Source of the DNA: a virus
Direction: 5' to 3' (one strand)
Length of the DNA stretch: 64,000 bases
Virus record (IMG/VR): IMGVR_UViG_3300023174_003073
Span: 96,001 to 160,000 of that record
Positions within the stretch are counted from its first letter, which is position 1. Every line of letters starts with the position of its first letter. The notes beneath the pieces are model-generated. The model had not been told where the DNA came from. It made no database searches and saw only the letters and a program-made list of their open reading frames with translations. Made by a program: the position numbers and the translations under genes. Below are positions 1 to 64,000 of this stretch, one piece after another.

Positions 1-8846: not shown

Positions 8847-9713
8847 TTATGCTCTCAGTACTGGGGGAATACCCGCACGACTTATTTTACTTCCTAATTT
8901 CTTAGCATTCTGTTGCATTGTAAATGGAGTGATATCTACTGTTAATGCAGTCATCCAACGTCTATCATTCTTCTGACTTGGACTTGGAATATATCCACTA
9001 GACTCAGGCAAACTTAATCGTTGACTATGCAATAATTGTAATTTCTCGTATAATTTCTTAATTATACCTTTATTGCGTAATGCTTTAAATGCGATATTCT
9101 CAGGGCCAAATTCGCCATGAAAATCTAATCCAATTTTTCTGTATTTTTTAATGGTCTTGATTATTTTACTAATCTTTTCTGAATCATTCGACTTTAATGC
9201 ATACTGCGCTAATTTATATAGTTTACGATATTTTAATTTAGTTGCTAACTGGTCAAAGTCTGCTTTGCGTTTTCTTGGTAATTTCAACCATTTATCATTC
9301 ATTACTGAATATTCACCAAGACTGATTACGGGTTCGTTGCTATCCTGTACATATAATTCTACTTCATATCCATTAATTAATATATCGTGGCTATCATTAT
9401 AAACTGTCTTTTTAGCGTCAAATAATTCACGGTAAACATCATCTTCACTAAATTGTGAAATATCTACTAATATGTGTAAATCAATGTCGCTTAACTCAGT
9501 ATAGCTATAGGCTGCATTACTTCCAGAGACTGTGATATCTTCTATGGCTAAATCTGGTAATCCTAGATGTTCTATGAAGTCATTAGCAATCAATAATAGT
9601 TGCTCTCTGACATATCCTTTCATGTTATCCCCGTCAAATATGGCAGGATTTAGATGTTCATGGAAACGAACCGCGTCGGACATTTTAAAACTGTTTAACT
9701 CATTAAATTGCAT
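8847..9713 (-). CDS. Pol-beta-superfamily nucleotidyltransferase
   Basis: VSGSNAAYSYTELSDIDLHI (GS-x-DxD) and VELY; perfect TATAAATA 4 nt upstream of the ATG. Confidence 0.75.
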   Translation of the reverse strand: MQFNELNSFKMSDAVRFHEHLNPAIFDGDNMKGYVREQLLLIANDFIEHLGLPDLAIEDITVSGSNAAYSYTELSDIDLHILVDISQFSEDDVYRELFDAKKTVYNDSHDILINGYEVELYVQDSNEPVISLGEYSVMNDKWLKLPRKRKADFDQLATKLKYRKLYKLAQYALKSNDSEKISKIIKTIKKYRKIGLDFHGEFGPENIAFKALRNKGIIKKLYEKLQLLHSQRLSLPESSGYIPSPSQKNDRRWMTALTVDITPFTMQQNAKKLGSKISRAGIPPVLRA

Positions 9714-9717
9714 ATAG

Positions 9718-9725
9718 TATTTATA
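9718..9725 (-). promoter_or_regulatory. T4-type late promoter TATAAATA (leaderless transcript)
   Basis: Exact T4 gp55 consensus 4 nt before the ATG; no RBS. Confidence 0.7.
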
Positions 9726-9726
9726 T

Positions 9727-9761
9727 AAAAAAAATGGCTACCACGGTTTGCGGTAGCCATT
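9727..9761 (-). terminator. Rho-independent terminator
   Basis: AATGGCTACCGC-AAACC-GTGGTAGCCATT followed by a T run. Confidence 0.85.
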
Positions 9762-9780
9762 GTAATAGAGTTTATTTCTA

Positions 9781-10722
9781 TTATTGTGCTTGATTTGCGG
9801 CTTGTTGTGCGGCTTCAGCTTGTTTTTTCTGTAACTCTTGCAGGTACATAGGACCGATTGTGTCCATCAGATGTTGTTGATTTTCCATACAGAATACATA
9901 GCTACCGCTATGACGCAATAGAACACGTTTGTCAACATAGATTTTACCACCTAGGTCACGCCAGTTTTCACAGAATGTCCAGTCTTCACTATAGTAACGA
10001 TTCTGACGAACTGCTGTGTCAAAGTATGTCTTTAAGTGAGCATCATACTTTGGATCTAGACCAATGTCATTCTTGTATTGCTTAACAGCAGGGTGTGCTT
10101 TAAGTTTCTCAAATACATGTTTCTTCATTAACAAGAATCCAGTACCTGCTTTACTTACTTCTTGGAATCCATCTGGTCCTTCTTCTGCACCTTCGAATCC
10201 ATTAACTACCCACTTGATAGGCATAGTCTTCATTGGGTACAATCCACCGATAACATCTACGTCACGGTTGAGTAAAACTAACAAGTGCCATGGTTCCCAA
10301 CCAATATCAGCATCAACAAAGAATAAATGTGTTGCGCCTTCTTGTTCTAAGAACTTAGCAGTTAGTGTATTACGGGCACGTGAAATCAAAGACTCGTTTA
10401 CCATTGTTTCTAATGTCCAGTCAATACCAAGTTGACGGGCTGTATTAGCCCACTTGATAAATGACATGAAAGTTGATTCAGTCAACATACCACCATAGCA
10501 TGGCATAGCGATATGTACTTTAGTTGTTTTTAGAAAATCAACATTGACTTGAATTTGTCCTGCTTGAGCCGCTTGTTGTTGCTGGGCTAGTTGTTGAGCA
10601 GCCGCTTGTTCAGCAATTTCTTGTACTTTTTCTACAGGAACTGTCTTGGGTTCTTTAGTAGCCTTAGTAGCTTTTACTGCTTTAGCTGGTGCTTTAGTTT
10701 CGGTTGTTTTTTTAGTTGCCAT
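9781..10722 (-). CDS. GT-A fold glycosyltransferase-like protein
   Basis: IAMPCYGG, ESLISRARN, LFFVDADI (DxD), GTGFLL and SEDWTFC motifs; K/A-rich N-terminus. Confidence 0.7.
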   Translation of the reverse strand: MATKKTTETKAPAKAVKATKATKEPKTVPVEKVQEIAEQAAAQQLAQQQQAAQAGQIQVNVDFLKTTKVHIAMPCYGGMLTESTFMSFIKWANTARQLGIDWTLETMVNESLISRARNTLTAKFLEQEGATHLFFVDADIGWEPWHLLVLLNRDVDVIGGLYPMKTMPIKWVVNGFEGAEEGPDGFQEVSKAGTGFLLMKKHVFEKLKAHPAVKQYKNDIGLDPKYDAHLKTYFDTAVRQNRYYSEDWTFCENWRDLGGKIYVDKRVLLRHSGSYVFCMENQQHLMDTIGPMYLQELQKKQAEAAQQAANQAQ

Positions 10723-10723
10723 T

Positions 10724-10765
10724 TGGTCCTCTTAAATGATGTAATTATTTACACACTGAGGACCA
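10724..10765 (-). promoter_or_regulatory. late promoter GTAAATA at the apex of an RBS-occluding hairpin (TGGTCCTC...GAGGACCA)
   Basis: 8-bp outer arms plus inner TGTAA/TTACA; the RBS GAGG lies in the 3' arm. Confidence 0.7.
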
Positions 10766-10772
10766 CCCCGAA

Positions 10773-11273
10773 TTATTTTTCTTCTAAATAATCTTGACTT
10801 TCTTCTAAGCGTTGGCCATACTTGTCTTTACCTAATGTATACCAGACCATATAGTCAGGATTTAAATTAGGATACTTTTGCATTAATCTGTCAATTAATG
10901 GTTGAACAGTTGAATATGGAATATTATGTGCAATATTCTGTACTTTACCCTCATGTTCTAGTTTTGGTGGTACATAGTATAAATTAACTTTAGTAGAGGG
11001 GTCTGTGAAATGAATCTTTGCTTCATCGACCTCTTGATGTCCTTCATCGGCTAATAATTTTTGCAATTCTTCATCATTAGCCAATTCCAAATCACTTACG
11101 TCATACTTGCCAGTACTAGCCAATTTATGAATTAATGCTTGACGTTCATCAAATCCTTCTTTCAATGCAACCTTCATTAGTTTCATTAATTTAAGTTTTT
11201 GTTGAGGACTAGCCTCCTTAATTAAAGGACGAATCTTTTTAATTTGTTCAGTAATTAATTTAGACTTAGACAT
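10773..11273 (-). CDS. hypothetical protein (possible internal head protein)
   Basis: ORF track; LITE, LKE, VDE and LEE sites. Confidence 0.6.
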   Translation of the reverse strand: MSKSKLITEQIKKIRPLIKEASPQQKLKLMKLMKVALKEGFDERQALIHKLASTGKYDVSDLELANDEELQKLLADEGHQEVDEAKIHFTDPSTKVNLYYVPPKLEHEGKVQNIAHNIPYSTVQPLIDRLMQKYPNLNPDYMVWYTLGKDKYGQRLEESQDYLEEK

Positions 11274-11274
11274 T

Positions 11275-11631
11275 TTAATAACACAATTTAATATAATTAA
11301 TTGTACCTTCAGTACGTGTTACAACTTTTGCTCTTACCCATGCAAAATTACCAGTAACATTAACAAAATTAACTGCAGGTGTTCCAACTGAACCACCGTT
11401 ATTGTTTCCCAATGTACATACTAGATTATATATCGGAAACCAATCTGTATCTAGTGTAGGATTTTCTACTAGTGTTCCTTGAACTACAACCGTACCCAAG
11501 AACCCACTTAACTTCCAAGTTAAAGTTTGTAATGTTTTACCGGCAACATAATAACTAGCACCGGGTTGTTTGTCCCCGGTAACTACTGTTATAGTCTGTG
11601 GTAATAGCGTGAGTGCAGTTGTTTGGCTCAT
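11275..11631 (-). CDS. hypothetical beta-rich structural protein
   Basis: ORF track; QGTL...DWF...NFAWVRAK pattern similar to 59427-60179. Confidence 0.6.
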   Translation of the reverse strand: MSQTTALTLLPQTITVVTGDKQPGASYYVAGKTLQTLTWKLSGFLGTVVVQGTLVENPTLDTDWFPIYNLVCTLGNNNGGSVGTPAVNFVNVTGNFAWVRAKVVTRTEGTINYIKLCY

Positions 11632-11798
11632 TATGCTCTTACAACCTCAACGACTATGGCGTCGCCAACTAACTCTTGTGCGACTTGTTCTAATGCTTGC
11701 TGGACATCATGGTTAGCTACGCTAGTAACTTCACCTTCACTGTCCTTAACGATTTTACTAAATTTGATGATTAATACATCTTCGACAATCTTTGCCAT
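11631..11798 (-). CDS. 55-aa hypothetical protein MAKIVEDVLIIKFSKIVKD...VVEVVRA
   Basis: Not in the ORF track. GGAG RBS, late promoter upstream, and TAATG overlap with the next gene. Confidence 0.75.
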   Translation of the reverse strand: MAKIVEDVLIIKFSKIVKDSEGEVTSVANHDVQQALEQVAQELVGDAIVVEVVRA

Positions 11799-11800
11799 GG

Positions 11801-11827
11801 TAAATACTCCATTATAGAGTATTTATC
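11801..11827 (-). promoter_or_regulatory. late promoter GATAAATA within hairpin TAAATACTC/GAGTATTTA that occludes the RBS
   Basis: 9-bp inverted repeat at 11801-11809 / 11817-11825. Confidence 0.7.
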
Positions 11828-11830
11828 ATT

Positions 11831-12535
11831 TTAAATTGACTCTGGACGCTTTTCTAGCGTGAATTTCCTAGAAATCATGTTAGTAAAGGTTAATGCAAAA
11901 ATAGTGATGAAACTCTCGTCATTATAGTCAATAAAATAGTGACTGCTACAATAACTGCGTTTCCAAGCTAACCAGCCCCCTAGACTAGGAGTTCCACTCT
12001 CAGTTAACCAATCACGTAATGATGGACTAGGAACAATTACAGTATTTGTACCCTTATATCGTTCAAACATATTCTGTAATTTCTTTGGGAAATCATCAGA
12101 AACACGCTTGCTTTTTAGATAGATACGATGCTTAAACTTAGGTTCTTCTACAAAATACTTTATACCTGTAGGGACGTTATCCTGCACTTCAGTATAATCA
12201 ACTATAAATCCTAATGTCTCTAGGCCTTTTAGGTAATTCAAATCATTAGAAAATACACTAGCAATATTGCCTTCAATTCTAATAGTTCCTTCACCCTTCT
12301 TCATTGCCTTTTTAAAAGCAGAGAATTTCACTAAGTCATCAGCATTTGCTGTTTTGATACTTTTGTTTGCTAGGATTCTTTTTTCAAAATCTTCTTTTTT
12401 TGAACTGTACGAACATAGATATGCACCAACCATATGTACTCTAGCACGATAAACATACTTGCTAAAATACAATGTTCTATATTCAATGAATCCTATTCCG
12501 TCACTGCGGATCTGTGATAACCGTGATAATGCCAT
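11831..12535 (-). CDS. hypothetical protein
   Basis: ORF track; overlaps the 3' end of clpA. Confidence 0.65.
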   Translation of the reverse strand: MALSRLSQIRSDGIGFIEYRTLYFSKYVYRARVHMVGAYLCSYSSKKEDFEKRILANKSIKTANADDLVKFSAFKKAMKKGEGTIRIEGNIASVFSNDLNYLKGLETLGFIVDYTEVQDNVPTGIKYFVEEPKFKHRIYLKSKRVSDDFPKKLQNMFERYKGTNTVIVPSPSLRDWLTESGTPSLGGWLAWKRSYCSSHYFIDYNDESFITIFALTFTNMISRKFTLEKRPESI

Positions 12536-14783
12536 CTTCGCCTACTTCTGCTTTAAGTTTAAGTTGAACATCAAAAACAATGTCCTCGTTTTCTAAATTA
12601 ACATTGATTGTACTACTTTTGATACGCTCAAACAAGATTTTCTTGCTTAGAGGTACCCTAATTAATTCGTCAATCTTTCTTGCTAGTGGGCGGGCTCCCA
12701 TTTTATTATCATAACCCTTTTCTGCTAGATACTCAACTACCGGTTCGCTTAAGTGTAATGAAATATCGTGTACATCTTTCAATGACTTCTTCAAGTCCTC
12801 AGCAAATTTGACAACAATCTTTTTGATTGCCAACATATCTAGTTTGCTGAACTTACATACCAAGTCAATACGATTTCTGAACTCTGGCTTAAAGAACTCT
12901 TTCAATGCTTTGTCATCATCTCCTGAACGTTCTTGGCTACCAAATCCAATAACATTACGTTCACTATCACTACTACCCAAGTTACTGGTCATGATAATAA
13001 TACAGTTTTTAGCATTGACTTCTTTACCATTGCTTCCTGTAACTCGACCTTCATCAAGCAACTGTAAGAAGATATTAAAGATATCTGGGTGAGCCTTTTC
13101 AACTTCATCAAACAATAATATTGAATGAGGATTCTTGCTTAAGTCATTAATCAATCGTCCACCACCTAGTGAACCTTCACCAAAGCCAACATAACCCGGG
13201 GGTGCGCCGATCAACGAACTAACGCTGAACTTCTCACCATACTCACTCATATCATACTTAAGTAGTTTCATGTCTAGGTTCTTAGACAGCAATTTAGCTA
13301 ATTCAGTCTTACCTGTACCAGTTGGGCCCAAGAATAAGAAACTTGCTAATGGTTTTTTCTCATTACCAATGCCTGCAAAACTAACATATACTCGTTCAAG
13401 TACTTTGTCAACTGTTTCTTCTTGTCCATATAGTTTTGATTTAACATTAGATTCAAGATTAACAATACGTTCAGAGTTATCATCTGTTAACTTGTCAGCA
13501 GGAACACCTGTGTATTTTTCAATCTGTTCAAAGACTGATTCTTTAGTAATGATTGCACCTTTGTTGTCTGCTACACGTTGTTTAGCACAAGCCGCATCTA
13601 ACAAATCAATACTCTTATCCGGATTCTTACGATCCTGAATGTAACGTGTTGCACCTTCAACAGCGGCTTCAATTGCTTCGTCTGTAATCTCTACGCTGTG
13701 GAAGTCATTCAATCGTACACTTAATCCTTTAAGAATACGCACAGTAGATTCACGACTTGGTTCATCAATAGACACACGATAGAATCTACGCATCAATGCA
13801 CGATCCTTTTCAAAGGATTCGTAATATTCTTCCCAAGTAGTACTAGCAATAACTTTCAATGTACCTTTAGTGATTGCAGGCTTAATCATGTTAGCAAAGT
13901 CTACTGCACCGTTTGTTGCACCACCTGCACCACGCATTGTATGTGCTTCGTCAATGAAAAGAATTGCATCTTTCTTAACGGTTAGTGCGTCAAGTACTGC
14001 TTTGACTTTTTCTTCAAAGTCACCTCGATACTTACTACCTGCTAACAAACTACCAATCTCTAAACTATAAAGTTCGTGACCTTTTAAGAATTCGGGTACT
14101 TCATCGTTGACAATCATTTGTGCTAGACCTTCAACGATTGCAGTTTTACCTACACCTGGATCACCGACAAGCAATACGTTTGACTTGAAACGCTTTGCGA
14201 GTACATTAACCATGTCATCAACTTCTTTACTACGACCAATCACAGGTTCTAATTTCTGTGCCTTAGCCATTTGTGTAAGATTGATAGTATATTCTTCTAG
14301 GATATCGTCTGCTTGTTCATCTGTCAACTTAACATCAGTATGTGAACCTTTATAATGTTTCTGCCAGAATGCAACAAACTCGTTCTTGACGAATCCATAC
14401 TTCAATAAGAAATATTGTGCGTGACTATTACCTTCAGCCATGATACTGAGATACAAGTCAATAGTTGTTACAACTTTACGACCAGTGAACAATACTTGTG
14501 TTACTGAACGATTCATTACACGCTCTAAACTATTAGTTTTGCGTGGTTGAATTTCTTGCCCTTCGTCTACTGAGGATGTGATTGAAGACAATCCATCTAG
14601 GTAAGAAATAACTTCTTTACCCATTGTGTCAGTATCGATGCCGTAGCTGTCGATACATTTCTTAAATGGTGCATAAGAAATTAATGCTAATAGTAAGTGT
14701 TCTACTGTGCAATATTGATGATTGCGTTGTTTGGCTAAATCAATTGCCTTTTCAATGATTGATTCAATTTCTGGTGAGTGCAA
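12501..14783 (-). CDS. clpA: ATP-dependent Clp protease ATP-binding subunit ClpA
   Basis: Clp N-domain (EHLLLAL), two AAA+ modules (GDPGVGKT, GPTGTGKT), IGF ClpP-docking loop, no ClpB middle domain; TTG start. Confidence 0.92.
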   Translation of the reverse strand: MHSPEIESIIEKAIDLAKQRNHQYCTVEHLLLALISYAPFKKCIDSYGIDTDTMGKEVISYLDGLSSITSSVDEGQEIQPRKTNSLERVMNRSVTQVLFTGRKVVTTIDLYLSIMAEGNSHAQYFLLKYGFVKNEFVAFWQKHYKGSHTDVKLTDEQADDILEEYTINLTQMAKAQKLEPVIGRSKEVDDMVNVLAKRFKSNVLLVGDPGVGKTAIVEGLAQMIVNDEVPEFLKGHELYSLEIGSLLAGSKYRGDFEEKVKAVLDALTVKKDAILFIDEAHTMRGAGGATNGAVDFANMIKPAITKGTLKVIASTTWEEYYESFEKDRALMRRFYRVSIDEPSRESTVRILKGLSVRLNDFHSVEITDEAIEAAVEGATRYIQDRKNPDKSIDLLDAACAKQRVADNKGAIITKESVFEQIEKYTGVPADKLTDDNSERIVNLESNVKSKLYGQEETVDKVLERVYVSFAGIGNEKKPLASFLFLGPTGTGKTELAKLLSKNLDMKLLKYDMSEYGEKFSVSSLIGAPPGYVGFGEGSLGGGRLINDLSKNPHSILLFDEVEKAHPDIFNIFLQLLDEGRVTGSNGKEVNAKNCIIIMTSNLGSSDSERNVIGFGSQERSGDDDKALKEFFKPEFRNRIDLVCKFSKLDMLAIKKIVVKFAEDLKKSLKDVHDISLHLSEPVVEYLAEKGYDNKMGARPLARKIDELIRVPLSKKILFERIKSSTINVNLENEDIVFDVQLKLKAEVGEDGIITVITDPQ

Positions 14784-14807
14784 AATGATTTCCTTTTAAA
14801 ATCTTAT

Positions 14808-15620
14808 TTAATTACCACGACTCTGCAAAATGCTAGCAGTTATCTTAGGATCTATTTTATCAGGAATAAATGGTTTAAGCAATATCAATTGGTCACCATT
14901 CCCTTGTTCATCCATGTGAGGGAGTCCTTGACCTGAAATACGCAGTGTAGTATCCGGTTGTGTTCCTGGCTTTACTTGAACTTGAAATGATTTTCCACTG
15001 ATAGTAACAAAGTCAAATGATGTACCCACAATCAAATCCAATACACTAATTCTATGTGGTGATATTAAATCTTGGCCTGCTCTGTCAAATCTTGGGTGAA
15101 CGTGAACTCTGAATTCAACGATAAGAACTCCTCCTGCAATCAGACCATCATATCTTAATTGAGCACCGTTTTCTACACCTTTTGGAATCTGAACTTTAAT
15201 TGTTTGTGGGCCGCCTTGACCTTGTATTTGCAATATTTGTTCACCACCTGTATAGACTTGGTCTAATGAAACCCAAATAGTTGTTTTAAATGTTTGTTGA
15301 AAGTGATGTCCAAAAGGACTACCACGTTGTCCACCAAACATTTGTCCAAATATATCATTGAAGTGCATGTCAAATCCACCACCACCTGCTGTAAAGTGAA
15401 AGCCACCGGGGCCTCTACCTTGACCAAACGGATTTGGATTGTCGTACTCTTGTTTCTTTTGTGGGTCGCTTAGTGTTTCATAAGCATTTTGAATCTTTTG
15501 AAACATAGCAGTATCACCACCCTTGTCCGGGTGATGTTGCCCTGCTAATTTGCGATATGCTTTTTTAATGTCATCAGGGGTAGCATTTCTGTCTACCCCC
15601 AGGGTTTGATAATGTTCCAT
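14808..15620 (-). CDS. dnaJ: DnaJ/CbpA-class co-chaperone (no Zn finger)
   Basis: J-domain with HPD, G/F-rich linker and DnaJ C-terminal domain. Confidence 0.9.
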   Translation of the reverse strand: MEHYQTLGVDRNATPDDIKKAYRKLAGQHHPDKGGDTAMFQKIQNAYETLSDPQKKQEYDNPNPFGQGRGPGGFHFTAGGGGFDMHFNDIFGQMFGGQRGSPFGHHFQQTFKTTIWVSLDQVYTGGEQILQIQGQGGPQTIKVQIPKGVENGAQLRYDGLIAGGVLIVEFRVHVHPRFDRAGQDLISPHRISVLDLIVGTSFDFVTISGKSFQVQVKPGTQPDTTLRISGQGLPHMDEQGNGDQLILLKPFIPDKIDPKITASILQSRGN

Positions 15621-15627
15621 AGTATTA

Positions 15628-15656
15628 AGTATAGCACAATTTGTGTGCTAAGTCAA
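15628..15656 (-). promoter_or_regulatory. sigma70-type promoter TTGACT-17-TATACT with an internal palindrome TAGCACA-N5-TGTGCTA
   Basis: -35 at 15651-15656, -10 at 15628-15633, ATG 7 nt downstream. Confidence 0.75.
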
Positions 15657-15659
15657 TAT

Positions 15660-16271
15660 TTATGAAGCTACGCCGGCTACCTTTTCTTTTGTACGACCAT
15701 ATGCGGCGATACCTAAAACTGCACCCATTGCGATGTGGTATAGACCAGCACCTTGCAGTGTTAATGGTTGCCATTGACTTGTAACTGAACCATGACTCAT
15801 TGCTTGTAGTACTGACCATAGTACTGGAAAAATAACAAAGTCACAGGTACACGTCAACATATAAATCCAACCCATCATTGGGCGCATTTTCTTGTTGATC
15901 CAATCTGTTGCACCTTTGTCTAATGCTACTGTGGATTCTCCACCTTCGCTCATTGCACCGCCGCCACTTTTTAGTGACTCTGCTTGATTTTGTGTTACTG
16001 TTACTGTGCTTGTCATGTTAGAACTTCCTTGATTAGTTGGTGGTGCCATCACTGATGGACCTTGTGCTCCTGGACTTACATTCCCAAAGCTACCAAAGCC
16101 ACTTGGTGCCGGTGCAGTACTCACTGTGTTACCACCTAACGGTGTGCTACCAAAACTGCTGCCTGCCGGGAATGCAGATACTGTTGGATCAGCCGCTAAT
16201 ATTTCGTGGTGATCGTCTGTTTTTGCTAATGGCATAGAGCCATCTGCTTTCTTTGCTAATAATGTTGCCAT
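15660..16271 (-). CDS. 3TM holin-like membrane protein with a long low-complexity N-terminus
   Basis: WINKKMRPMMGWIY...QWQPLTLQGAGLYHIAMGAVLG...GRTKEK (GTA-type 3TM holin family). Start moved to MATLL (16271). Confidence 0.65.
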   Translation of the reverse strand: MATLLAKKADGSMPLAKTDDHHEILAADPTVSAFPAGSSFGSTPLGGNTVSTAPAPSGFGSFGNVSPGAQGPSVMAPPTNQGSSNMTSTVTVTQNQAESLKSGGGAMSEGGESTVALDKGATDWINKKMRPMMGWIYMLTCTCDFVIFPVLWSVLQAMSHGSVTSQWQPLTLQGAGLYHIAMGAVLGIAAYGRTKEKVAGVAS

Positions 16272-16272
16272 T

Positions 16273-16845
16273 TTATAATCCTGCCTTTGCAATAAAATCT
16301 TTTAATAAACTATCTTTTTCTTTGTTCATCTTAGCTGGTTCTAATCCAGCTTGCTTACGCATTTCATTTAATTCTGCGTCAATGTTTTCTTCTTTTGATT
16401 CTTCTTCACCATCTTCTGGATTAGCTTGACGATAAGTATGAGGACTTAATTCAAATAATCCCTTTAACTCTGATACATCTGCACCGTATTCTTCTCCATC
16501 AACAGTGATTGTCCAATCAGCTAATGACATATTTGTTAATGTTTCTAAATCATCAAGTAATTCAATGATACGTTGAACTGATGAGGTACGTCTTGGAATC
16601 TCAACGAATACTAAACTCTTTCCAGGAGTATATTCACCGTCACTTACTTGTGCATCAAGTATCCAATCATATCCACGCTCAAACCAATCAACTAAATCTG
16701 TGCTAGCCGCATTACCTTTTACTTTGAATGCAAGTGTGATAATTTCATCATTACTACCAGACTTTGCTTCATATTCATCAATAGACAATGTAGGAATTAC
16801 TTGTCCAACCAAATCATGATAATCTAAATTTTCAAGTAGTCTCAT
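16273..16845 (-). CDS. hypothetical protein with an MRLLE N-terminus
   Basis: ORF track; acidic. Confidence 0.65.
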   Translation of the reverse strand: MRLLENLDYHDLVGQVIPTLSIDEYEAKSGSNDEIITLAFKVKGNAASTDLVDWFERGYDWILDAQVSDGEYTPGKSLVFVEIPRRTSSVQRIIELLDDLETLTNMSLADWTITVDGEEYGADVSELKGLFELSPHTYRQANPEDGEEESKEENIDAELNEMRKQAGLEPAKMNKEKDSLLKDFIAKAGL

Positions 16846-17471
16846 TACATTGCTCCTTGAGGAGGTGCCATTGGGGCAGGGGGCATACCACCCATTCCCA
16901 TATCAGGTTGACCCATACCTTGATCGGCTGGTGCTTCACCTTGTTCTTCTGTACCTTCTTTGTCTAGATCCTCATCATATGCTTCGTCTAAGTCATCTAG
17001 TTCAATTGTTTGTCCTGCCAAGTCAATACTACCTTCACGTACATCATTCATTAATTCTTTTGGAATCTCAATGCGTACTAACCATACTGGTTTTTCAATC
17101 ATCTTAGGATAATGTGTACCTGGTTCATAATCATCAGATCCTTCAATCTTAACCGGAACTTCAATCATAGTCTTTTTGAAATGTATTGAACATCCCAAGT
17201 GTGTTAATCTTTTGCCACCTCTTGGATCGGGCATTAGTTTTTCTGGATACATAAACACACAGGTTGTTGTGTATTTTTTAACAATAGGGCCGTTAACGAT
17301 TTCACCTAGCTCCCAATTTTTATAAGCATATAAGTCTGCTTCATCTAATACACGCTCAAAGTCAAGCAATGTATTAATGGTACCGTCGCTGGTGAAAATA
17401 CCCTTGATATTATCAATAATATTTGGATAATCTATATCTTTAAAAAAATCGTCAGATGGGAGTTTACTCAT
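16845..17471 (-). CDS. hypothetical late protein
   Basis: Start moved to MSKLP (17471), 5 nt after GATAAATA (17477-17484); acidic/Pro-Met tail. Confidence 0.65.
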   Translation of the reverse strand: MSKLPSDDFFKDIDYPNIIDNIKGIFTSDGTINTLLDFERVLDEADLYAYKNWELGEIVNGPIVKKYTTTCVFMYPEKLMPDPRGGKRLTHLGCSIHFKKTMIEVPVKIEGSDDYEPGTHYPKMIEKPVWLVRIEIPKELMNDVREGSIDLAGQTIELDDLDEAYDEDLDKEGTEEQGEAPADQGMGQPDMGMGGMPPAPMAPPQGAM

Positions 17472-17638
17472 AGTTGTATTTATCATTCTTGCAATGATAA
17501 TGAGCAATTAGATTTTTTGTGGATTAGCCTAATATTTATCCCCGATGTGTGCGCTAAAAGTATACTATATTGCGCGGGCCGTTTGACCTTAAATATACTT
17601 GAATGTTATGAGCATTCGGCTCTAAAAAGGAGAATATT

Positions 17639-18427
17639 TTGAGCAAACGCAAAACAAGTGCTTTACGCACTCAGGATCAAGATACTAGATACGCACACAG
17701 TAAAAAATACGATAACACACAGAAAACTTATTACACACAGGAATCAAAAACAATCAACTTTGACCAAAGTCGTCCTAAGCTGAACACTAAGCCCATTGTC
17801 ATGGTGCCTAAGTCAGTAAACCAAGAAAAATACATCCTCGCACTATTAGACCAAGAGACAGATATTGTCGTGGTCGGTGGACCTGCAGGAACAGGGAAGA
17901 CTTATCTTGCTATGTTAGCGGCTATTAAAGCACTAAAAGCAGGTGAAGTTTCTCGTATTATTCTCACACGACCTGCAGTTGGGGTAGATGATGAAAAGCA
18001 TGGCTTCTTACCAGGTGATCTAAATGCTAAGATGGAACCCTGGACAAGACCTTTGCTTGATGTATTGAGAGAATATTATACGGTAAAGGAAATCGCCCAC
18101 ATGCTAGAAGAACAGATAGTGGAAATTGCACCCCTAGCATTCTGTCGAGGTCGAAACTTTAAACATAGCTATATCGTATTAGATGAGGCTCAAAACGCAA
18201 CCCCTGGTCAACTCAAAATGATTATGACTAGAATCGGTATTGGCAGTAAGATTGTAATTACTGGCGACATTGAACAAGCCGATAGAAAAACAGCCGACAA
18301 TGGGCTACTAGACTTACAAAATCGATTGGGGAAGGGGGTGATTCCAGGGTTGCAGTTGTGTAACTTTGAACTGAAAGATGTTCAACGACACAAGATTATA
18401 GAGCACGTACTTAGATTGTACGCTTAA
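17639..18427 (+). CDS. phoH: PhoH-like ATPase
   Basis: GPAGTGKT, GFLPG, RGR, DEAQN, MTRIG and GDxxQxD motifs; AGGAG RBS with TTG start. Confidence 0.95.
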   Translation: MSKRKTSALRTQDQDTRYAHSKKYDNTQKTYYTQESKTINFDQSRPKLNTKPIVMVPKSVNQEKYILALLDQETDIVVVGGPAGTGKTYLAMLAAIKALKAGEVSRIILTRPAVGVDDEKHGFLPGDLNAKMEPWTRPLLDVLREYYTVKEIAHMLEEQIVEIAPLAFCRGRNFKHSYIVLDEAQNATPGQLKMIMTRIGIGSKIVITGDIEQADRKTADNGLLDLQNRLGKGVIPGLQLCNFELKDVQRHKIIEHVLRLYA

Positions 18428-18433
18428 CTAGGT

Positions 18434-18464
18434 TTAGGGATGCTCATAACATCCCTAATTTTTT
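18434..18464 (+). terminator. Rho-independent terminator after phoH
   Basis: TTAGGGATG-CTCATAA-CATCCCTAA followed by a T run. Confidence 0.8.
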
Positions 18465-18714
18465 ATGCTTCGTTTAACTGTTCAAGTTTTTCAATATGGT
18501 CTGGATAGACCTTCTTATAGTATTCAATTAAGGTATCCCAAGGTAAATTCATTACCTGTCCTTGAATAACATTTTTCTGAACATTCTTTTCTTTAAAATC
18601 CAAAATAATATTACATTGAGTAATATCTTTTTCCTTTAGATTTTTAGAAATCTCTACTTGTTCGTCAATCTTGCCATCGGGCTTTCTTACGTATGTTACT
18701 AAAAAATATCTCAT
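18463..18714 (-). CDS. hypothetical protein
   Basis: ORF track; operon context. Confidence 0.7.
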   Translation of the reverse strand: MRYFLVTYVRKPDGKIDEQVEISKNLKEKDITQCNIILDFKEKNVQKNVIQGQVMNLPWDTLIEYYKKVYPDHIEKLEQLNEA

Positions 18715-18721
18715 ATTATTC

Positions 18722-19645
18722 TCAACTTGTTAATTCTACTAATGTAGCCGCAAGACTAATCTCAGGGATTCCAACTAGTGATAAGTTTGCTAGACCATTA
18801 CGAATGATAATAATACTAGCATCACGTTTTTCTGCACTACTACCCCACAAATCTAAGTTGTTATACATCCAAACATAGATATCTTCTAAACGACTTGGAT
18901 ACAAACTCAAATGCTGTAGTAATTGCTGACGACCTTCTAAAATCTTTCCGGCTTTAAACAATTCAGTTGCTTCAAACAATAGACCATCTTCACTGTTGCT
19001 TGCGTCTACAGGTGGCAATAATTTGCCTGTACTACTATTTACTTGAATCTGATTCAAGCATTTACGTAAGTCTGGATATGTAGCACTTACATAGCTATCT
19101 AATATCTCTAATTCAAAATCAATGTTTTCAGCCACTAGAACAGTTGCGGCACGTGCTGTAAATTCTGTCTTGTCTGTTTTAGTTATTCTAAATTCATGGC
19201 ATCTGCTTTTAAGTGCAGGGATAATTCTATGTTCATAGTTGCAAGTTAGAATAAATCGTGCAGTCATATGATATGCTTCCATATCATTACGCAATGCTGC
19301 CTGACCTGCTGGTGTTAGATAATCAGCTTCATCTAACAAAACAACTTTAAACTTACCAAAGGGCATTGTTTGTACAAAGCCAATGATTTTGTTTCGTACT
19401 ACATCAACACTATTTTCACGTGACGCATTGATTTCCAATACATCATATTCTTCTACACCTAATTCTTGTATAAGAACTTTTGCAAGCGTAGTCTTACCTG
19501 TACCGGGCTCACCACTCAATAATAGATGCGGAATGCTTTCATTTGCAATCCAACCAGTAACTTGCTCTTTCTGTCTATCGTCAACAAAGACATAATCATT
19601 TACAGAATGAGGTCTGTAAGCCTCTACCCAGAGTTGGTTTTTCAT
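18722..19645 (-). CDS. gp44: clamp loader AAA+ subunit (T4 gp44 / RFC small subunit-like)
   Basis: LWVEAYRP, GEPGTGKTT, EINAS, LDEAD and ALKSRC (SRC motif). Confidence 0.92.
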   Translation of the reverse strand: MKNQLWVEAYRPHSVNDYVFVDDRQKEQVTGWIANESIPHLLLSGEPGTGKTTLAKVLIQELGVEEYDVLEINASRENSVDVVRNKIIGFVQTMPFGKFKVVLLDEADYLTPAGQAALRNDMEAYHMTARFILTCNYEHRIIPALKSRCHEFRITKTDKTEFTARAATVLVAENIDFELEILDSYVSATYPDLRKCLNQIQVNSSTGKLLPPVDASNSEDGLLFEATELFKAGKILEGRQQLLQHLSLYPSRLEDIYVWMYNNLDLWGSSAEKRDASIIIIRNGLANLSLVGIPEISLAATLVELTS

Positions 19646-19974
19646 CGTTTTAGTGCTTCGTAAGTGATAATATGATTAAGTGATTCGCCCAAGTCTTTAT
19701 CATGGGGTATAATATGCAATGAGTTTTTCATTCTGTCTGATTTTTCATCATATTGACGCAACTCAACTACATGCCCACCGTTAGCAGGATATAAATTAAA
19801 GCAAGTGCCACGACTTTCTAATTCACCAGATGAATCATGTCTTACTGGATTAAGACGAACATTGTTTTGTCTTTTACTACCAGTAATAGCAAGATTGGGA
19901 CCTTCGTCTGCTTCTTGCGGAATATTGTTTGCCCAGTGAACTTTCTTCATAAACCATTTATCAAACCACTTCAT
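19642..19974 (-). CDS. hypothetical protein
   Basis: ORF track; ATGA overlap with gp44. Confidence 0.7.
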   Translation of the reverse strand: MKWFDKWFMKKVHWANNIPQEADEGPNLAITGSKRQNNVRLNPVRHDSSGELESRGTCFNLYPANGGHVVELRQYDEKSDRMKNSLHIIPHDKDLGESLNHIITYEALKR

Positions 19975-19976
19975 TT

Positions 19977-20345
19977 TTATCCTTTATCACCAAATGTTAA
20001 ATCATTGACGGGTTCGTCAGATATGAGTAGTATATCATTTTCATCAACTCTACGCAATGTCTTTTCGCCCGTTTCATCTTCAACATCGATGCCACGTGTC
20101 CATCTTCCATGTGCAATGCAAATCCATTTGCCCACTTTGATTTCATCGTCTTGGAATTGGTCACCCAGTGCATATACTTGTGCCCATCGTGGTCTGATAC
20201 CATTATCTTTACGATTGTCTGATGGGATGATAATACCACCATAACTAATACGTTCATCAAATTCCATATCACTTACAATGATATGTTTACCAATTGGTTT
20301 AAAATTTTCTTTCTTAAACTTATGTGGTTCAAATGCTAACTTCAT
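19977..20345 (-). CDS. groES: GroES-like co-chaperonin
   Basis: KPIGKHIIV...GGIIIP...VYALG...IKVG...ENDIL pattern. Confidence 0.75.
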   Translation of the reverse strand: MKLAFEPHKFKKENFKPIGKHIIVSDMEFDERISYGGIIIPSDNRKDNGIRPRWAQVYALGDQFQDDEIKVGKWICIAHGRWTRGIDVEDETGEKTLRRVDENDILLISDEPVNDLTFGDKG

Positions 20346-20710
20346 TTCTTTGCTTTCGGTTTTGTAACTTCAACTTCTTCAACTTCTTCGTAGTCATCAA
20401 ATTCTTCAAACGCTTGTTGTTCTTCAGGATTTAATTCTGTTGCAATTACTTCTGCAATTACATCCGGAGTAGGCGGAACCGTAATAGGCTCAACTACTTC
20501 ATGTTCATCTTCCTGTATATTAGAAGGAAGTCTCACTGTTTTCTTATACAAACTGTTAACCCGTTGTGTATTTTCCTGCACTACACGCCCGTGACTATCA
20601 ATCACATCGCCCCTAGCATTAACATTCATGTTTCCTACAGCACGTACTTTTTCATTCTGTGCTACTAATACAGACATATCAATTGTTTTTCCTAATGCCG
20701 ATCTATGCAT
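20342..20710 (-). CDS. hypothetical protein
   Basis: ORF track; GGAG RBS. Confidence 0.7.
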   Translation of the reverse strand: MHRSALGKTIDMSVLVAQNEKVRAVGNMNVNARGDVIDSHGRVVQENTQRVNSLYKKTVRLPSNIQEDEHEVVEPITVPPTPDVIAEVIATELNPEEQQAFEEFDDYEEVEEVEVTKPKAKK

Positions 20711-20720
20711 AATTTTCTCC

Positions 20721-21227
20721 TTATTTTAAGAACTCGTCAATAGACAAGTCATAATGCAAACTATTTATACGGTGTATACCCAGCAAAAACAGAACATAGC
20801 TGGATACACTACTACCACGACCTACTCCCCAAACTACTTTGTTTGCTCTCATAGTGTCAACTAGGTATTTACAATAACGCAATAATTGGAACAAATCTCG
20901 TTGCTGATATAATATCAATTCTTGCCCAACTCTTTGCAATTCTGCATTAGTTTGACAAAGGTCTAGTACATATTTGGCTATATCTAATTGATTGTATTCT
21001 TCTGGTATAAACCAATTACGTTGTAGTTGTTTGTCAAACTCTTCCTTCGACAGAGTTTGTTGTTTGTATTTTTTGAATGTGGGTATATTTTCTATCTCTA
21101 AATCTTTATCAAAATAGATATCATCAGAGACTAATGCATTTTTGATTTTTATGTTTGGGTCAGATAAAAAGGCACTACATAAGTCCATTTCATCTAATAT
21201 TTGTTGACCGTATATATCAATTTGCAT
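20721..21227 (-). CDS. dnaE: DNA polymerase III alpha (DnaE)-like fragment, N-terminal palm part
   Basis: RVGQEL...WGVGRGSSVSSYVLFLLGIHRINSLHYDLSIDEFL matches DnaE GPGRGS..GSLVAY.L.IT..DP....LLFERFL. Confidence 0.8.
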   Translation of the reverse strand: MQIDIYGQQILDEMDLCSAFLSDPNIKIKNALVSDDIYFDKDLEIENIPTFKKYKQQTLSKEEFDKQLQRNWFIPEEYNQLDIAKYVLDLCQTNAELQRVGQELILYQQRDLFQLLRYCKYLVDTMRANKVVWGVGRGSSVSSYVLFLLGIHRINSLHYDLSIDEFLK

Positions 21228-21232
21228 ACGCT

Positions 21233-21261
21233 ATGATAACATAGTTTCTGCAAGAATACAA
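21233..21261 (-). promoter_or_regulatory. sigma70-type promoter TTGTAT-17-TATCAT (extended -10 TG), leaderless
   Basis: ATG 5 nt after the -10 box; no RBS. Confidence 0.6.
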
Positions 21262-21276
21262 TAGCTATTTGCCCGT

Positions 21277-21507
21277 TTAGGTTTTGTCGATTTGGATATT
21301 GTTTTGGATGTTTTGTTTCTTGTACAATTCATCCATTCTTTTGGCATATTCTTTGTTATAGCCCTCAAGCACCATACTGATTTGGTTAACTAAAAATTCT
21401 TTACCACTACGATGTGCAAAGGTTAGTTTACCGGTAAGGTCTTGTATAGATGCTTGTAATTCATCTATGGTCTTTTTTGATATATCAGGCATGAAAGGAT
21501 GTTCCAT
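21277..21507 (-). CDS. hypothetical coiled-coil protein
   Basis: ORF track. Confidence 0.65.
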   Translation of the reverse strand: MEHPFMPDISKKTIDELQASIQDLTGKLTFAHRSGKEFLVNQISMVLEGYNKEYAKRMDELYKKQNIQNNIQIDKT

Positions 21508-21509
21508 AA

Positions 21510-22322
21510 TTATACTCCGCCGTAAATTCCGTCACCAATCTTGCCCCAAATTGGTGTAGTACCATCATATGTACCAACACATATATAAACAAAACTACCA
21601 TCTGTACAAATTGCACCGGGTGCATCTCCTGGTGATCCCAATTCACCAGGATAACGTAATCCAATATAACTTGAAAGTCTACTTCTATTCAATGGGAATA
21701 TAGTTAATGTTGTTCCACAATTTACAGTAGTGATTTTAAACTGTAATTCTTTAACACCTGCAGCCGCAGTAATTTCATTTGTAAAACTTGCATTTACTCC
21801 AGGACCACCCGGGCTATAATAGTTTTCTAATAAAGACACTGTTGTATCCATACCACCTACTAATATTGCACTTGAATTATATTGACTTGATGGGAAATAT
21901 ATTTTATAACCCTCACTGTAATCAATATTCAAATTCAATTGTACGCTAGATTGTGTTCCAGTAGGTGCCCAACCTGCAAAACTGATTGTAGTGTCTCCGG
22001 TAATAGTACCATATTGAACGTCACCTTTACTTACATCAACAACTAACGTATCATTTATTTCTGCACCTAAATTGTAAGTTGCTGTTCTAAAACTTCTAAC
22101 GCTAGCATTACTAATTAATGCTCCTGCTAAATTATTATCTAAAGATGTTCCGGATAAAGGTGACTTTAAAAGTACTTTATTTTGTAAGTCAGTTAACTCT
22201 GTCTTGGTAGTATCCAAATTGTTTTTGATACTGGCAAAGTTGTCTCTGAATCCTTGGCTATTATTATTGACCCCGGGAACAGGATAATTTACATCAATTG
22301 CGCTTGTATTTAATGAACTCAT
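21510..22322 (-). CDS. virion structural protein (fibre/baseplate-associated)
   Basis: YPVPGVNNNSQGFRDNF plus coiled-coil N-terminus; G.PGD..G C-terminal motif; TATAAATA at 22341-22348. Confidence 0.6.
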   Translation of the reverse strand: MSSLNTSAIDVNYPVPGVNNNSQGFRDNFASIKNNLDTTKTELTDLQNKVLLKSPLSGTSLDNNLAGALISNASVRSFRTATYNLGAEINDTLVVDVSKGDVQYGTITGDTTISFAGWAPTGTQSSVQLNLNIDYSEGYKIYFPSSQYNSSAILVGGMDTTVSLLENYYSPGGPGVNASFTNEITAAAGVKELQFKITTVNCGTTLTIFPLNRSRLSSYIGLRYPGELGSPGDAPGAICTDGSFVYICVGTYDGTTPIWGKIGDGIYGGV

Positions 22323-22351
22323 AGTTTGTATTCCATATTGTATTTATAGTG

Positions 22352-24505
22352 TTAAGCATTGGGTAAAATTGTTTTTCTAGGGAATAAAACGACAACATCA
22401 TATTTATCCAAAGGATCCGGAACTGGAGTAGCACTAGGTAAATCAGTCCAAGCAGGAACTGATAGTTTAGTATTCCAATTATAAGTTGCACTCTTGTCTA
22501 CCATTAACCTATCTATAGTAAAATCAATTTCATTTAGTTTATGTGACCAATTATTATTAATTAGGTCTTTAATAACTGTTGCTTTACCTGGCTTAGTATA
22601 ACATATCACCCATGCTTGAACAAAACCTAATGTTTCACTATTTGTTTGCTGTGTTACCATCCACTTAGGTAACAATCTACTATCAAAATTTTGTGTCATA
22701 GCTGTAGTAATACTGGATCTCATATTCTGCAATCCTGCAGGATATAATATACGAACTGATCCTGGACTTTGACTGGTTTTAATTGATCCACTACTAATTG
22801 AATACTGTGTTGTGTTAGTAACAAACGACCCTTGACGTAGACTGATATTCTTATACCAGTGTAAATCATCTGCTAATTTATTACCATCAATACTTTCTAA
22901 GTCATCTATAATTTTACTATATACAACTTCATATAGAATATTGCCATTATCGTCGGTTGCTACAGCAGTGTCAATTGGACCCAATACAATTTTTCGTCTA
23001 TAATGATTTTTTTGTATAGCATCAATGTATTTCTCTAGTGTGCTTGATTCCATGCCATAAACATGAACAAAACTAACATCTTTTGCTTTTCCAAAATACA
23101 TATCATCTGCTCTGAATAGGTATTCATCTGGAATTAATGTCTTGTCCGTAAGTAGAGATTGAATTGTTCGCTTTCCTTTTAAATCAGGAAGTGCTTTTAG
23201 ATATATATTTTCAAGTGGGTTAGGGTAATATTGATTTACGTTAATCGTAAATGTTTTAAAACTATGAAGTAAAGGGTATTCAGGGGAAAAACTTTCAACA
23301 GTAAAAGTAAAAAGTGTATCAGCACCCTCAGGTAATGCTCTTAGTGTTCCGGGTTGTTCTGCTACTCGACCTGTTATTTCACCGTTACTTTGTAAAATTA
23401 AATTATTCGGTAGTGAGCCTGATGTTATTCTATAATTAAGTATATGTGCTGATGTTGCTTTAACCTGTAACATACTAATTGTACCATTCAATATGGTTCC
23501 TAAACTAGTATCAGTATCCCAAACAATATCTTCGTCTATTTCATTTTTAATAGTAAAAACAAATGTTTCTTTTTTAGAAACTAATGCAGGCTTTATTTTT
23601 TTAGCAACAGTAACAGAAATAGTATAACTAAAAACACCCTTTCTTTCCAATATTGGTTTTCCAGTAATCCACCCAGTTGTTTTATTCCCTACTAAACCTT
23701 TAGGCAAATCACCATACTGATATATGAAATCATTATTATCAAAATCTTCACCTAGGATTTTAAATGAAAAATATTCATTGGCTTTAATTGTAGGAAGTGT
23801 TCTGTTATTTAAAACATAATAATCATAGTAAGGATCGTCAGGAAGAATAGGTTCAGACTTTGGTTTTCTATTTAAAATTACAGGGATTCTTGTGTTTTGT
23901 AATCCACCTAATTCTTTGTTACGTACTTCAATTGAATACACAACAGTATCATTTCCTAATTCACTGGTTAATTGAACTGAGAATGTATATGTTTTTGTTG
24001 TAGGACTTCTGTCACCTAACACTGGTTTATCAGGATATCCCTTAATAAGACCGGTAGAATTTATATACAATCCCGGAGGTAAACTACCAGATGAAATTGA
24101 TGTGGTTACAACATTATCTGCGGAAGGATTAGAATATTTCAATTGATAAGAAACATACACACTATCAATTACATGTAGTATAGTTCCCGGTAATGTAGTT
24201 AGTTTAGGTTTATTTTCTGCACCTGAAATACTTATATTAAAGGATCTGTCTCGGATATTATTTAAATCGTCTGTTGCACGTATAGTGAAATTATATTCCT
24301 GAACAGTTGATGTATTTACTGGCGTACCAGAAATTGTTCCAAATCGACTTAAAGTGGTACCTACAGGTATCATACCACTTAGTAATTTATATTGGACTAA
24401 TGTTGCAGGAAACACCGCACCTGCACTTAACTGAACTACAAGAGGTAATCCTGTTGGGAAGGTACCTAAGTAACCTGAATTTGTAATCCAATTTGGTTGT
24501 GACAT
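22352..24505 (-). CDS. virion protein with putative Ig (He_PIG-like) repeats, baseplate-associated
   Basis: Repeated SGxLPxGLxxxxxGxIxGxP units. Confidence 0.7.
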   Translation of the reverse strand: MSQPNWITNSGYLGTFPTGLPLVVQLSAGAVFPATLVQYKLLSGMIPVGTTLSRFGTISGTPVNTSTVQEYNFTIRATDDLNNIRDRSFNISISGAENKPKLTTLPGTILHVIDSVYVSYQLKYSNPSADNVVTTSISSGSLPPGLYINSTGLIKGYPDKPVLGDRSPTTKTYTFSVQLTSELGNDTVVYSIEVRNKELGGLQNTRIPVILNRKPKSEPILPDDPYYDYYVLNNRTLPTIKANEYFSFKILGEDFDNNDFIYQYGDLPKGLVGNKTTGWITGKPILERKGVFSYTISVTVAKKIKPALVSKKETFVFTIKNEIDEDIVWDTDTSLGTILNGTISMLQVKATSAHILNYRITSGSLPNNLILQSNGEITGRVAEQPGTLRALPEGADTLFTFTVESFSPEYPLLHSFKTFTINVNQYYPNPLENIYLKALPDLKGKRTIQSLLTDKTLIPDEYLFRADDMYFGKAKDVSFVHVYGMESSTLEKYIDAIQKNHYRRKIVLGPIDTAVATDDNGNILYEVVYSKIIDDLESIDGNKLADDLHWYKNISLRQGSFVTNTTQYSISSGSIKTSQSPGSVRILYPAGLQNMRSSITTAMTQNFDSRLLPKWMVTQQTNSETLGFVQAWVICYTKPGKATVIKDLINNNWSHKLNEIDFTIDRLMVDKSATYNWNTKLSVPAWTDLPSATPVPDPLDKYDVVVLFPRKTILPNA

Positions 24506-24506
24506 A

Positions 24507-25130
24507 TTAATGTCCTTGCAATAAATCTAACGCAAGATGATAATGATGCTGTCTATCTTCCAATCCAATAGTTCCGCCGTTAATGCGTTTTGTTAGTGTA
24601 ACAAAATCATCATTGTCACAGTATTGATTTAAATTGTTATTGTCCCAGAACCAACCAGCAGAACTGACTGCACCTTCGGGTGTTTCTAAGTAAGCAACTG
24701 TTTCTTCAACACTAATACCTAAATCGGCTGCAAACTTAGTATAGTTGGCGCGACCGGTCAATTGAATTAAACCACGACCACAGAAACGATATCCGTCTCC
24801 ACTTGCCTCGTCACCGTTACTCATGCGATTTGCATAAACACGATTAGCAATCTTTTCAGGCTTACGTTCATATTGTCTTGCTAAGTCATCAGTGGGGAAA
24901 TACTTTTTAAAAGTACCCATCAATCCTTTAGCACTATAGTTTAGATTCTCTTTAACAAAATTAAAACCACCTGATTCATGTGCAGTCTGTGCAACGAATG
25001 CTGCCGCTCTACGCATGTTATCATACATGTCATAGTATTCTGCAACTTCATGCAAAGGTTGTGCATATACTTGTAGTACTGTTGCTTTTGTCTTTGGGCA
25101 TAATGCCTTTAATAATTCTAATGTTATCAT
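24507..25130 (-). CDS. glycoside hydrolase family 19 endolysin
   Basis: AQTAHESGG, ENLNYS, GRGLIQLTG and TKRINGG motifs. Start moved to MITLELL (AAGGA RBS). Confidence 0.9.
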   Translation of the reverse strand: MITLELLKALCPKTKATVLQVYAQPLHEVAEYYDMYDNMRRAAAFVAQTAHESGGFNFVKENLNYSAKGLMGTFKKYFPTDDLARQYERKPEKIANRVYANRMSNGDEASGDGYRFCGRGLIQLTGRANYTKFAADLGISVEETVAYLETPEGAVSSAGWFWDNNNLNQYCDNDDFVTLTKRINGGTIGLEDRQHHYHLALDLLQGH

Positions 25131-25141
25131 AATTTTTCCTT

Positions 25142-28100
25142 TTAAGCGTAAACTGCTGTTAGAGCATACCATTTAGTTAAACTACCTGCAACTAAATGTA
25201 TTCTTGCTCCTGGTCCTAATGGATAAGAAGCAATGCCTTCGACTGTTACTCCTGTACCTTGTGGCAGAATATTAATAGTCTGTGCTGAGTCATTAAACAC
25301 ATACAATTGTCTACCAATAGAAACTGTAGGTGTTAATACATTATACGGGGTTGCACCTACCGCTGTAATAATGTTAATTGTTTTATTCATAACCGGATTG
25401 TTAGAGGCTGCAGTTAGACCCTGATTTGAACTGAAGTTAACATGACTATCTGCGGCGTCAGTAACAACTAAACCACCTAATGTTGCTAAACCAGTACTAA
25501 TACCATTCGTAACTGTTAGGCTGTTTAGTGTACCTACACCAGTAATGTTAGTATATGACCCTGGGGCAATACCATAAGTTAATGATGAACTTGATACATT
25601 ACCAATAATATTTGCACCGTTGGCTGCTGTAATAAAGAAACCATTTGCAAGTATGTTACCTGCATTTAAGTTACCTGCTAATGAAAGAGCACCGTTTGTA
25701 GTAAATGTTGCATTACTTGCACCTGCGCCAACAACTAAACTAATCAAATTACCAACTTGTGTAATTGCTGTTTGTGAACTACCAGTGACAGTTGTTGCGC
25801 TGCCTGCAGTTGATGCTGTGTTGGCTGCACTTGCTAGTGCTACGTAACCTGTAACATTTCCACCAACTAAATTAGACAAGCCACTACCCACACCAGTAAA
25901 TGCGCTGGCAATTATATTACCTGTTGCTGTTAATCCACCACCAAATGTAGCTGAACCAGTACTTATTAAGAATGGTCTAATATTCAATGATGCAAGTGTT
26001 GTAACAATTGCTCCGGTGGGAGTTAATGTTGCAGTAAACGTAAATGTTCTTGCACCGGTTACTGTGATGACGAACCAATTTGGATTACCACCACCAACGT
26101 TTGGTGGGTTAGTTGTCGCTGTCGTACCAGTTAATGTAATCTCAGTGCCTGTTGTTGCATTATGATTTGTAGAAGTAGTTACAGTTATTAAATTACCAAC
26201 GTTAGTAATAGAAGTGATACCAATTAATGTACTAGGTAAACTTAAATTTCCTACGTTTGCTGTTCCGGTAACTGCTAATATACCACTAGCTACTAAGTTA
26301 GCTCCTGAGACATTTCCTGATACTGAAACTAATGTACCATTGATATCTCTAGTTGTGATGTTACCTATGCTTGCATTTCCAGTAACTGTCAATAATCCAT
26401 TGGTTACTAAGTTGCCACCTGATATATTACCAACAGCAGTCATTATACCACTAGATTTCAAAATACCTGCCTCAACATTGCCACTTAGGAACATATGTGG
26501 TGCAGAAAGATTACCAGCAAAACTAGATTGTGCAGTACCAGTGACTGTCAGTACACCACCAATGCTAGCCTCGCCAGTTGAAGTGATAGAACCCGGTGTA
26601 GTTAAGTTACCAAATCTTGCATTACCTGTTATGTTTGCATTTGCACCATTAAAGTCACTTGCTTGGAAAGTTGTTCCTGAAATCAATGAAGAAACAGATA
26701 AGTTTATTAGACCAGTTAAACTTCCTAAAATTTCAGCATTACCACCTACTCTTAATCGTCCGTCAAATATACCTGAACCTGCACTAGTAATTAAAGGTCT
26801 TACTGTAATCGTAATTGTTCCGCCTAATGTACCTGTTGGGGCAACTGCGGCTGTTACAGTGAATGTTGTTGGGTTACCACCTGAGTTAGGTGTAGCAGGT
26901 ACAGTTGTTACTAAGAATACCCCGTTTGGTGCATTTGTACCTGTAGTTGTAACTCCGGATATTACTACTTCAGTACCAACAGTTAAACCATGTGCTATAG
27001 TACTTGTAACAGTAATTGCAGTGCCTACATATGAAACAGATATTGTTCCTGACAATGTAGTTGCGGTTGGGAATCTTAAATTACCAACATTAGCTTGTCC
27101 TGACACTAATAATGCACCACCAACGTTAGCATTACCAGATGCTACTACGTGTGTCATACTTGCATTACCAACGATAGCATTACCTCTAACGTTTAAAATA
27201 CCTAACGTTTCTATATTACCGTGTGTACTATTACCTGATATGTTTGCAGTTGCTATGTTTGCAATACCGGTAATATTAGCATTAGCTGATTTAAGTAAAC
27301 CATTTAGTGTTGTAATATCACCAGTAGATGTAATATGCATTACATCAGCAATATTACCTATGTTCGCATTTGCAGTTACTCTAAACACACTACCAGAGAA
27401 GTTTGCATTACCTGTTGAATCGATATGTAATGATGTTAGCGTACCGGTAATATTTGAACTTAATGCTTTAATTAAACCTGTATTAGCATATAAACTGCCC
27501 GCAGTTTCTAACATAGCAACGTTTGCTATACCAGTAACATTAGCATTTTGTGAAACTAAATAACCAGAGGTAGCAGATACGTTACCTAATGCAACAACGC
27601 TAGACGTATTGACATTACCGGCGGATACATTTCCGGCAATACTTGCAGAACCAGCACTAGATAATATAGGTCTAATTGTAATAGAAGTACTTGCCCCTAC
27701 AGTAATTGGTGCTGAAGGTGCTACATTAACTATAAATTCGAATCTGTTTGCATCAACTATATTAGAAACAGTCCAAGTACCATTAGTTGTTGTACTTGCA
27801 TTTGTTACAACAATTGTTGCTCCAACTACTGTCATACCGTGAGGATCTACAGTAGTAACACGAATAGTCGTACCAACATACAATATTGATGTAATCTTAG
27901 ATGTACCGGTTAGTACAACTGTTGGTAAAGTCATATGCGATACATTAGCTGTACCAGCAACAGTCAATTGTCCAGGTGTTGATAAGTTACCACCAGTCAA
28001 TGTATTAGTTGCAACTAAGTTTGCAGCCTGAACATTTGCTTGAGATGTAATATTACCTGCTTGTGTTACTTCACCAAATTGTGCTTCTGCTGACACATTG

Positions 28101-30910
28101 AATAGTGATCCAGTGAATCTTGCATTACCTGAACTATTAACATGTAACAAAGTAGCAGTTCCAGTAATATTAGTATTGGCTGCTCTTAATAATCCACTGT
28201 TTGCATATAAATCACCAGAAGCAGTTAAGTGTGTAGTACTTGCATTACCAAATGTACCTGTACCAGTGACACTTAATGTTCCACCAAATACCCCCGAACC
28301 TGTACTTGTCATTAATGGTTTAATAGATAGTGTTGCGGCTCCTGAGCCAACACTACCTGTTGGTGTTGATGTTGCGGTAAATGTGAATGATGTTGTAGAA
28401 ACAATTGTTGCAACTATCCAAGTACCGTTAGGTGGATTAGTAGTTGCTGTCAATCCACTAATAGTAATCTGTGCACCTGCAACTGCCATACCATGGTCAT
28501 TAGACGTAGTTACTGTTACCGTTGTACCAATATATGTTACACTTGATACTGCTACTGTAGTTATGTTAGGTAATACAACATGTGAGAAGTTAGCAGTACC
28601 GTTAACACTTAATGCATTACCATACATTGCACTTGCAGATACATTACCACCAGTAACATTACCGGCAGTAATTGCAGTAATGTTAGCATTGGCTGCATTT
28701 ACCCAGCCACTTGTGGCGTTGATATTACCAGGTGTTCCTAAATTACCAAACTGTGCGTTACCTGTGATGTTTGCATTCTGTGCATTGACCCAGGCTGCTG
28801 TTGCATTAATATTACCAGTAGCAAAAATTTGTTGTGATACAGTGACATTCCCTTGTGATGTTAGTGTACCTACGTTTGCTATACCATCAATGCTTGCATT
28901 ACCTGTAGTTTTAAATGACCCTACATTAGCAAGACCTGAACTTACAAAACTACCACCGATTGTAATTGAAGTATTAGCACCGCCGTTAATATTACCTGTA
29001 GCTACAATAATACCTGTTGATAAGTTGCCTGCGCTTGCATTACCTACTACTGCTAGAATACCACCAGTAGTTATATTTGCACCATCTAGATTTCCTCTTG
29101 CAGACAAATCTAATGTTGTTAATTTTGTTGTTACGTTTACGTTAGCAGTTGTTACATTACCTGCATTGACAATAGTACCGTTGATGTTGGCGCCACCTTC
29201 TAATGCAGCCGAACCCACAACTCTGATAATACCGCTGGCAATAAGATTAGCACCACTGACGTTACCTGATACACTTACGACTGTACCATCTAATCTTGTT
29301 GTTGTAATATTACCTACGTTTGCGTTACCCTGAACACGTAAAATTCCATTGGTTACTAGATTTGCACCAGTAACATTACCAGTAACGTCTGCATCACCTC
29401 TACTAATTAAGGAAGCAACGTTTGCTGATGATGTAGCAAACATAATACCAGTTGACACTAAATTACCAGCAGAAAGATTTGCTGTAATTGACATTAAACC
29501 TGTTGTTCTATTATATGTAGCACCAGTATGTGCGTTAGCAATACCACCGTCATTGAATAATAGTTGTGTAGTAGTTCCAGGAACTCCGATGTTACCTGAG
29601 ATATTACCACTAACGTTTCCAGATACATTACCTGTCATAGTCCCAGATAAATTTCCACTGATGTTACCGGATACATTACCTGCAACATTTCCTGAGAAAT
29701 CCCCTGAGATATTGCCGCTGACATTACCAGAGACATTACCAGTTAAAGTACCAAGTACATTTCCTGACATTGTGCCTACAGTCATTGTAGTTGCACTAAA
29801 GAATCCTGCATTCATTCTGGCTGCATCAACATTACCAGTCAATGAAATATTTCCACCGGTCATGTTACCTTCAACTGCTAATCCATCTAATAAACCTACT
29901 TTTCTAATATTAGGTTGATTAGCAGATTGTACTGTACCAGTGATGAATGTTGCACTGATATTACCAATTGCGGCATTACCGTCAACGTTTAGTGTAACTA
30001 GATTACCTAAACTAGTAATGTTAGGTTGATTGTTGCTTGTAACTTGTAATGCACGATCGGCAGTTCCAGTTAAATTACCAGTAACATTACCCAATAAACT
30101 ACCAGTAACATTACCTTGAATAGCAGGTGATATCAATGTACCGGCAACTTGTAGACTTGTTAATGTACCAACAGATGTAATATTAGGTTGAGCATTGCCA
30201 CTTACTACACTTGCATTTGATGCAGGTCCAATGAATGTTCCATAATAATTTCTAGCATATACATCTTGTGTTACATTTACACTTTGATTGATGTTTATAT
30301 TTCCGTTAGTTACATTGAAATCACCAGTAAGATTTAGTGTCGTACCAGTATATACTAATCTAGATGCGGCTGCTAAGTTACCGCGATTATTAAATAATAC
30401 CTGAGTATTTGCACCGGGTGCAGAGAATGTACCTGATATAGTTCCACCAACCAAGTTACCAACAAAGTTGGCTGCTGTTACATTACCTGTTACACCTAAA
30501 GATACTAATGTACCAACACTAGTAATGTAAGGTTGTGAGGGAGTACGTAATGTACCATAAATATTAGTAGATGTTAAATTAGCTACTGTAATATTACCAG
30601 ACAAACCAATAACAAACGGAGTTTGACCGTTAGTAATTGTTGCTGAATTTCCAGTAGCGGCTCCGATACCCACTGCTAATCCAGATCCTGTTTGTATTGT
30701 TACACTTGGTATATTTGCAGTTATAACTACTGACCCAGTAGTTCTATTTTGTGCTAGTCCACTACCTGTGGTTAATGATACAACACCTGTTGTAAGTGTT
30801 GTTGAATATAAATCTGTAAAGTTATTCTGTACCTTGGCAAAGGCTGCTCGTATCGGGTCGGCAGCAGGGTCATTTGGGAATGCGCCGAAATCTATAATTT
30901 GTTGTGCCAT
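25142..30910 (-). CDS. 1922-aa long tail fibre-like protein
   Basis: gp9/gp10-like N-terminal anchor (PND..ADPIRAAFAKVQNNFTDLY), QPNITSVGTL repeats, GN(V/I)xG repeats and four TT..HG...NG.(W/F).V...FTF domains. Confidence 0.75.
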   Translation of the reverse strand: MAQQIIDFGAFPNDPAADPIRAAFAKVQNNFTDLYSTTLTTGVVSLTTGSGLAQNRTTGSVVITANIPSVTIQTGSGLAVGIGAATGNSATITNGQTPFVIGLSGNITVANLTSTNIYGTLRTPSQPYITSVGTLVSLGVTGNVTAANFVGNLVGGTISGTFSAPGANTQVLFNNRGNLAAASRLVYTGTTLNLTGDFNVTNGNININQSVNVTQDVYARNYYGTFIGPASNASVVSGNAQPNITSVGTLTSLQVAGTLISPAIQGNVTGSLLGNVTGNLTGTADRALQVTSNNQPNITSLGNLVTLNVDGNAAIGNISATFITGTVQSANQPNIRKVGLLDGLAVEGNMTGGNISLTGNVDAARMNAGFFSATTMTVGTMSGNVLGTLTGNVSGNVSGNISGDFSGNVAGNVSGNISGNLSGTMTGNVSGNVSGNISGNIGVPGTTTQLLFNDGGIANAHTGATYNRTTGLMSITANLSAGNLVSTGIMFATSSANVASLISRGDADVTGNVTGANLVTNGILRVQGNANVGNITTTRLDGTVVSVSGNVSGANLIASGIIRVVGSAALEGGANINGTIVNAGNVTTANVNVTTKLTTLDLSARGNLDGANITTGGILAVVGNASAGNLSTGIIVATGNINGGANTSITIGGSFVSSGLANVGSFKTTGNASIDGIANVGTLTSQGNVTVSQQIFATGNINATAAWVNAQNANITGNAQFGNLGTPGNINATSGWVNAANANITAITAGNVTGGNVSASAMYGNALSVNGTANFSHVVLPNITTVAVSSVTYIGTTVTVTTSNDHGMAVAGAQITISGLTATTNPPNGTWIVATIVSTTSFTFTATSTPTGSVGSGAATLSIKPLMTSTGSGVFGGTLSVTGTGTFGNASTTHLTASGDLYANSGLLRAANTNITGTATLLHVNSSGNARFTGSLFNVSAEAQFGEVTQAGNITSQANVQAANLVATNTLTGGNLSTPGQLTVAGTANVSHMTLPTVVLTGTSKITSILYVGTTIRVTTVDPHGMTVVGATIVVTNASTTTNGTWTVSNIVDANRFEFIVNVAPSAPITVGASTSITIRPILSSAGSASIAGNVSAGNVNTSSVVALGNVSATSGYLVSQNANVTGIANVAMLETAGSLYANTGLIKALSSNITGTLTSLHIDSTGNANFSGSVFRVTANANIGNIADVMHITSTGDITTLNGLLKSANANITGIANIATANISGNSTHGNIETLGILNVRGNAIVGNASMTHVVASGNANVGGALLVSGQANVGNLRFPTATTLSGTISVSYVGTAITVTSTIAHGLTVGTEVVISGVTTTGTNAPNGVFLVTTVPATPNSGGNPTTFTVTAAVAPTGTLGGTITITVRPLITSAGSGIFDGRLRVGGNAEILGSLTGLINLSVSSLISGTTFQASDFNGANANITGNARFGNLTTPGSITSTGEASIGGVLTVTGTAQSSFAGNLSAPHMFLSGNVEAGILKSSGIMTAVGNISGGNLVTNGLLTVTGNASIGNITTRDINGTLVSVSGNVSGANLVASGILAVTGTANVGNLSLPSTLIGITSITNVGNLITVTTSTNHNATTGTEITLTGTTATTNPPNVGGGNPNWFVITVTGARTFTFTATLTPTGAIVTTLASLNIRPFLISTGSATFGGGLTATGNIIASAFTGVGSGLSNLVGGNVTGYVALASAANTASTAGSATTVTGSSQTAITQVGNLISLVVGAGASNATFTTNGALSLAGNLNAGNILANGFFITAANGANIIGNVSSSSLTYGIAPGSYTNITGVGTLNSLTVTNGISTGLATLGGLVVTDAADSHVNFSSNQGLTAASNNPVMNKTINIITAVGATPYNVLTPTVSIGRQLYVFNDSAQTINILPQGTGVTVEGIASYPLGPGARIHLVAGSLTKWYALTAVYA
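29591..29741. repeat. degenerate 12-bp coding repeat (GN[VIL]S)n
   Basis: Protein reads GNVSGNVSGNISGDFSGNVAGNVSGNISGNLSGTMTGNVSGNVSGNISGN. Confidence 0.75.
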
Positions 30911-30929
30911 TTTATCCTACCTTATTAAG

Positions 30930-30937
30930 TATTTATC
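30930..30937 (-). promoter_or_regulatory. late promoter GATAAATA
   Basis: Upstream of the fibre gene RBS. Confidence 0.65.
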
Positions 30938-30961
30938 GTTTTTAATTAGTAAGAAGGGACC

Positions 30962-30990
30962 AAAAAAATAGCCCGGAGAACCGAGCTATT
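30962..30990 (-). terminator. Rho-independent terminator
   Basis: AAATAGCTCGG-TTCT-CCGGGCTATTT followed by a T run. Confidence 0.8.
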
Positions 30991-31007
30991 TAAAGTACGG
31001 ATTTTTA

Positions 31008-33683
31008 TTATTTTATTCCGCTTAACTTTTTAAAGTCTTGTAGTAGACTTGTTGAATCTTTCAATAACGTTGTTTCAAAAGTAACTTGTGTTGGATTACC
31101 AACTGCTTGTGAACGCTTTTCTTTGTGCATGTCATTACCCATACTTAACAAATGCTTTAACTGTGCCATTTCTTCATGACCAGCTTCGTTTGCGTAATCT
31201 TCTTCAATACCTTCAGCATAAGGATTATCCGGTCCACGATATGCAGGGCGGGCTGCGCCTGGTAATTTTGATTTTGTTTGATGCCCTGGCCATGTGTTTC
31301 TAATATTAGTTTTTGCCACACCTTGCATTCGTTTCTTAAGTTCTTCCGGTGGTAGATTGCCAGCCTCAATATCATCTTGACGGTTTTGCAATCTATCAGG
31401 ACTACGCATCCACTCACCTGTATGGGCTTTGTTGTATTGTGCATTTTGTGCGGCATTTCCACCAAATTTTTCATCTAACTGGCCTTCTTCAACTTGCTCT
31501 TCACCTGGCTCGCATACGCAACGTGCTTCAAACATACCACATTCGTTACATGTTCCGTGGTCTCCGTGGTCATGACCAGCTTCTTTAACTTTACCTTTGT
31601 ATCCCGGAAAAGGGACATTTGCAGGATGTTTTTTATCAAACTCATCTTTTTCTGCAGGAGTTAATTCTTTACCTTCTTCTTCAAGACTGCTTGTATCTGT
31701 ATATTCCTTACCACCTATAGTGAATTCACCACCTTGAGGAGTATCTTTTAATTTCTCAGTCCATTCACTACCTTCATCTGTTTCTTCTTTACCATCTTCT
31801 TCATGGCTATGACCATCAGAACCATGTTGTGCTTGGTGATCGTCATCTGATCCTTCTTCGCTTTCATAGTCACTTGATGCTATGCCTTCTGGTTCGCCAC
31901 TGTCTTGAATGCCTGACATTTTCTTAATCAATGCCATCATATCATCACCGTCTCCAACTACCGCTGGACTCATTTCTGGTTCGGAACCAGCTCCTGTTGG
32001 TTCATGACCTCCCATTGGTGCACCATAATCACTATGTTCTTGTTCACCGCCGAATACACCTACGCCAGCAGAGCGTAGTACTTGTAGTAGTTGTTGAGCA
32101 TCTCCGTCAGTAGCATTAACGCTTACTGAATCAGGTGACCCTTGTTGTCCTGTACTTGAAGATACTGTAATACCTTCGTTTAATAAAGAATTTAATTCTT
32201 TTTCCCAGTTCTCTAATTGAATATCTTTCATATTTTTACCTTCAAATGTTTTCTTGGGCTGACCCAAATTCTTTAAGAAACTTCCTGCTCTATCTGTGGC
32301 TGCATTGATAGGATCAACACTCCACGGCGTATGTTGTTGTGGTGCTTTAGCAATCTCAGCACGTTGTCTAATTGAACTTGGTTTATTAGCATCCATGTAA
32401 TGTTGTGTGAATTCACCTTCATCAGTGATTTTCTTTTTATTGTGGCCATGCACTTTTAAGAATGCTTCAAGTTTATCACTGCAATGACCTGTTGAATTGA
32501 AGTTATCAATATCTTGTTGCAATTCTTGTAGCATGTCTTGCATGTCAGAATGTGTTTCATCCATCATTTCATTGAAGCTAATGCTTTCTTTGACTTTCTT
32601 TTTGTTACGTAATGTTTCAAGATCCTTAGCAGTAATTTTATCTTTTGGTGGCTCAACACCAGCAATTCTTTCTTGATTACCCGGTAAATCTTTTGCTTCC
32701 TCAACAGACTCTGAACTAGGACGTTTAAATCCATAGTGACGTTGCTGTGCTTGTCTCATACGGTCAGAAGTTCTAGGATAGCTAGGTTTTTCATCTTCCC
32801 AACCTTCATCATTGGCTCCACCGTCTTGTTGATAAGCATAAGAATCCTTCTTATCAAAACCTGTAGTTGCCGAATACTGGTCTCGGCTGTAAGCATCACG
32901 ACCTCTATATCCACCTTCTTCTACTTGTTCTTCTTGTACTTTACCCCAGTCACCTTTAGCACGAATAGCAAATGCTAATTCTTTCATGTTCTCGTACTGC
33001 TTGCTACCTTTTTCATGAGGTCCAGTTTTCTTTAAATGATTGTATGCTTTTAGTAATTCGCTTTTGCTTTTACCTTTGTACTTGCCTTTTTCTGATGGAT
33101 CAGTTTTAACTGGCTTGTCAAATTCTTCGCCTAAATTATCACCGGCTAATGTCATTTCACCTTTGCCTAGTGATTGTTTAATTTGTGCGGCTAATTGTGG
33201 ATTAGTAACTGTACCTAAAGTTTCATCACCTTGTTTGATAACCTGTGTATTTTGTTGAGCCGGTGCAATAGTTACTTGGTCAGCTTCATTAAGTTGATTT
33301 ACTTCGGATGCTTCAATCCAATCTTTTAAACTTTTCTTTTCAGCTTTCTTTTCTTCTTTATCAGCATCTTTCATAGGTGTATGTTGACTGCCTTTTTTAC
33401 CTTTTGGTACATCACCTGTAGTGCGACCAAATATGTCACCTACTTTTTTATTCTTTGGATCGTCTTTGCCTGTCTTTGGCTTATCTGGATCTACTGGACG
33501 ACCACGTGATTTTGGTTTGTCATCTTTAGGAGCAAGACTGGCTAAACTTACTTTGCCAATTGGTTTGCCGTATTGGTCAGTTTGTGTTTCTGAACCATGA
33601 CGATTACCATATCCACCCGGACCTGCTTTGTGTACAGTCTCACTTATGTTATCCATTGATTGGAGTAATGATTTAAAATCCAT
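31008..33683 (-). CDS. 891-aa acidic modular internal head / prohead core polyprotein
   Basis: About 15-20 [ILVF]xE sites between modules; highly charged and low-complexity; one CxxC...CxC module. Confidence 0.55.
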   Translation of the reverse strand: MDFKSLLQSMDNISETVHKAGPGGYGNRHGSETQTDQYGKPIGKVSLASLAPKDDKPKSRGRPVDPDKPKTGKDDPKNKKVGDIFGRTTGDVPKGKKGSQHTPMKDADKEEKKAEKKSLKDWIEASEVNQLNEADQVTIAPAQQNTQVIKQGDETLGTVTNPQLAAQIKQSLGKGEMTLAGDNLGEEFDKPVKTDPSEKGKYKGKSKSELLKAYNHLKKTGPHEKGSKQYENMKELAFAIRAKGDWGKVQEEQVEEGGYRGRDAYSRDQYSATTGFDKKDSYAYQQDGGANDEGWEDEKPSYPRTSDRMRQAQQRHYGFKRPSSESVEEAKDLPGNQERIAGVEPPKDKITAKDLETLRNKKKVKESISFNEMMDETHSDMQDMLQELQQDIDNFNSTGHCSDKLEAFLKVHGHNKKKITDEGEFTQHYMDANKPSSIRQRAEIAKAPQQHTPWSVDPINAATDRAGSFLKNLGQPKKTFEGKNMKDIQLENWEKELNSLLNEGITVSSSTGQQGSPDSVSVNATDGDAQQLLQVLRSAGVGVFGGEQEHSDYGAPMGGHEPTGAGSEPEMSPAVVGDGDDMMALIKKMSGIQDSGEPEGIASSDYESEEGSDDDHQAQHGSDGHSHEEDGKEETDEGSEWTEKLKDTPQGGEFTIGGKEYTDTSSLEEEGKELTPAEKDEFDKKHPANVPFPGYKGKVKEAGHDHGDHGTCNECGMFEARCVCEPGEEQVEEGQLDEKFGGNAAQNAQYNKAHTGEWMRSPDRLQNRQDDIEAGNLPPEELKKRMQGVAKTNIRNTWPGHQTKSKLPGAARPAYRGPDNPYAEGIEEDYANEAGHEEMAQLKHLLSMGNDMHKEKRSQAVGNPTQVTFETTLLKDSTSLLQDFKKLSGIK

Positions 33684-33904
33684 TATTTTGATCCTTGTTT
33701 TCTATCTAATTTATCTTCCATGCGAGTTAACTGTTTTTGTAACTCTATCATATTTCTTTTCATATCATCCATTTTAACACTTGATACTTGTACACTAGTA
33801 TCTAGCTCTTTAATTTTAGCATCTAGGGACATGTAACCTGTGCCACCGATACTACATGCACCAATGAGTATCCAACTCAATTGAGTAGATGTGAAATCAA
33901 TCAT
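33683..33904 (-). CDS. small protein with an N-terminal hydrophobic segment and a coiled coil
   Basis: ORF track. Confidence 0.6.
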   Translation of the reverse strand: MIDFTSTQLSWILIGACSIGGTGYMSLDAKIKELDTSVQVSSVKMDDMKRNMIELQKQLTRMEDKLDRKQGSK

Positions 33905-34509
33905 TTGTGTGCTCCGGTTGGTGGTTTTGCTGGCATTTTTACATTACTGAAGGGACTCGTTGTATGAATGCCTTCTTTACTTGTGTTCTTAATTGTTGCT
34001 GTTTTCTTTGCATTGTATGGGATATCAATGCTTGGCTCTTTTGGAATTACTTTATCTAAGTATTGATTAGCATAGTCTTTACTAGCCTGTTTACCGTTAT
34101 CTTCTAACTCAGGAGTATTGAGCAATGCTTCTTTTTTCTCATCAGTTACTTGATTAGCATACTTGTCATTTTCAGCATTGATGCTGTCATTGTAGTCGCT
34201 AGTAACTGCACGAATTCGGTTGATGTTAACACCACAATGCTGTGCAACTTGTTGAATCATTGGTTCAGTTGCTGGATACTTAAATTCAACTTGAATGATT
34301 GTTACACTTTGATTCATCTCAGCTTCGGGAAATCCATAAGGATTTTTTTGAATTGGAGTTGTCTTTGGATCGCTGATTTTGACAGGATCAAATTTGCTTA
34401 GATTGTGTGTGAACAAATCTATAAATTTATTGTCCACATCACCCAAGACTTTAATCGTGTAGTTGTATGTGCGAACACTTTCCATTAAGTAATGACGAAG
34501 GGTTTTCAT
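33901..34509 (-). CDS. hypothetical protein with a capsid-targeting-like N-terminus (MKTLRHYLME)
   Basis: ORF track; GATAAATA at 34529-34536. Confidence 0.65.
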   Translation of the reverse strand: MKTLRHYLMESVRTYNYTIKVLGDVDNKFIDLFTHNLSKFDPVKISDPKTTPIQKNPYGFPEAEMNQSVTIIQVEFKYPATEPMIQQVAQHCGVNINRIRAVTSDYNDSINAENDKYANQVTDEKKEALLNTPELEDNGKQASKDYANQYLDKVIPKEPSIDIPYNAKKTATIKNTSKEGIHTTSPFSNVKMPAKPPTGAHK

Positions 34510-34534
34510 TATGTTATTCCTATTGTATTATTTA

Positions 34535-35020
34535 TCAATTTTCCGTTTTTTTGTTTGCCAATATGGTTTTGAGCAATTCGTTACGGTCTACTAGACTACC
34601 CTCACCTAAAGGGGTAGACTCTATTTCTTCTGTCTTACTGTTAATCTTCTGGTCTAATTGTGCTTTCTTAAGCTGTAAATCAAGCATTTTTAGCTTTTTA
34701 TTAATCTTTGCAGTCTTAGCAGTGATAGCATGTCCTAGCATACTACTTGCACTATTGAATATTTCACTAGCAAAGCGACTATCTACCTGCATACCCAAAT
34801 CCATCAAGTCTTTGTAGCTATCTTTTGCCAATGTAGCAAGCTCATCCATTTCAGTATCGCTGGCTTCTAATCCGCGCACTTGAGGCAATGCATTCTCAAT
34901 TTTCTGTAATGTATCGTATGTTTCTTGGCTAGTAAGATTTACTTGAGTGTTTTCAAATACTTGAGTATTGATTTCTTCATCAACCGGTAGTTCAAATAAT
35001 TCTTCTAATTTCTTAGTCAT
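34535..35020 (-). CDS. possible terminase small subunit
   Basis: Helical, next to gp4. SRFASEIF and DRNELLK loosely parallel T4-like TerS motifs. Confidence 0.4.
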   Translation of the reverse strand: MTKKLEELFELPVDEEINTQVFENTQVNLTSQETYDTLQKIENALPQVRGLEASDTEMDELATLAKDSYKDLMDLGMQVDSRFASEIFNSASSMLGHAITAKTAKINKKLKMLDLQLKKAQLDQKINSKTEEIESTPLGEGSLVDRNELLKTILANKKTEN

Positions 35021-35047
35021 ATATTGTCCTAAATAACAGTATATTTA

Positions 35048-35485
35048 TTACTTACGACGGCCCTGATGAAAAAGGTCATCTTCAGTTACGACACGAAATG
35101 CAAAACCATTTTGCTTACAATATGCATTGGCTGCTATCCATTTAGCATGATTAACTGCAACTACTGCTCTATCTCTAGCATTGGCAACTTTGCTTTCAAT
35201 AAGACTTTGTTTTTTTGGTTTTATTTCGACAACTTCGGCTACTTGTTGACCATGTCTGTTTTGATAAACTACAAAGAAATCGGGGATATACATTGACATT
35301 TTGCCGGTTAATGGGTGGCGGTATGGGATACTGATTGCTTCGCTGGCCCATTTAAGTACATTCTTATTGTTATCACAAAACATCATAAAGGTCATTTCCC
35401 ATCCACTGCGATATCTTGGTTTATGTTTACCGATATACTTTTCAGTATTTTGAACTTCGTATATCCCCTGAGCAAAACTAGCCAT
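35048..35485 (-). CDS. gp4: head completion nuclease (T4 gp4-like, TnsA N-terminal fold)
   Basis: KYIG...YRSGWE...WASE...Y.PDF...EIKP..Q...N.AKW.AA...F.V.TE. Confidence 0.88.
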   Translation of the reverse strand: MASFAQGIYEVQNTEKYIGKHKPRYRSGWEMTFMMFCDNNKNVLKWASEAISIPYRHPLTGKMSMYIPDFFVVYQNRHGQQVAEVVEIKPKKQSLIESKVANARDRAVVAVNHAKWIAANAYCKQNGFAFRVVTEDDLFHQGRRK

Positions 35486-35850
35486 TATATTACTATATTT
35501 CGTTGTATAGATTCATTAGGTGTTGGATAAGCATTTACTCCATATAATGTAGTTTTGCTTTTAAGACTGTTGAGATAATATGCCATCAATGCTGAAACTT
35601 TAATCTTATTTGAATTACCCTGTACATAATCTAATATAGTTAGCACTTCTTCGTTTAGCATATTAGCAATTCTAAATAACATGGTTGTGAAATTTCTTGC
35701 AGTATTTCTATCTTTACTAACTGATAAAAAATATGAAAATACAATTTCAAAGCGGTTAGCTTCAACTGTTATATCAAAATTATAGAACTGGTCAAATACT
35801 CGTACAGTATTATCAAGTTGTGTTTGTGGGCCATCAATTAGTTGTGTCAT
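35485..35850 (-). CDS. hypothetical protein
   Basis: ORF track; perfect late promoter upstream. Confidence 0.7.
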   Translation of the reverse strand: MTQLIDGPQTQLDNTVRVFDQFYNFDITVEANRFEIVFSYFLSVSKDRNTARNFTTMLFRIANMLNEEVLTILDYVQGNSNKIKVSALMAYYLNSLKSKTTLYGVNAYPTPNESIQRNIVI

Positions 35851-35874
35851 ATCTACCTCGTAGATATATTTATA
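35849..35874 (-). promoter_or_regulatory. TATAAATA late promoter abutting hairpin ATATCTAC-GAG-GTAGATAT that covers the RBS and start
   Basis: 8-bp inverted repeat at 35849-35867. Confidence 0.7.
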
Positions 35875-35879
35875 CTATG

Positions 35880-37151
35880 TTAAAATAGTTTATTTCCGGC
35901 TGCATCGCTAGTTTGAACTATCGGCGGAGATGATGGGGGTGCTGAAGGCTTGGATCCAAATTTATTCACAACAGATCCAATTGCATTATTAATGGATTGT
36001 GTACTAGAGGAAACAGCAGTAGGAAAATTGAATTGATTGTTTCTGTTTGGTGTACCTGATATAGCATTGGTTGCCATACCTAAGGCTTCACCCTTAGCAA
36101 TGTTAAGTATGTTTGCAGGATTTTTGAATGTTTGTGCGGCTGCTCCGGCTTTTTGAATAGCCCCAACATAATTTCCACTAGCAATATCATTTATAATACC
36201 ACCGGCGGTGTCAACTAAACCACCTTGACCAAGAATACTTGCATTACTACCTGGCCTTGCAATAGGACTTAATGTTCTATCATATGTTGCATCATTACCA
36301 AAGTCTTTAACAATTTCACCGGGTGCTCTACCATCAATCGCACCATCGTAATATTTTACTGTTTCAAATTGAAATTGCATGGTATTTTCCATAACACCGC
36401 TTTCACTGTATGAATAGGTATCGTGTCCAAAACTTTCAATGATGGGATTTATCAATCTATACATAGCAAAGTTATGCTGATTAAAACCATAGATATCAAT
36501 TGACTTAAAGAAAGGAATTTTTACTTTACCCGGTAAACTACTTGAACTTACTGAATATTGATTACCTTCACCTATATAACCCCAATCATCATTACCACTC
36601 AATGAAGGTTCGTATATATTACGATTATTGTCATATACTTTTCCGCTTGAAATTGCGGCTGCTTCTCTAGGTTGACCGGTTTGGCGTGAGTTATAAACAT
36701 CCAAATCAACTTGTGCCGCATCTTTATAGTAATAGGTATAATAAGCATGCCATAGTTTTCTAACTAGGTTGTTATTATCATCGTGGAAAGTTATTTGTAT
36801 TGGATCATACTTAATTTTTGTCTGTATGATTCTTTTTCTGTTGTATTGATTTAGTGTAGTCAAATCAAAACCATATTTTGGAAGTTGAACTGTTTTGACA
36901 GTTAATCCAAAATTTGCATCTTGTGGCCAATTTTTATCAACATCAGTGAATGCTTTATTGATATCAAAATAAACATGAAATAAATGTTTATATTTTGGTG
37001 CATAAGCATAACTATTGCTTCTAAAGGTTTTACTTGCGTGAGTGTAATCACGCAAGTAATCATTACCAAAAAATGCTTTTACTGCATTTGTGCCTTCGGT
37101 TTTAACTGTTCTTACTGCGTCTTGCAGTACATTTTGAAAGAAACCTGACAT
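35880..37151 (-). CDS. tail tube-like baseplate protein (gp48/gp54-like)
   Basis: VKTVQLPK...NQYNRK...YDPIQITFHDD tube-fold pattern; adjacent to the tube gene. Confidence 0.65.
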   Translation of the reverse strand: MSGFFQNVLQDAVRTVKTEGTNAVKAFFGNDYLRDYTHASKTFRSNSYAYAPKYKHLFHVYFDINKAFTDVDKNWPQDANFGLTVKTVQLPKYGFDLTTLNQYNRKRIIQTKIKYDPIQITFHDDNNNLVRKLWHAYYTYYYKDAAQVDLDVYNSRQTGQPREAAAISSGKVYDNNRNIYEPSLSGNDDWGYIGEGNQYSVSSSSLPGKVKIPFFKSIDIYGFNQHNFAMYRLINPIIESFGHDTYSYSESGVMENTMQFQFETVKYYDGAIDGRAPGEIVKDFGNDATYDRTLSPIARPGSNASILGQGGLVDTAGGIINDIASGNYVGAIQKAGAAAQTFKNPANILNIAKGEALGMATNAISGTPNRNNQFNFPTAVSSSTQSINNAIGSVVNKFGSKPSAPPSSPPIVQTSDAAGNKLF

Positions 37152-37163
37152 TAGTTACCTGAA

Positions 37164-37793
37164 TTATCTACCTAAACCAGTAACTGCGCCACCGCCAAAT
37201 GCACGACCCACATTAGTACCGATACCAGAAGCTAACGGTGATTGAATTGCGTTATCAAAACGAATACTCAATTGAATTGTAGCTGGGTCATTTGATTTAT
37301 AGTCCATGTTATTATAGTTAGCTGTCTTAATGAAACAACCATATAGTTCCCATGTTTCTAGTACGTTGGGTGTAAGTGTACCATTACCACCGTCTAGAAT
37401 TTCATAGTTAATTTGGAATTTATAATCTTGACCAGTTGCCGCACTTGCTTGTTCAACAAAGTCGAATTGTTTCTGTAGTTGTTGACCAACTAATTTAGAA
37501 ACGTTTCCGGCTGCGTCATCACGCAAATTGATTTGTGTTTCTTGCCATGAATGTTTACCAGCTAGATAAATCTTGCTGTTATAAATGTCAATAACTGTTT
37601 CTTCAAACTGAACTTGAGGACGTTGAATGTCCATTACTTGCTTAGTCAACTCTTGTGTTGCACCACCAGTACCAAAGTTTAAAAATAATGCTCTGAATCT
37701 AAACTGTAACTTAGGCATCAACAAACCCTGAGAACTAGGTGTGTTATCTGCTCCGACAGTCATGTTGAACAATGAATTTGAGGCTGTTGCCAT
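37164..37793 (-). CDS. gp19: tail tube protein
   Basis: PKLQFRFR...IYLAGKHSW..LRDD...WELYGCF...IRFDNA; follows the sheath gene. Confidence 0.85.
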   Translation of the reverse strand: MATASNSLFNMTVGADNTPSSQGLLMPKLQFRFRALFLNFGTGGATQELTKQVMDIQRPQVQFEETVIDIYNSKIYLAGKHSWQETQINLRDDAAGNVSKLVGQQLQKQFDFVEQASAATGQDYKFQINYEILDGGNGTLTPNVLETWELYGCFIKTANYNNMDYKSNDPATIQLSIRFDNAIQSPLASGIGTNVGRAFGGGAVTGLGR

Positions 37794-37849
37794 ATTTCTA
37801 TCTCCTATATATTATTTATCTTAAATAACTCCCCCTAAGGGGAGTCATT

Positions 37850-40800
37850 TTATCCTGCTGAGGATAAAGCCCCAGTGTTCATAATACGAACCGGTATATA
37901 GATAAATTCCGCTGCCTTAACAGGTTCAATAGCAATATCGATCCATAATTCATTTCTATCTATCTTCGCAGGTGTATTATTACTTGCATCACATACAACT
38001 AGATAGTCATATAAACCACGTTTAGCAACTAAGTCGATAAACAATGATTGTACTACACCGGATAATTGATTACGTGTTAGAGCATCATTTGGTTCGAATA
38101 CGAACGGACGAGCCGCAACTTGCAATCTTTCACGGATATAGCAAACTAAACGTGCAACATTAATACGATCCAATGCACTTTGTGTATCTTTACTGTTCTT
38201 GTTACCATAATTCAATAAACCAATACCAGTAAAGTATGCTAATGGATTAATTTGATTTGTATAAAGAACATCACGGATACTCATACGATTCTTAACTACT
38301 TGGAATTCACCAGTAGTTGAATCTAAATAACCGATATTTGTAGCATTATCAATTGTACCACGGCGTGTACCTGCTGGAGCTAACCAAGGATAACCGATAG
38401 TATCATTGCGTAACAATGTACGCAACATCATATGACTTGCTGGAACAACGGCTGCTGTACCTGTCAAATCTGTAGTAATACCGCTTGGATAGAATACACC
38501 CAAATAACTATCACGTGTAACCCATGCATCTTCACCTGTTGCTGTTGCTAATGAAGTGTTGTTTGCCCAAGCCGTGATGCTATTTGCATCATCAGCTAGT
38601 CTTAATGGAGTATCACCAACAATATAAGCAGTGTTATGGCGATCATTATTCAATGTTACCATATTAGGTTGTAGTTCAGGATATCCTGGAGCTGCAATCA
38701 AATTGAAAGTGTTATCTTCTTCACGGATTGTTTGATTAGTATCGATAGCTTGCTTCATTGCCGCTACTATCAATGCACGTTGTGCCTTACGGCCCATGTA
38801 TGCTGATCCATCTGCCTTCAATCCACTTACACTCACCCATGTATAGCTAACTTGAGGTAAGTTAGCATTGTTTGCTGGGGCACCTGCATTATATATGCCT
38901 GCATTAGGATAATTTTTACCTGTAAAATAATCAGTAGTGAACTGTTTTACATTGTATCCTGAGCGGCGTGTATTGAATAATAACATACCCTGTGGATATA
39001 GTGCTGGATCCGGTGCATCTAAATCTAGATGGTCACTTGTTAATAAACTAGTAATAGTTGGAATTGGATCATTTACAGGATCAACGTTACCTGCATTTGC
39101 CCAACGTGCATCAGCAAATAATAATCCATTTGAACTTGTTTGGTCTGTCTTATCAATCAATACCCATTGATCCACAGAACTAACTGATTCCCAACGATAT
39201 AGCATTGGATAATTTTCTAGATCACCTGAATCAATCCATAAATCACCATACACTAATGCTGTACTATCAGATTGTGTTGTAGGGGCCGTAGCTGATACGA
39301 TCGGTCCTGCTGGGTCTGTACTCGGAGAACCACTATTAGAAGGATGTCCATTGCTATCAAAGTTTACGTTTCTGTAACCTTTCCATACACCGTTCTTGTT
39401 GACCATAATATCAACTGAGCTTGGTGTGCTATAGAACCATTTTGTTCCATTAGCTGGATTCTGTACTGGCGCACCTTCGTTTGCAGTATAAGTTAACAAT
39501 TCCCAATTAGATATTTGCAATGCATAACTAAAGTTAGGAGTACCACTCTTATATGCAACTGATACAATAGCTCCTGAGTTTACTCCGGTAACAGTTACTT
39601 TTAAATTATTTGAACTTGACAGTCCACCCAACTGTGCGTAAGAAATAGTAACTTCATCTCCTACAGTATATCCGGTTCCACTAGAAGCACTTATAATTTC
39701 GTAACTAGTTCCTACTTTAATATTAAATGAAGCACCGGATCCACCACCATTAGTAGCAGTAGGACTTGCTCCTAAATTATAGTAAGGAATAATTGGTCCA
39801 GCACGTACACTTACGTCTAATGGAGTAAAAGAATCATCATAAAATCCTAATTCTGCTAATATACCGGTAATTAAACCATCATCGCCTCTTTGGTCTATAA
39901 TGATTTCACCACCTAATGTATGAGTAATCTGTAATGCACCATCAGTTGTAATGCTTGCAGTTGTATATGGAATTTGTGCAAGTTGCCAATCATTTACAAA
40001 AGAAGCAAGAGTTGTATCCGAATTATAGAATGTACGAGAAATTCCAGGTAAGCCATCGCCTACTACTTCACCAGGTGCACTTACATATACTGTTAATTTA
40101 TTTCCAGATGTAAGTGTTGGGTCTGCGATAGGAGAAGTAAATACCGTTGGTCCTGTTGCAAATCTTCTCAATAAACCTAAAGGTGCATCTGTATAATTAT
40201 TATTAAAACAATATTTACCAAATACGGTACCTACTGGAATTGCTTTTCCACCTGTACTGTCTAACGCTGAAATAGCGTCAACATCATTGCGATAAAAAGA
40301 AACATTGGCGCCGGACCATGATCCTGTAGTGGTACTATATTCTGATAAAGCAAGATTTAAACCTTTTCCTGCGGCGCTTGTTTTAATCCAAACACTTCCG
40401 GTTGGGTGTGGGAATGCTTGACTAGCTGTCCATAATGGCATTCTTGCACTTGAACCGTATACTACTTCAGGTGCATTATACATTTTTTCAGTAATGCCTA
40501 AATCATCCAAAACAGTACTACCGGCAACACTAATAATTCTAATATAATTCATAGTAGTTGTTGGATAATTAGAATATATATTAAGTTTTCCATCAATAAC
40601 TGCTGCATTTAAATAACCGTCATTCAAGTTATTGATTGCTGTTGCAAGACCGTCAACTGTATTATTAGGTGATGCTGGAACTGTGACAGTTCTATCGCCG
40701 GAGCCGTTGTTATTTAATTTAAATGTATGTCCTGCTGTCAATCCAGGATTTGATGCTGTTCCAGAAACTGTTGGAATAACACCACTCCAAAAGCGACTGC

Positions 40801-41431
40801 CCAAAGTAACCCAAATATTACCAACTGATTTTAACCAATATGTTGCCGGTGCGTTTTGCATTGAAATTATTGCATAGTCACCTACATTTCCAATAGTATC
40901 TAATGGAAAGTTTGATTCTGTCATTTGATCGGCGCTAGTAATGACTATCGGAGATTTTTCAACAAACAAACCAGTTGTTGCATTAAATTCATAGATACCC
41001 CATGTAGAATTAGTTGTATCTAACCAATATGCACCATCTTCTGCTTCACCTGATGGTCTAGAAACTGAACCTACTAATTCAGCTAAGTCAATATCTGCTC
41101 TTACAATATAGCAACGATTAGTCAAACCCATTAACGAATAAGCAGCCAATAAGCCGTATTCATTTAATTCATATCCATGAATTGGTGTTCCGTTTGTTGT
41201 TTTGTAAAAGAATGGATTACCGAATAATGTTGTTAAGTCACGCTGACTTGTTACTTGGTACATTTTATTTGCATTTGCTTTTGTTGTACCTGCCGCAACT
41301 GCGGTTGCTGCCGCATTTGCTTTGCTTTGTGCTGATGCCACAATTAATAGTGGGACTGAATTTGATGCTGCCGGTAAGTATTGACTTTCATCAATGATGT
41401 TTACTTCTACACCTGCTGATACTAGTGCCAT
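37850..41431 (-). CDS. gp18: tail sheath protein (with large insertions)
   Basis: LVSAGVEV...DES N-terminus; PWLAPAG.RRG, DRINVARL, FVFEPND, CDASNNTP and EP.KAAEFIYIP. Confidence 0.93.
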   Translation of the reverse strand: MALVSAGVEVNIIDESQYLPAASNSVPLLIVASAQSKANAAATAVAAGTTKANANKMYQVTSQRDLTTLFGNPFFYKTTNGTPIHGYELNEYGLLAAYSLMGLTNRCYIVRADIDLAELVGSVSRPSGEAEDGAYWLDTTNSTWGIYEFNATTGLFVEKSPIVITSADQMTESNFPLDTIGNVGDYAIISMQNAPATYWLKSVGNIWVTLGSRFWSGVIPTVSGTASNPGLTAGHTFKLNNNGSGDRTVTVPASPNNTVDGLATAINNLNDGYLNAAVIDGKLNIYSNYPTTTMNYIRIISVAGSTVLDDLGITEKMYNAPEVVYGSSARMPLWTASQAFPHPTGSVWIKTSAAGKGLNLALSEYSTTTGSWSGANVSFYRNDVDAISALDSTGGKAIPVGTVFGKYCFNNNYTDAPLGLLRRFATGPTVFTSPIADPTLTSGNKLTVYVSAPGEVVGDGLPGISRTFYNSDTTLASFVNDWQLAQIPYTTASITTDGALQITHTLGGEIIIDQRGDDGLITGILAELGFYDDSFTPLDVSVRAGPIIPYYNLGASPTATNGGGSGASFNIKVGTSYEIISASSGTGYTVGDEVTISYAQLGGLSSSNNLKVTVTGVNSGAIVSVAYKSGTPNFSYALQISNWELLTYTANEGAPVQNPANGTKWFYSTPSSVDIMVNKNGVWKGYRNVNFDSNGHPSNSGSPSTDPAGPIVSATAPTTQSDSTALVYGDLWIDSGDLENYPMLYRWESVSSVDQWVLIDKTDQTSSNGLLFADARWANAGNVDPVNDPIPTITSLLTSDHLDLDAPDPALYPQGMLLFNTRRSGYNVKQFTTDYFTGKNYPNAGIYNAGAPANNANLPQVSYTWVSVSGLKADGSAYMGRKAQRALIVAAMKQAIDTNQTIREEDNTFNLIAAPGYPELQPNMVTLNNDRHNTAYIVGDTPLRLADDANSITAWANNTSLATATGEDAWVTRDSYLGVFYPSGITTDLTGTAAVVPASHMMLRTLLRNDTIGYPWLAPAGTRRGTIDNATNIGYLDSTTGEFQVVKNRMSIRDVLYTNQINPLAYFTGIGLLNYGNKNSKDTQSALDRINVARLVCYIRERLQVAARPFVFEPNDALTRNQLSGVVQSLFIDLVAKRGLYDYLVVCDASNNTPAKIDRNELWIDIAIEPVKAAEFIYIPVRIMNTGALSSAG

Positions 41432-41483
41432 GTTATTTTTCCTTTATGTTATGATTATGAGGGTTAACGCCCTAACGTACTAA

Positions 41484-41545
41484 TATTTAGTGTAAATGGT
41501 AAAAAAGTACCAATTACCGTGCCTTCGAAGGTTCCTAGCTAAATA
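41484..41545. promoter_or_regulatory. divergent late promoters (CTAAATA on each strand)
   Basis: 41484-41490 (-) towards the sheath gene and 41539-41545 (+) 4 nt before the HNH ATG. Confidence 0.6.
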
Positions 41546-41549
41546 CTTA

Positions 41550-41891
41550 ATGAGACCTATCTGCAAAACATGTGGTAAGAATAACACAGCCGTAAACTAT
41601 AAACGTGACGGTGTGACACATTATCGTAGTATGTGTGATGAGTGTGGTCGTAAGAAAAATAAACTTAAACCAAGAGAGCCTAGTTGGAAAAAGTCAGGGT
41701 ATAAGAAAAAAGCCACATGTGACTTATGTGGCTTTAAAAGTTTATATCCTAGTCAATTAACAGTCTTTCATATAGACGGTAAATTAGAACACACTGAGTT
41801 TACTAATCTACGTACAATTTGTTTAAATTGTGTAGAAGTTGTCAAAAGAAAAGAAGTTAATTGGAAGCGTGGTGACTTAGAAGTTGACTAA
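41550..41891 (+). CDS. Zn-finger / HNH-like protein
   Basis: CxxC pairs and CDLCGF...VFHIDG...NLRTICLNC. Start moved to MRPIC. Confidence 0.7.
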   Translation: MRPICKTCGKNNTAVNYKRDGVTHYRSMCDECGRKKNKLKPREPSWKKSGYKKKATCDLCGFKSLYPSQLTVFHIDGKLEHTEFTNLRTICLNCVEVVKRKEVNWKRGDLEVD

Positions 41892-42504
41892 GTGTAGCAT
41901 GTAAATCATCAATTGACCCGTTATTATCAATGTAATGGTCGTATTCTAATCCTACACTAGAATATTCACTAGCATGAATTTTAGCCTTATCTAATTTAGC
42001 TTTGCTTAGTGACCAAAGACTATTTCCGTCAGGACCCTTATTGTATGCCTTGGCAGCATCATACCAATCAGGGTCAGGACCTCTGTTAGCTCTTAATGTA
42101 ATTCCGCCTGCATTTTTGATAGCATTAACTTCATTGGGGAACCTACAATCAGTGATTACAATATCGTCTTTAGTTTGACGCAATTTGTTCTCTACACTTG
42201 CCACCCAGATATCATCATGGAAGTTAGCACGACAAACTTCTGTACCCCATTGCTGTAGTATCCATCTTGGGGTGAGTTCGGGTATACCTAATCGGGCACC
42301 CCACCAAGGATCAACTTGTTCACGCCATTTACGGCTAGATTTAGTTGTACCTTCTAGCATATCTCTGTCCCAGCCAAAGACATTTGCTACTGCATCCTTG
42401 AGACTGGATGCAAAACTTATTCGTTTAAATTTATGATTAGTTACTAGATAGTCAGCAATTGTATCTTTGCCGCTTCCAATTAATCCTGTCACTCCTATAA
42501 TCAT
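41857..42504 (-). CDS. gp1: deoxynucleoside monophosphate kinase (T4 gp1-like)
   Basis: GLIGSGKDT, FASSLK, TPRWILQQWGTE, DCRFPNE and HASE motifs. Start moved to MIIGVTG (AGGAG RBS). Confidence 0.9.
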   Translation of the reverse strand: MIIGVTGLIGSGKDTIADYLVTNHKFKRISFASSLKDAVANVFGWDRDMLEGTTKSSRKWREQVDPWWGARLGIPELTPRWILQQWGTEVCRANFHDDIWVASVENKLRQTKDDIVITDCRFPNEVNAIKNAGGITLRANRGPDPDWYDAAKAYNKGPDGNSLWSLSKAKLDKAKIHASEYSSVGLEYDHYIDNNGSIDDLHATLSQLLSHHASN

Positions 42505-42561
42505 ACGATCTCCTGTAGTACTAATTGTATTACTAACGTATGACATATGCTAGTATTTAGG

Positions 42562-43332
42562 TTAACCTTGTACCCAAGTTAGTGGCTGACTATAGTCCAC
42601 ATATCGTTTCAAATCTTCTATCAATGCGGCTTGCATTTCTTTAGCTTCTGATTTTAATGTACCACCATTTAATTGAGTACCACCACCCGGGCCTGCAATG
42701 CTAGCAAACTTTTCACGTGCTTCACCTAAAATATATTTCAATTGGCTAAGTGTCCAATCTCCGATCCAAACACCACTACCCGGATCCTGAAGTAAAGTAG
42801 ATTCTGGTTTCTGAATGTCAGCCCAAATTAATATCTTTTCACCACTGCCTTTAATGTGTCTTACTAATCGGATTTCTTTAGTTACATTATTGAATGTGTA
42901 GATAACATATCCACCAAACATACGTGCAGCCAATTCAACATATCCTGCATAAAAGTCATAAGTTGCTAACCCACCTGCGGAATTGTAATTAAGCAAATAT
43001 GTGTTAAGAATGGCACTACTAAATGGGTCAAAACTGCTTCCAGCAGGTCCTGTTTCTAACCCAACAGTACGGCGGAATACTTGTCTTACATTAATAAATT
43101 CTTTAGGAAGTGTGTAAACATCCTGATCCACATGTAGTTCTAGCAATGTGTAAGATTCTTCGGTCGCATTTTGTGCTCGTTGACGATATACTTGTACCGC
43201 ATATTTGTATGCAGCCTCAAAATGTTCAGGATCTAATTCAACGTCAACTATACCTTCACCCATACGAAGGCGTAGATTTCTAAATAATTCTTCTTTTAAT
43301 GCGTCTAAACTAGTTGATTGCAGGATTGCCAT
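42562..43332 (-). CDS. gp13: neck protein (T4 gp13-like)
   Basis: LRMG..IVDVELD...LGEAREKF..I.GPGGG.QLNG. Confidence 0.82.
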   Translation of the reverse strand: MAILQSTSLDALKEELFRNLRLRMGEGIVDVELDPEHFEAAYKYAVQVYRQRAQNATEESYTLLELHVDQDVYTLPKEFINVRQVFRRTVGLETGPAGSSFDPFSSAILNTYLLNYNSAGGLATYDFYAGYVELAARMFGGYVIYTFNNVTKEIRLVRHIKGSGEKILIWADIQKPESTLLQDPGSGVWIGDWTLSQLKYILGEAREKFASIAGPGGGTQLNGGTLKSEAKEMQAALIEDLKRYVDYSQPLTWVQG

Positions 43333-43335
43333 TGT

Positions 43336-43366
43336 GTTCTCCAGATATTGTATTTATCTGGAGAAC
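43336..43366 (-). promoter_or_regulatory. perfect 12-bp hairpin GTTCTCCAGATA/TATCTGGAGAAC containing the late promoter GATAAATA and the GGAG RBS
   Basis: Read directly from the sequence. Confidence 0.8.
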
Positions 43367-43374
43367 TTGGTATG

Positions 43375-43965
43375 TTAGCGAAACTCAAATAAATCAGTTG
43401 CTAGCATATCAGCAGTGCCTAAAAGTTTTTTCATTCCTGAATTTGGAATACGCATTGCATAACTTTTACTTGTACCCTTTTTATTCGGTTTATGTTCAAG
43501 CACACCGTACTGTCCGCCTGAGATAGTCTGACCGGTAATAATTTCACCCTGTACTGTAAGTTCAGCCCTACAATCTTCGTATGCTTCCTCAAGATGTTTC
43601 TGAATTTCAGGATGTGACAAATCGACAACTTTACCAGATGCACTTGCATCCTCTCTGATGGTAACACGATATTGCTTTTGAAGTTTTTGTTTAAATGATG
43701 TTTCATTCCAAGGCGTGTTAATGATATCATCAAATTTCATATTACCTATAGTATGATGAGAATTAGTATTTGCTGACCTAGTTTTGATTTCAATGTCAAT
43801 AGTAGGTAAATCGACAGTACCATTGCTATCTATAGGAAATCCCTGCTTCTTCATAGCTTGTTCAAGTATTTTACCATTAGTACCGTCATTGACTTTTGAT
43901 GGGTCCTTAAAGGGTACTTTTGATAAATCTACCTTAAGACTTTTAATTTTTACTTTGTTATTCAT
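43375..43965 (-). CDS. PD-(D/E)XK nuclease-like protein
   Basis: GKILE...VDLPTIDIEIKTR (E...D...ExK). Confidence 0.5.
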   Translation of the reverse strand: MNNKVKIKSLKVDLSKVPFKDPSKVNDGTNGKILEQAMKKQGFPIDSNGTVDLPTIDIEIKTRSANTNSHHTIGNMKFDDIINTPWNETSFKQKLQKQYRVTIREDASASGKVVDLSHPEIQKHLEEAYEDCRAELTVQGEIITGQTISGGQYGVLEHKPNKKGTSKSYAMRIPNSGMKKLLGTADMLATDLFEFR

Positions 43966-44396
43966 ACATCCCCTGCCTTTCTATTTTCACTGTTAAACAC
44001 GTTAAACTCACCACCGGGATATCGTGCTTTAAGTTTCTCTATGTTCTCGGCAATAACATCATTAGGATCTAGGCGAAGTGCCCTGCAAGCATTGATCCAG
44101 TACCACATGATATCACCTAGTTCACGTTTCATATGGTAGACATTATCGTCAGTTAGGGGCTTACCTTGAAAGAAAATCTTCTTAGGAATCTCAATAAACT
44201 CACCTGACTCGGCTGCTAACCCTAGGCAAGCAGTAAGCAATAACGGGACGTTGATATCAGGCCCATGTGTGTCAGTAGCAGAATTAAAGCTACCGTCTAT
44301 TTCATCTAACCGATTCATAAAGGTCGTCAAGTCATTACTAGGTTGACTGGTAACAGCCTTTACAAAATCACTATATTTGTTTAAATCTACACTCAT
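43962..44396 (-). CDS. mazG: MazG-like nucleotide pyrophosphohydrolase
   Basis: GLAAESGE..E..KK...ELGDIMWY...NIEKL.ARYP. Confidence 0.88.
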   Translation of the reverse strand: MSVDLNKYSDFVKAVTSQPSNDLTTFMNRLDEIDGSFNSATDTHGPDINVPLLLTACLGLAAESGEFIEIPKKIFFQGKPLTDDNVYHMKRELGDIMWYWINACRALRLDPNDVIAENIEKLKARYPGGEFNVFNSENRKAGDV

Positions 44397-44581
44397 ACTA
44401 AATCCTTAAACATTTGTTTTGCCCCTCGTTCACCTAGATGGTAAACAAAGATTTCGCTTACTCGTTGCAACATCGCACAAGCCATCATAAGCTGGTCCTC
44501 TTTGTCATCGCACATAAGTAATTGTTGTTCGACTGGAGCCATTAACTCCGTCATCCTTTCTTTTATATTATCATTATCCAT
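44393..44581 (-). CDS. hypothetical protein
   Basis: ORF track; overlaps both neighbours. Confidence 0.65.
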   Translation of the reverse strand: MDNDNIKERMTELMAPVEQQLLMCDDKEDQLMMACAMLQRVSEIFVYHLGERGAKQMFKDLV

Positions 44582-45735
44582 TAGAATGCTTTCAAAATAA
44601 TCATATTCTCATTGAACCTACCATTAGGCGCAGTTGCTACTGCTTTAATCTCTTTAAAGTACTTACGTGCCGCAGGCTTGCTACCCATTAGTTCTTTAAT
44701 CTGCTCACCCGGCTTACGCAATGTTTTGACTTCACTTGTATTGCTATCAAAGCCTAGGATCGTATTACCCTTAACCGTAAAACACTTGCTATACTCGTCA
44801 GCAATGTAGTGATGCATCTTACGCTTTGCAGTATCATAGACCCATGCCTCACTTGCACCATGCAACTTAGTTGGATGCACACTAATCAAGTCAAGTTTGT
44901 TAACTGGATCTTTGAATTCTTTCAAGTACTTGAGTTTAGCAACAATTTTCTCAACAGGAACTGCCTTGCGTTTGCGAGGTGCTTTGCTTGCTTTCTTAAT
45001 TGAGATATAACTGTTCAAGTCACCTAGGACACTATCTACAAATTTGATAAGATTACGTACCTGTACTTTGCCTAAGAATGCATAAGCCTCGTTCAGGTCT
45101 TTATCTTGACCCTCGGATAGTTCGTTGAATTCTTCTGCTTTGCGTTTCCAAATCTCAACAATGATAGGGATATGTTGAGGCATGACATTGAATTTTGCAA
45201 CAATGTCAACTGTCTTTTGTGTAGTCTTACCTGTAGTCATGTACTCGTCAAGCAAACCTTCAAGTTCACCTGCGGCTTCACCTGCTTTTTCACGCATCAA
45301 TTCCTGAATGTTAGGACGATTGCTAGGTGCTACTTCTTTTACTACTTCTGGTTTATGAACCAGTTTCATTAGTCGGGAGATTTCGTTTTCTAGTGTAACT
45401 GATTCATGTTCGTTCAGTTCAAGACCACGCAAACTCATACGTGCTAACCAGCACAATGTCATAATGTATTCAGATTCATGTACCTTACGCAAATACTTAG
45501 CATCTGCTGTTCGTTCATGGCTATCTAAGTATTGACATAATAGTTCTTTAGCGTCTTTTTTACCGTAGAACCTATTGTACCAAGTGAAACTATTAGTCAA
45601 TGCAAGTTTCCTACCATCACTATCAGGTTGCAACGGGAAATAGGGCTCTTCGCCCATGTACTTCATATCAGCATCTTTTGGGTTCAGTGCTTTAACAAAG
45701 TGGTCTGCTGTTGCTTTGGGTTTACGTGTTGCCAT
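44581..45735 (-). CDS. early hypothetical protein (384 aa)
   Basis: Start moved to MATRKPK (AGGAG RBS); consensus sigma70 promoter upstream. Confidence 0.75.
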   Translation of the reverse strand: MATRKPKATADHFVKALNPKDADMKYMGEEPYFPLQPDSDGRKLALTNSFTWYNRFYGKKDAKELLCQYLDSHERTADAKYLRKVHESEYIMTLCWLARMSLRGLELNEHESVTLENEISRLMKLVHKPEVVKEVAPSNRPNIQELMREKAGEAAGELEGLLDEYMTTGKTTQKTVDIVAKFNVMPQHIPIIVEIWKRKAEEFNELSEGQDKDLNEAYAFLGKVQVRNLIKFVDSVLGDLNSYISIKKASKAPRKRKAVPVEKIVAKLKYLKEFKDPVNKLDLISVHPTKLHGASEAWVYDTAKRKMHHYIADEYSKCFTVKGNTILGFDSNTSEVKTLRKPGEQIKELMGSKPAARKYFKEIKAVATAPNGRFNENMIILKAF

Positions 45736-45759
45736 AGTTACTCCTGTTACGATTTCATT

Positions 45760-45788
45760 ATTATATATGATTGTCCAATTATTGTCAA
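45760..45788 (-). promoter_or_regulatory. perfect sigma70 promoter TTGACA-17-TATAAT
   Basis: -35 at 45783-45788, -10 at 45760-45765. Confidence 0.88.
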
Positions 45789-45824
45789 GCATTTTGTAAG
45801 GTAATACTTTTGCTTTAGGAATGC

Positions 45825-45832
45825 GATAAATA
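45825..45832 (+). promoter_or_regulatory. late promoter GATAAATA (leaderless gp14 mRNA)
   Basis: 4 nt before the ATG at 45837. Confidence 0.65.
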
Positions 45833-45836
45833 CACT

Positions 45837-47525
45837 ATGCCAAGATTATCCTTATACCGCGAGAAAAAATCCAATGATTATAAGTTCTTTGACAGAGTTA
45901 TCAAAGAGCAATTTACTGTAGGTGGAACGGATTTGTATGTCCATAAATATATGGGTATTTCGAATCAAGGACCAAGTGCAGACTTATCACAACCTCAACG
46001 TAGCATATTAGACCCCACTAAAATACAAGATTTGTTATTCTTAGAAAATCGTGACCGCAATTATGCCCCTGATATCTATCGTCTACGTGGTCATTATAAT
46101 GTACAGAATTTAGACTTTGACCTAAGTCAATTTGGATTGTTCTTAAACAATGACACGATATTCATTACCATTCACTATAATGAAATGATTGACTTGATTG
46201 GTCGTAAATTAATGGTAGGTGATGTATTAGAGTTACCGCATTTAACTGACTATCATCCATTAAATGAAACTATTCCTACAAGTTTACGCAGATATTATCA
46301 AGTAACTGATGGCAATTTTGCAAGTGAAGGATTCAGTAGTACATGGTATCCGCATCTGTGGCGCATCAAGTGTGAGCCGTTAGTTGATAGTCAAGAATTT
46401 TCAAGTATACTTGAACAACCAATTAATAAGGATACATATTTAGGAGTATGGGATAAATTAAAAACGTATGTTCCTGGATATGTTGTTACTTATGGTGATA
46501 AGAATTATACCACAATTACCAATGTTCCAGTTGGAACCCCGTGTACTATATTTGATGAGGCCACTCAAACATATATTCCTAATGCACCGTATTGGGAATT
46601 AGACACTGCTGACAACTTGAAAGATATTTTGAGTAGATATAACACAAACATTGCAATTAATGATGCGGCAATTGCAGAAGCTAAAAGATTATTGCCTAAA
46701 TCAGGATATGATAATAGTAATCTATATGTTGTTCCTACTGATGATAACGATGAACCTATAAGTGCAAATAGCATTGTAACATTAAAGGGTGCCCCTGTCA
46801 GACCAGAAGGTACTATTGAAGAAATTATTTCACGTGGACAAAATTACTTTGTTGTAAGAGTTGGGGCAGGTGCATTAAAAAGTATTTGGGATATGACCGC
46901 TGATGCTGATGACACTAAATTAGCAGAGTTTGTAAAAATGAGTTTGAAAGTTGCAAGAACAAAACCAAAACAAACAGAAACTGGTTCAGGGCAAGTTAAA
47001 GGTGATTTAGTATTATCAGTAAAAGCATTGAGTGCAGTCACTGGTCCCTATGGTACAACAGATAACGAATATAGTGAAGCCGACCAGAACCCAATATTAG
47101 ATGGATTCACTGGTACAATTATTCCTGATATCATGGACTATCGTGCTGATAGTGATCCAAGATTCCATTATGTTGCAAAAAGCAGTCCAAGAAGTTTTGG
47201 ATACTCAGGTGGCTACATGGTTGGCACAGGAGCTGCACCTAATGGTACTCCAACAGGTGCAGGTATTACATTCCCTTCTAGCCCAATTAAAGGTGATTAC
47301 TTCCTAAGAACAGATTATTTACCGCAACAATTATTCCGATGGGATGGTAGCTTGTGGGTTAAGATTAGTGAAAACGTTAGAACTGGATCAGCATTAGGAA
47401 ATGATGATGCAACAATGAGAGCATCTTTCATTAACAATACCAATGTAACCACATTAAGTGACGGAGTTACAACAATACCAGAACGTCAATCACTTTCACA
47501 GATATTAAAAATACAAACAGATTAA
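45837..47525 (+). CDS. gp14: neck / head closure protein (T4 gp14-like) with extensions
   Basis: DLLFLENRDR.Y, FDLSQFGLFL and GDVLELPH; followed by the gp15-like gene. Confidence 0.7.
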   Translation: MPRLSLYREKKSNDYKFFDRVIKEQFTVGGTDLYVHKYMGISNQGPSADLSQPQRSILDPTKIQDLLFLENRDRNYAPDIYRLRGHYNVQNLDFDLSQFGLFLNNDTIFITIHYNEMIDLIGRKLMVGDVLELPHLTDYHPLNETIPTSLRRYYQVTDGNFASEGFSSTWYPHLWRIKCEPLVDSQEFSSILEQPINKDTYLGVWDKLKTYVPGYVVTYGDKNYTTITNVPVGTPCTIFDEATQTYIPNAPYWELDTADNLKDILSRYNTNIAINDAAIAEAKRLLPKSGYDNSNLYVVPTDDNDEPISANSIVTLKGAPVRPEGTIEEIISRGQNYFVVRVGAGALKSIWDMTADADDTKLAEFVKMSLKVARTKPKQTETGSGQVKGDLVLSVKALSAVTGPYGTTDNEYSEADQNPILDGFTGTIIPDIMDYRADSDPRFHYVAKSSPRSFGYSGGYMVGTGAAPNGTPTGAGITFPSSPIKGDYFLRTDYLPQQLFRWDGSLWVKISENVRTGSALGNDDATMRASFINNTNVTTLSDGVTTIPERQSLSQILKIQTD

Positions 47526-47533
47526 GGTTTATA

Positions 47534-48910
47534 ATGGCACAGTTTTTCTTTGATAATCAGATACGTAGATTTTTAATTCAGTTTGCAAGAATTTTCAGTG
47601 ACTGGCAAGTAACTAAAGGTAAAGACCCTGCAGGTAATGACATTCTAATCCGTGTACCAATTCAATATGGTGATGCTAGTAGAATGGCACAGGCGCAAAT
47701 AAGTAATAATAGTGCAAGTAGTTTACCAAGTGCACCGTTAATTACATATAATATCACTGGGTTAGAATATGACCAAAGTAGAACACAAGATCCTTATTTT
47801 GTAGATAAATTGTCAATCAGACAACGTACATTCAATCAAGACACCGGACAATTTGAGCAAACACAAGGACAAGCATATACTGTTGAAAGACTAATGCCTG
47901 TACCATATAAACTAAGTGTCAATGTAGATTTTTGGACTACAAACTATAATCAAAAATTAGAATTAATTGAGCAGTTAGGTGTACTATTCAACCCTGCATT
48001 AGAAATTCAAAGTACAGATAACTTTATTGATTGGACTTCATTATCAGTTGTTTACCAAGATGGGTTAACTTTTAGTAGTCGTACTATACCCCAAGGGTCA
48101 GGTAATCCAGTTGATATTATGAGTTGGAAATTTCACATGCCTATATGGATAAGTGGTCCAGCCAAGATTAAGAAATTGGGAGTAATTCAGAAAATTGTTG
48201 CTAGTATATTTAAAGGTTCTGCACTAACAGATATGCAAGATAGTGATTTACTATTAGGAACAAGGCCTAAAATTACACCATATGGTTATAAACTTTTATT
48301 ATTAGGTGATACACTACAAATTTTACCTGCTGGCACTCCGATAGATGGAATCAATTTATCTATGCAACTAAATGAAAATGCAGATAGTTCAATTTATTGG
48401 TCTGCTTTTTTAAATGTATACGGTACTGTAACAAATGGAATTTCACAAATATGGTTAGAAAATCCATATATGGATACTGATATTGTAGGTACTATTTCTA
48501 TAAATCCAACAGATGATAGAATATTATTATTTGATATCGATACTGATACACTGCCACAGAATACATTAGATCCAGTAACTAGTATCATCAATCCGCAAAC
48601 AAAAGGACCCAATCATGGACTACCGGCTCCTGTTAATGGACAAAGATATTTGTTAGTAGATGATATAGGTAATATTGACAATGAAGTTCCTGCTCTTGCT
48701 TGGGGAGATGTTGTTGCGTATGCAAATGATATTATACAATATAACAGTAGCACACAAAAATGGCAAGTTGATTTTGATAGTAGAAATACAACCACAACTG
48801 AATATGTAACCAATTTAACTAGCAGTGTTCAATATAGATATACCGATGGCATGTGGGTTAAGTCATACGAAGGTTATTATGAAGCCGGAGATTTTTCTAT
48901 AGTCATCTAA
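47534..48910 (+). CDS. gp15: tail terminator / sheath stabiliser (T4 gp15-like) with a C-terminal extension
   Basis: FFFDNQIRR..IQF..IFS, VPIQYG, MPVPY.L and QKLELIEQ...FNP. Confidence 0.8.
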   Translation: MAQFFFDNQIRRFLIQFARIFSDWQVTKGKDPAGNDILIRVPIQYGDASRMAQAQISNNSASSLPSAPLITYNITGLEYDQSRTQDPYFVDKLSIRQRTFNQDTGQFEQTQGQAYTVERLMPVPYKLSVNVDFWTTNYNQKLELIEQLGVLFNPALEIQSTDNFIDWTSLSVVYQDGLTFSSRTIPQGSGNPVDIMSWKFHMPIWISGPAKIKKLGVIQKIVASIFKGSALTDMQDSDLLLGTRPKITPYGYKLLLLGDTLQILPAGTPIDGINLSMQLNENADSSIYWSAFLNVYGTVTNGISQIWLENPYMDTDIVGTISINPTDDRILLFDIDTDTLPQNTLDPVTSIINPQTKGPNHGLPAPVNGQRYLLVDDIGNIDNEVPALAWGDVVAYANDIIQYNSSTQKWQVDFDSRNTTTTEYVTNLTSSVQYRYTDGMWVKSYEGYYEAGDFSIVI

Positions 48911-48927
48911 CTGTGATAAATCATAGT

Positions 48928-49347
48928 ATGAAAGACAATACCTCAGCAGGAATCTTTTTTTACGCAAGTGATACACAAAGATTTCTTTATCTACTTAGAA
49001 ATGATAATAAAAATCCAGGTAATTGGGGTATACCGGGTGGAAAAATTGAAGCAAATGAAACATTACTTGAAGGTGTTGAAAGAGAATGTTTAGAAGAAGT
49101 AGGTTTCTTTCCAAAGAATGCTAAACTAGTTCCAATACAAAAATTTATTAACAACACATTCACATATCATACATTCTTTTGTAAAGTAGACAAAGAGTTT
49201 ATTCCAGTATTGAATGAAGAACATTGCGGGTATGCTTGGACTGACAGTAAACACTATCCTAAGCCATTACATCCTGGACTGTTTAACACAGTGAACTTTG
49301 ATGTAGTACAAGACAAACTACAGAAACTAATAAAAAAAGCCGCATAA
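48928..49347 (+). CDS. NUDIX hydrolase
   Basis: Nudix box GGKIEANETLLEGVERECLEEVG. Start moved to MKDNT. Confidence 0.9.
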   Translation: MKDNTSAGIFFYASDTQRFLYLLRNDNKNPGNWGIPGGKIEANETLLEGVERECLEEVGFFPKNAKLVPIQKFINNTFTYHTFFCKVDKEFIPVLNEEHCGYAWTDSKHYPKPLHPGLFNTVNFDVVQDKLQKLIKKAA

Positions 49348-49359
49348 TGCGGCTTTTTT
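49332..49359. terminator. bidirectional terminator
   Basis: A7-GCCGCA-TAA-TGCGGC-T6 between convergent genes. Confidence 0.88.
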
Positions 49360-49376
49360 GTTGATGCTTAATAATA

Positions 49377-50594
49377 TTAAGTGTTAGCAATTTTAACAGT
49401 TGTGTTCAATGTTGCTGAACCAAATGTCCATTGTACTGCTGAATCAGTAGCAAATTGTGTGCCAGTACCTCTAGTAACAGTAGCCTTACGACCATTTAGT
49501 TTTGTTACAAAATATGTGCCACCTGCACTATCAGTAGCAGTGATAGTCATTTCGCCAATTGCAGATACCGCTGATCCTTTTAATTGGCAAATTGCAATAC
49601 CATCTGCTGTTTTAACTTTGAATCTTCGTGCACCAACTTGACGAATAATGTCACCAATTTTAGATCCATTGTCATCAGTATCAGCATAAATGGTAATAGC
49701 ATTTTCTTGATTACCTGCACTGTAAGGGATACCATTATCTGTAGTTAACACAGAAGTTCCTGCTGCCGTGCCACCACTGAATGTAGGAGCCGCATCAGAA
49801 ACTGTCGAATACCCGGAACCCGTCTCACTCATTTCTACGCCACTAACACCATACGTGATAGTCAAGGTAGCACCTGTACCACCTGTTGGTGCAACTGTTG
49901 TTGATTTTGCTCCACTAGAGACACTAGTATAGTCACCTTGTTCAGCAACCGCAACAGTAGAAACTCCCCATGCAGTGATGTTAACTTGTAAATTAATACC
50001 GTTATAGTCTGAACCGGCTGCAACTTGAGTCTTAGTCATACCAATTGTATTGCTCGGTAATGCACCACTTGTCCACACACCACCGTTAACAATAGAAACT
50101 GCTGTGGCTGTACCTGTAGTTGAGGCTGTTACACGAACTCTTAATGGAGTTGCAAAACCAGCAATAGCAAATGTAAACTCGTCGCCCACATCGTTTGCTG
50201 AACCACCGTTGTTGAGTGTGATACCTACTACTGTTAAACCAGTAACACTGAATGTTGCCGGTGTAACTACACCAGTACCTGTTGGTAATGTCAATACATC
50301 AGCTAAATGATAGCCAGTACCAGCCGCTGTAGCAACAGCAGTCAATGCATGACCGTGTACTATACCAGTAGCACGTACTGCACCAATACCTACTAAATCA
50401 GGATCGCTGAATGTTACTGTGGGCAACGCAGAAGTATATGTACCTTCTGTATTGATTGTAACACTTGCTACACCTTCACCACCAATGCGGTCATCACTGT
50501 AGTTTTGACTGTTTGATAAACCACCTGTTGTTTGGTCGCCACCAGTACCGATGTTACGATTACCAAAATATTTTTTATTTAAACTTTTTGCCAT
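49377..50594 (-). CDS. virion structural protein, paralog B
   Basis: G/T/A-rich; shares N- and C-terminal domains with 50606-51625. Confidence 0.7.
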   Translation of the reverse strand: MAKSLNKKYFGNRNIGTGGDQTTGGLSNSQNYSDDRIGGEGVASVTINTEGTYTSALPTVTFSDPDLVGIGAVRATGIVHGHALTAVATAAGTGYHLADVLTLPTGTGVVTPATFSVTGLTVVGITLNNGGSANDVGDEFTFAIAGFATPLRVRVTASTTGTATAVSIVNGGVWTSGALPSNTIGMTKTQVAAGSDYNGINLQVNITAWGVSTVAVAEQGDYTSVSSGAKSTTVAPTGGTGATLTITYGVSGVEMSETGSGYSTVSDAAPTFSGGTAAGTSVLTTDNGIPYSAGNQENAITIYADTDDNGSKIGDIIRQVGARRFKVKTADGIAICQLKGSAVSAIGEMTITATDSAGGTYFVTKLNGRKATVTRGTGTQFATDSAVQWTFGSATLNTTVKIANT

Positions 50595-50605
50595 TTTATT
50601 TTTCC

Positions 50606-51625
50606 TTAAGCGTTAGTTATAGATACAGAGACACCGTTTACTGGGGCACCAAATGTCCATGGAACACTTGAATCTGTAGCAAACTGAGTACCACCGTTAG
50701 ATGCTTTGCGAACAACTGTGCAACGATGACCACCTAGTTTCTTAACCCAATATTCCCCACCGGCACTGTCAAAAGCAGTTAAGTCCATTTCACCGGCTGC
50801 GTTTGCAACACCATCAGTTACTAGTGAACAAGTCATAACACCGTCTGCTGTTTTAACCTTGTAACGGCGTGCACCAACTTGACGAATAATATCAGCTACT
50901 TGGCGACTTCCACCTGTTACATATGCGTAAGGGATGATAGCATTTTCTTGATTACCGGCACTGTAAGGAATACCGTTGTCTGTAGTCAATACGATTGTAC
51001 CTGCTGGTACTGTACCATTTGTTGTACCTGGCTTAGTAAATGTAAATGTTTCATTACCTGTATAACCAGATCCTTTTTCAGTAATAGTTACTGTAGATTC
51101 TTTAACACGGAATGCAATGTCAACTAAGAATGTTGACGCTGTACCTGATCCTGCAATTTTAGTTAAAGTAATACCAACTGTATCTTTTGGAATGTCTGCA
51201 AGTGCTAGAGCATCACCCCGAGCCGCACCGGTTGCTATTACTGAGAACACAGCATTAGCACCTGACAAGTCAGTAACTTTAGCAATCATTCCTGGTACAC
51301 TTGCCACACCAAATGTGTCGCCAACTGCTAAGTTAGTTTTGCCTGCACCAGTTCCTACGCTTTCAACTTCAAATTGTGCAGTGTAAGTTGCTTGTACACC
51401 GCCTGGAATTGTCGGAGCTGGCAGTGCTGTTAGTGCTGTCAACACTTGAACGTTACTGTTGCCTTGGAATGAACCAAGTGTTGACCAGTTGATACTAGCA
51501 ATGCCTTCGCCACCAATTCTGTCATCACTATAATTTTGACTGTTTGATTGATTACCAGTAGTCTGGTCACCGCCGGTACCAATGTTACGGTTACCAAAAT
51601 ATTTTTTGTTTAGATTAGCTGCCAT
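50606..51625 (-). CDS. virion structural protein, paralog A
   Basis: LNKKYFGNRNIGTGGDQTTG...DDRIGGEG and TTDNGIPYSAGNQENAI...IIRQVGARR shared with its neighbour. Confidence 0.7.
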   Translation of the reverse strand: MAANLNKKYFGNRNIGTGGDQTTGNQSNSQNYSDDRIGGEGIASINWSTLGSFQGNSNVQVLTALTALPAPTIPGGVQATYTAQFEVESVGTGAGKTNLAVGDTFGVASVPGMIAKVTDLSGANAVFSVIATGAARGDALALADIPKDTVGITLTKIAGSGTASTFLVDIAFRVKESTVTITEKGSGYTGNETFTFTKPGTTNGTVPAGTIVLTTDNGIPYSAGNQENAIIPYAYVTGGSRQVADIIRQVGARRYKVKTADGVMTCSLVTDGVANAAGEMDLTAFDSAGGEYWVKKLGGHRCTVVRKASNGGTQFATDSSVPWTFGAPVNGVSVSITNA

Positions 51626-51650
51626 TTTATTTTTCCTTTATATTATGGGC

Positions 51651-51702
51651 GTTCTAGGCCTACGCAGTGGCTTACTGCGTAAACTCTCATTCAAGAGCGA
51701 AC
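51651..51702 (-). ncRNA. structured 5' leader (three-way junction) downstream of the late promoter at 51707-51714
   Basis: GTTC/GAAC closing stem; hairpins GCTCT/AGAGT and TACGCAGT/ACTGCGTA. Confidence 0.55.
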
Positions 51703-51726
51703 ATTGTATTTATCTTTTTTTGGGTA

Positions 51727-52587
51727 TTAGAAGGAGGTATCGTCTAATAAGACTCTAGTCCAAATGTCAGTTACATTATCAACGTAGTTACTTCTGCAAT
51801 AATACATATACATATTGTCAAATGCTATTGTTCCTACTGTGTCTCCGGCAGCACCATAGCTATGTGTAGGTGGAGTTCCACCGGCAGAGATTAACATCTT
51901 ACCTACTGTTGCAGTACCTGATACAGTCAAGCCAGTTAATGTACCCAAACTAGTAATGTTAGCCTGTGCATTAGAAGTTACTGTACCTGCTTTAGTGGCA
52001 GTTGTTGCAGTACCTGAACTATTTGCATACGTAGCATTTGCTATATTATTAGGAGTACCCCAACTTAATGCTGTGCCGTTAGTAGTTAAGAACTGTCCAT
52101 TGTGTGTAGATTGTGCGGGTAATGTTGTACCGCCACCTGATGATGTAGTCCAAGTTAAGTTACCTTGACCATCTGTTGAAAGTAACCCACCGCTCATCCC
52201 ACCTAGTATTGAAATATTGGCTGCATCACCTAATTTTATTTTAATGTTTGCAGTTGGTCCAACATTTGCGCCAGTCCAATTAACTACACTATTAGCAACT
52301 GATGCATTGCCATCAAATACTAAAATTTGACCTGTTCTCGGATCATTTAAACTTACAAATGTATTGCTTGATCCTGCAATTTGTGTAAAAGGTATTTCTG
52401 AAACTTCAGTAAGAATTTCAGTCTGAGTTGTCATTTCATTCTCAGCAACAGGAACTAATACAGGATCGTTTCCTATATAGACTTTTTGTGCGTCTGATGC
52501 AAATCCAATTTCCCCCGTGTCTAATTGAGGCAAATCTACATTTGCACCTACTCTGTGAATTATTTTGCTTATTTGTACGATGGCCAT
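51727..52587 (-). CDS. short fibre protein with an Mtd_N-like N-terminus
   Basis: IVQISKIIHR.G...LPQL..GEIGF..D..KVYIG; QANITSLGTL repeat. Confidence 0.65.
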   Translation of the reverse strand: MAIVQISKIIHRVGANVDLPQLDTGEIGFASDAQKVYIGNDPVLVPVAENEMTTQTEILTEVSEIPFTQIAGSSNTFVSLNDPRTGQILVFDGNASVANSVVNWTGANVGPTANIKIKLGDAANISILGGMSGGLLSTDGQGNLTWTTSSGGGTTLPAQSTHNGQFLTTNGTALSWGTPNNIANATYANSSGTATTATKAGTVTSNAQANITSLGTLTGLTVSGTATVGKMLISAGGTPPTHSYGAAGDTVGTIAFDNMYMYYCRSNYVDNVTDIWTRVLLDDTSF

Positions 52588-52619
52588 AGTTTAATCTTCG
52601 GTTGATTAAACTATTTATC
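52586..52619 (-). promoter_or_regulatory. late promoter GATAAATA overlapping an 11-bp hairpin ATAGTTTAATC/GATTAAACTAT that covers the start codon
   Basis: Inverted repeat at 52586-52596 / 52604-52614. Confidence 0.7.
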
Positions 52620-52624
52620 ACGAT

Positions 52625-53311
52625 TTACAGGAACTTCGTATAGAACTGCTCACATCGTTTGAACCACATGTCTGTGTACTTGTCAAATTCAGCACCCTCA
52701 ACAATGAATTCCTGATATTCATTGGCTGCTGAACACATGAAAATAACACCTTTGCGTATCTTTGTCCCGTGTACTTCATTATGTGCATTAGCATACGCAG
52801 TCAATTGAACAAAGTAATCATCAATCCACTCACGTTTCTTGGGCTTATTTGTCTGCTTGTGATCCATGATTGCTTCTGCATTATCATGTATCCCACATAA
52901 ATCAGTAGTACCAGCATATATTGAGGGGAAATACAAAGGAACTTCTGTACCCCAGTATTCATTACATTTAGATAGTCCTTGTGCAATGATGCTTGATGCC
53001 ATTGCATGACTCTGTATTGAATATGGATTACTGCCGGGTGTACCTATCTCGCCTGTTTTGATGTAATCTTCAAGCCACTTGTGCATACGTGTTCCGCGAC
53101 CTGCGGCTTCAGTAGTTATCTCTTGTGCTTTTTGAGCACCAACTCGTTTACGCCACTCCATCAATGCTTTTTTAGATTCTTCTGATTTAGTAGCATCTAG
53201 TATTGTAGTGACTGATGGTAGCTTATTTCCATCGGGCGTTGCATATCTACGACCTTCTGGTGTATCAATGCGCTTGATTGCTTCGTATTTAAATTTGTTG
53301 GGGTTATACAT
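52625..53311 (-). CDS. PD-(D/E)XK exonuclease (Cas4/RecB-like phage exonuclease)
   Basis: LPSVTTIL, RGT.MH, YAGTTD, IMDHKQ and QL.AYA.AH. Confidence 0.85.
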   Translation of the reverse strand: MYNPNKFKYEAIKRIDTPEGRRYATPDGNKLPSVTTILDATKSEESKKALMEWRKRVGAQKAQEITTEAAGRGTRMHKWLEDYIKTGEIGTPGSNPYSIQSHAMASSIIAQGLSKCNEYWGTEVPLYFPSIYAGTTDLCGIHDNAEAIMDHKQTNKPKKREWIDDYFVQLTAYANAHNEVHGTKIRKGVIFMCSAANEYQEFIVEGAEFDKYTDMWFKRCEQFYTKFL

Positions 53312-53319
53312 TATAGTCG

Positions 53320-53348
53320 ATTATAGTGAATTATAATCCAACTGTCAA
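53320..53348 (-). promoter_or_regulatory. perfect sigma70 promoter TTGACA-17-TATAAT, leaderless
   Basis: -35 at 53343-53348, -10 at 53320-53325, ATG 8 nt downstream. Confidence 0.85.
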
Positions 53349-53358
53349 CTGTATTTGG

Positions 53359-53673
53359 TTACTTGACTTGTTTGTTAGCCATTTGTTGACGAATCTTTTC
53401 ATTTTCGTCAGGACCTTGTTCTTGTCCTTCTAAATCATTTTCTTGGCCTCTGAAAATAACTTTATCATCACTAACATCTGCAATGATATTTTTTAATGGT
53501 TCTTTTTCAACAATGTCAAACAAATCTCTTTTGTCTAATGAGATCCCGTTTTTATTCAACACAGTTAAGAATTCGTCAGCGGTCATAGGTTCAGTTTGTG
53601 TAGAAAGTTGGCTAGCTACTGCAACCAACTTTACACGCAAAGGATCTGCATCACTGAATTCAAATAAGCGCAT
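53359..53673 (-). CDS. hypothetical protein (MRLFE N-terminus)
   Basis: ORF track. Confidence 0.7.
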   Translation of the reverse strand: MRLFEFSDADPLRVKLVAVASQLSTQTEPMTADEFLTVLNKNGISLDKRDLFDIVEKEPLKNIIADVSDDKVIFRGQENDLEGQEQGPDENEKIRQQMANKQVK

Positions 53674-53675
53674 GT

Positions 53676-54410
53676 TTAACGCTTGGCTCTGCCTACTGCC
53701 GGAACAGGTTCTTCTGGTTCTTCTTCAGGCATCTCAGGAGCTGCCATTGCGTCAGCACCCATTTCTTCTCCACCCATGTCAGGAGCCATTTCATCGCCGC
53801 CTGCTATTGGATCTGCACCCATGCCATCATCCATACCAGCGCCCATCTCATCACCCATGCCAAAGCCACCATCTTGACCTGTCACAACGCCTAATGCGCC
53901 TTGTAGACCTGTCTTAGATTGTGTTAGTGCGGCTTGTAATGAAGTCAATGCCTCTGATACTTGGCTACTAAATTGTTCACCTTCACTTGTACCAAACTCG
54001 CTGTTAACACCGTCAACAACTGCTGGTAATTCTTTTACTAGCATATCACTAACTTGTTCAATCATCTTCTGCATTGAATCAACCATTTCTTGTGCGGCTA
54101 GAACAACTTGAGATTTTTCAACTTCTTCGTTCTCGACTACAATTCGTGGATTATACATTGGAAGTGATTTCAAATCACCATAGTGATGTGTTAATGCTTG
54201 TTCCATGAATACAAGTTTCAAGTAAGCAGGATTTTGCTCTCCGCTCATTGATTTTTGTTTAGCTTCTGACATCAATCCTTTGACTTTCTTAAGCATATTC
54301 TTGGTCTCATAAAGACCTAGCTTATCAACATTGAAGGATGTGTTGAAGTGTTCTTTCAGTGCTTGTTTAGCGACTGAAGTTGGTTTAGCGTTAAATTCGG
54401 TTAGTTTCAT
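53676..54410 (-). CDS. putative prohead core / scaffold-like protein (MKLTE N-terminus)
   Basis: Helical with an acidic G/M/D tail; GATAAATA at 54436-54443. Confidence 0.55.
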   Translation of the reverse strand: MKLTEFNAKPTSVAKQALKEHFNTSFNVDKLGLYETKNMLKKVKGLMSEAKQKSMSGEQNPAYLKLVFMEQALTHHYGDLKSLPMYNPRIVVENEEVEKSQVVLAAQEMVDSMQKMIEQVSDMLVKELPAVVDGVNSEFGTSEGEQFSSQVSEALTSLQAALTQSKTGLQGALGVVTGQDGGFGMGDEMGAGMDDGMGADPIAGGDEMAPDMGGEEMGADAMAAPEMPEEEPEEPVPAVGRAKR

Positions 54411-54453
54411 AGTTTTTCCTAGAGTACTGATAATATATTTATCATTGGTTTAA

Positions 54454-54945
54454 TTATTTTGCGGAGTTTAGTGCAAATTGTTTGTGCTGCCAAGCATTGG
54501 CTTTCTCTACAAACTTCTCTAATTCATCCAATAAATGCTGTTTCTTTAGCATATCTTCGTTCATTTTAGCAATGACGATAGTCTTAGTTTCCAAGTTTTT
54601 AATGGTTTTACTAAGTTTTTGACGAACTTTTAGGTTCTCAATTGTCCCGTATAATATGCTGTCCAAATAAAGTACACGGTTAGCATCAGTTACAGAATTT
54701 GTTTTATCTAATGTAATCCAAGTGACAGCGTTCTTTAATTCAGCAAATGTATAGGTAGTGTGAGTTTTATTCTTGCTCATTACATATCCCATATCATTCT
54801 TTTTTATAGAATATTCTCCATATAAATGATAAACACCAGCCGAATCCTGATAAACAATTTCTTTTTCTAATTTTGACAGTTTCTCTTTACTAAGCATTTT
54901 AGCTAAGATAGAGAATAATTTATCATTTTTATTACCCATGCTCAA
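54454..54945 (-). CDS. hypothetical protein
   Basis: ORF track. Confidence 0.65.
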   Translation of the reverse strand: MSMGNKNDKLFSILAKMLSKEKLSKLEKEIVYQDSAGVYHLYGEYSIKKNDMGYVMSKNKTHTTYTFAELKNAVTWITLDKTNSVTDANRVLYLDSILYGTIENLKVRQKLSKTIKNLETKTIVIAKMNEDMLKKQHLLDELEKFVEKANAWQHKQFALNSAK

Positions 54946-55390
54946 TTACCTCAAAATATATATTTCTTAATTCAGGACTAACATCTAAAAATGTCGGCAA
55001 CTTATTTAATTCTGTTCCAATATGTATCATTGGTACACCATCACAATCTGTAAATAAATGTCCCAATTCTTCAGTTCCATTATTAAATACACTTCCAAAC
55101 ATCACAGTAAAATCAAACGTCCAGACCGGACAAGGTGTTTCTGATTCTAATAAAAATCCAAATTTTTCCGTATCAGTTAATGATATTTCATCTTTATGTG
55201 GATCAGTAATATCTTCAGGTAAACTACGTAATGAAATTACTTGGATAATTGTATCAAAATTGCATTGCGTATTTCTTTGCTTTTCCCACAGTGATATCTT
55301 TTCATCTACTGGAACAGGTGTATTTCTTCTATTTGTAATGCCTGTTTTTGTAATATCAAACAGGGTATAGCATCTTATTTTTAACGACAT
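54932..55390 (-). CDS. hypothetical late protein
   Basis: ORF track; TATAAATA at 55395-55402, 4 nt before the ATG. Confidence 0.7.
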   Translation of the reverse strand: MSLKIRCYTLFDITKTGITNRRNTPVPVDEKISLWEKQRNTQCNFDTIIQVISLRSLPEDITDPHKDEISLTDTEKFGFLLESETPCPVWTFDFTVMFGSVFNNGTEELGHLFTDCDGVPMIHIGTELNKLPTFLDVSPELRNIYFEVIEHG

Positions 55391-55407
55391 ACACTATTTA
55401 TAGAGGT

Positions 55408-55435
55408 AAAAAAGCCCGCAATAAAAGCGGGCTTT
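55408..55435 (-). terminator. Rho-independent terminator
   Basis: AAAGCCCGC-TTTTATT-GCGGGCTTT followed by a T run. Confidence 0.85.
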
Positions 55436-55449
55436 ATGAGTCTATATTA

Positions 55450-56223
55450 TTACGGTACTATAGGTGAAGCTGTTCCGCGATTATATGCTAATCTAGCCTG
55501 TTGATCCATTGATAACGGATCATGTGCAGTTGAAGAACCTACTGTTTCTTTTGAACCATTAAATGAATATGCTTGAGTATTTGCTTGTCCAATAGTTGCC
55601 ATTACTTTAGCAACTTTGTCATAACTCTTACTCGCAACCGCTTGTTGTAACTCTTTCTGATATGCCCCGTCATTCCACTTATTTGTCACTAAATATCCGT
55701 CCACAAATCCACCAAGGTCAAACGGTTTACCATGTGTTTGTGCAATCATTTCATTATGTTTTATTTGATTAATAAACTTCTTACTAAAGATTTGTATTGC
55801 TCTGCGTTGCACCATTGATTGTGCTGGGTTTTTAAACCAGCTATATTTTGCGGCTGTAGGACCTGTTTGTGTCTGTGATGCAGTCGTTGGGGTAGTTTGT
55901 GTTGGGGTTGTTTGTGTTGGGGTAGTTTGTGCCTGTGATGAAGTTGATGGAGTGGTTTGTGTTGGAGTTGTTTGTGCTTGTGTAGAGGCAGTATAAGGGG
56001 ACGGTGGAATAACTCTTCCGGGCACCTGATATGAACCGTTACCTGCAGCCATGGTAGTTGTTGCATTGCTAGCAGACTGCATGTTTGTAGGCGCTGTTGG
56101 AGCTGAAGTTGTAGGGGCTAGATTGGACCTTTGAGCGTTAGCATTGCGTCTTTTAGCGTTCATACTAGCTTGTTTACGGCGGCTAGCATTACCCTCATCT
56201 AATATAAATTCACTCGCTCTCAT
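55450..56223 (-). CDS. putative internal head protein with a T/Q/P-rich tract
   Basis: MRASEFILDE N-terminus; (QTTPT)n repeats. Confidence 0.6.
   Translation of the reverse strand: MRASEFILDEGNASRRKQASMNAKRRNANAQRSNLAPTTSAPTAPTNMQSASNATTTMAAGNGSYQVPGRVIPPSPYTASTQAQTTPTQTTPSTSSQAQTTPTQTTPTQTTPTTASQTQTGPTAAKYSWFKNPAQSMVQRRAIQIFSKKFINQIKHNEMIAQTHGKPFDLGGFVDGYLVTNKWNDGAYQKELQQAVASKSYDKVAKVMATIGQANTQAYSFNGSKETVGSSTAHDPLSMDQQARLAYNRGTASPIVP
55886..55975. repeat. 15-bp tandem coding repeat gttggggt(a/t)gtttgt
   Basis: Three copies at 55886-55930 plus degenerate copies. Confidence 0.8.
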
Positions 56224-56461
56224 TATCTTTTTTCCTCAAACTTTTTGAGAATCTACCTTGGTCACGTGCTTTAATTGCACTTAGCAATTTTCTCTCTAAA
56301 ATTTGAGCCTTTTCACCGTCATAATGCTTATTAATCATTTCTAATAAATTAATTGCACTGGTAATAATATTGTGGGCACGGCTTTCAATAATATGTGACG
56401 TATCACGATTATTGCCAATTGCTTCTAATTCTTCTAAAAGACTGCGAGTTTTTCGTTGCAT
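56210..56461 (-). CDS. hypothetical protein
   Basis: ORF track; GATAAATA at 56483-56490. Confidence 0.7.
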   Translation of the reverse strand: MQRKTRSLLEELEAIGNNRDTSHIIESRAHNIITSAINLLEMINKHYDGEKAQILERKLLSAIKARDQGRFSKSLRKKDNESE

Positions 56462-56488
56462 TTTTGGTATAGATCCTAATAGTATTTA

Positions 56489-57901
56489 TCAATTTTTGAG
56501 ATTGTTAAGTAGTGCTTTTAATTTGCTACCCTGCACGTCTGCAACTACCCGTTTAGTTTCTTCAGGAATATAGATATTTTCCCCAACCACAGTTGACTGG
56601 GGCTTTAATTGATTCATAATCTCGTTAGGACTAGGGGCAGGACGATACTTCATTTGCTGATCTCCATGACCCTCAGGATCCTCGTCTGTAATTCTCATGG
56701 TTTCTACGTTATATTCCAAGTCAATTTTTTGACCTACACCAGTCGAACTACGACTTTTCATACACTGAATCTGATACTTACCGCGTTCACGCATACTACG
56801 ACTTGTAAAGATACCAAATACGTTATCTGCTGTATTAATCTTACTGATACCACCTGCAATATGACTATGGTCAAACTCAATTTCTTCAACTGCACTACGA
56901 TTCAACTGACTTGCAGTAACCATTAATACACCTAATTCTTTGGATAGGTTACGCAATTCTTCTGACACATACTTGTCTTTAATAAACTGGTCGTTAGGAT
57001 TTACTTTAACAGACACGGGCATTACTAGATCCAGATAGTCAATCATCACAAAGTCAACTTTGATACCTGTTTGTATCTGTACTTCTTTCAAGTAACTACG
57101 AATATCGTTAACATTGCTTTGTGCGGGCAATCCTTTAACACGATAGTCACCTGATTTCTTACCTGCTAATTTAACTTTAAGTTCAGTATTATCAATATCT
57201 TTACGAATGTCTCTGGTACTCATCATAGTCAACATCGCATCAGTTCTAAGTGAAGTCAATTCTTCTGAGAGTTCCAATGAGATATAAACGCCACTCAATC
57301 CCATACCTAACCAATTCAGTGCAATGTTCATCATCACCAATGATTTACCTGAACCTGAACCACCTGCAAAGATATTCAATTCACCTCGACTAAAGCCACC
57401 ATACAACAACCTATCAAGTTGCGGCCAGCCTGTGCTTTGTTGTCCACCTGCATTAAAGTATTTGTGCAATCGTCCTTTAGGGTCAGCAAAGTAATCTGTA
57501 CCCATATCTCGTTGTAAACTAATCTGCACTGCTTCTTTGATTAGTTTCTCGACGGGACCAAAGTCACCCTTCTCTAACAAATCGGCTGCTTTGAGGATTG
57601 CTCGTTCTAATTCTTGTCTTTTAGTAAATGATTCAAATTCTTCTAAGAACCATTCAGTATGTTTATCACCGAAATCTTCAACCATATCAAGTTGAACACC
57701 TGTGGTCGCTACAATTTGTTTACTATCGGGTAGTAAACTATACTTCTCACTATATTCTATCATAAACTCTGCAACAGGTCTTAAAGACTTGTCAAAGTTC
57801 TGAGCATTCATAATATTCATTACCCTTGTATACAATTCTGCATTTGTCAGAATCATTTGTAAAAAGAGTTTTTGAATCTCTACGTTATATTCCTTTTGCA
57901 A
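56489..57901 (-). CDS. gp41: DnaB-like replicative helicase (T4 gp41-like)
   Basis: GGSGSGKS, ISLEL, IDYLDL, TASQLNR and MKSR motifs; TTG start. Confidence 0.92.
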   Translation of the reverse strand: MQKEYNVEIQKLFLQMILTNAELYTRVMNIMNAQNFDKSLRPVAEFMIEYSEKYSLLPDSKQIVATTGVQLDMVEDFGDKHTEWFLEEFESFTKRQELERAILKAADLLEKGDFGPVEKLIKEAVQISLQRDMGTDYFADPKGRLHKYFNAGGQQSTGWPQLDRLLYGGFSRGELNIFAGGSGSGKSLVMMNIALNWLGMGLSGVYISLELSEELTSLRTDAMLTMMSTRDIRKDIDNTELKVKLAGKKSGDYRVKGLPAQSNVNDIRSYLKEVQIQTGIKVDFVMIDYLDLVMPVSVKVNPNDQFIKDKYVSEELRNLSKELGVLMVTASQLNRSAVEEIEFDHSHIAGGISKINTADNVFGIFTSRSMRERGKYQIQCMKSRSSTGVGQKIDLEYNVETMRITDEDPEGHGDQQMKYRPAPSPNEIMNQLKPQSTVVGENIYIPEETKRVVADVQGSKLKALLNNLKN

Positions 57902-57902
57902 T

Positions 57903-58403
57903 TCAATTTCCTTTGTTTATTGATGTGTCATATTGACCATCAATCAAAATATATAACATACGACATACATTTGATGACCTATTAGCCCATGCATGGTTAG
58001 TACCTCGTTGTATTACAACTGCCCCTTTTTGTAAATCAACTTCTGAATCATCTAATACTAATGTAATCTCTCCTTCCATCACGATACTATAATCAATTGA
58101 TTCAGTGACATGCATTAAGGGATGTGGTTTTAAAAATCTAAATTCTGTAGTCTCAGGTGGAATATCAGCAAATCTAATTCTTGTACCATTTTTTGGAGGT
58201 TCAAATTTTAATGGGCTGTTTGTAGGATCAATCCTATTATCAATTATTGCTGGCATTTCTGTAGTATTCCATACTTCGTGTAATACAAGACCTGGAATAA
58301 TATCTAAATCAAAAACATTAGGCAAAGTTCCATTTGAAGTTATTATTGATTTACCCTCATTGTTGTGACCTGTAACCACACGATGAATCTTGGGATAAGT
58401 CAT
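57903..58403 (-). CDS. cupin-2 domain protein
   Basis: RVVTGH, MHVTESIDY..V..GE and VVIQRGTNHAWANRS. Confidence 0.85.
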   Translation of the reverse strand: MTYPKIHRVVTGHNNEGKSIITSNGTLPNVFDLDIIPGLVLHEVWNTTEMPAIIDNRIDPTNSPLKFEPPKNGTRIRFADIPPETTEFRFLKPHPLMHVTESIDYSIVMEGEITLVLDDSEVDLQKGAVVIQRGTNHAWANRSSNVCRMLYILIDGQYDTSINKGN

Positions 58404-59377
58404 TCTATGGCCTTTAATAATTTACGCTTTTGCATTTCTATTTTAATTTTACTCATTGTAGCATTTTCTAATATACTTAGTAAAGTAGGCAATCTACCAT
58501 ATTTTACCACTGCATCATTCACATCTTTAACTGAGCTATCCCAATCAGGTAAACTAACACTATACCCAAACTCTAATGCTTTGTCACATATCTCCAGACC
58601 AGTCGCATCACGATCGGGTACAACGATTATTTTCTTATTCAATTGTGCTAGCAATTGTGCTTGTTCTGTTGATATTGTATTATGTGTTAAAGCACAACCA
58701 TGAATGCTCAATGCATCAAAAATACCTTCAACTACGATACATGCTTGCCATTCTGGTTTCTGAAAATCATATCCAAATACATATCCTGCTTCTTGGTCAT
58801 TGATATACTTAGGAATTCTGTTATCTAAAAATCTGCTCGTATGACCTACAGTTTTTCCCTTATATGTATAGGGGATAACAATTCGATTTGATTGTCTGCC
58901 CTTATCATTGGGTGTGACTACAAAGGGTAATATTGTTTTATCAATCTTTCTGTTTTGTAGATATTGTAAGAATACACTATGATTAGGATTATTGCTATCT
59001 AACAATTCACCGTCAGGTAATTCTCTTGCTTTAAACGAAATTGTTTCACGAACCTTTTTGGTATATGTAAAATCTAAAAAGTCTTTGTTGCGTAAACTTT
59101 CAAGACTCCAAAGTTGAATCTGTTCTATGTCAACACCACACCACAATAAGAATTGTTTTGCTCTTTCAGAAATAACTCTTCCCAAAGTAAAACTGCAACT
59201 ATAGCTACAGTTAAAGCAATGGTATACCCAGTTAGTTTGTCCATCAAACTTAATACCACCTCTGAATCTATCATCAGGCCTATGCCCACGATGGGAACAA
59301 CAAATTGCGTTGAAACTAGTCCAACCACCACTTGTTTGTTTCTTACGACCGGGTATTATTGAGAGTATATCAAACAT
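58400..59377 (-). CDS. gp61: DNA primase (Zn finger + Toprim; T4 gp61-like)
   Basis: CC.H...YHCFNC; VEGIFDA; PDRDATG; KDVNDA. Confidence 0.88.
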   Translation of the reverse strand: MFDILSIIPGRKKQTSGGWTSFNAICCSHRGHRPDDRFRGGIKFDGQTNWVYHCFNCSYSCSFTLGRVISERAKQFLLWCGVDIEQIQLWSLESLRNKDFLDFTYTKKVRETISFKARELPDGELLDSNNPNHSVFLQYLQNRKIDKTILPFVVTPNDKGRQSNRIVIPYTYKGKTVGHTSRFLDNRIPKYINDQEAGYVFGYDFQKPEWQACIVVEGIFDALSIHGCALTHNTISTEQAQLLAQLNKKIIVVPDRDATGLEICDKALEFGYSVSLPDWDSSVKDVNDAVVKYGRLPTLLSILENATMSKIKIEMQKRKLLKAIE

Positions 59378-59378
59378 C

Positions 59379-59413
59379 TGTGTTAGTATAACACAATGTC
59401 ATTCATATTACAA
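59379..59413 (-). promoter_or_regulatory. sigma70-type promoter TTGTAA-17-TATACT, leaderless, with a palindrome over the -10 box
   Basis: -35 at 59408-59413, -10 at 59385-59390, ATG 7 nt downstream; TGTGTTA-N3-TAACACA. Confidence 0.65.
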
Positions 59414-59426
59414 GAATGATGGTTAC

Positions 59427-60179
59427 TTATCTTACTAAAATCTGGTTAATTGTTCCGCCCGAACTATAGAACTCTACACGCAAACGAGGGAAATACCCTT
59501 CCACATTGATATAGTCAGTGCTTGTATAACCAGAATAAGATACTTCATCGCTGATGTAAAACCATTCAGTATCGTTACCGGATACAGATCCTTGTATTCG
59601 CAGTGTACCCATATAATCAGTAAGTTGTGTTTGGAACGTAAAGAATGATACATCATTTGGTGTGTAAGGTGAGCTATAGAATGTTACCGGAGCTTGTTCA
59701 GTTGGTGTAGTATGTACAGGTATATCCAATTGCTCAGAGGGTAGATACTTTGGTAATACACTATTAACTATGTCAATAACACCTCTGCCACCTGCACTAT
59801 CATCCACAAATACTGGATACTCAAATGTACTTTCCGGAATAGTCAACGAATAATAACACAATGTTGCATCCATTTCTAATGTTTCACTGGAAAGTACCTG
59901 TAATGTTGCAATCCCAGTCAAAGGATATAATAGTGTTAATGCTTTCTGTAGTATAACTTCTGATCCATCATAACTCATTAATCTGCAATTAATTGTCTTT
60001 CCTGTGATATCAACGGGTTTTTGGTCTTGATTTAAAAACTGAAATTGCAGTTGATTGTCAATTCCTTTGTGGATTTTTAGATTTTTAGCATACACGGTTT
60101 GATATCTCCTAGGTGAGGATCCTGAATACAATACTACAGTTTGTCGGGGGATATAATAGTTTACTGAGGTAGAATACAA
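59427..60179 (-). CDS. virion structural protein (BppU N-terminal-like)
   Basis: KGIDNQLQFQFLNQDQKPVDITG pattern; late box at 60198-60205. Confidence 0.55.
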   Translation of the reverse strand: MYSTSVNYYIPRQTVVLYSGSSPRRYQTVYAKNLKIHKGIDNQLQFQFLNQDQKPVDITGKTINCRLMSYDGSEVILQKALTLLYPLTGIATLQVLSSETLEMDATLCYYSLTIPESTFEYPVFVDDSAGGRGVIDIVNSVLPKYLPSEQLDIPVHTTPTEQAPVTFYSSPYTPNDVSFFTFQTQLTDYMGTLRIQGSVSGNDTEWFYISDEVSYSGYTSTDYINVEGYFPRLRVEFYSSGGTINQILVR

Positions 60180-60262
60180 AATATTGGTCCTTTACTATAT
60201 TTATTAAATTTAAATACATTGGGCAACCAAATATGATAAATAAATCCGAGAACACTAAAATA

Positions 60263-60643
60263 ATGATTCAAAACGAATTCTTCAACAAACTAACTAAAAA
60301 TCACCCCTTCATAACCATTTGTTCCTACGCAGGACAAGATTACGTTGGAATAGTACAAAATCGTGATGAAATAGTCACAACTATCTATGATTACGGGGCG
60401 ATAGTTGATAACATTCTTAGGGAAAAGTTCTTAGAATTAGGTGATACATGGTGGTGGGAAAGTAATCGATTAGTACCCATCAATATGTTCTTAAAAGAAG
60501 AATGGATCATGTTCAAACCCTATCTTAGAACATTCAATAACAAAAGTCTCACTGTAGTTCATGGCCCGATATGCAGTATATTAGAACTGGCCAAAAGAAA
60601 ATCAAAAAGAAAATCAATTACTCTCGTTAAGAGAATGTCCTAA
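60263..60643 (+). CDS. hypothetical protein
   Basis: ORF track; start likely MIQNE (60263); WWWESNR motif. Confidence 0.65.
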   Translation: MIQNEFFNKLTKNHPFITICSYAGQDYVGIVQNRDEIVTTIYDYGAIVDNILREKFLELGDTWWWESNRLVPINMFLKEEWIMFKPYLRTFNNKSLTVVHGPICSILELAKRKSKRKSITLVKRMS

Positions 60644-61207
60644 TTCTTCTAATAAGTTCATATGAACAACTACCAAGTGTGCGTAGGCAATAGCATGACT
60701 TTTCTTAAAGCTATACCCATCAATATTCTTCTCCCACACTGTCTCCGCAACTTCTTTCCAAGATAATCCAATTAAATGCTTTTTAGCAGGTCGAATGATT
60801 GCTAGCATCATAGCAAGTCTCGGTATGCTATTGATAGGTTCTAACATCTTTTGCATACTATAATAATGATTGCTCAAGTGAATTAATTGTTCCACGAATG
60901 TTTTGTCATTTAGTTTATCCCAATTAGGTTCACGCATCAATTCAATTAGATGCTGTTCGTCACGTACTTTATCATATACATGAACATTCAAAAAGTCTAG
61001 TTTGAGATACCCTCGTTGGTCTGCTTCACTATAGTCTATATTAGCCATGTCAAGTAATGCATCGTATGGAACTTCTGTTACATAGATACCTGTTGCATGT
61101 TTACGAATAGGGTTTGCTCTACGCATTGCCGCAGGAACATGAGATATATATTGTAAAATATTATCTCTGTTCCCGAAGTCAATATCAATATCAGACTGAA
61201 ACTTCAT
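60614..61207 (-). CDS. dnaE: DNA polymerase III alpha (DnaE)-like fragment, catalytic part
   Basis: SDIDIDF, KHATG, GYLKLDFL, LAIIRP and YSFKKSHAIAYA match DnaE PDxDxDF, HAGG, KxDFLG, ALxRPG and YxFNKSHxxAY. Confidence 0.85.
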   Translation of the reverse strand: MKFQSDIDIDFGNRDNILQYISHVPAAMRRANPIRKHATGIYVTEVPYDALLDMANIDYSEADQRGYLKLDFLNVHVYDKVRDEQHLIELMREPNWDKLNDKTFVEQLIHLSNHYYSMQKMLEPINSIPRLAMMLAIIRPAKKHLIGLSWKEVAETVWEKNIDGYSFKKSHAIAYAHLVVVHMNLLEELGHSLNESN

Positions 61208-61985
61208 TATATTTTGGTATGCAAACGTTTAGTGCTGATTCAAGGCTTTGAATTGGAAAAACAGATTCTAGTTTAACAGTGTTTAACACACAATTACTAC
61301 GCGGTGCAACTACTGCTTTTGCAAATTCTTCTTTAGTAAACCATTCTTTCTTTAAACCAAGTTTATCTGCTAACTCTTTTGTTGTCGCCGAGCCATGATT
61401 GCAAACATTATACAATCCTTTTGGTATTGTCTTATAATTGTTTGCAAACTCAACTGCAACTTTAGCAACATCAGGAACATAACTTAAACTGTTTTCATAA
61501 TCAATAAGTTTGTCGTAACGTGCTAACTTACTGAACAAATTCTTGGGGTCATGGTCATCGCTGAATGGCATGCGAATACGCAATAGATAACTCTTATTCA
61601 TATAGGGCTCTAATAGTTTTTGTTCTAGTGCTTTACTACCGCTATAGAAACTACCATTATTAAAGTTGAAGTTAGGTTCATCTAATTCAGTGTAATGCTT
61701 TTCATACCCGGTATATACACAGCCACTGCTGATATGTACAATGGGACATTTCTCAGTTTGTTCTAAGAACAATGGATACAACACATTGCCATCAATTGTT
61801 TCTTGTTTGTAAATCTCACACGCATCCACGTTAGGCACACCAGTAAACCCGGTAGCATTAATGATTGCTCGTTTGCCAGGTGGAACAGGATCAGTATGTC
61901 TAATCCATGTGTGTTCTAAATTTTGTGCTTGTAATTCTTTTTGTATCGCTTTACCGATATATCCATGTCCAATAAGTACTATCAT
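61191..61985 (-). CDS. NDP-4-keto-6-deoxyglucose reductase (RmlD family; resembles the NRS/ER 3,5-epimerase/4-reductase type)
   Basis: GxGxxG, PNVDACE..K.ET..GNV, SGCVY, PNF...SFYSGSK and LRIRMP. Confidence 0.75.
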   Translation of the reverse strand: MIVLIGHGYIGKAIQKELQAQNLEHTWIRHTDPVPPGKRAIINATGFTGVPNVDACEIYKQETIDGNVLYPLFLEQTEKCPIVHISSGCVYTGYEKHYTELDEPNFNFNNGSFYSGSKALEQKLLEPYMNKSYLLRIRMPFSDDHDPKNLFSKLARYDKLIDYENSLSYVPDVAKVAVEFANNYKTIPKGLYNVCNHGSATTKELADKLGLKKEWFTKEEFAKAVVAPRSNCVLNTVKLESVFPIQSLESALNVCIPKYNEVSV

Positions 61986-62470
61986 AGTTGTCCTTTATAT
62001 CTTTCTATAATTTCTGGGCTATGCTGAGCCGGTGCATTTGCACTTGTGTCTTTTTGTTTTTCCAATTCATAAACACGCTTACGCAATTCACTAGAACTGT
62101 AATTGTGTTGTCTCTTATGATAATGCAATTCAATGCTATTGTCAATACAATATTGCTTTCCGGTAAAATCTCTATTGAGATATTCTTCACTTAGGAAACG
62201 AATATTAATAGTTTGGGTCATTAACATTTGTAGTAAATCGTATTCAGTTGAGTATACCAAAATCTCATCAACATACTTACATGCCTGCAATTGCACATAG
62301 CGTTCATATACACTTTGACATGGTTTGTTTTTAACACCCGGTCTATCAATTGTGGGATCAACTTGTAGTGCAACTATTAAATAGTCGCACAATTCTTTTT
62401 CCATCTTTAACATTGTTACATGTCCGGCATGAAACAAATCAAAACTGCTACAATTAAATCCTATTTTCAT
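61982..62470 (-). CDS. cytidylyltransferase (TagD / glycerol-3-phosphate cytidylyltransferase-like)
   Basis: SFDLFHAGH (HxGH), ER...L.ACKYVDE and R.H.YSSS.LR. Confidence 0.85.
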   Translation of the reverse strand: MKIGFNCSSFDLFHAGHVTMLKMEKELCDYLIVALQVDPTIDRPGVKNKPCQSVYERYVQLQACKYVDEILVYSTEYDLLQMLMTQTINIRFLSEEYLNRDFTGKQYCIDNSIELHYHKRQHNYSSSELRKRVYELEKQKDTSANAPAQHSPEIIERYKGQL

Positions 62471-63377
62471 TTTTATACCATTCTATTGTTTTTTTCAAAC
62501 CTACACCTAATGAATGTGATACATTCCAATCTGTGTCACGTAATACTAAACTGATATCAGTACTATATCTCATATCATGTCCCGGTCTATCATTTACGTA
62601 TGTAATTAAATCAGTACTTGATTCCATCAAATTCAATATTTGTTTAACCAAATCAATGTTTTTGATTTCACAATCGCCACCAATACAGTATCTATCTTGC
62701 TTGTTGTCTAGCTGAGAAATTTTATAAATTGCATCACATGTATCTTCTACATAAATCCAATCACGAACCTGTAAACCCTGACCATACACCGGAATACTTT
62801 TATTCTGTAAAATATTAGAGATTGTTTTGGGAATCATCTTTTCAGTGTGTTGATATGGTCCATAGTTATTACTGCTATTAATAATAACACCCTTCATACC
62901 GTATGTGTTTTTAAACGCGGTTACAAAATGTTCAGCACTTGCCTTACTAGCAGAGTATGGATTATGAGGATCAATTTGTGATTGTTCATTGAACTTATAT
63001 GGCTCTGCAACTTCTCCAAATACTTCATCAGTTGAGATATGTATGAACTTAACATTTTTATTACGGAAATAATTCAATAGATTGATAGTACCGTGAATGT
63101 TTGATTTTACAAAAGGTTGAACATCGTTTATTGAATTGTCTACGTGACTTTCTGCGGCAAAGTGATAAACTTCTGTAAAAGAAAATCTATCTAATTCTTT
63201 TAAAGAATGTTCGTCTGCAATATCAATAACTGCATAGTTAACTGATAACTTCTTCAATGCTTCTGGATTGCTTGCATAGGTTAATTTGTCAATGACAAAT
63301 ATATCTTTTTTCTTTTCTAATAAGTATTTGACAAAGTTCAAACCAATGAACCCAGCACCGCCTGTTACTAATATCAT
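62454..63377 (-). CDS. rmlB: dTDP-glucose 4,6-dehydratase
   Basis: TGGAGFIG, DKLTYA, HFAAESHVD, STDEVFG, PYSASKA, NNYGPYQ, RDWIYVED and DRPGHD.RY. Confidence 0.93.
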   Translation of the reverse strand: MILVTGGAGFIGLNFVKYLLEKKKDIFVIDKLTYASNPEALKKLSVNYAVIDIADEHSLKELDRFSFTEVYHFAAESHVDNSINDVQPFVKSNIHGTINLLNYFRNKNVKFIHISTDEVFGEVAEPYKFNEQSQIDPHNPYSASKASAEHFVTAFKNTYGMKGVIINSSNNYGPYQHTEKMIPKTISNILQNKSIPVYGQGLQVRDWIYVEDTCDAIYKISQLDNKQDRYCIGGDCEIKNIDLVKQILNLMESSTDLITYVNDRPGHDMRYSTDISLVLRDTDWNVSHSLGVGLKKTIEWYKNENRI

Positions 63378-63937
63378 TTTTTACTCTCCACTAATCCTGC
63401 TTTTATTAATTTCATATATGCTTTCTGTACAACAATAGCCTGCCGTTCAGCATCTTCTACTGCCTTGTGACTTGTAACATGTCCACCGTCTTTTAGACTT
63501 ACTCCAGTAATATCAAATAATGTTCGTGTATCTCTTACTGTATAGAAAGCCCAGGGTATTGGATTAGGTCTAGTTGATGTTTGTCTTAGTGCTGACTCCA
63601 TGACAACAACGTCAAAAGGTGCACCATGCGACCACACAGCACGACGGTTCCAACAAAACTTATATAGTTTCTCCATACAGTCAGATAATGATTCACGTCC
63701 AGAATCTCCCATAGCTTCTTCTTGTGCAGCCACACTTTGAGTACTCCACCAACGCAATGTATCTTCATTGATACTACGGTTGTAGATTTCAGTTTGATCC
63801 TCAATAGTAGGTCGTAGTTCTAATCGTTCTACTACACCAGAGCCTTTAGGATCGAATCGTACAGCACCGATAGTAAGTATAACACAATCAGGTGTTGTGT
63901 TCAAACTTTCAATGTCAATCATCACATCGTTTGCCAT
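63374..63937 (-). CDS. DEDD 3'-5' exonuclease (Rv2179c / RNase AS-like)
   Basis: MIDIESL, IGAV.F, T..WW..Q, FD, RDTRT and H.A..DA..Q. Confidence 0.85.
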   Translation of the reverse strand: MANDVMIDIESLNTTPDCVILTIGAVRFDPKGSGVVERLELRPTIEDQTEIYNRSINEDTLRWWSTQSVAAQEEAMGDSGRESLSDCMEKLYKFCWNRRAVWSHGAPFDVVVMESALRQTSTRPNPIPWAFYTVRDTRTLFDITGVSLKDGGHVTSHKAVEDAERQAIVVQKAYMKLIKAGLVESKK

Positions 63938-63938
63938 A

Positions 63939-64000
63939 TTATTGCCACCTTAATAGAAACATCATAAAGTCTGATTCTTGTAAAAAAGTTATACTGTTTG
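63939..64000 (-). CDS. 3' end of a small phage protein (...ITFLQESDFMMFLLRWQ*)
   Basis: Manual translation; the FxLxW terminus is typical of small phage proteins. Confidence 0.5.
   Translation of the reverse strand, partial: NSITFLQESDFMMFLLRWQ

Follow-up and report, generated by a model that had tools for sequence, protein, structure and literature searches.

Two distant genes encoding the halves of a minimal split DNA polymerase III alpha in a jumbo-phage-like viral genome

The window analyzed here (64,000 nucleotides; positions 96,001 to 160,000 of the IMG/VR virus record IMGVR_UViG_3300023174_003073) carries two intact genes, separated by 39,386 bp, for the N- and C-terminal halves of a miniaturized polymerase III (Pol III) alpha. 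Judging from fold comparison and a predicted complex, the two products very probably assemble as subunits of one minimal Pol III-type enzyme. From the parts of the published account drawn on here, the pair in all likelihood corresponds to the minimal split Pol III alpha known from jumbo phages of group 2.2 (Rak2/PA5oct/Atu_ph07-like), reported from sequence in 2021 (Iyer, Anantharaman, Krishnan, Burroughs, and Aravind, Viruses 13:63; PMC7824862). The two genes are as follows.

20721..21227, minus strand: N half of the split Pol III alpha (168 aa, intact ORF; PF07733 and phrog_11127)
60614..61207, minus strand: C half of the split Pol III alpha (197 aa, intact ORF; phrog_11778 and profile)

Sequence and fold of the two halves

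The N half comprises the palm segment of Pol III alpha that binds nucleotide, including the GxGRGS motif, and terminates in SIDEFLK-stop. It matched the Pfam family DNA_pol3_alpha (PF07733) at 34.4 bits, above the cut-off of 23.9, with residues 98–167 corresponding to profile positions 25–94, and also phrog_11127 (3e-41). Because single-sequence searches of each half against PDB sequences gave nothing meaningful, profiles were used for the comparison with PDB entries. A profile of 58 N halves aligned residues 97–167 with residues 322–392 of Escherichia coli alpha, in which GRGS (136–139) falls on residues 361–364, and the nearly invariant Glu165 stands where the E. coli protein has Arg390. The segment Gly134–Ser140 (GVGRGSS), Ser143, His152, and Phe166 are invariant across the 58 sequences. 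With VIA-align, the AF2 model (pLDDT 89.5) was superposed on residues 305–413 of Mycobacterium tuberculosis DnaE1 (PDB ID: 5lew; Z-score, 12.3; rmsd, 2.2; 97 aligned residues) and on residues 278–393 of E. coli alpha (Z-score, 10–11), while structure comparison of the small extra domain formed by residues 1–65 gave no match.

The C half begins with MKFQSDIDIDF, in which five residues precede DIDID, and consists of the remaining palm, a vestigial thumb, and a reduced finger region. It contains the three catalytic aspartates (Asp6, Asp8, and Asp71), and the HxxG, KxD, RP, and KKSH motifs follow one another in order, the last two being borne by the finger region. It matched phrog_11778 (1e-54) and gave no match in Pfam. 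A profile of 90 homologues aligned in three collinear pieces with E. coli Pol III alpha (PDB ID: 2hnh; E = 3.3e-5), equating Asp6/Asp8/Asp10 with Asp401/Asp403/Asp405, Lys69/Asp71 with Lys553/Asp555, RP at 139–140 with RP at 639–640, and K168-S-H171 with K758–H760. Among the 90 C halves, Asp6, Asp8, Asp10, Lys69, Asp71, and Pro140 are invariant, and His37, Gly40, Arg139, Lys168, and His171 are at least 90% conserved. The AF2 model (pLDDT 95.9) matched Pol III alpha structures overall at Z-scores of 8–9 in VIA-align, including residues 459–868 of the Taq enzyme (PDB ID: 3e0d; Z-score, 9.3; rmsd, 3.9; 192 aligned residues), against 3.4 for the next unrelated chain; for both halves, all structure matches with a Z-score of at least 6 were C-family polymerases. 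In plain Foldseek, the C-half model gave weak E-values (7e-3), yet the top nine matches were all Pol III alpha.

Compared with bacterial Pol III alpha (DnaE and PolC; 2hnh, 3e0d, and 5lew), the pair retains the Pol-beta-like palm with the counterparts of Asp401, Asp403, and Asp555, the GRGS loop, Lys553, and the finger motifs RP and KSH, with fold matches at Z-scores of 8–12. The bacterial enzyme is a single chain of about 1160 aa, whereas the two phage chains amount together to 365 aa and cover about residues 278–393 and 398–781 of E. coli alpha, with large deletions inside. The thumb (about 417–538 in E. coli) is shortened to about 34 aa, the fingers 641–739 to about 10 aa, and the spacing from DxD to HxxG to 27 aa; the PHP, beta-clamp-binding/HhH, OB, and tau-binding domains are missing, Arg390 is replaced by glutamate, and the N half has gained its 65-aa N-terminal domain. 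Thus, the main claims of a previous sequence-only reading are borne out: a DnaE split between two genes 39 kb apart, an N half ending at the GxGRGS block, a C half starting at DxD with its motifs in order, a total of about 365 aa (168 + 197), a gap of about 25 aa between DxD and HxxG, deletion of most of the thumb, and loss of the ERFLNPER arginine (Glu165 in place of Arg390).

The same reading had proposed that the PHP, OB, and clamp-binding domains are absent, and had raised further fragments restoring a full replicase as evidence against it. The PHP, DNA_pol3_finger, and HHH_6 profiles gave no match in the source record (171 kb, estimated to be about 43% complete) or in the complete PA5oct genome, and the PHP and finger profiles gave none in two 100%-complete relatives, each of which has one PF07733 match; no such fragment was found in the complete relatives. 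The closest contigs carrying both genes are 329–364 kb long.

At the junction, structural alignments of both halves place the end of the N half at E. coli residue 393 and the start of the C half at residue 398, with no intein halves and no unassigned residues. The chains therefore abut with no room for intein sequence, in agreement with the intein-free junction read from the letters, and the product would have to stay a heterodimer. In cyanobacteria such as Synechocystis and Nostoc, dnaE is likewise divided between two distant genes, there with a split intein whose trans-splicing yields the full-length protein. The phage pair resembles that system in building a C-family polymerase from two distant genes, but differs in the site of the split, in having no intein, and in a product that would remain a heterodimer.

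Co-occurrence and predicted pairing of the halves

The distance between the two genes ranges from 37 to 128 kb in five related contigs and reaches 180 kb in Atu_ph07, and at none of 160 loci was the partner half found within 3–4 kb. Each of the five large IMG/VR contigs that bear an N half also has a single C half, and the split point, by both start and stop, is exact in 80 of 80 loci, the N half ending directly after EFLK. Cultured jumbo-phage records comprise 89 with the N half and 96 with the C half; metagenome relatives form, at 90%-identity clustering, at least 7377 clusters for the N half and at least 7945 for the C half. Rare fused proteins of 375–376 aa (P0280, P0391, and P0392), found on four contigs from four samples, consist of an N half, a short linker, and a C half, and nest inside the split forms in a midpoint-rooted tree.

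In complex prediction, the N–C pair scored an ipSAE of 0.90, as compared with 0.21 for the best control; 58 of 80 solved complexes attained the mark applied, as did 2 of 110 mismatched pairs. The contacts were at least 95% alike across three runs, with partner pLDDT of at least 90, and the predicted interface packs N-half residues 129–142 against C-half residues 1–12 and 168–171. The high score may stem from the similarity of the pair to Pol III alpha structures already solved. Because the genes lie 39 kb apart without co-transcription, assembly at 1:1 requires separate control.

Gene neighborhoods and the published family

Each half occupies a conserved replisome neighborhood. This genome contains the following features.

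18722-19645: AAA+ clamp loader
56489-57901: DnaB-type helicase
58400-59377: primase
60233..60643, plus strand: convergent 136-aa ORF of unknown function (phrog_11637, 2e-30)
about 89-92 kb of the source record (contig C1): family B DNA polymerase (926 aa; DNA_pol_B match)

The C half is followed by the primase in 53 and the helicase in 51 of 61 loci, and the N half by a GroES-like gene in 62 of 62 and the clamp loader in 61 of 62. The primase, helicase, and clamp loader, present beside the 926-aa family B polymerase, agree with the T4-type replisome that had been noted previously. The window has 5 copies of the T4 late-promoter motif TATAAATA as compared with 9.5 expected, which is no enrichment, and none of them precedes either half.

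The convergent ORF shares 30 nt with the 3' end of the C half, and stands downstream of it on the opposite strand in 77 of 78 related loci; it recurs in PA5oct, RaK2, Atu_ph07, and a Vibrio phage, and adjoins the fused 375-aa genes as well. Its linkage to the C half is tight and its membership in the enzyme is putative; a search of the ESM Atlas gave no lead.

Conserved proofreading by a DEDD exonuclease as partner of the C half was considered and rejected as a feature of the family in general. In 42 of 70 related environmental loci, an Rv2179c-like exonuclease is found upstream of the C half, abutting it in 24; PA5oct, RaK2, Atu_ph07, and a Vibrio phage lack it there, and within the window, three sugar-nucleotide genes separate it from the C half. 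A functional coupling of the C half to those sugar-nucleotide genes was also rejected, as an epimerase-like neighbor occurs in just 1 of 80 related loci.

The window proteins are 35–46% identical to their counterparts in PA5oct, RaK2, GAP32, Atu_ph07, Phosso, and SCTP-2, and a 12-kb portion of the window gave no match to cultured phages in megablast. The pair belongs to an uncultured member of the family, with less than 50% identity to any cultured phage. In the parts of Iyer et al. used here (PMC7824862), the enzyme is divided into an N-terminal protein that binds NTP and a C-terminal one that binds Mg and template, with their genes far apart; other Pol III domains are lacking, and a family B polymerase and T4-like replisome accompany the pair. 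Nothing essential distinguishes the window pair from that description. The fused 375-aa forms, the exact split point, and the neighborhood statistics are not mentioned in those parts of the paper, relative to which they are new; the window itself holds nothing new in kind. Our search for literature after 2021 on the minimal split enzyme found no paper, and the split genes are absent from the text of the PA5oct omics paper.

Proposed assembly and possible role

In the proposed enzyme, the N subunit would contribute to the Pol-beta-like palm its supporting helices and the triphosphate-binding GxGRGS loop, and the C subunit would provide the strand with Asp6/Asp8, the third carboxylate Asp71 with Lys69, and the RP and KKSH motifs of the fingers. 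No single chain has all the palm motifs, and the complete set would therefore exist only in the heterodimer. The earlier proposal of a two-chain, miniaturized C-family nucleotidyltransferase accords with the fold comparisons (both halves match Pol III alpha by profiles and VIA-align), the active-site residues, co-occurrence in 5 of 5 contigs with the split point kept in 80 of 80 loci, and the predicted complex (ipSAE of 0.90 against 0.21).

Beside the family B polymerase, the pair might take part in DNA replication or repair as an accessory nucleotide polymerase, possibly acting with the primase-helicase and clamp-loader genes that adjoin the halves; its designation as non-replicative in the earlier reading is an inference. 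Processive replication by the pair alone is unlikely, because the thumb, most of the fingers, and the clamp-binding and OB domains are missing. Templated DNA synthesis would not be assured either, since most of the duplex-holding surfaces (thumb, fingers 641–739, HhH/clamp-binding, and OB) are absent. It is possible, though we consider it unlikely, that the pair is a distinct thumb-less, two-subunit C-family nucleotidyltransferase with a job beyond that of the family B polymerase, alongside the primase-helicase and clamp-loader modules. Such an enzyme would form only when both genes are expressed, might, for instance, extend primase products before hand-off or copy or repair modified phage DNA, and could include the convergent 136-aa ORF product as a third component or regulator.

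A somewhat more doubtful alternative is that the heterodimer is another Pol-beta-fold nucleotidyltransferase without templated DNA synthesis, such as a terminal transferase, a short primer-extending or hand-off enzyme that cooperates with the primase, or an enzyme producing a nucleotide signal or modified nucleotide. The loss of the clamp-binding, HhH, and OB regions, with a thumb of about 34 aa and fingers 641–739 of about 10 aa, glutamate in place of Arg390, the complete family B polymerase already in the genome, and the primase-helicase genes that constantly accompany the C half are compatible with this. However, the C-family-specific finger motifs RP and KKSH are nearly invariant, and their retention is more easily reconciled with a nucleotide-binding site of the Pol III type than with a different chemistry.

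It is very improbable that the halves work separately, each with another partner and without a joint enzyme: their separation (39 kb here, up to 180 kb in Atu_ph07) and different neighborhoods would allow it, but the GS loop and the catalytic aspartates lie on different chains, co-occurrence is strict, natural fusions exist, and the complex prediction beats the controls. Decay of a captured bacterial dnaE into pseudogene fragments, to which the coverage of about a third of DnaE and the failure of the C half in Pfam might point, has hardly any probability left and is already contradicted by the strong purifying selection on both genes, with dN/dS of 0.07 for the N half and 0.08 for the C half (dS of about 0.7), far from the value near 1 that would count against the sequence-only reading, as well as by invariant catalytic residues, exact start and stop in 80 of 80 loci, thousands of intact homologues, and confident AF2 models.

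The assembly of the two halves into one minimal Pol III-type enzyme is thus preferred. The pair represents the smallest known form of the bacterial replicative polymerase core, and its family, which counts thousands of sequence clusters among environmental jumbo phages, is very abundant. The natural fused 375-aa form offers a convenient single-chain construct for experiments. In the parts of their account considered here, Iyer et al. proposed the minimal split enzyme as a model of the ancestral polymerase (PMC7824862); what a 365-residue, two-chain Pol III core is capable of would bear on the origin of the C-family polymerases, and also on why these phages retain a second polymerase.

Palm motifs of Pol III alpha in two conserved chains

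The sequence-only reading had described a miniaturised Pol III alpha divided between two ORFs of 168 and 197 residues about 39 kb apart, and both are present as intact ORFs on the minus strand.

20721–21227, minus strand: N half, 168 aa, C-terminal end ...GVGRGSSVSSYVLFLLGIHRINSLHYDLSIDEFLK-stop
60614–61207, minus strand: C half, 197 aa, N-terminus MKFQSDIDIDF

The halves are spaced by 39,386 bp, the C half being upstream in coding-strand order, in a source record of 170,986 bp (bases 96001–160000 forming the window) that is estimated to be 43% complete. The N half matches Pfam DNA_pol3_alpha (34.4 bits; cut-off, 23.9) and phrog_11127, and the C half, with no match in Pfam, matches phrog_11778; both PHROGs are labelled "DNA polymerase". 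In a profile of 58 N halves, residues 97–167 correspond to 322–392 of the reference E. coli alpha, with Gly136-Arg-Gly-Ser139 placed on Gly361–Ser364 and Glu165 replacing Arg390. The profile of 90 C halves aligns with E. coli alpha (2hnh; E = 3.3e-5) in three collinear pieces, in which Asp6/Asp8/Asp10, Lys69/Asp71, Arg139–Pro140, and Lys168/His171 are equivalent to Asp401/Asp403/Asp405, Lys553/Asp555, Arg639–Pro640, and Lys758/His760, respectively. Therefore, the C half bears all three catalytic carboxylates and the N half the GS nucleotide-binding loop, as expected from the proposed division of the motifs, in order, between two chains.

Among the 90 C halves (30–55% identity to that of the window), Asp6, Asp8, Asp10, Lys69, Asp71, and Pro140 are invariant, and His37, Gly40, Arg139, Lys142, Lys168, and His171 are at least 90% conserved; all 58 N halves share Gly134-Val-Gly-Arg-Gly-Ser-Ser140, Ser143, His152, and Phe166. 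Against close relatives (amino-acid identity, 93% for the N half and 89% for the C half), dN/dS is 0.07 and 0.08, respectively, at a dS of about 0.7, and not near 1, the value named beforehand as speaking against the pair. The protein database holds at least 7377 (N half) and 7945 (C half) clusters at 90% identity. The invariant catalytic residues, the low dN/dS, and these thousands of clusters exclude the reading of the halves as pseudogenes. Two conserved proteins thus jointly carry the palm motifs of Pol III alpha (GS loop; catalytic Asp residues, Lys69, RP, and KKSH).

Structural comparison of AlphaFold2 models by VIA-align agrees with this identity for each half. The C-half model (pLDDT, 95.9; residues 1–197) matches Taq Pol III alpha (3e0d, 459–868; Z, 9.3; rmsd, 3.9; 192 aligned), M. 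tuberculosis DnaE1 (5lew; Z, 9.2), and E. coli alpha (2hnh, 399–781; Z, 8.3), the best unrelated chain reaching only 3.4. In the N-half model (pLDDT, 89.5), residues 66–168 match 5lew (305–413; Z, 12.3; rmsd, 2.2; 97 aligned) and E. coli alpha (278–393; Z, 10–11), and the matches listed are C-family polymerases in 12 of 12 cases. Residues 1–65, a small domain of three short strands and a helix, have no structural match in VIA-align; they are predicted to pack on C-half residues 43–51 in the complex model and may be a stand-in for the missing Pol III parts.

In the structural alignments, the N half ends at E. coli position 393 and the C half begins at 398, so that no residues are left over for an intein, which bears out the reported lack of intein ends. 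The miniaturisation is also evident: the thumb (E. coli about 417–538) is reduced to about 34 residues and the finger segment 641–739 to about 10, and the C half ends near 781.

Pairing of the halves and natural fused forms

Cultured-phage records contain the C half in 96 cases and the N half in 89, always as separate genes 30–180 kb apart; carriers include PA5oct, RaK2, GAP32, 121Q-like coliphages, Atu_ph07, Phosso, SCTP-2, and XaC1. Five large IMG/VR contigs, selected by presence of the N half, each have exactly one C half (5/5); in three of them it shares the strand of the N half and lies 37–42 kb upstream, which is the arrangement in the window. The presumed co-occurrence is thus seen in both collections, and the split point is exact, with the stop codon 0–2 codons past EF[LI][KR] in 80/80 N-half loci. 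None of these 80 has a C half within 3 kb, and none of 80 C-half loci has an N half within 4 kb.

Complex prediction for the two halves gave an ipSAE of 0.90 (best control, 0.21), passing a mark that 58 of 80 solved complexes attain, as do 2 of 110 mismatched pairs; runs share at least 95% of contacts, with a partner pLDDT of at least 90. The contacts are predicted between N-half residues 129–142 (GRGS loop) and C-half residues 1–12 (DxD strand) and 168–171 (KKSH). This model supports binding of the halves, although the existence of solved Pol III alpha structures means that the pass may mirror likeness to them and not be independent evidence.

An exhaustive search of representatives found one 375-aa protein (P0280), in which residues 34–180 match the N half (37% identity) and 190–370 the C half, a short linker connecting EFIK to the DFDID motif. 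With the further fused clusters P0391 and P0392, three fused forms (375–376 aa) occur on four metagenome contigs (L010–L013) from four samples, in surroundings of the kind seen around the C half. On two of these contigs, the fused gene is preceded by one for a DNA methylase. In the C-half tree, the fused forms are a single clade (SH-aLRT, 100), nearest to the split C halves P0393 and P0397, with which they make up a group of five (SH-aLRT, 97). When the tree is rooted at its midpoint, the fused clade sits deep inside it, and fusion then looks secondary to the split.

Gene neighbourhoods

Genes near the two halves
63374–63937, minus strand: Rv2179c-like DEDD 3'-5' exonuclease (PF16473, 109.8 bits)
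62454–63377, minus strand: 4,6-dehydratase, sugar-nucleotide cassette
61982–62470, minus strand: cytidylyltransferase-like, sugar-nucleotide cassette
61191–61985, minus strand: epimerase/reductase-like, sugar-nucleotide cassette
60233–60643, plus strand: convergent ORF, 136 aa, phrog_11637, overlapping the C-half 3' end
58400–59377: primase
57903–58403, minus strand: cupin-domain gene, 166 aa, between primase and helicase
56489–57901: DnaB-type helicase
19977–20345, minus strand: GroES-like/head-morphogenesis protein (phrog_931, phrog_3188)
18722–19645: AAA+ clamp loader
About 4–6 kb before the window start: family B polymerase, 926 aa, intact

The convergent ORF, with no Pfam match and no Atlas lead, comes next after the C half in 77 of 78 related loci. 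Distantly related jumbo phages in culture have it too, as do the loci with fused genes, and it is a candidate for a partner or a regulator. After it come a roughly 250-aa protein, the primase (53/61 loci), and the helicase (51/61), and PA5oct, RaK2, Atu_ph07, and a Vibrio phage share this C-half gene order. Downstream of the N half are a 122-aa protein and the GroES-like protein (62/62 each) and the clamp loader (61/62). The GroES-like gene is always two genes 3' of the N half, directly before the clamp-loader genes.

Of 70 environmental loci, 42 have the exonuclease upstream of the C half; it is absent from that position in the same four cultured phages and was rejected as a general C-half partner. 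Between it and the C half lies the three-gene cassette (61191–63377, minus strand), where the stop of one gene overlaps the start of the next. In the close relative L102, whose C half is 89% identical, the exonuclease and C-half genes are immediate, overlapping neighbours, and an epimerase-like gene adjoins the C half in 1 of 80 related loci. The cupin gene looks like a local insertion, since it has no counterpart among 80 related C-half loci.

Replisome context and possible role

The pair stands alongside the T4-type replisome recognised earlier, with primase, DnaB-type helicase, and clamp loader in the window and the family B polymerase nearby. Searches with PHP, DNA_pol3_finger, and HHH_6 (E up to 10) found nothing in either the window's genome (43% complete) or the complete PA5oct genome, and each of two environmental relatives rated 100% complete (359.6 and 329.3 kb) matches PF07733 once and neither PHP nor the finger domain. 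Further fragments restoring a full-length replicase, the other finding named as counting against the pair, were found in none of these genomes. In PA5oct (NC_071039.1, 217618–221395; L004–L006), the family B polymerase match falls in two separate open frames, of 825 and 379 aa, with about 2.5 kb between them; this polymerase, too, may be split or interrupted.

The window's pair is a correct rediscovery of the minimal split Pol III alpha published by Iyer et al. (PMC7824862). That paper places the system alongside a family B polymerase and suggests a role in one-strand synthesis or repair; no later experimental work on it was found in the literature. The present analysis adds the fused forms found in nature, which nest among the split ones, the exactness of the split point, dN/dS, counts for the gene neighbourhoods, and the modelled complex. 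The pair lacks the thumb, most of the fingers, and the clamp-binding and OB domains, and has Glu in place of Arg390, so the predicted heterodimer is probably not a processive replicase. A non-templated or primer-hand-off activity is conceivable. In the reading we prefer, the two halves would form a tight heterodimer, as modelled, that would act as an accessory nucleotide polymerase in replication or repair.
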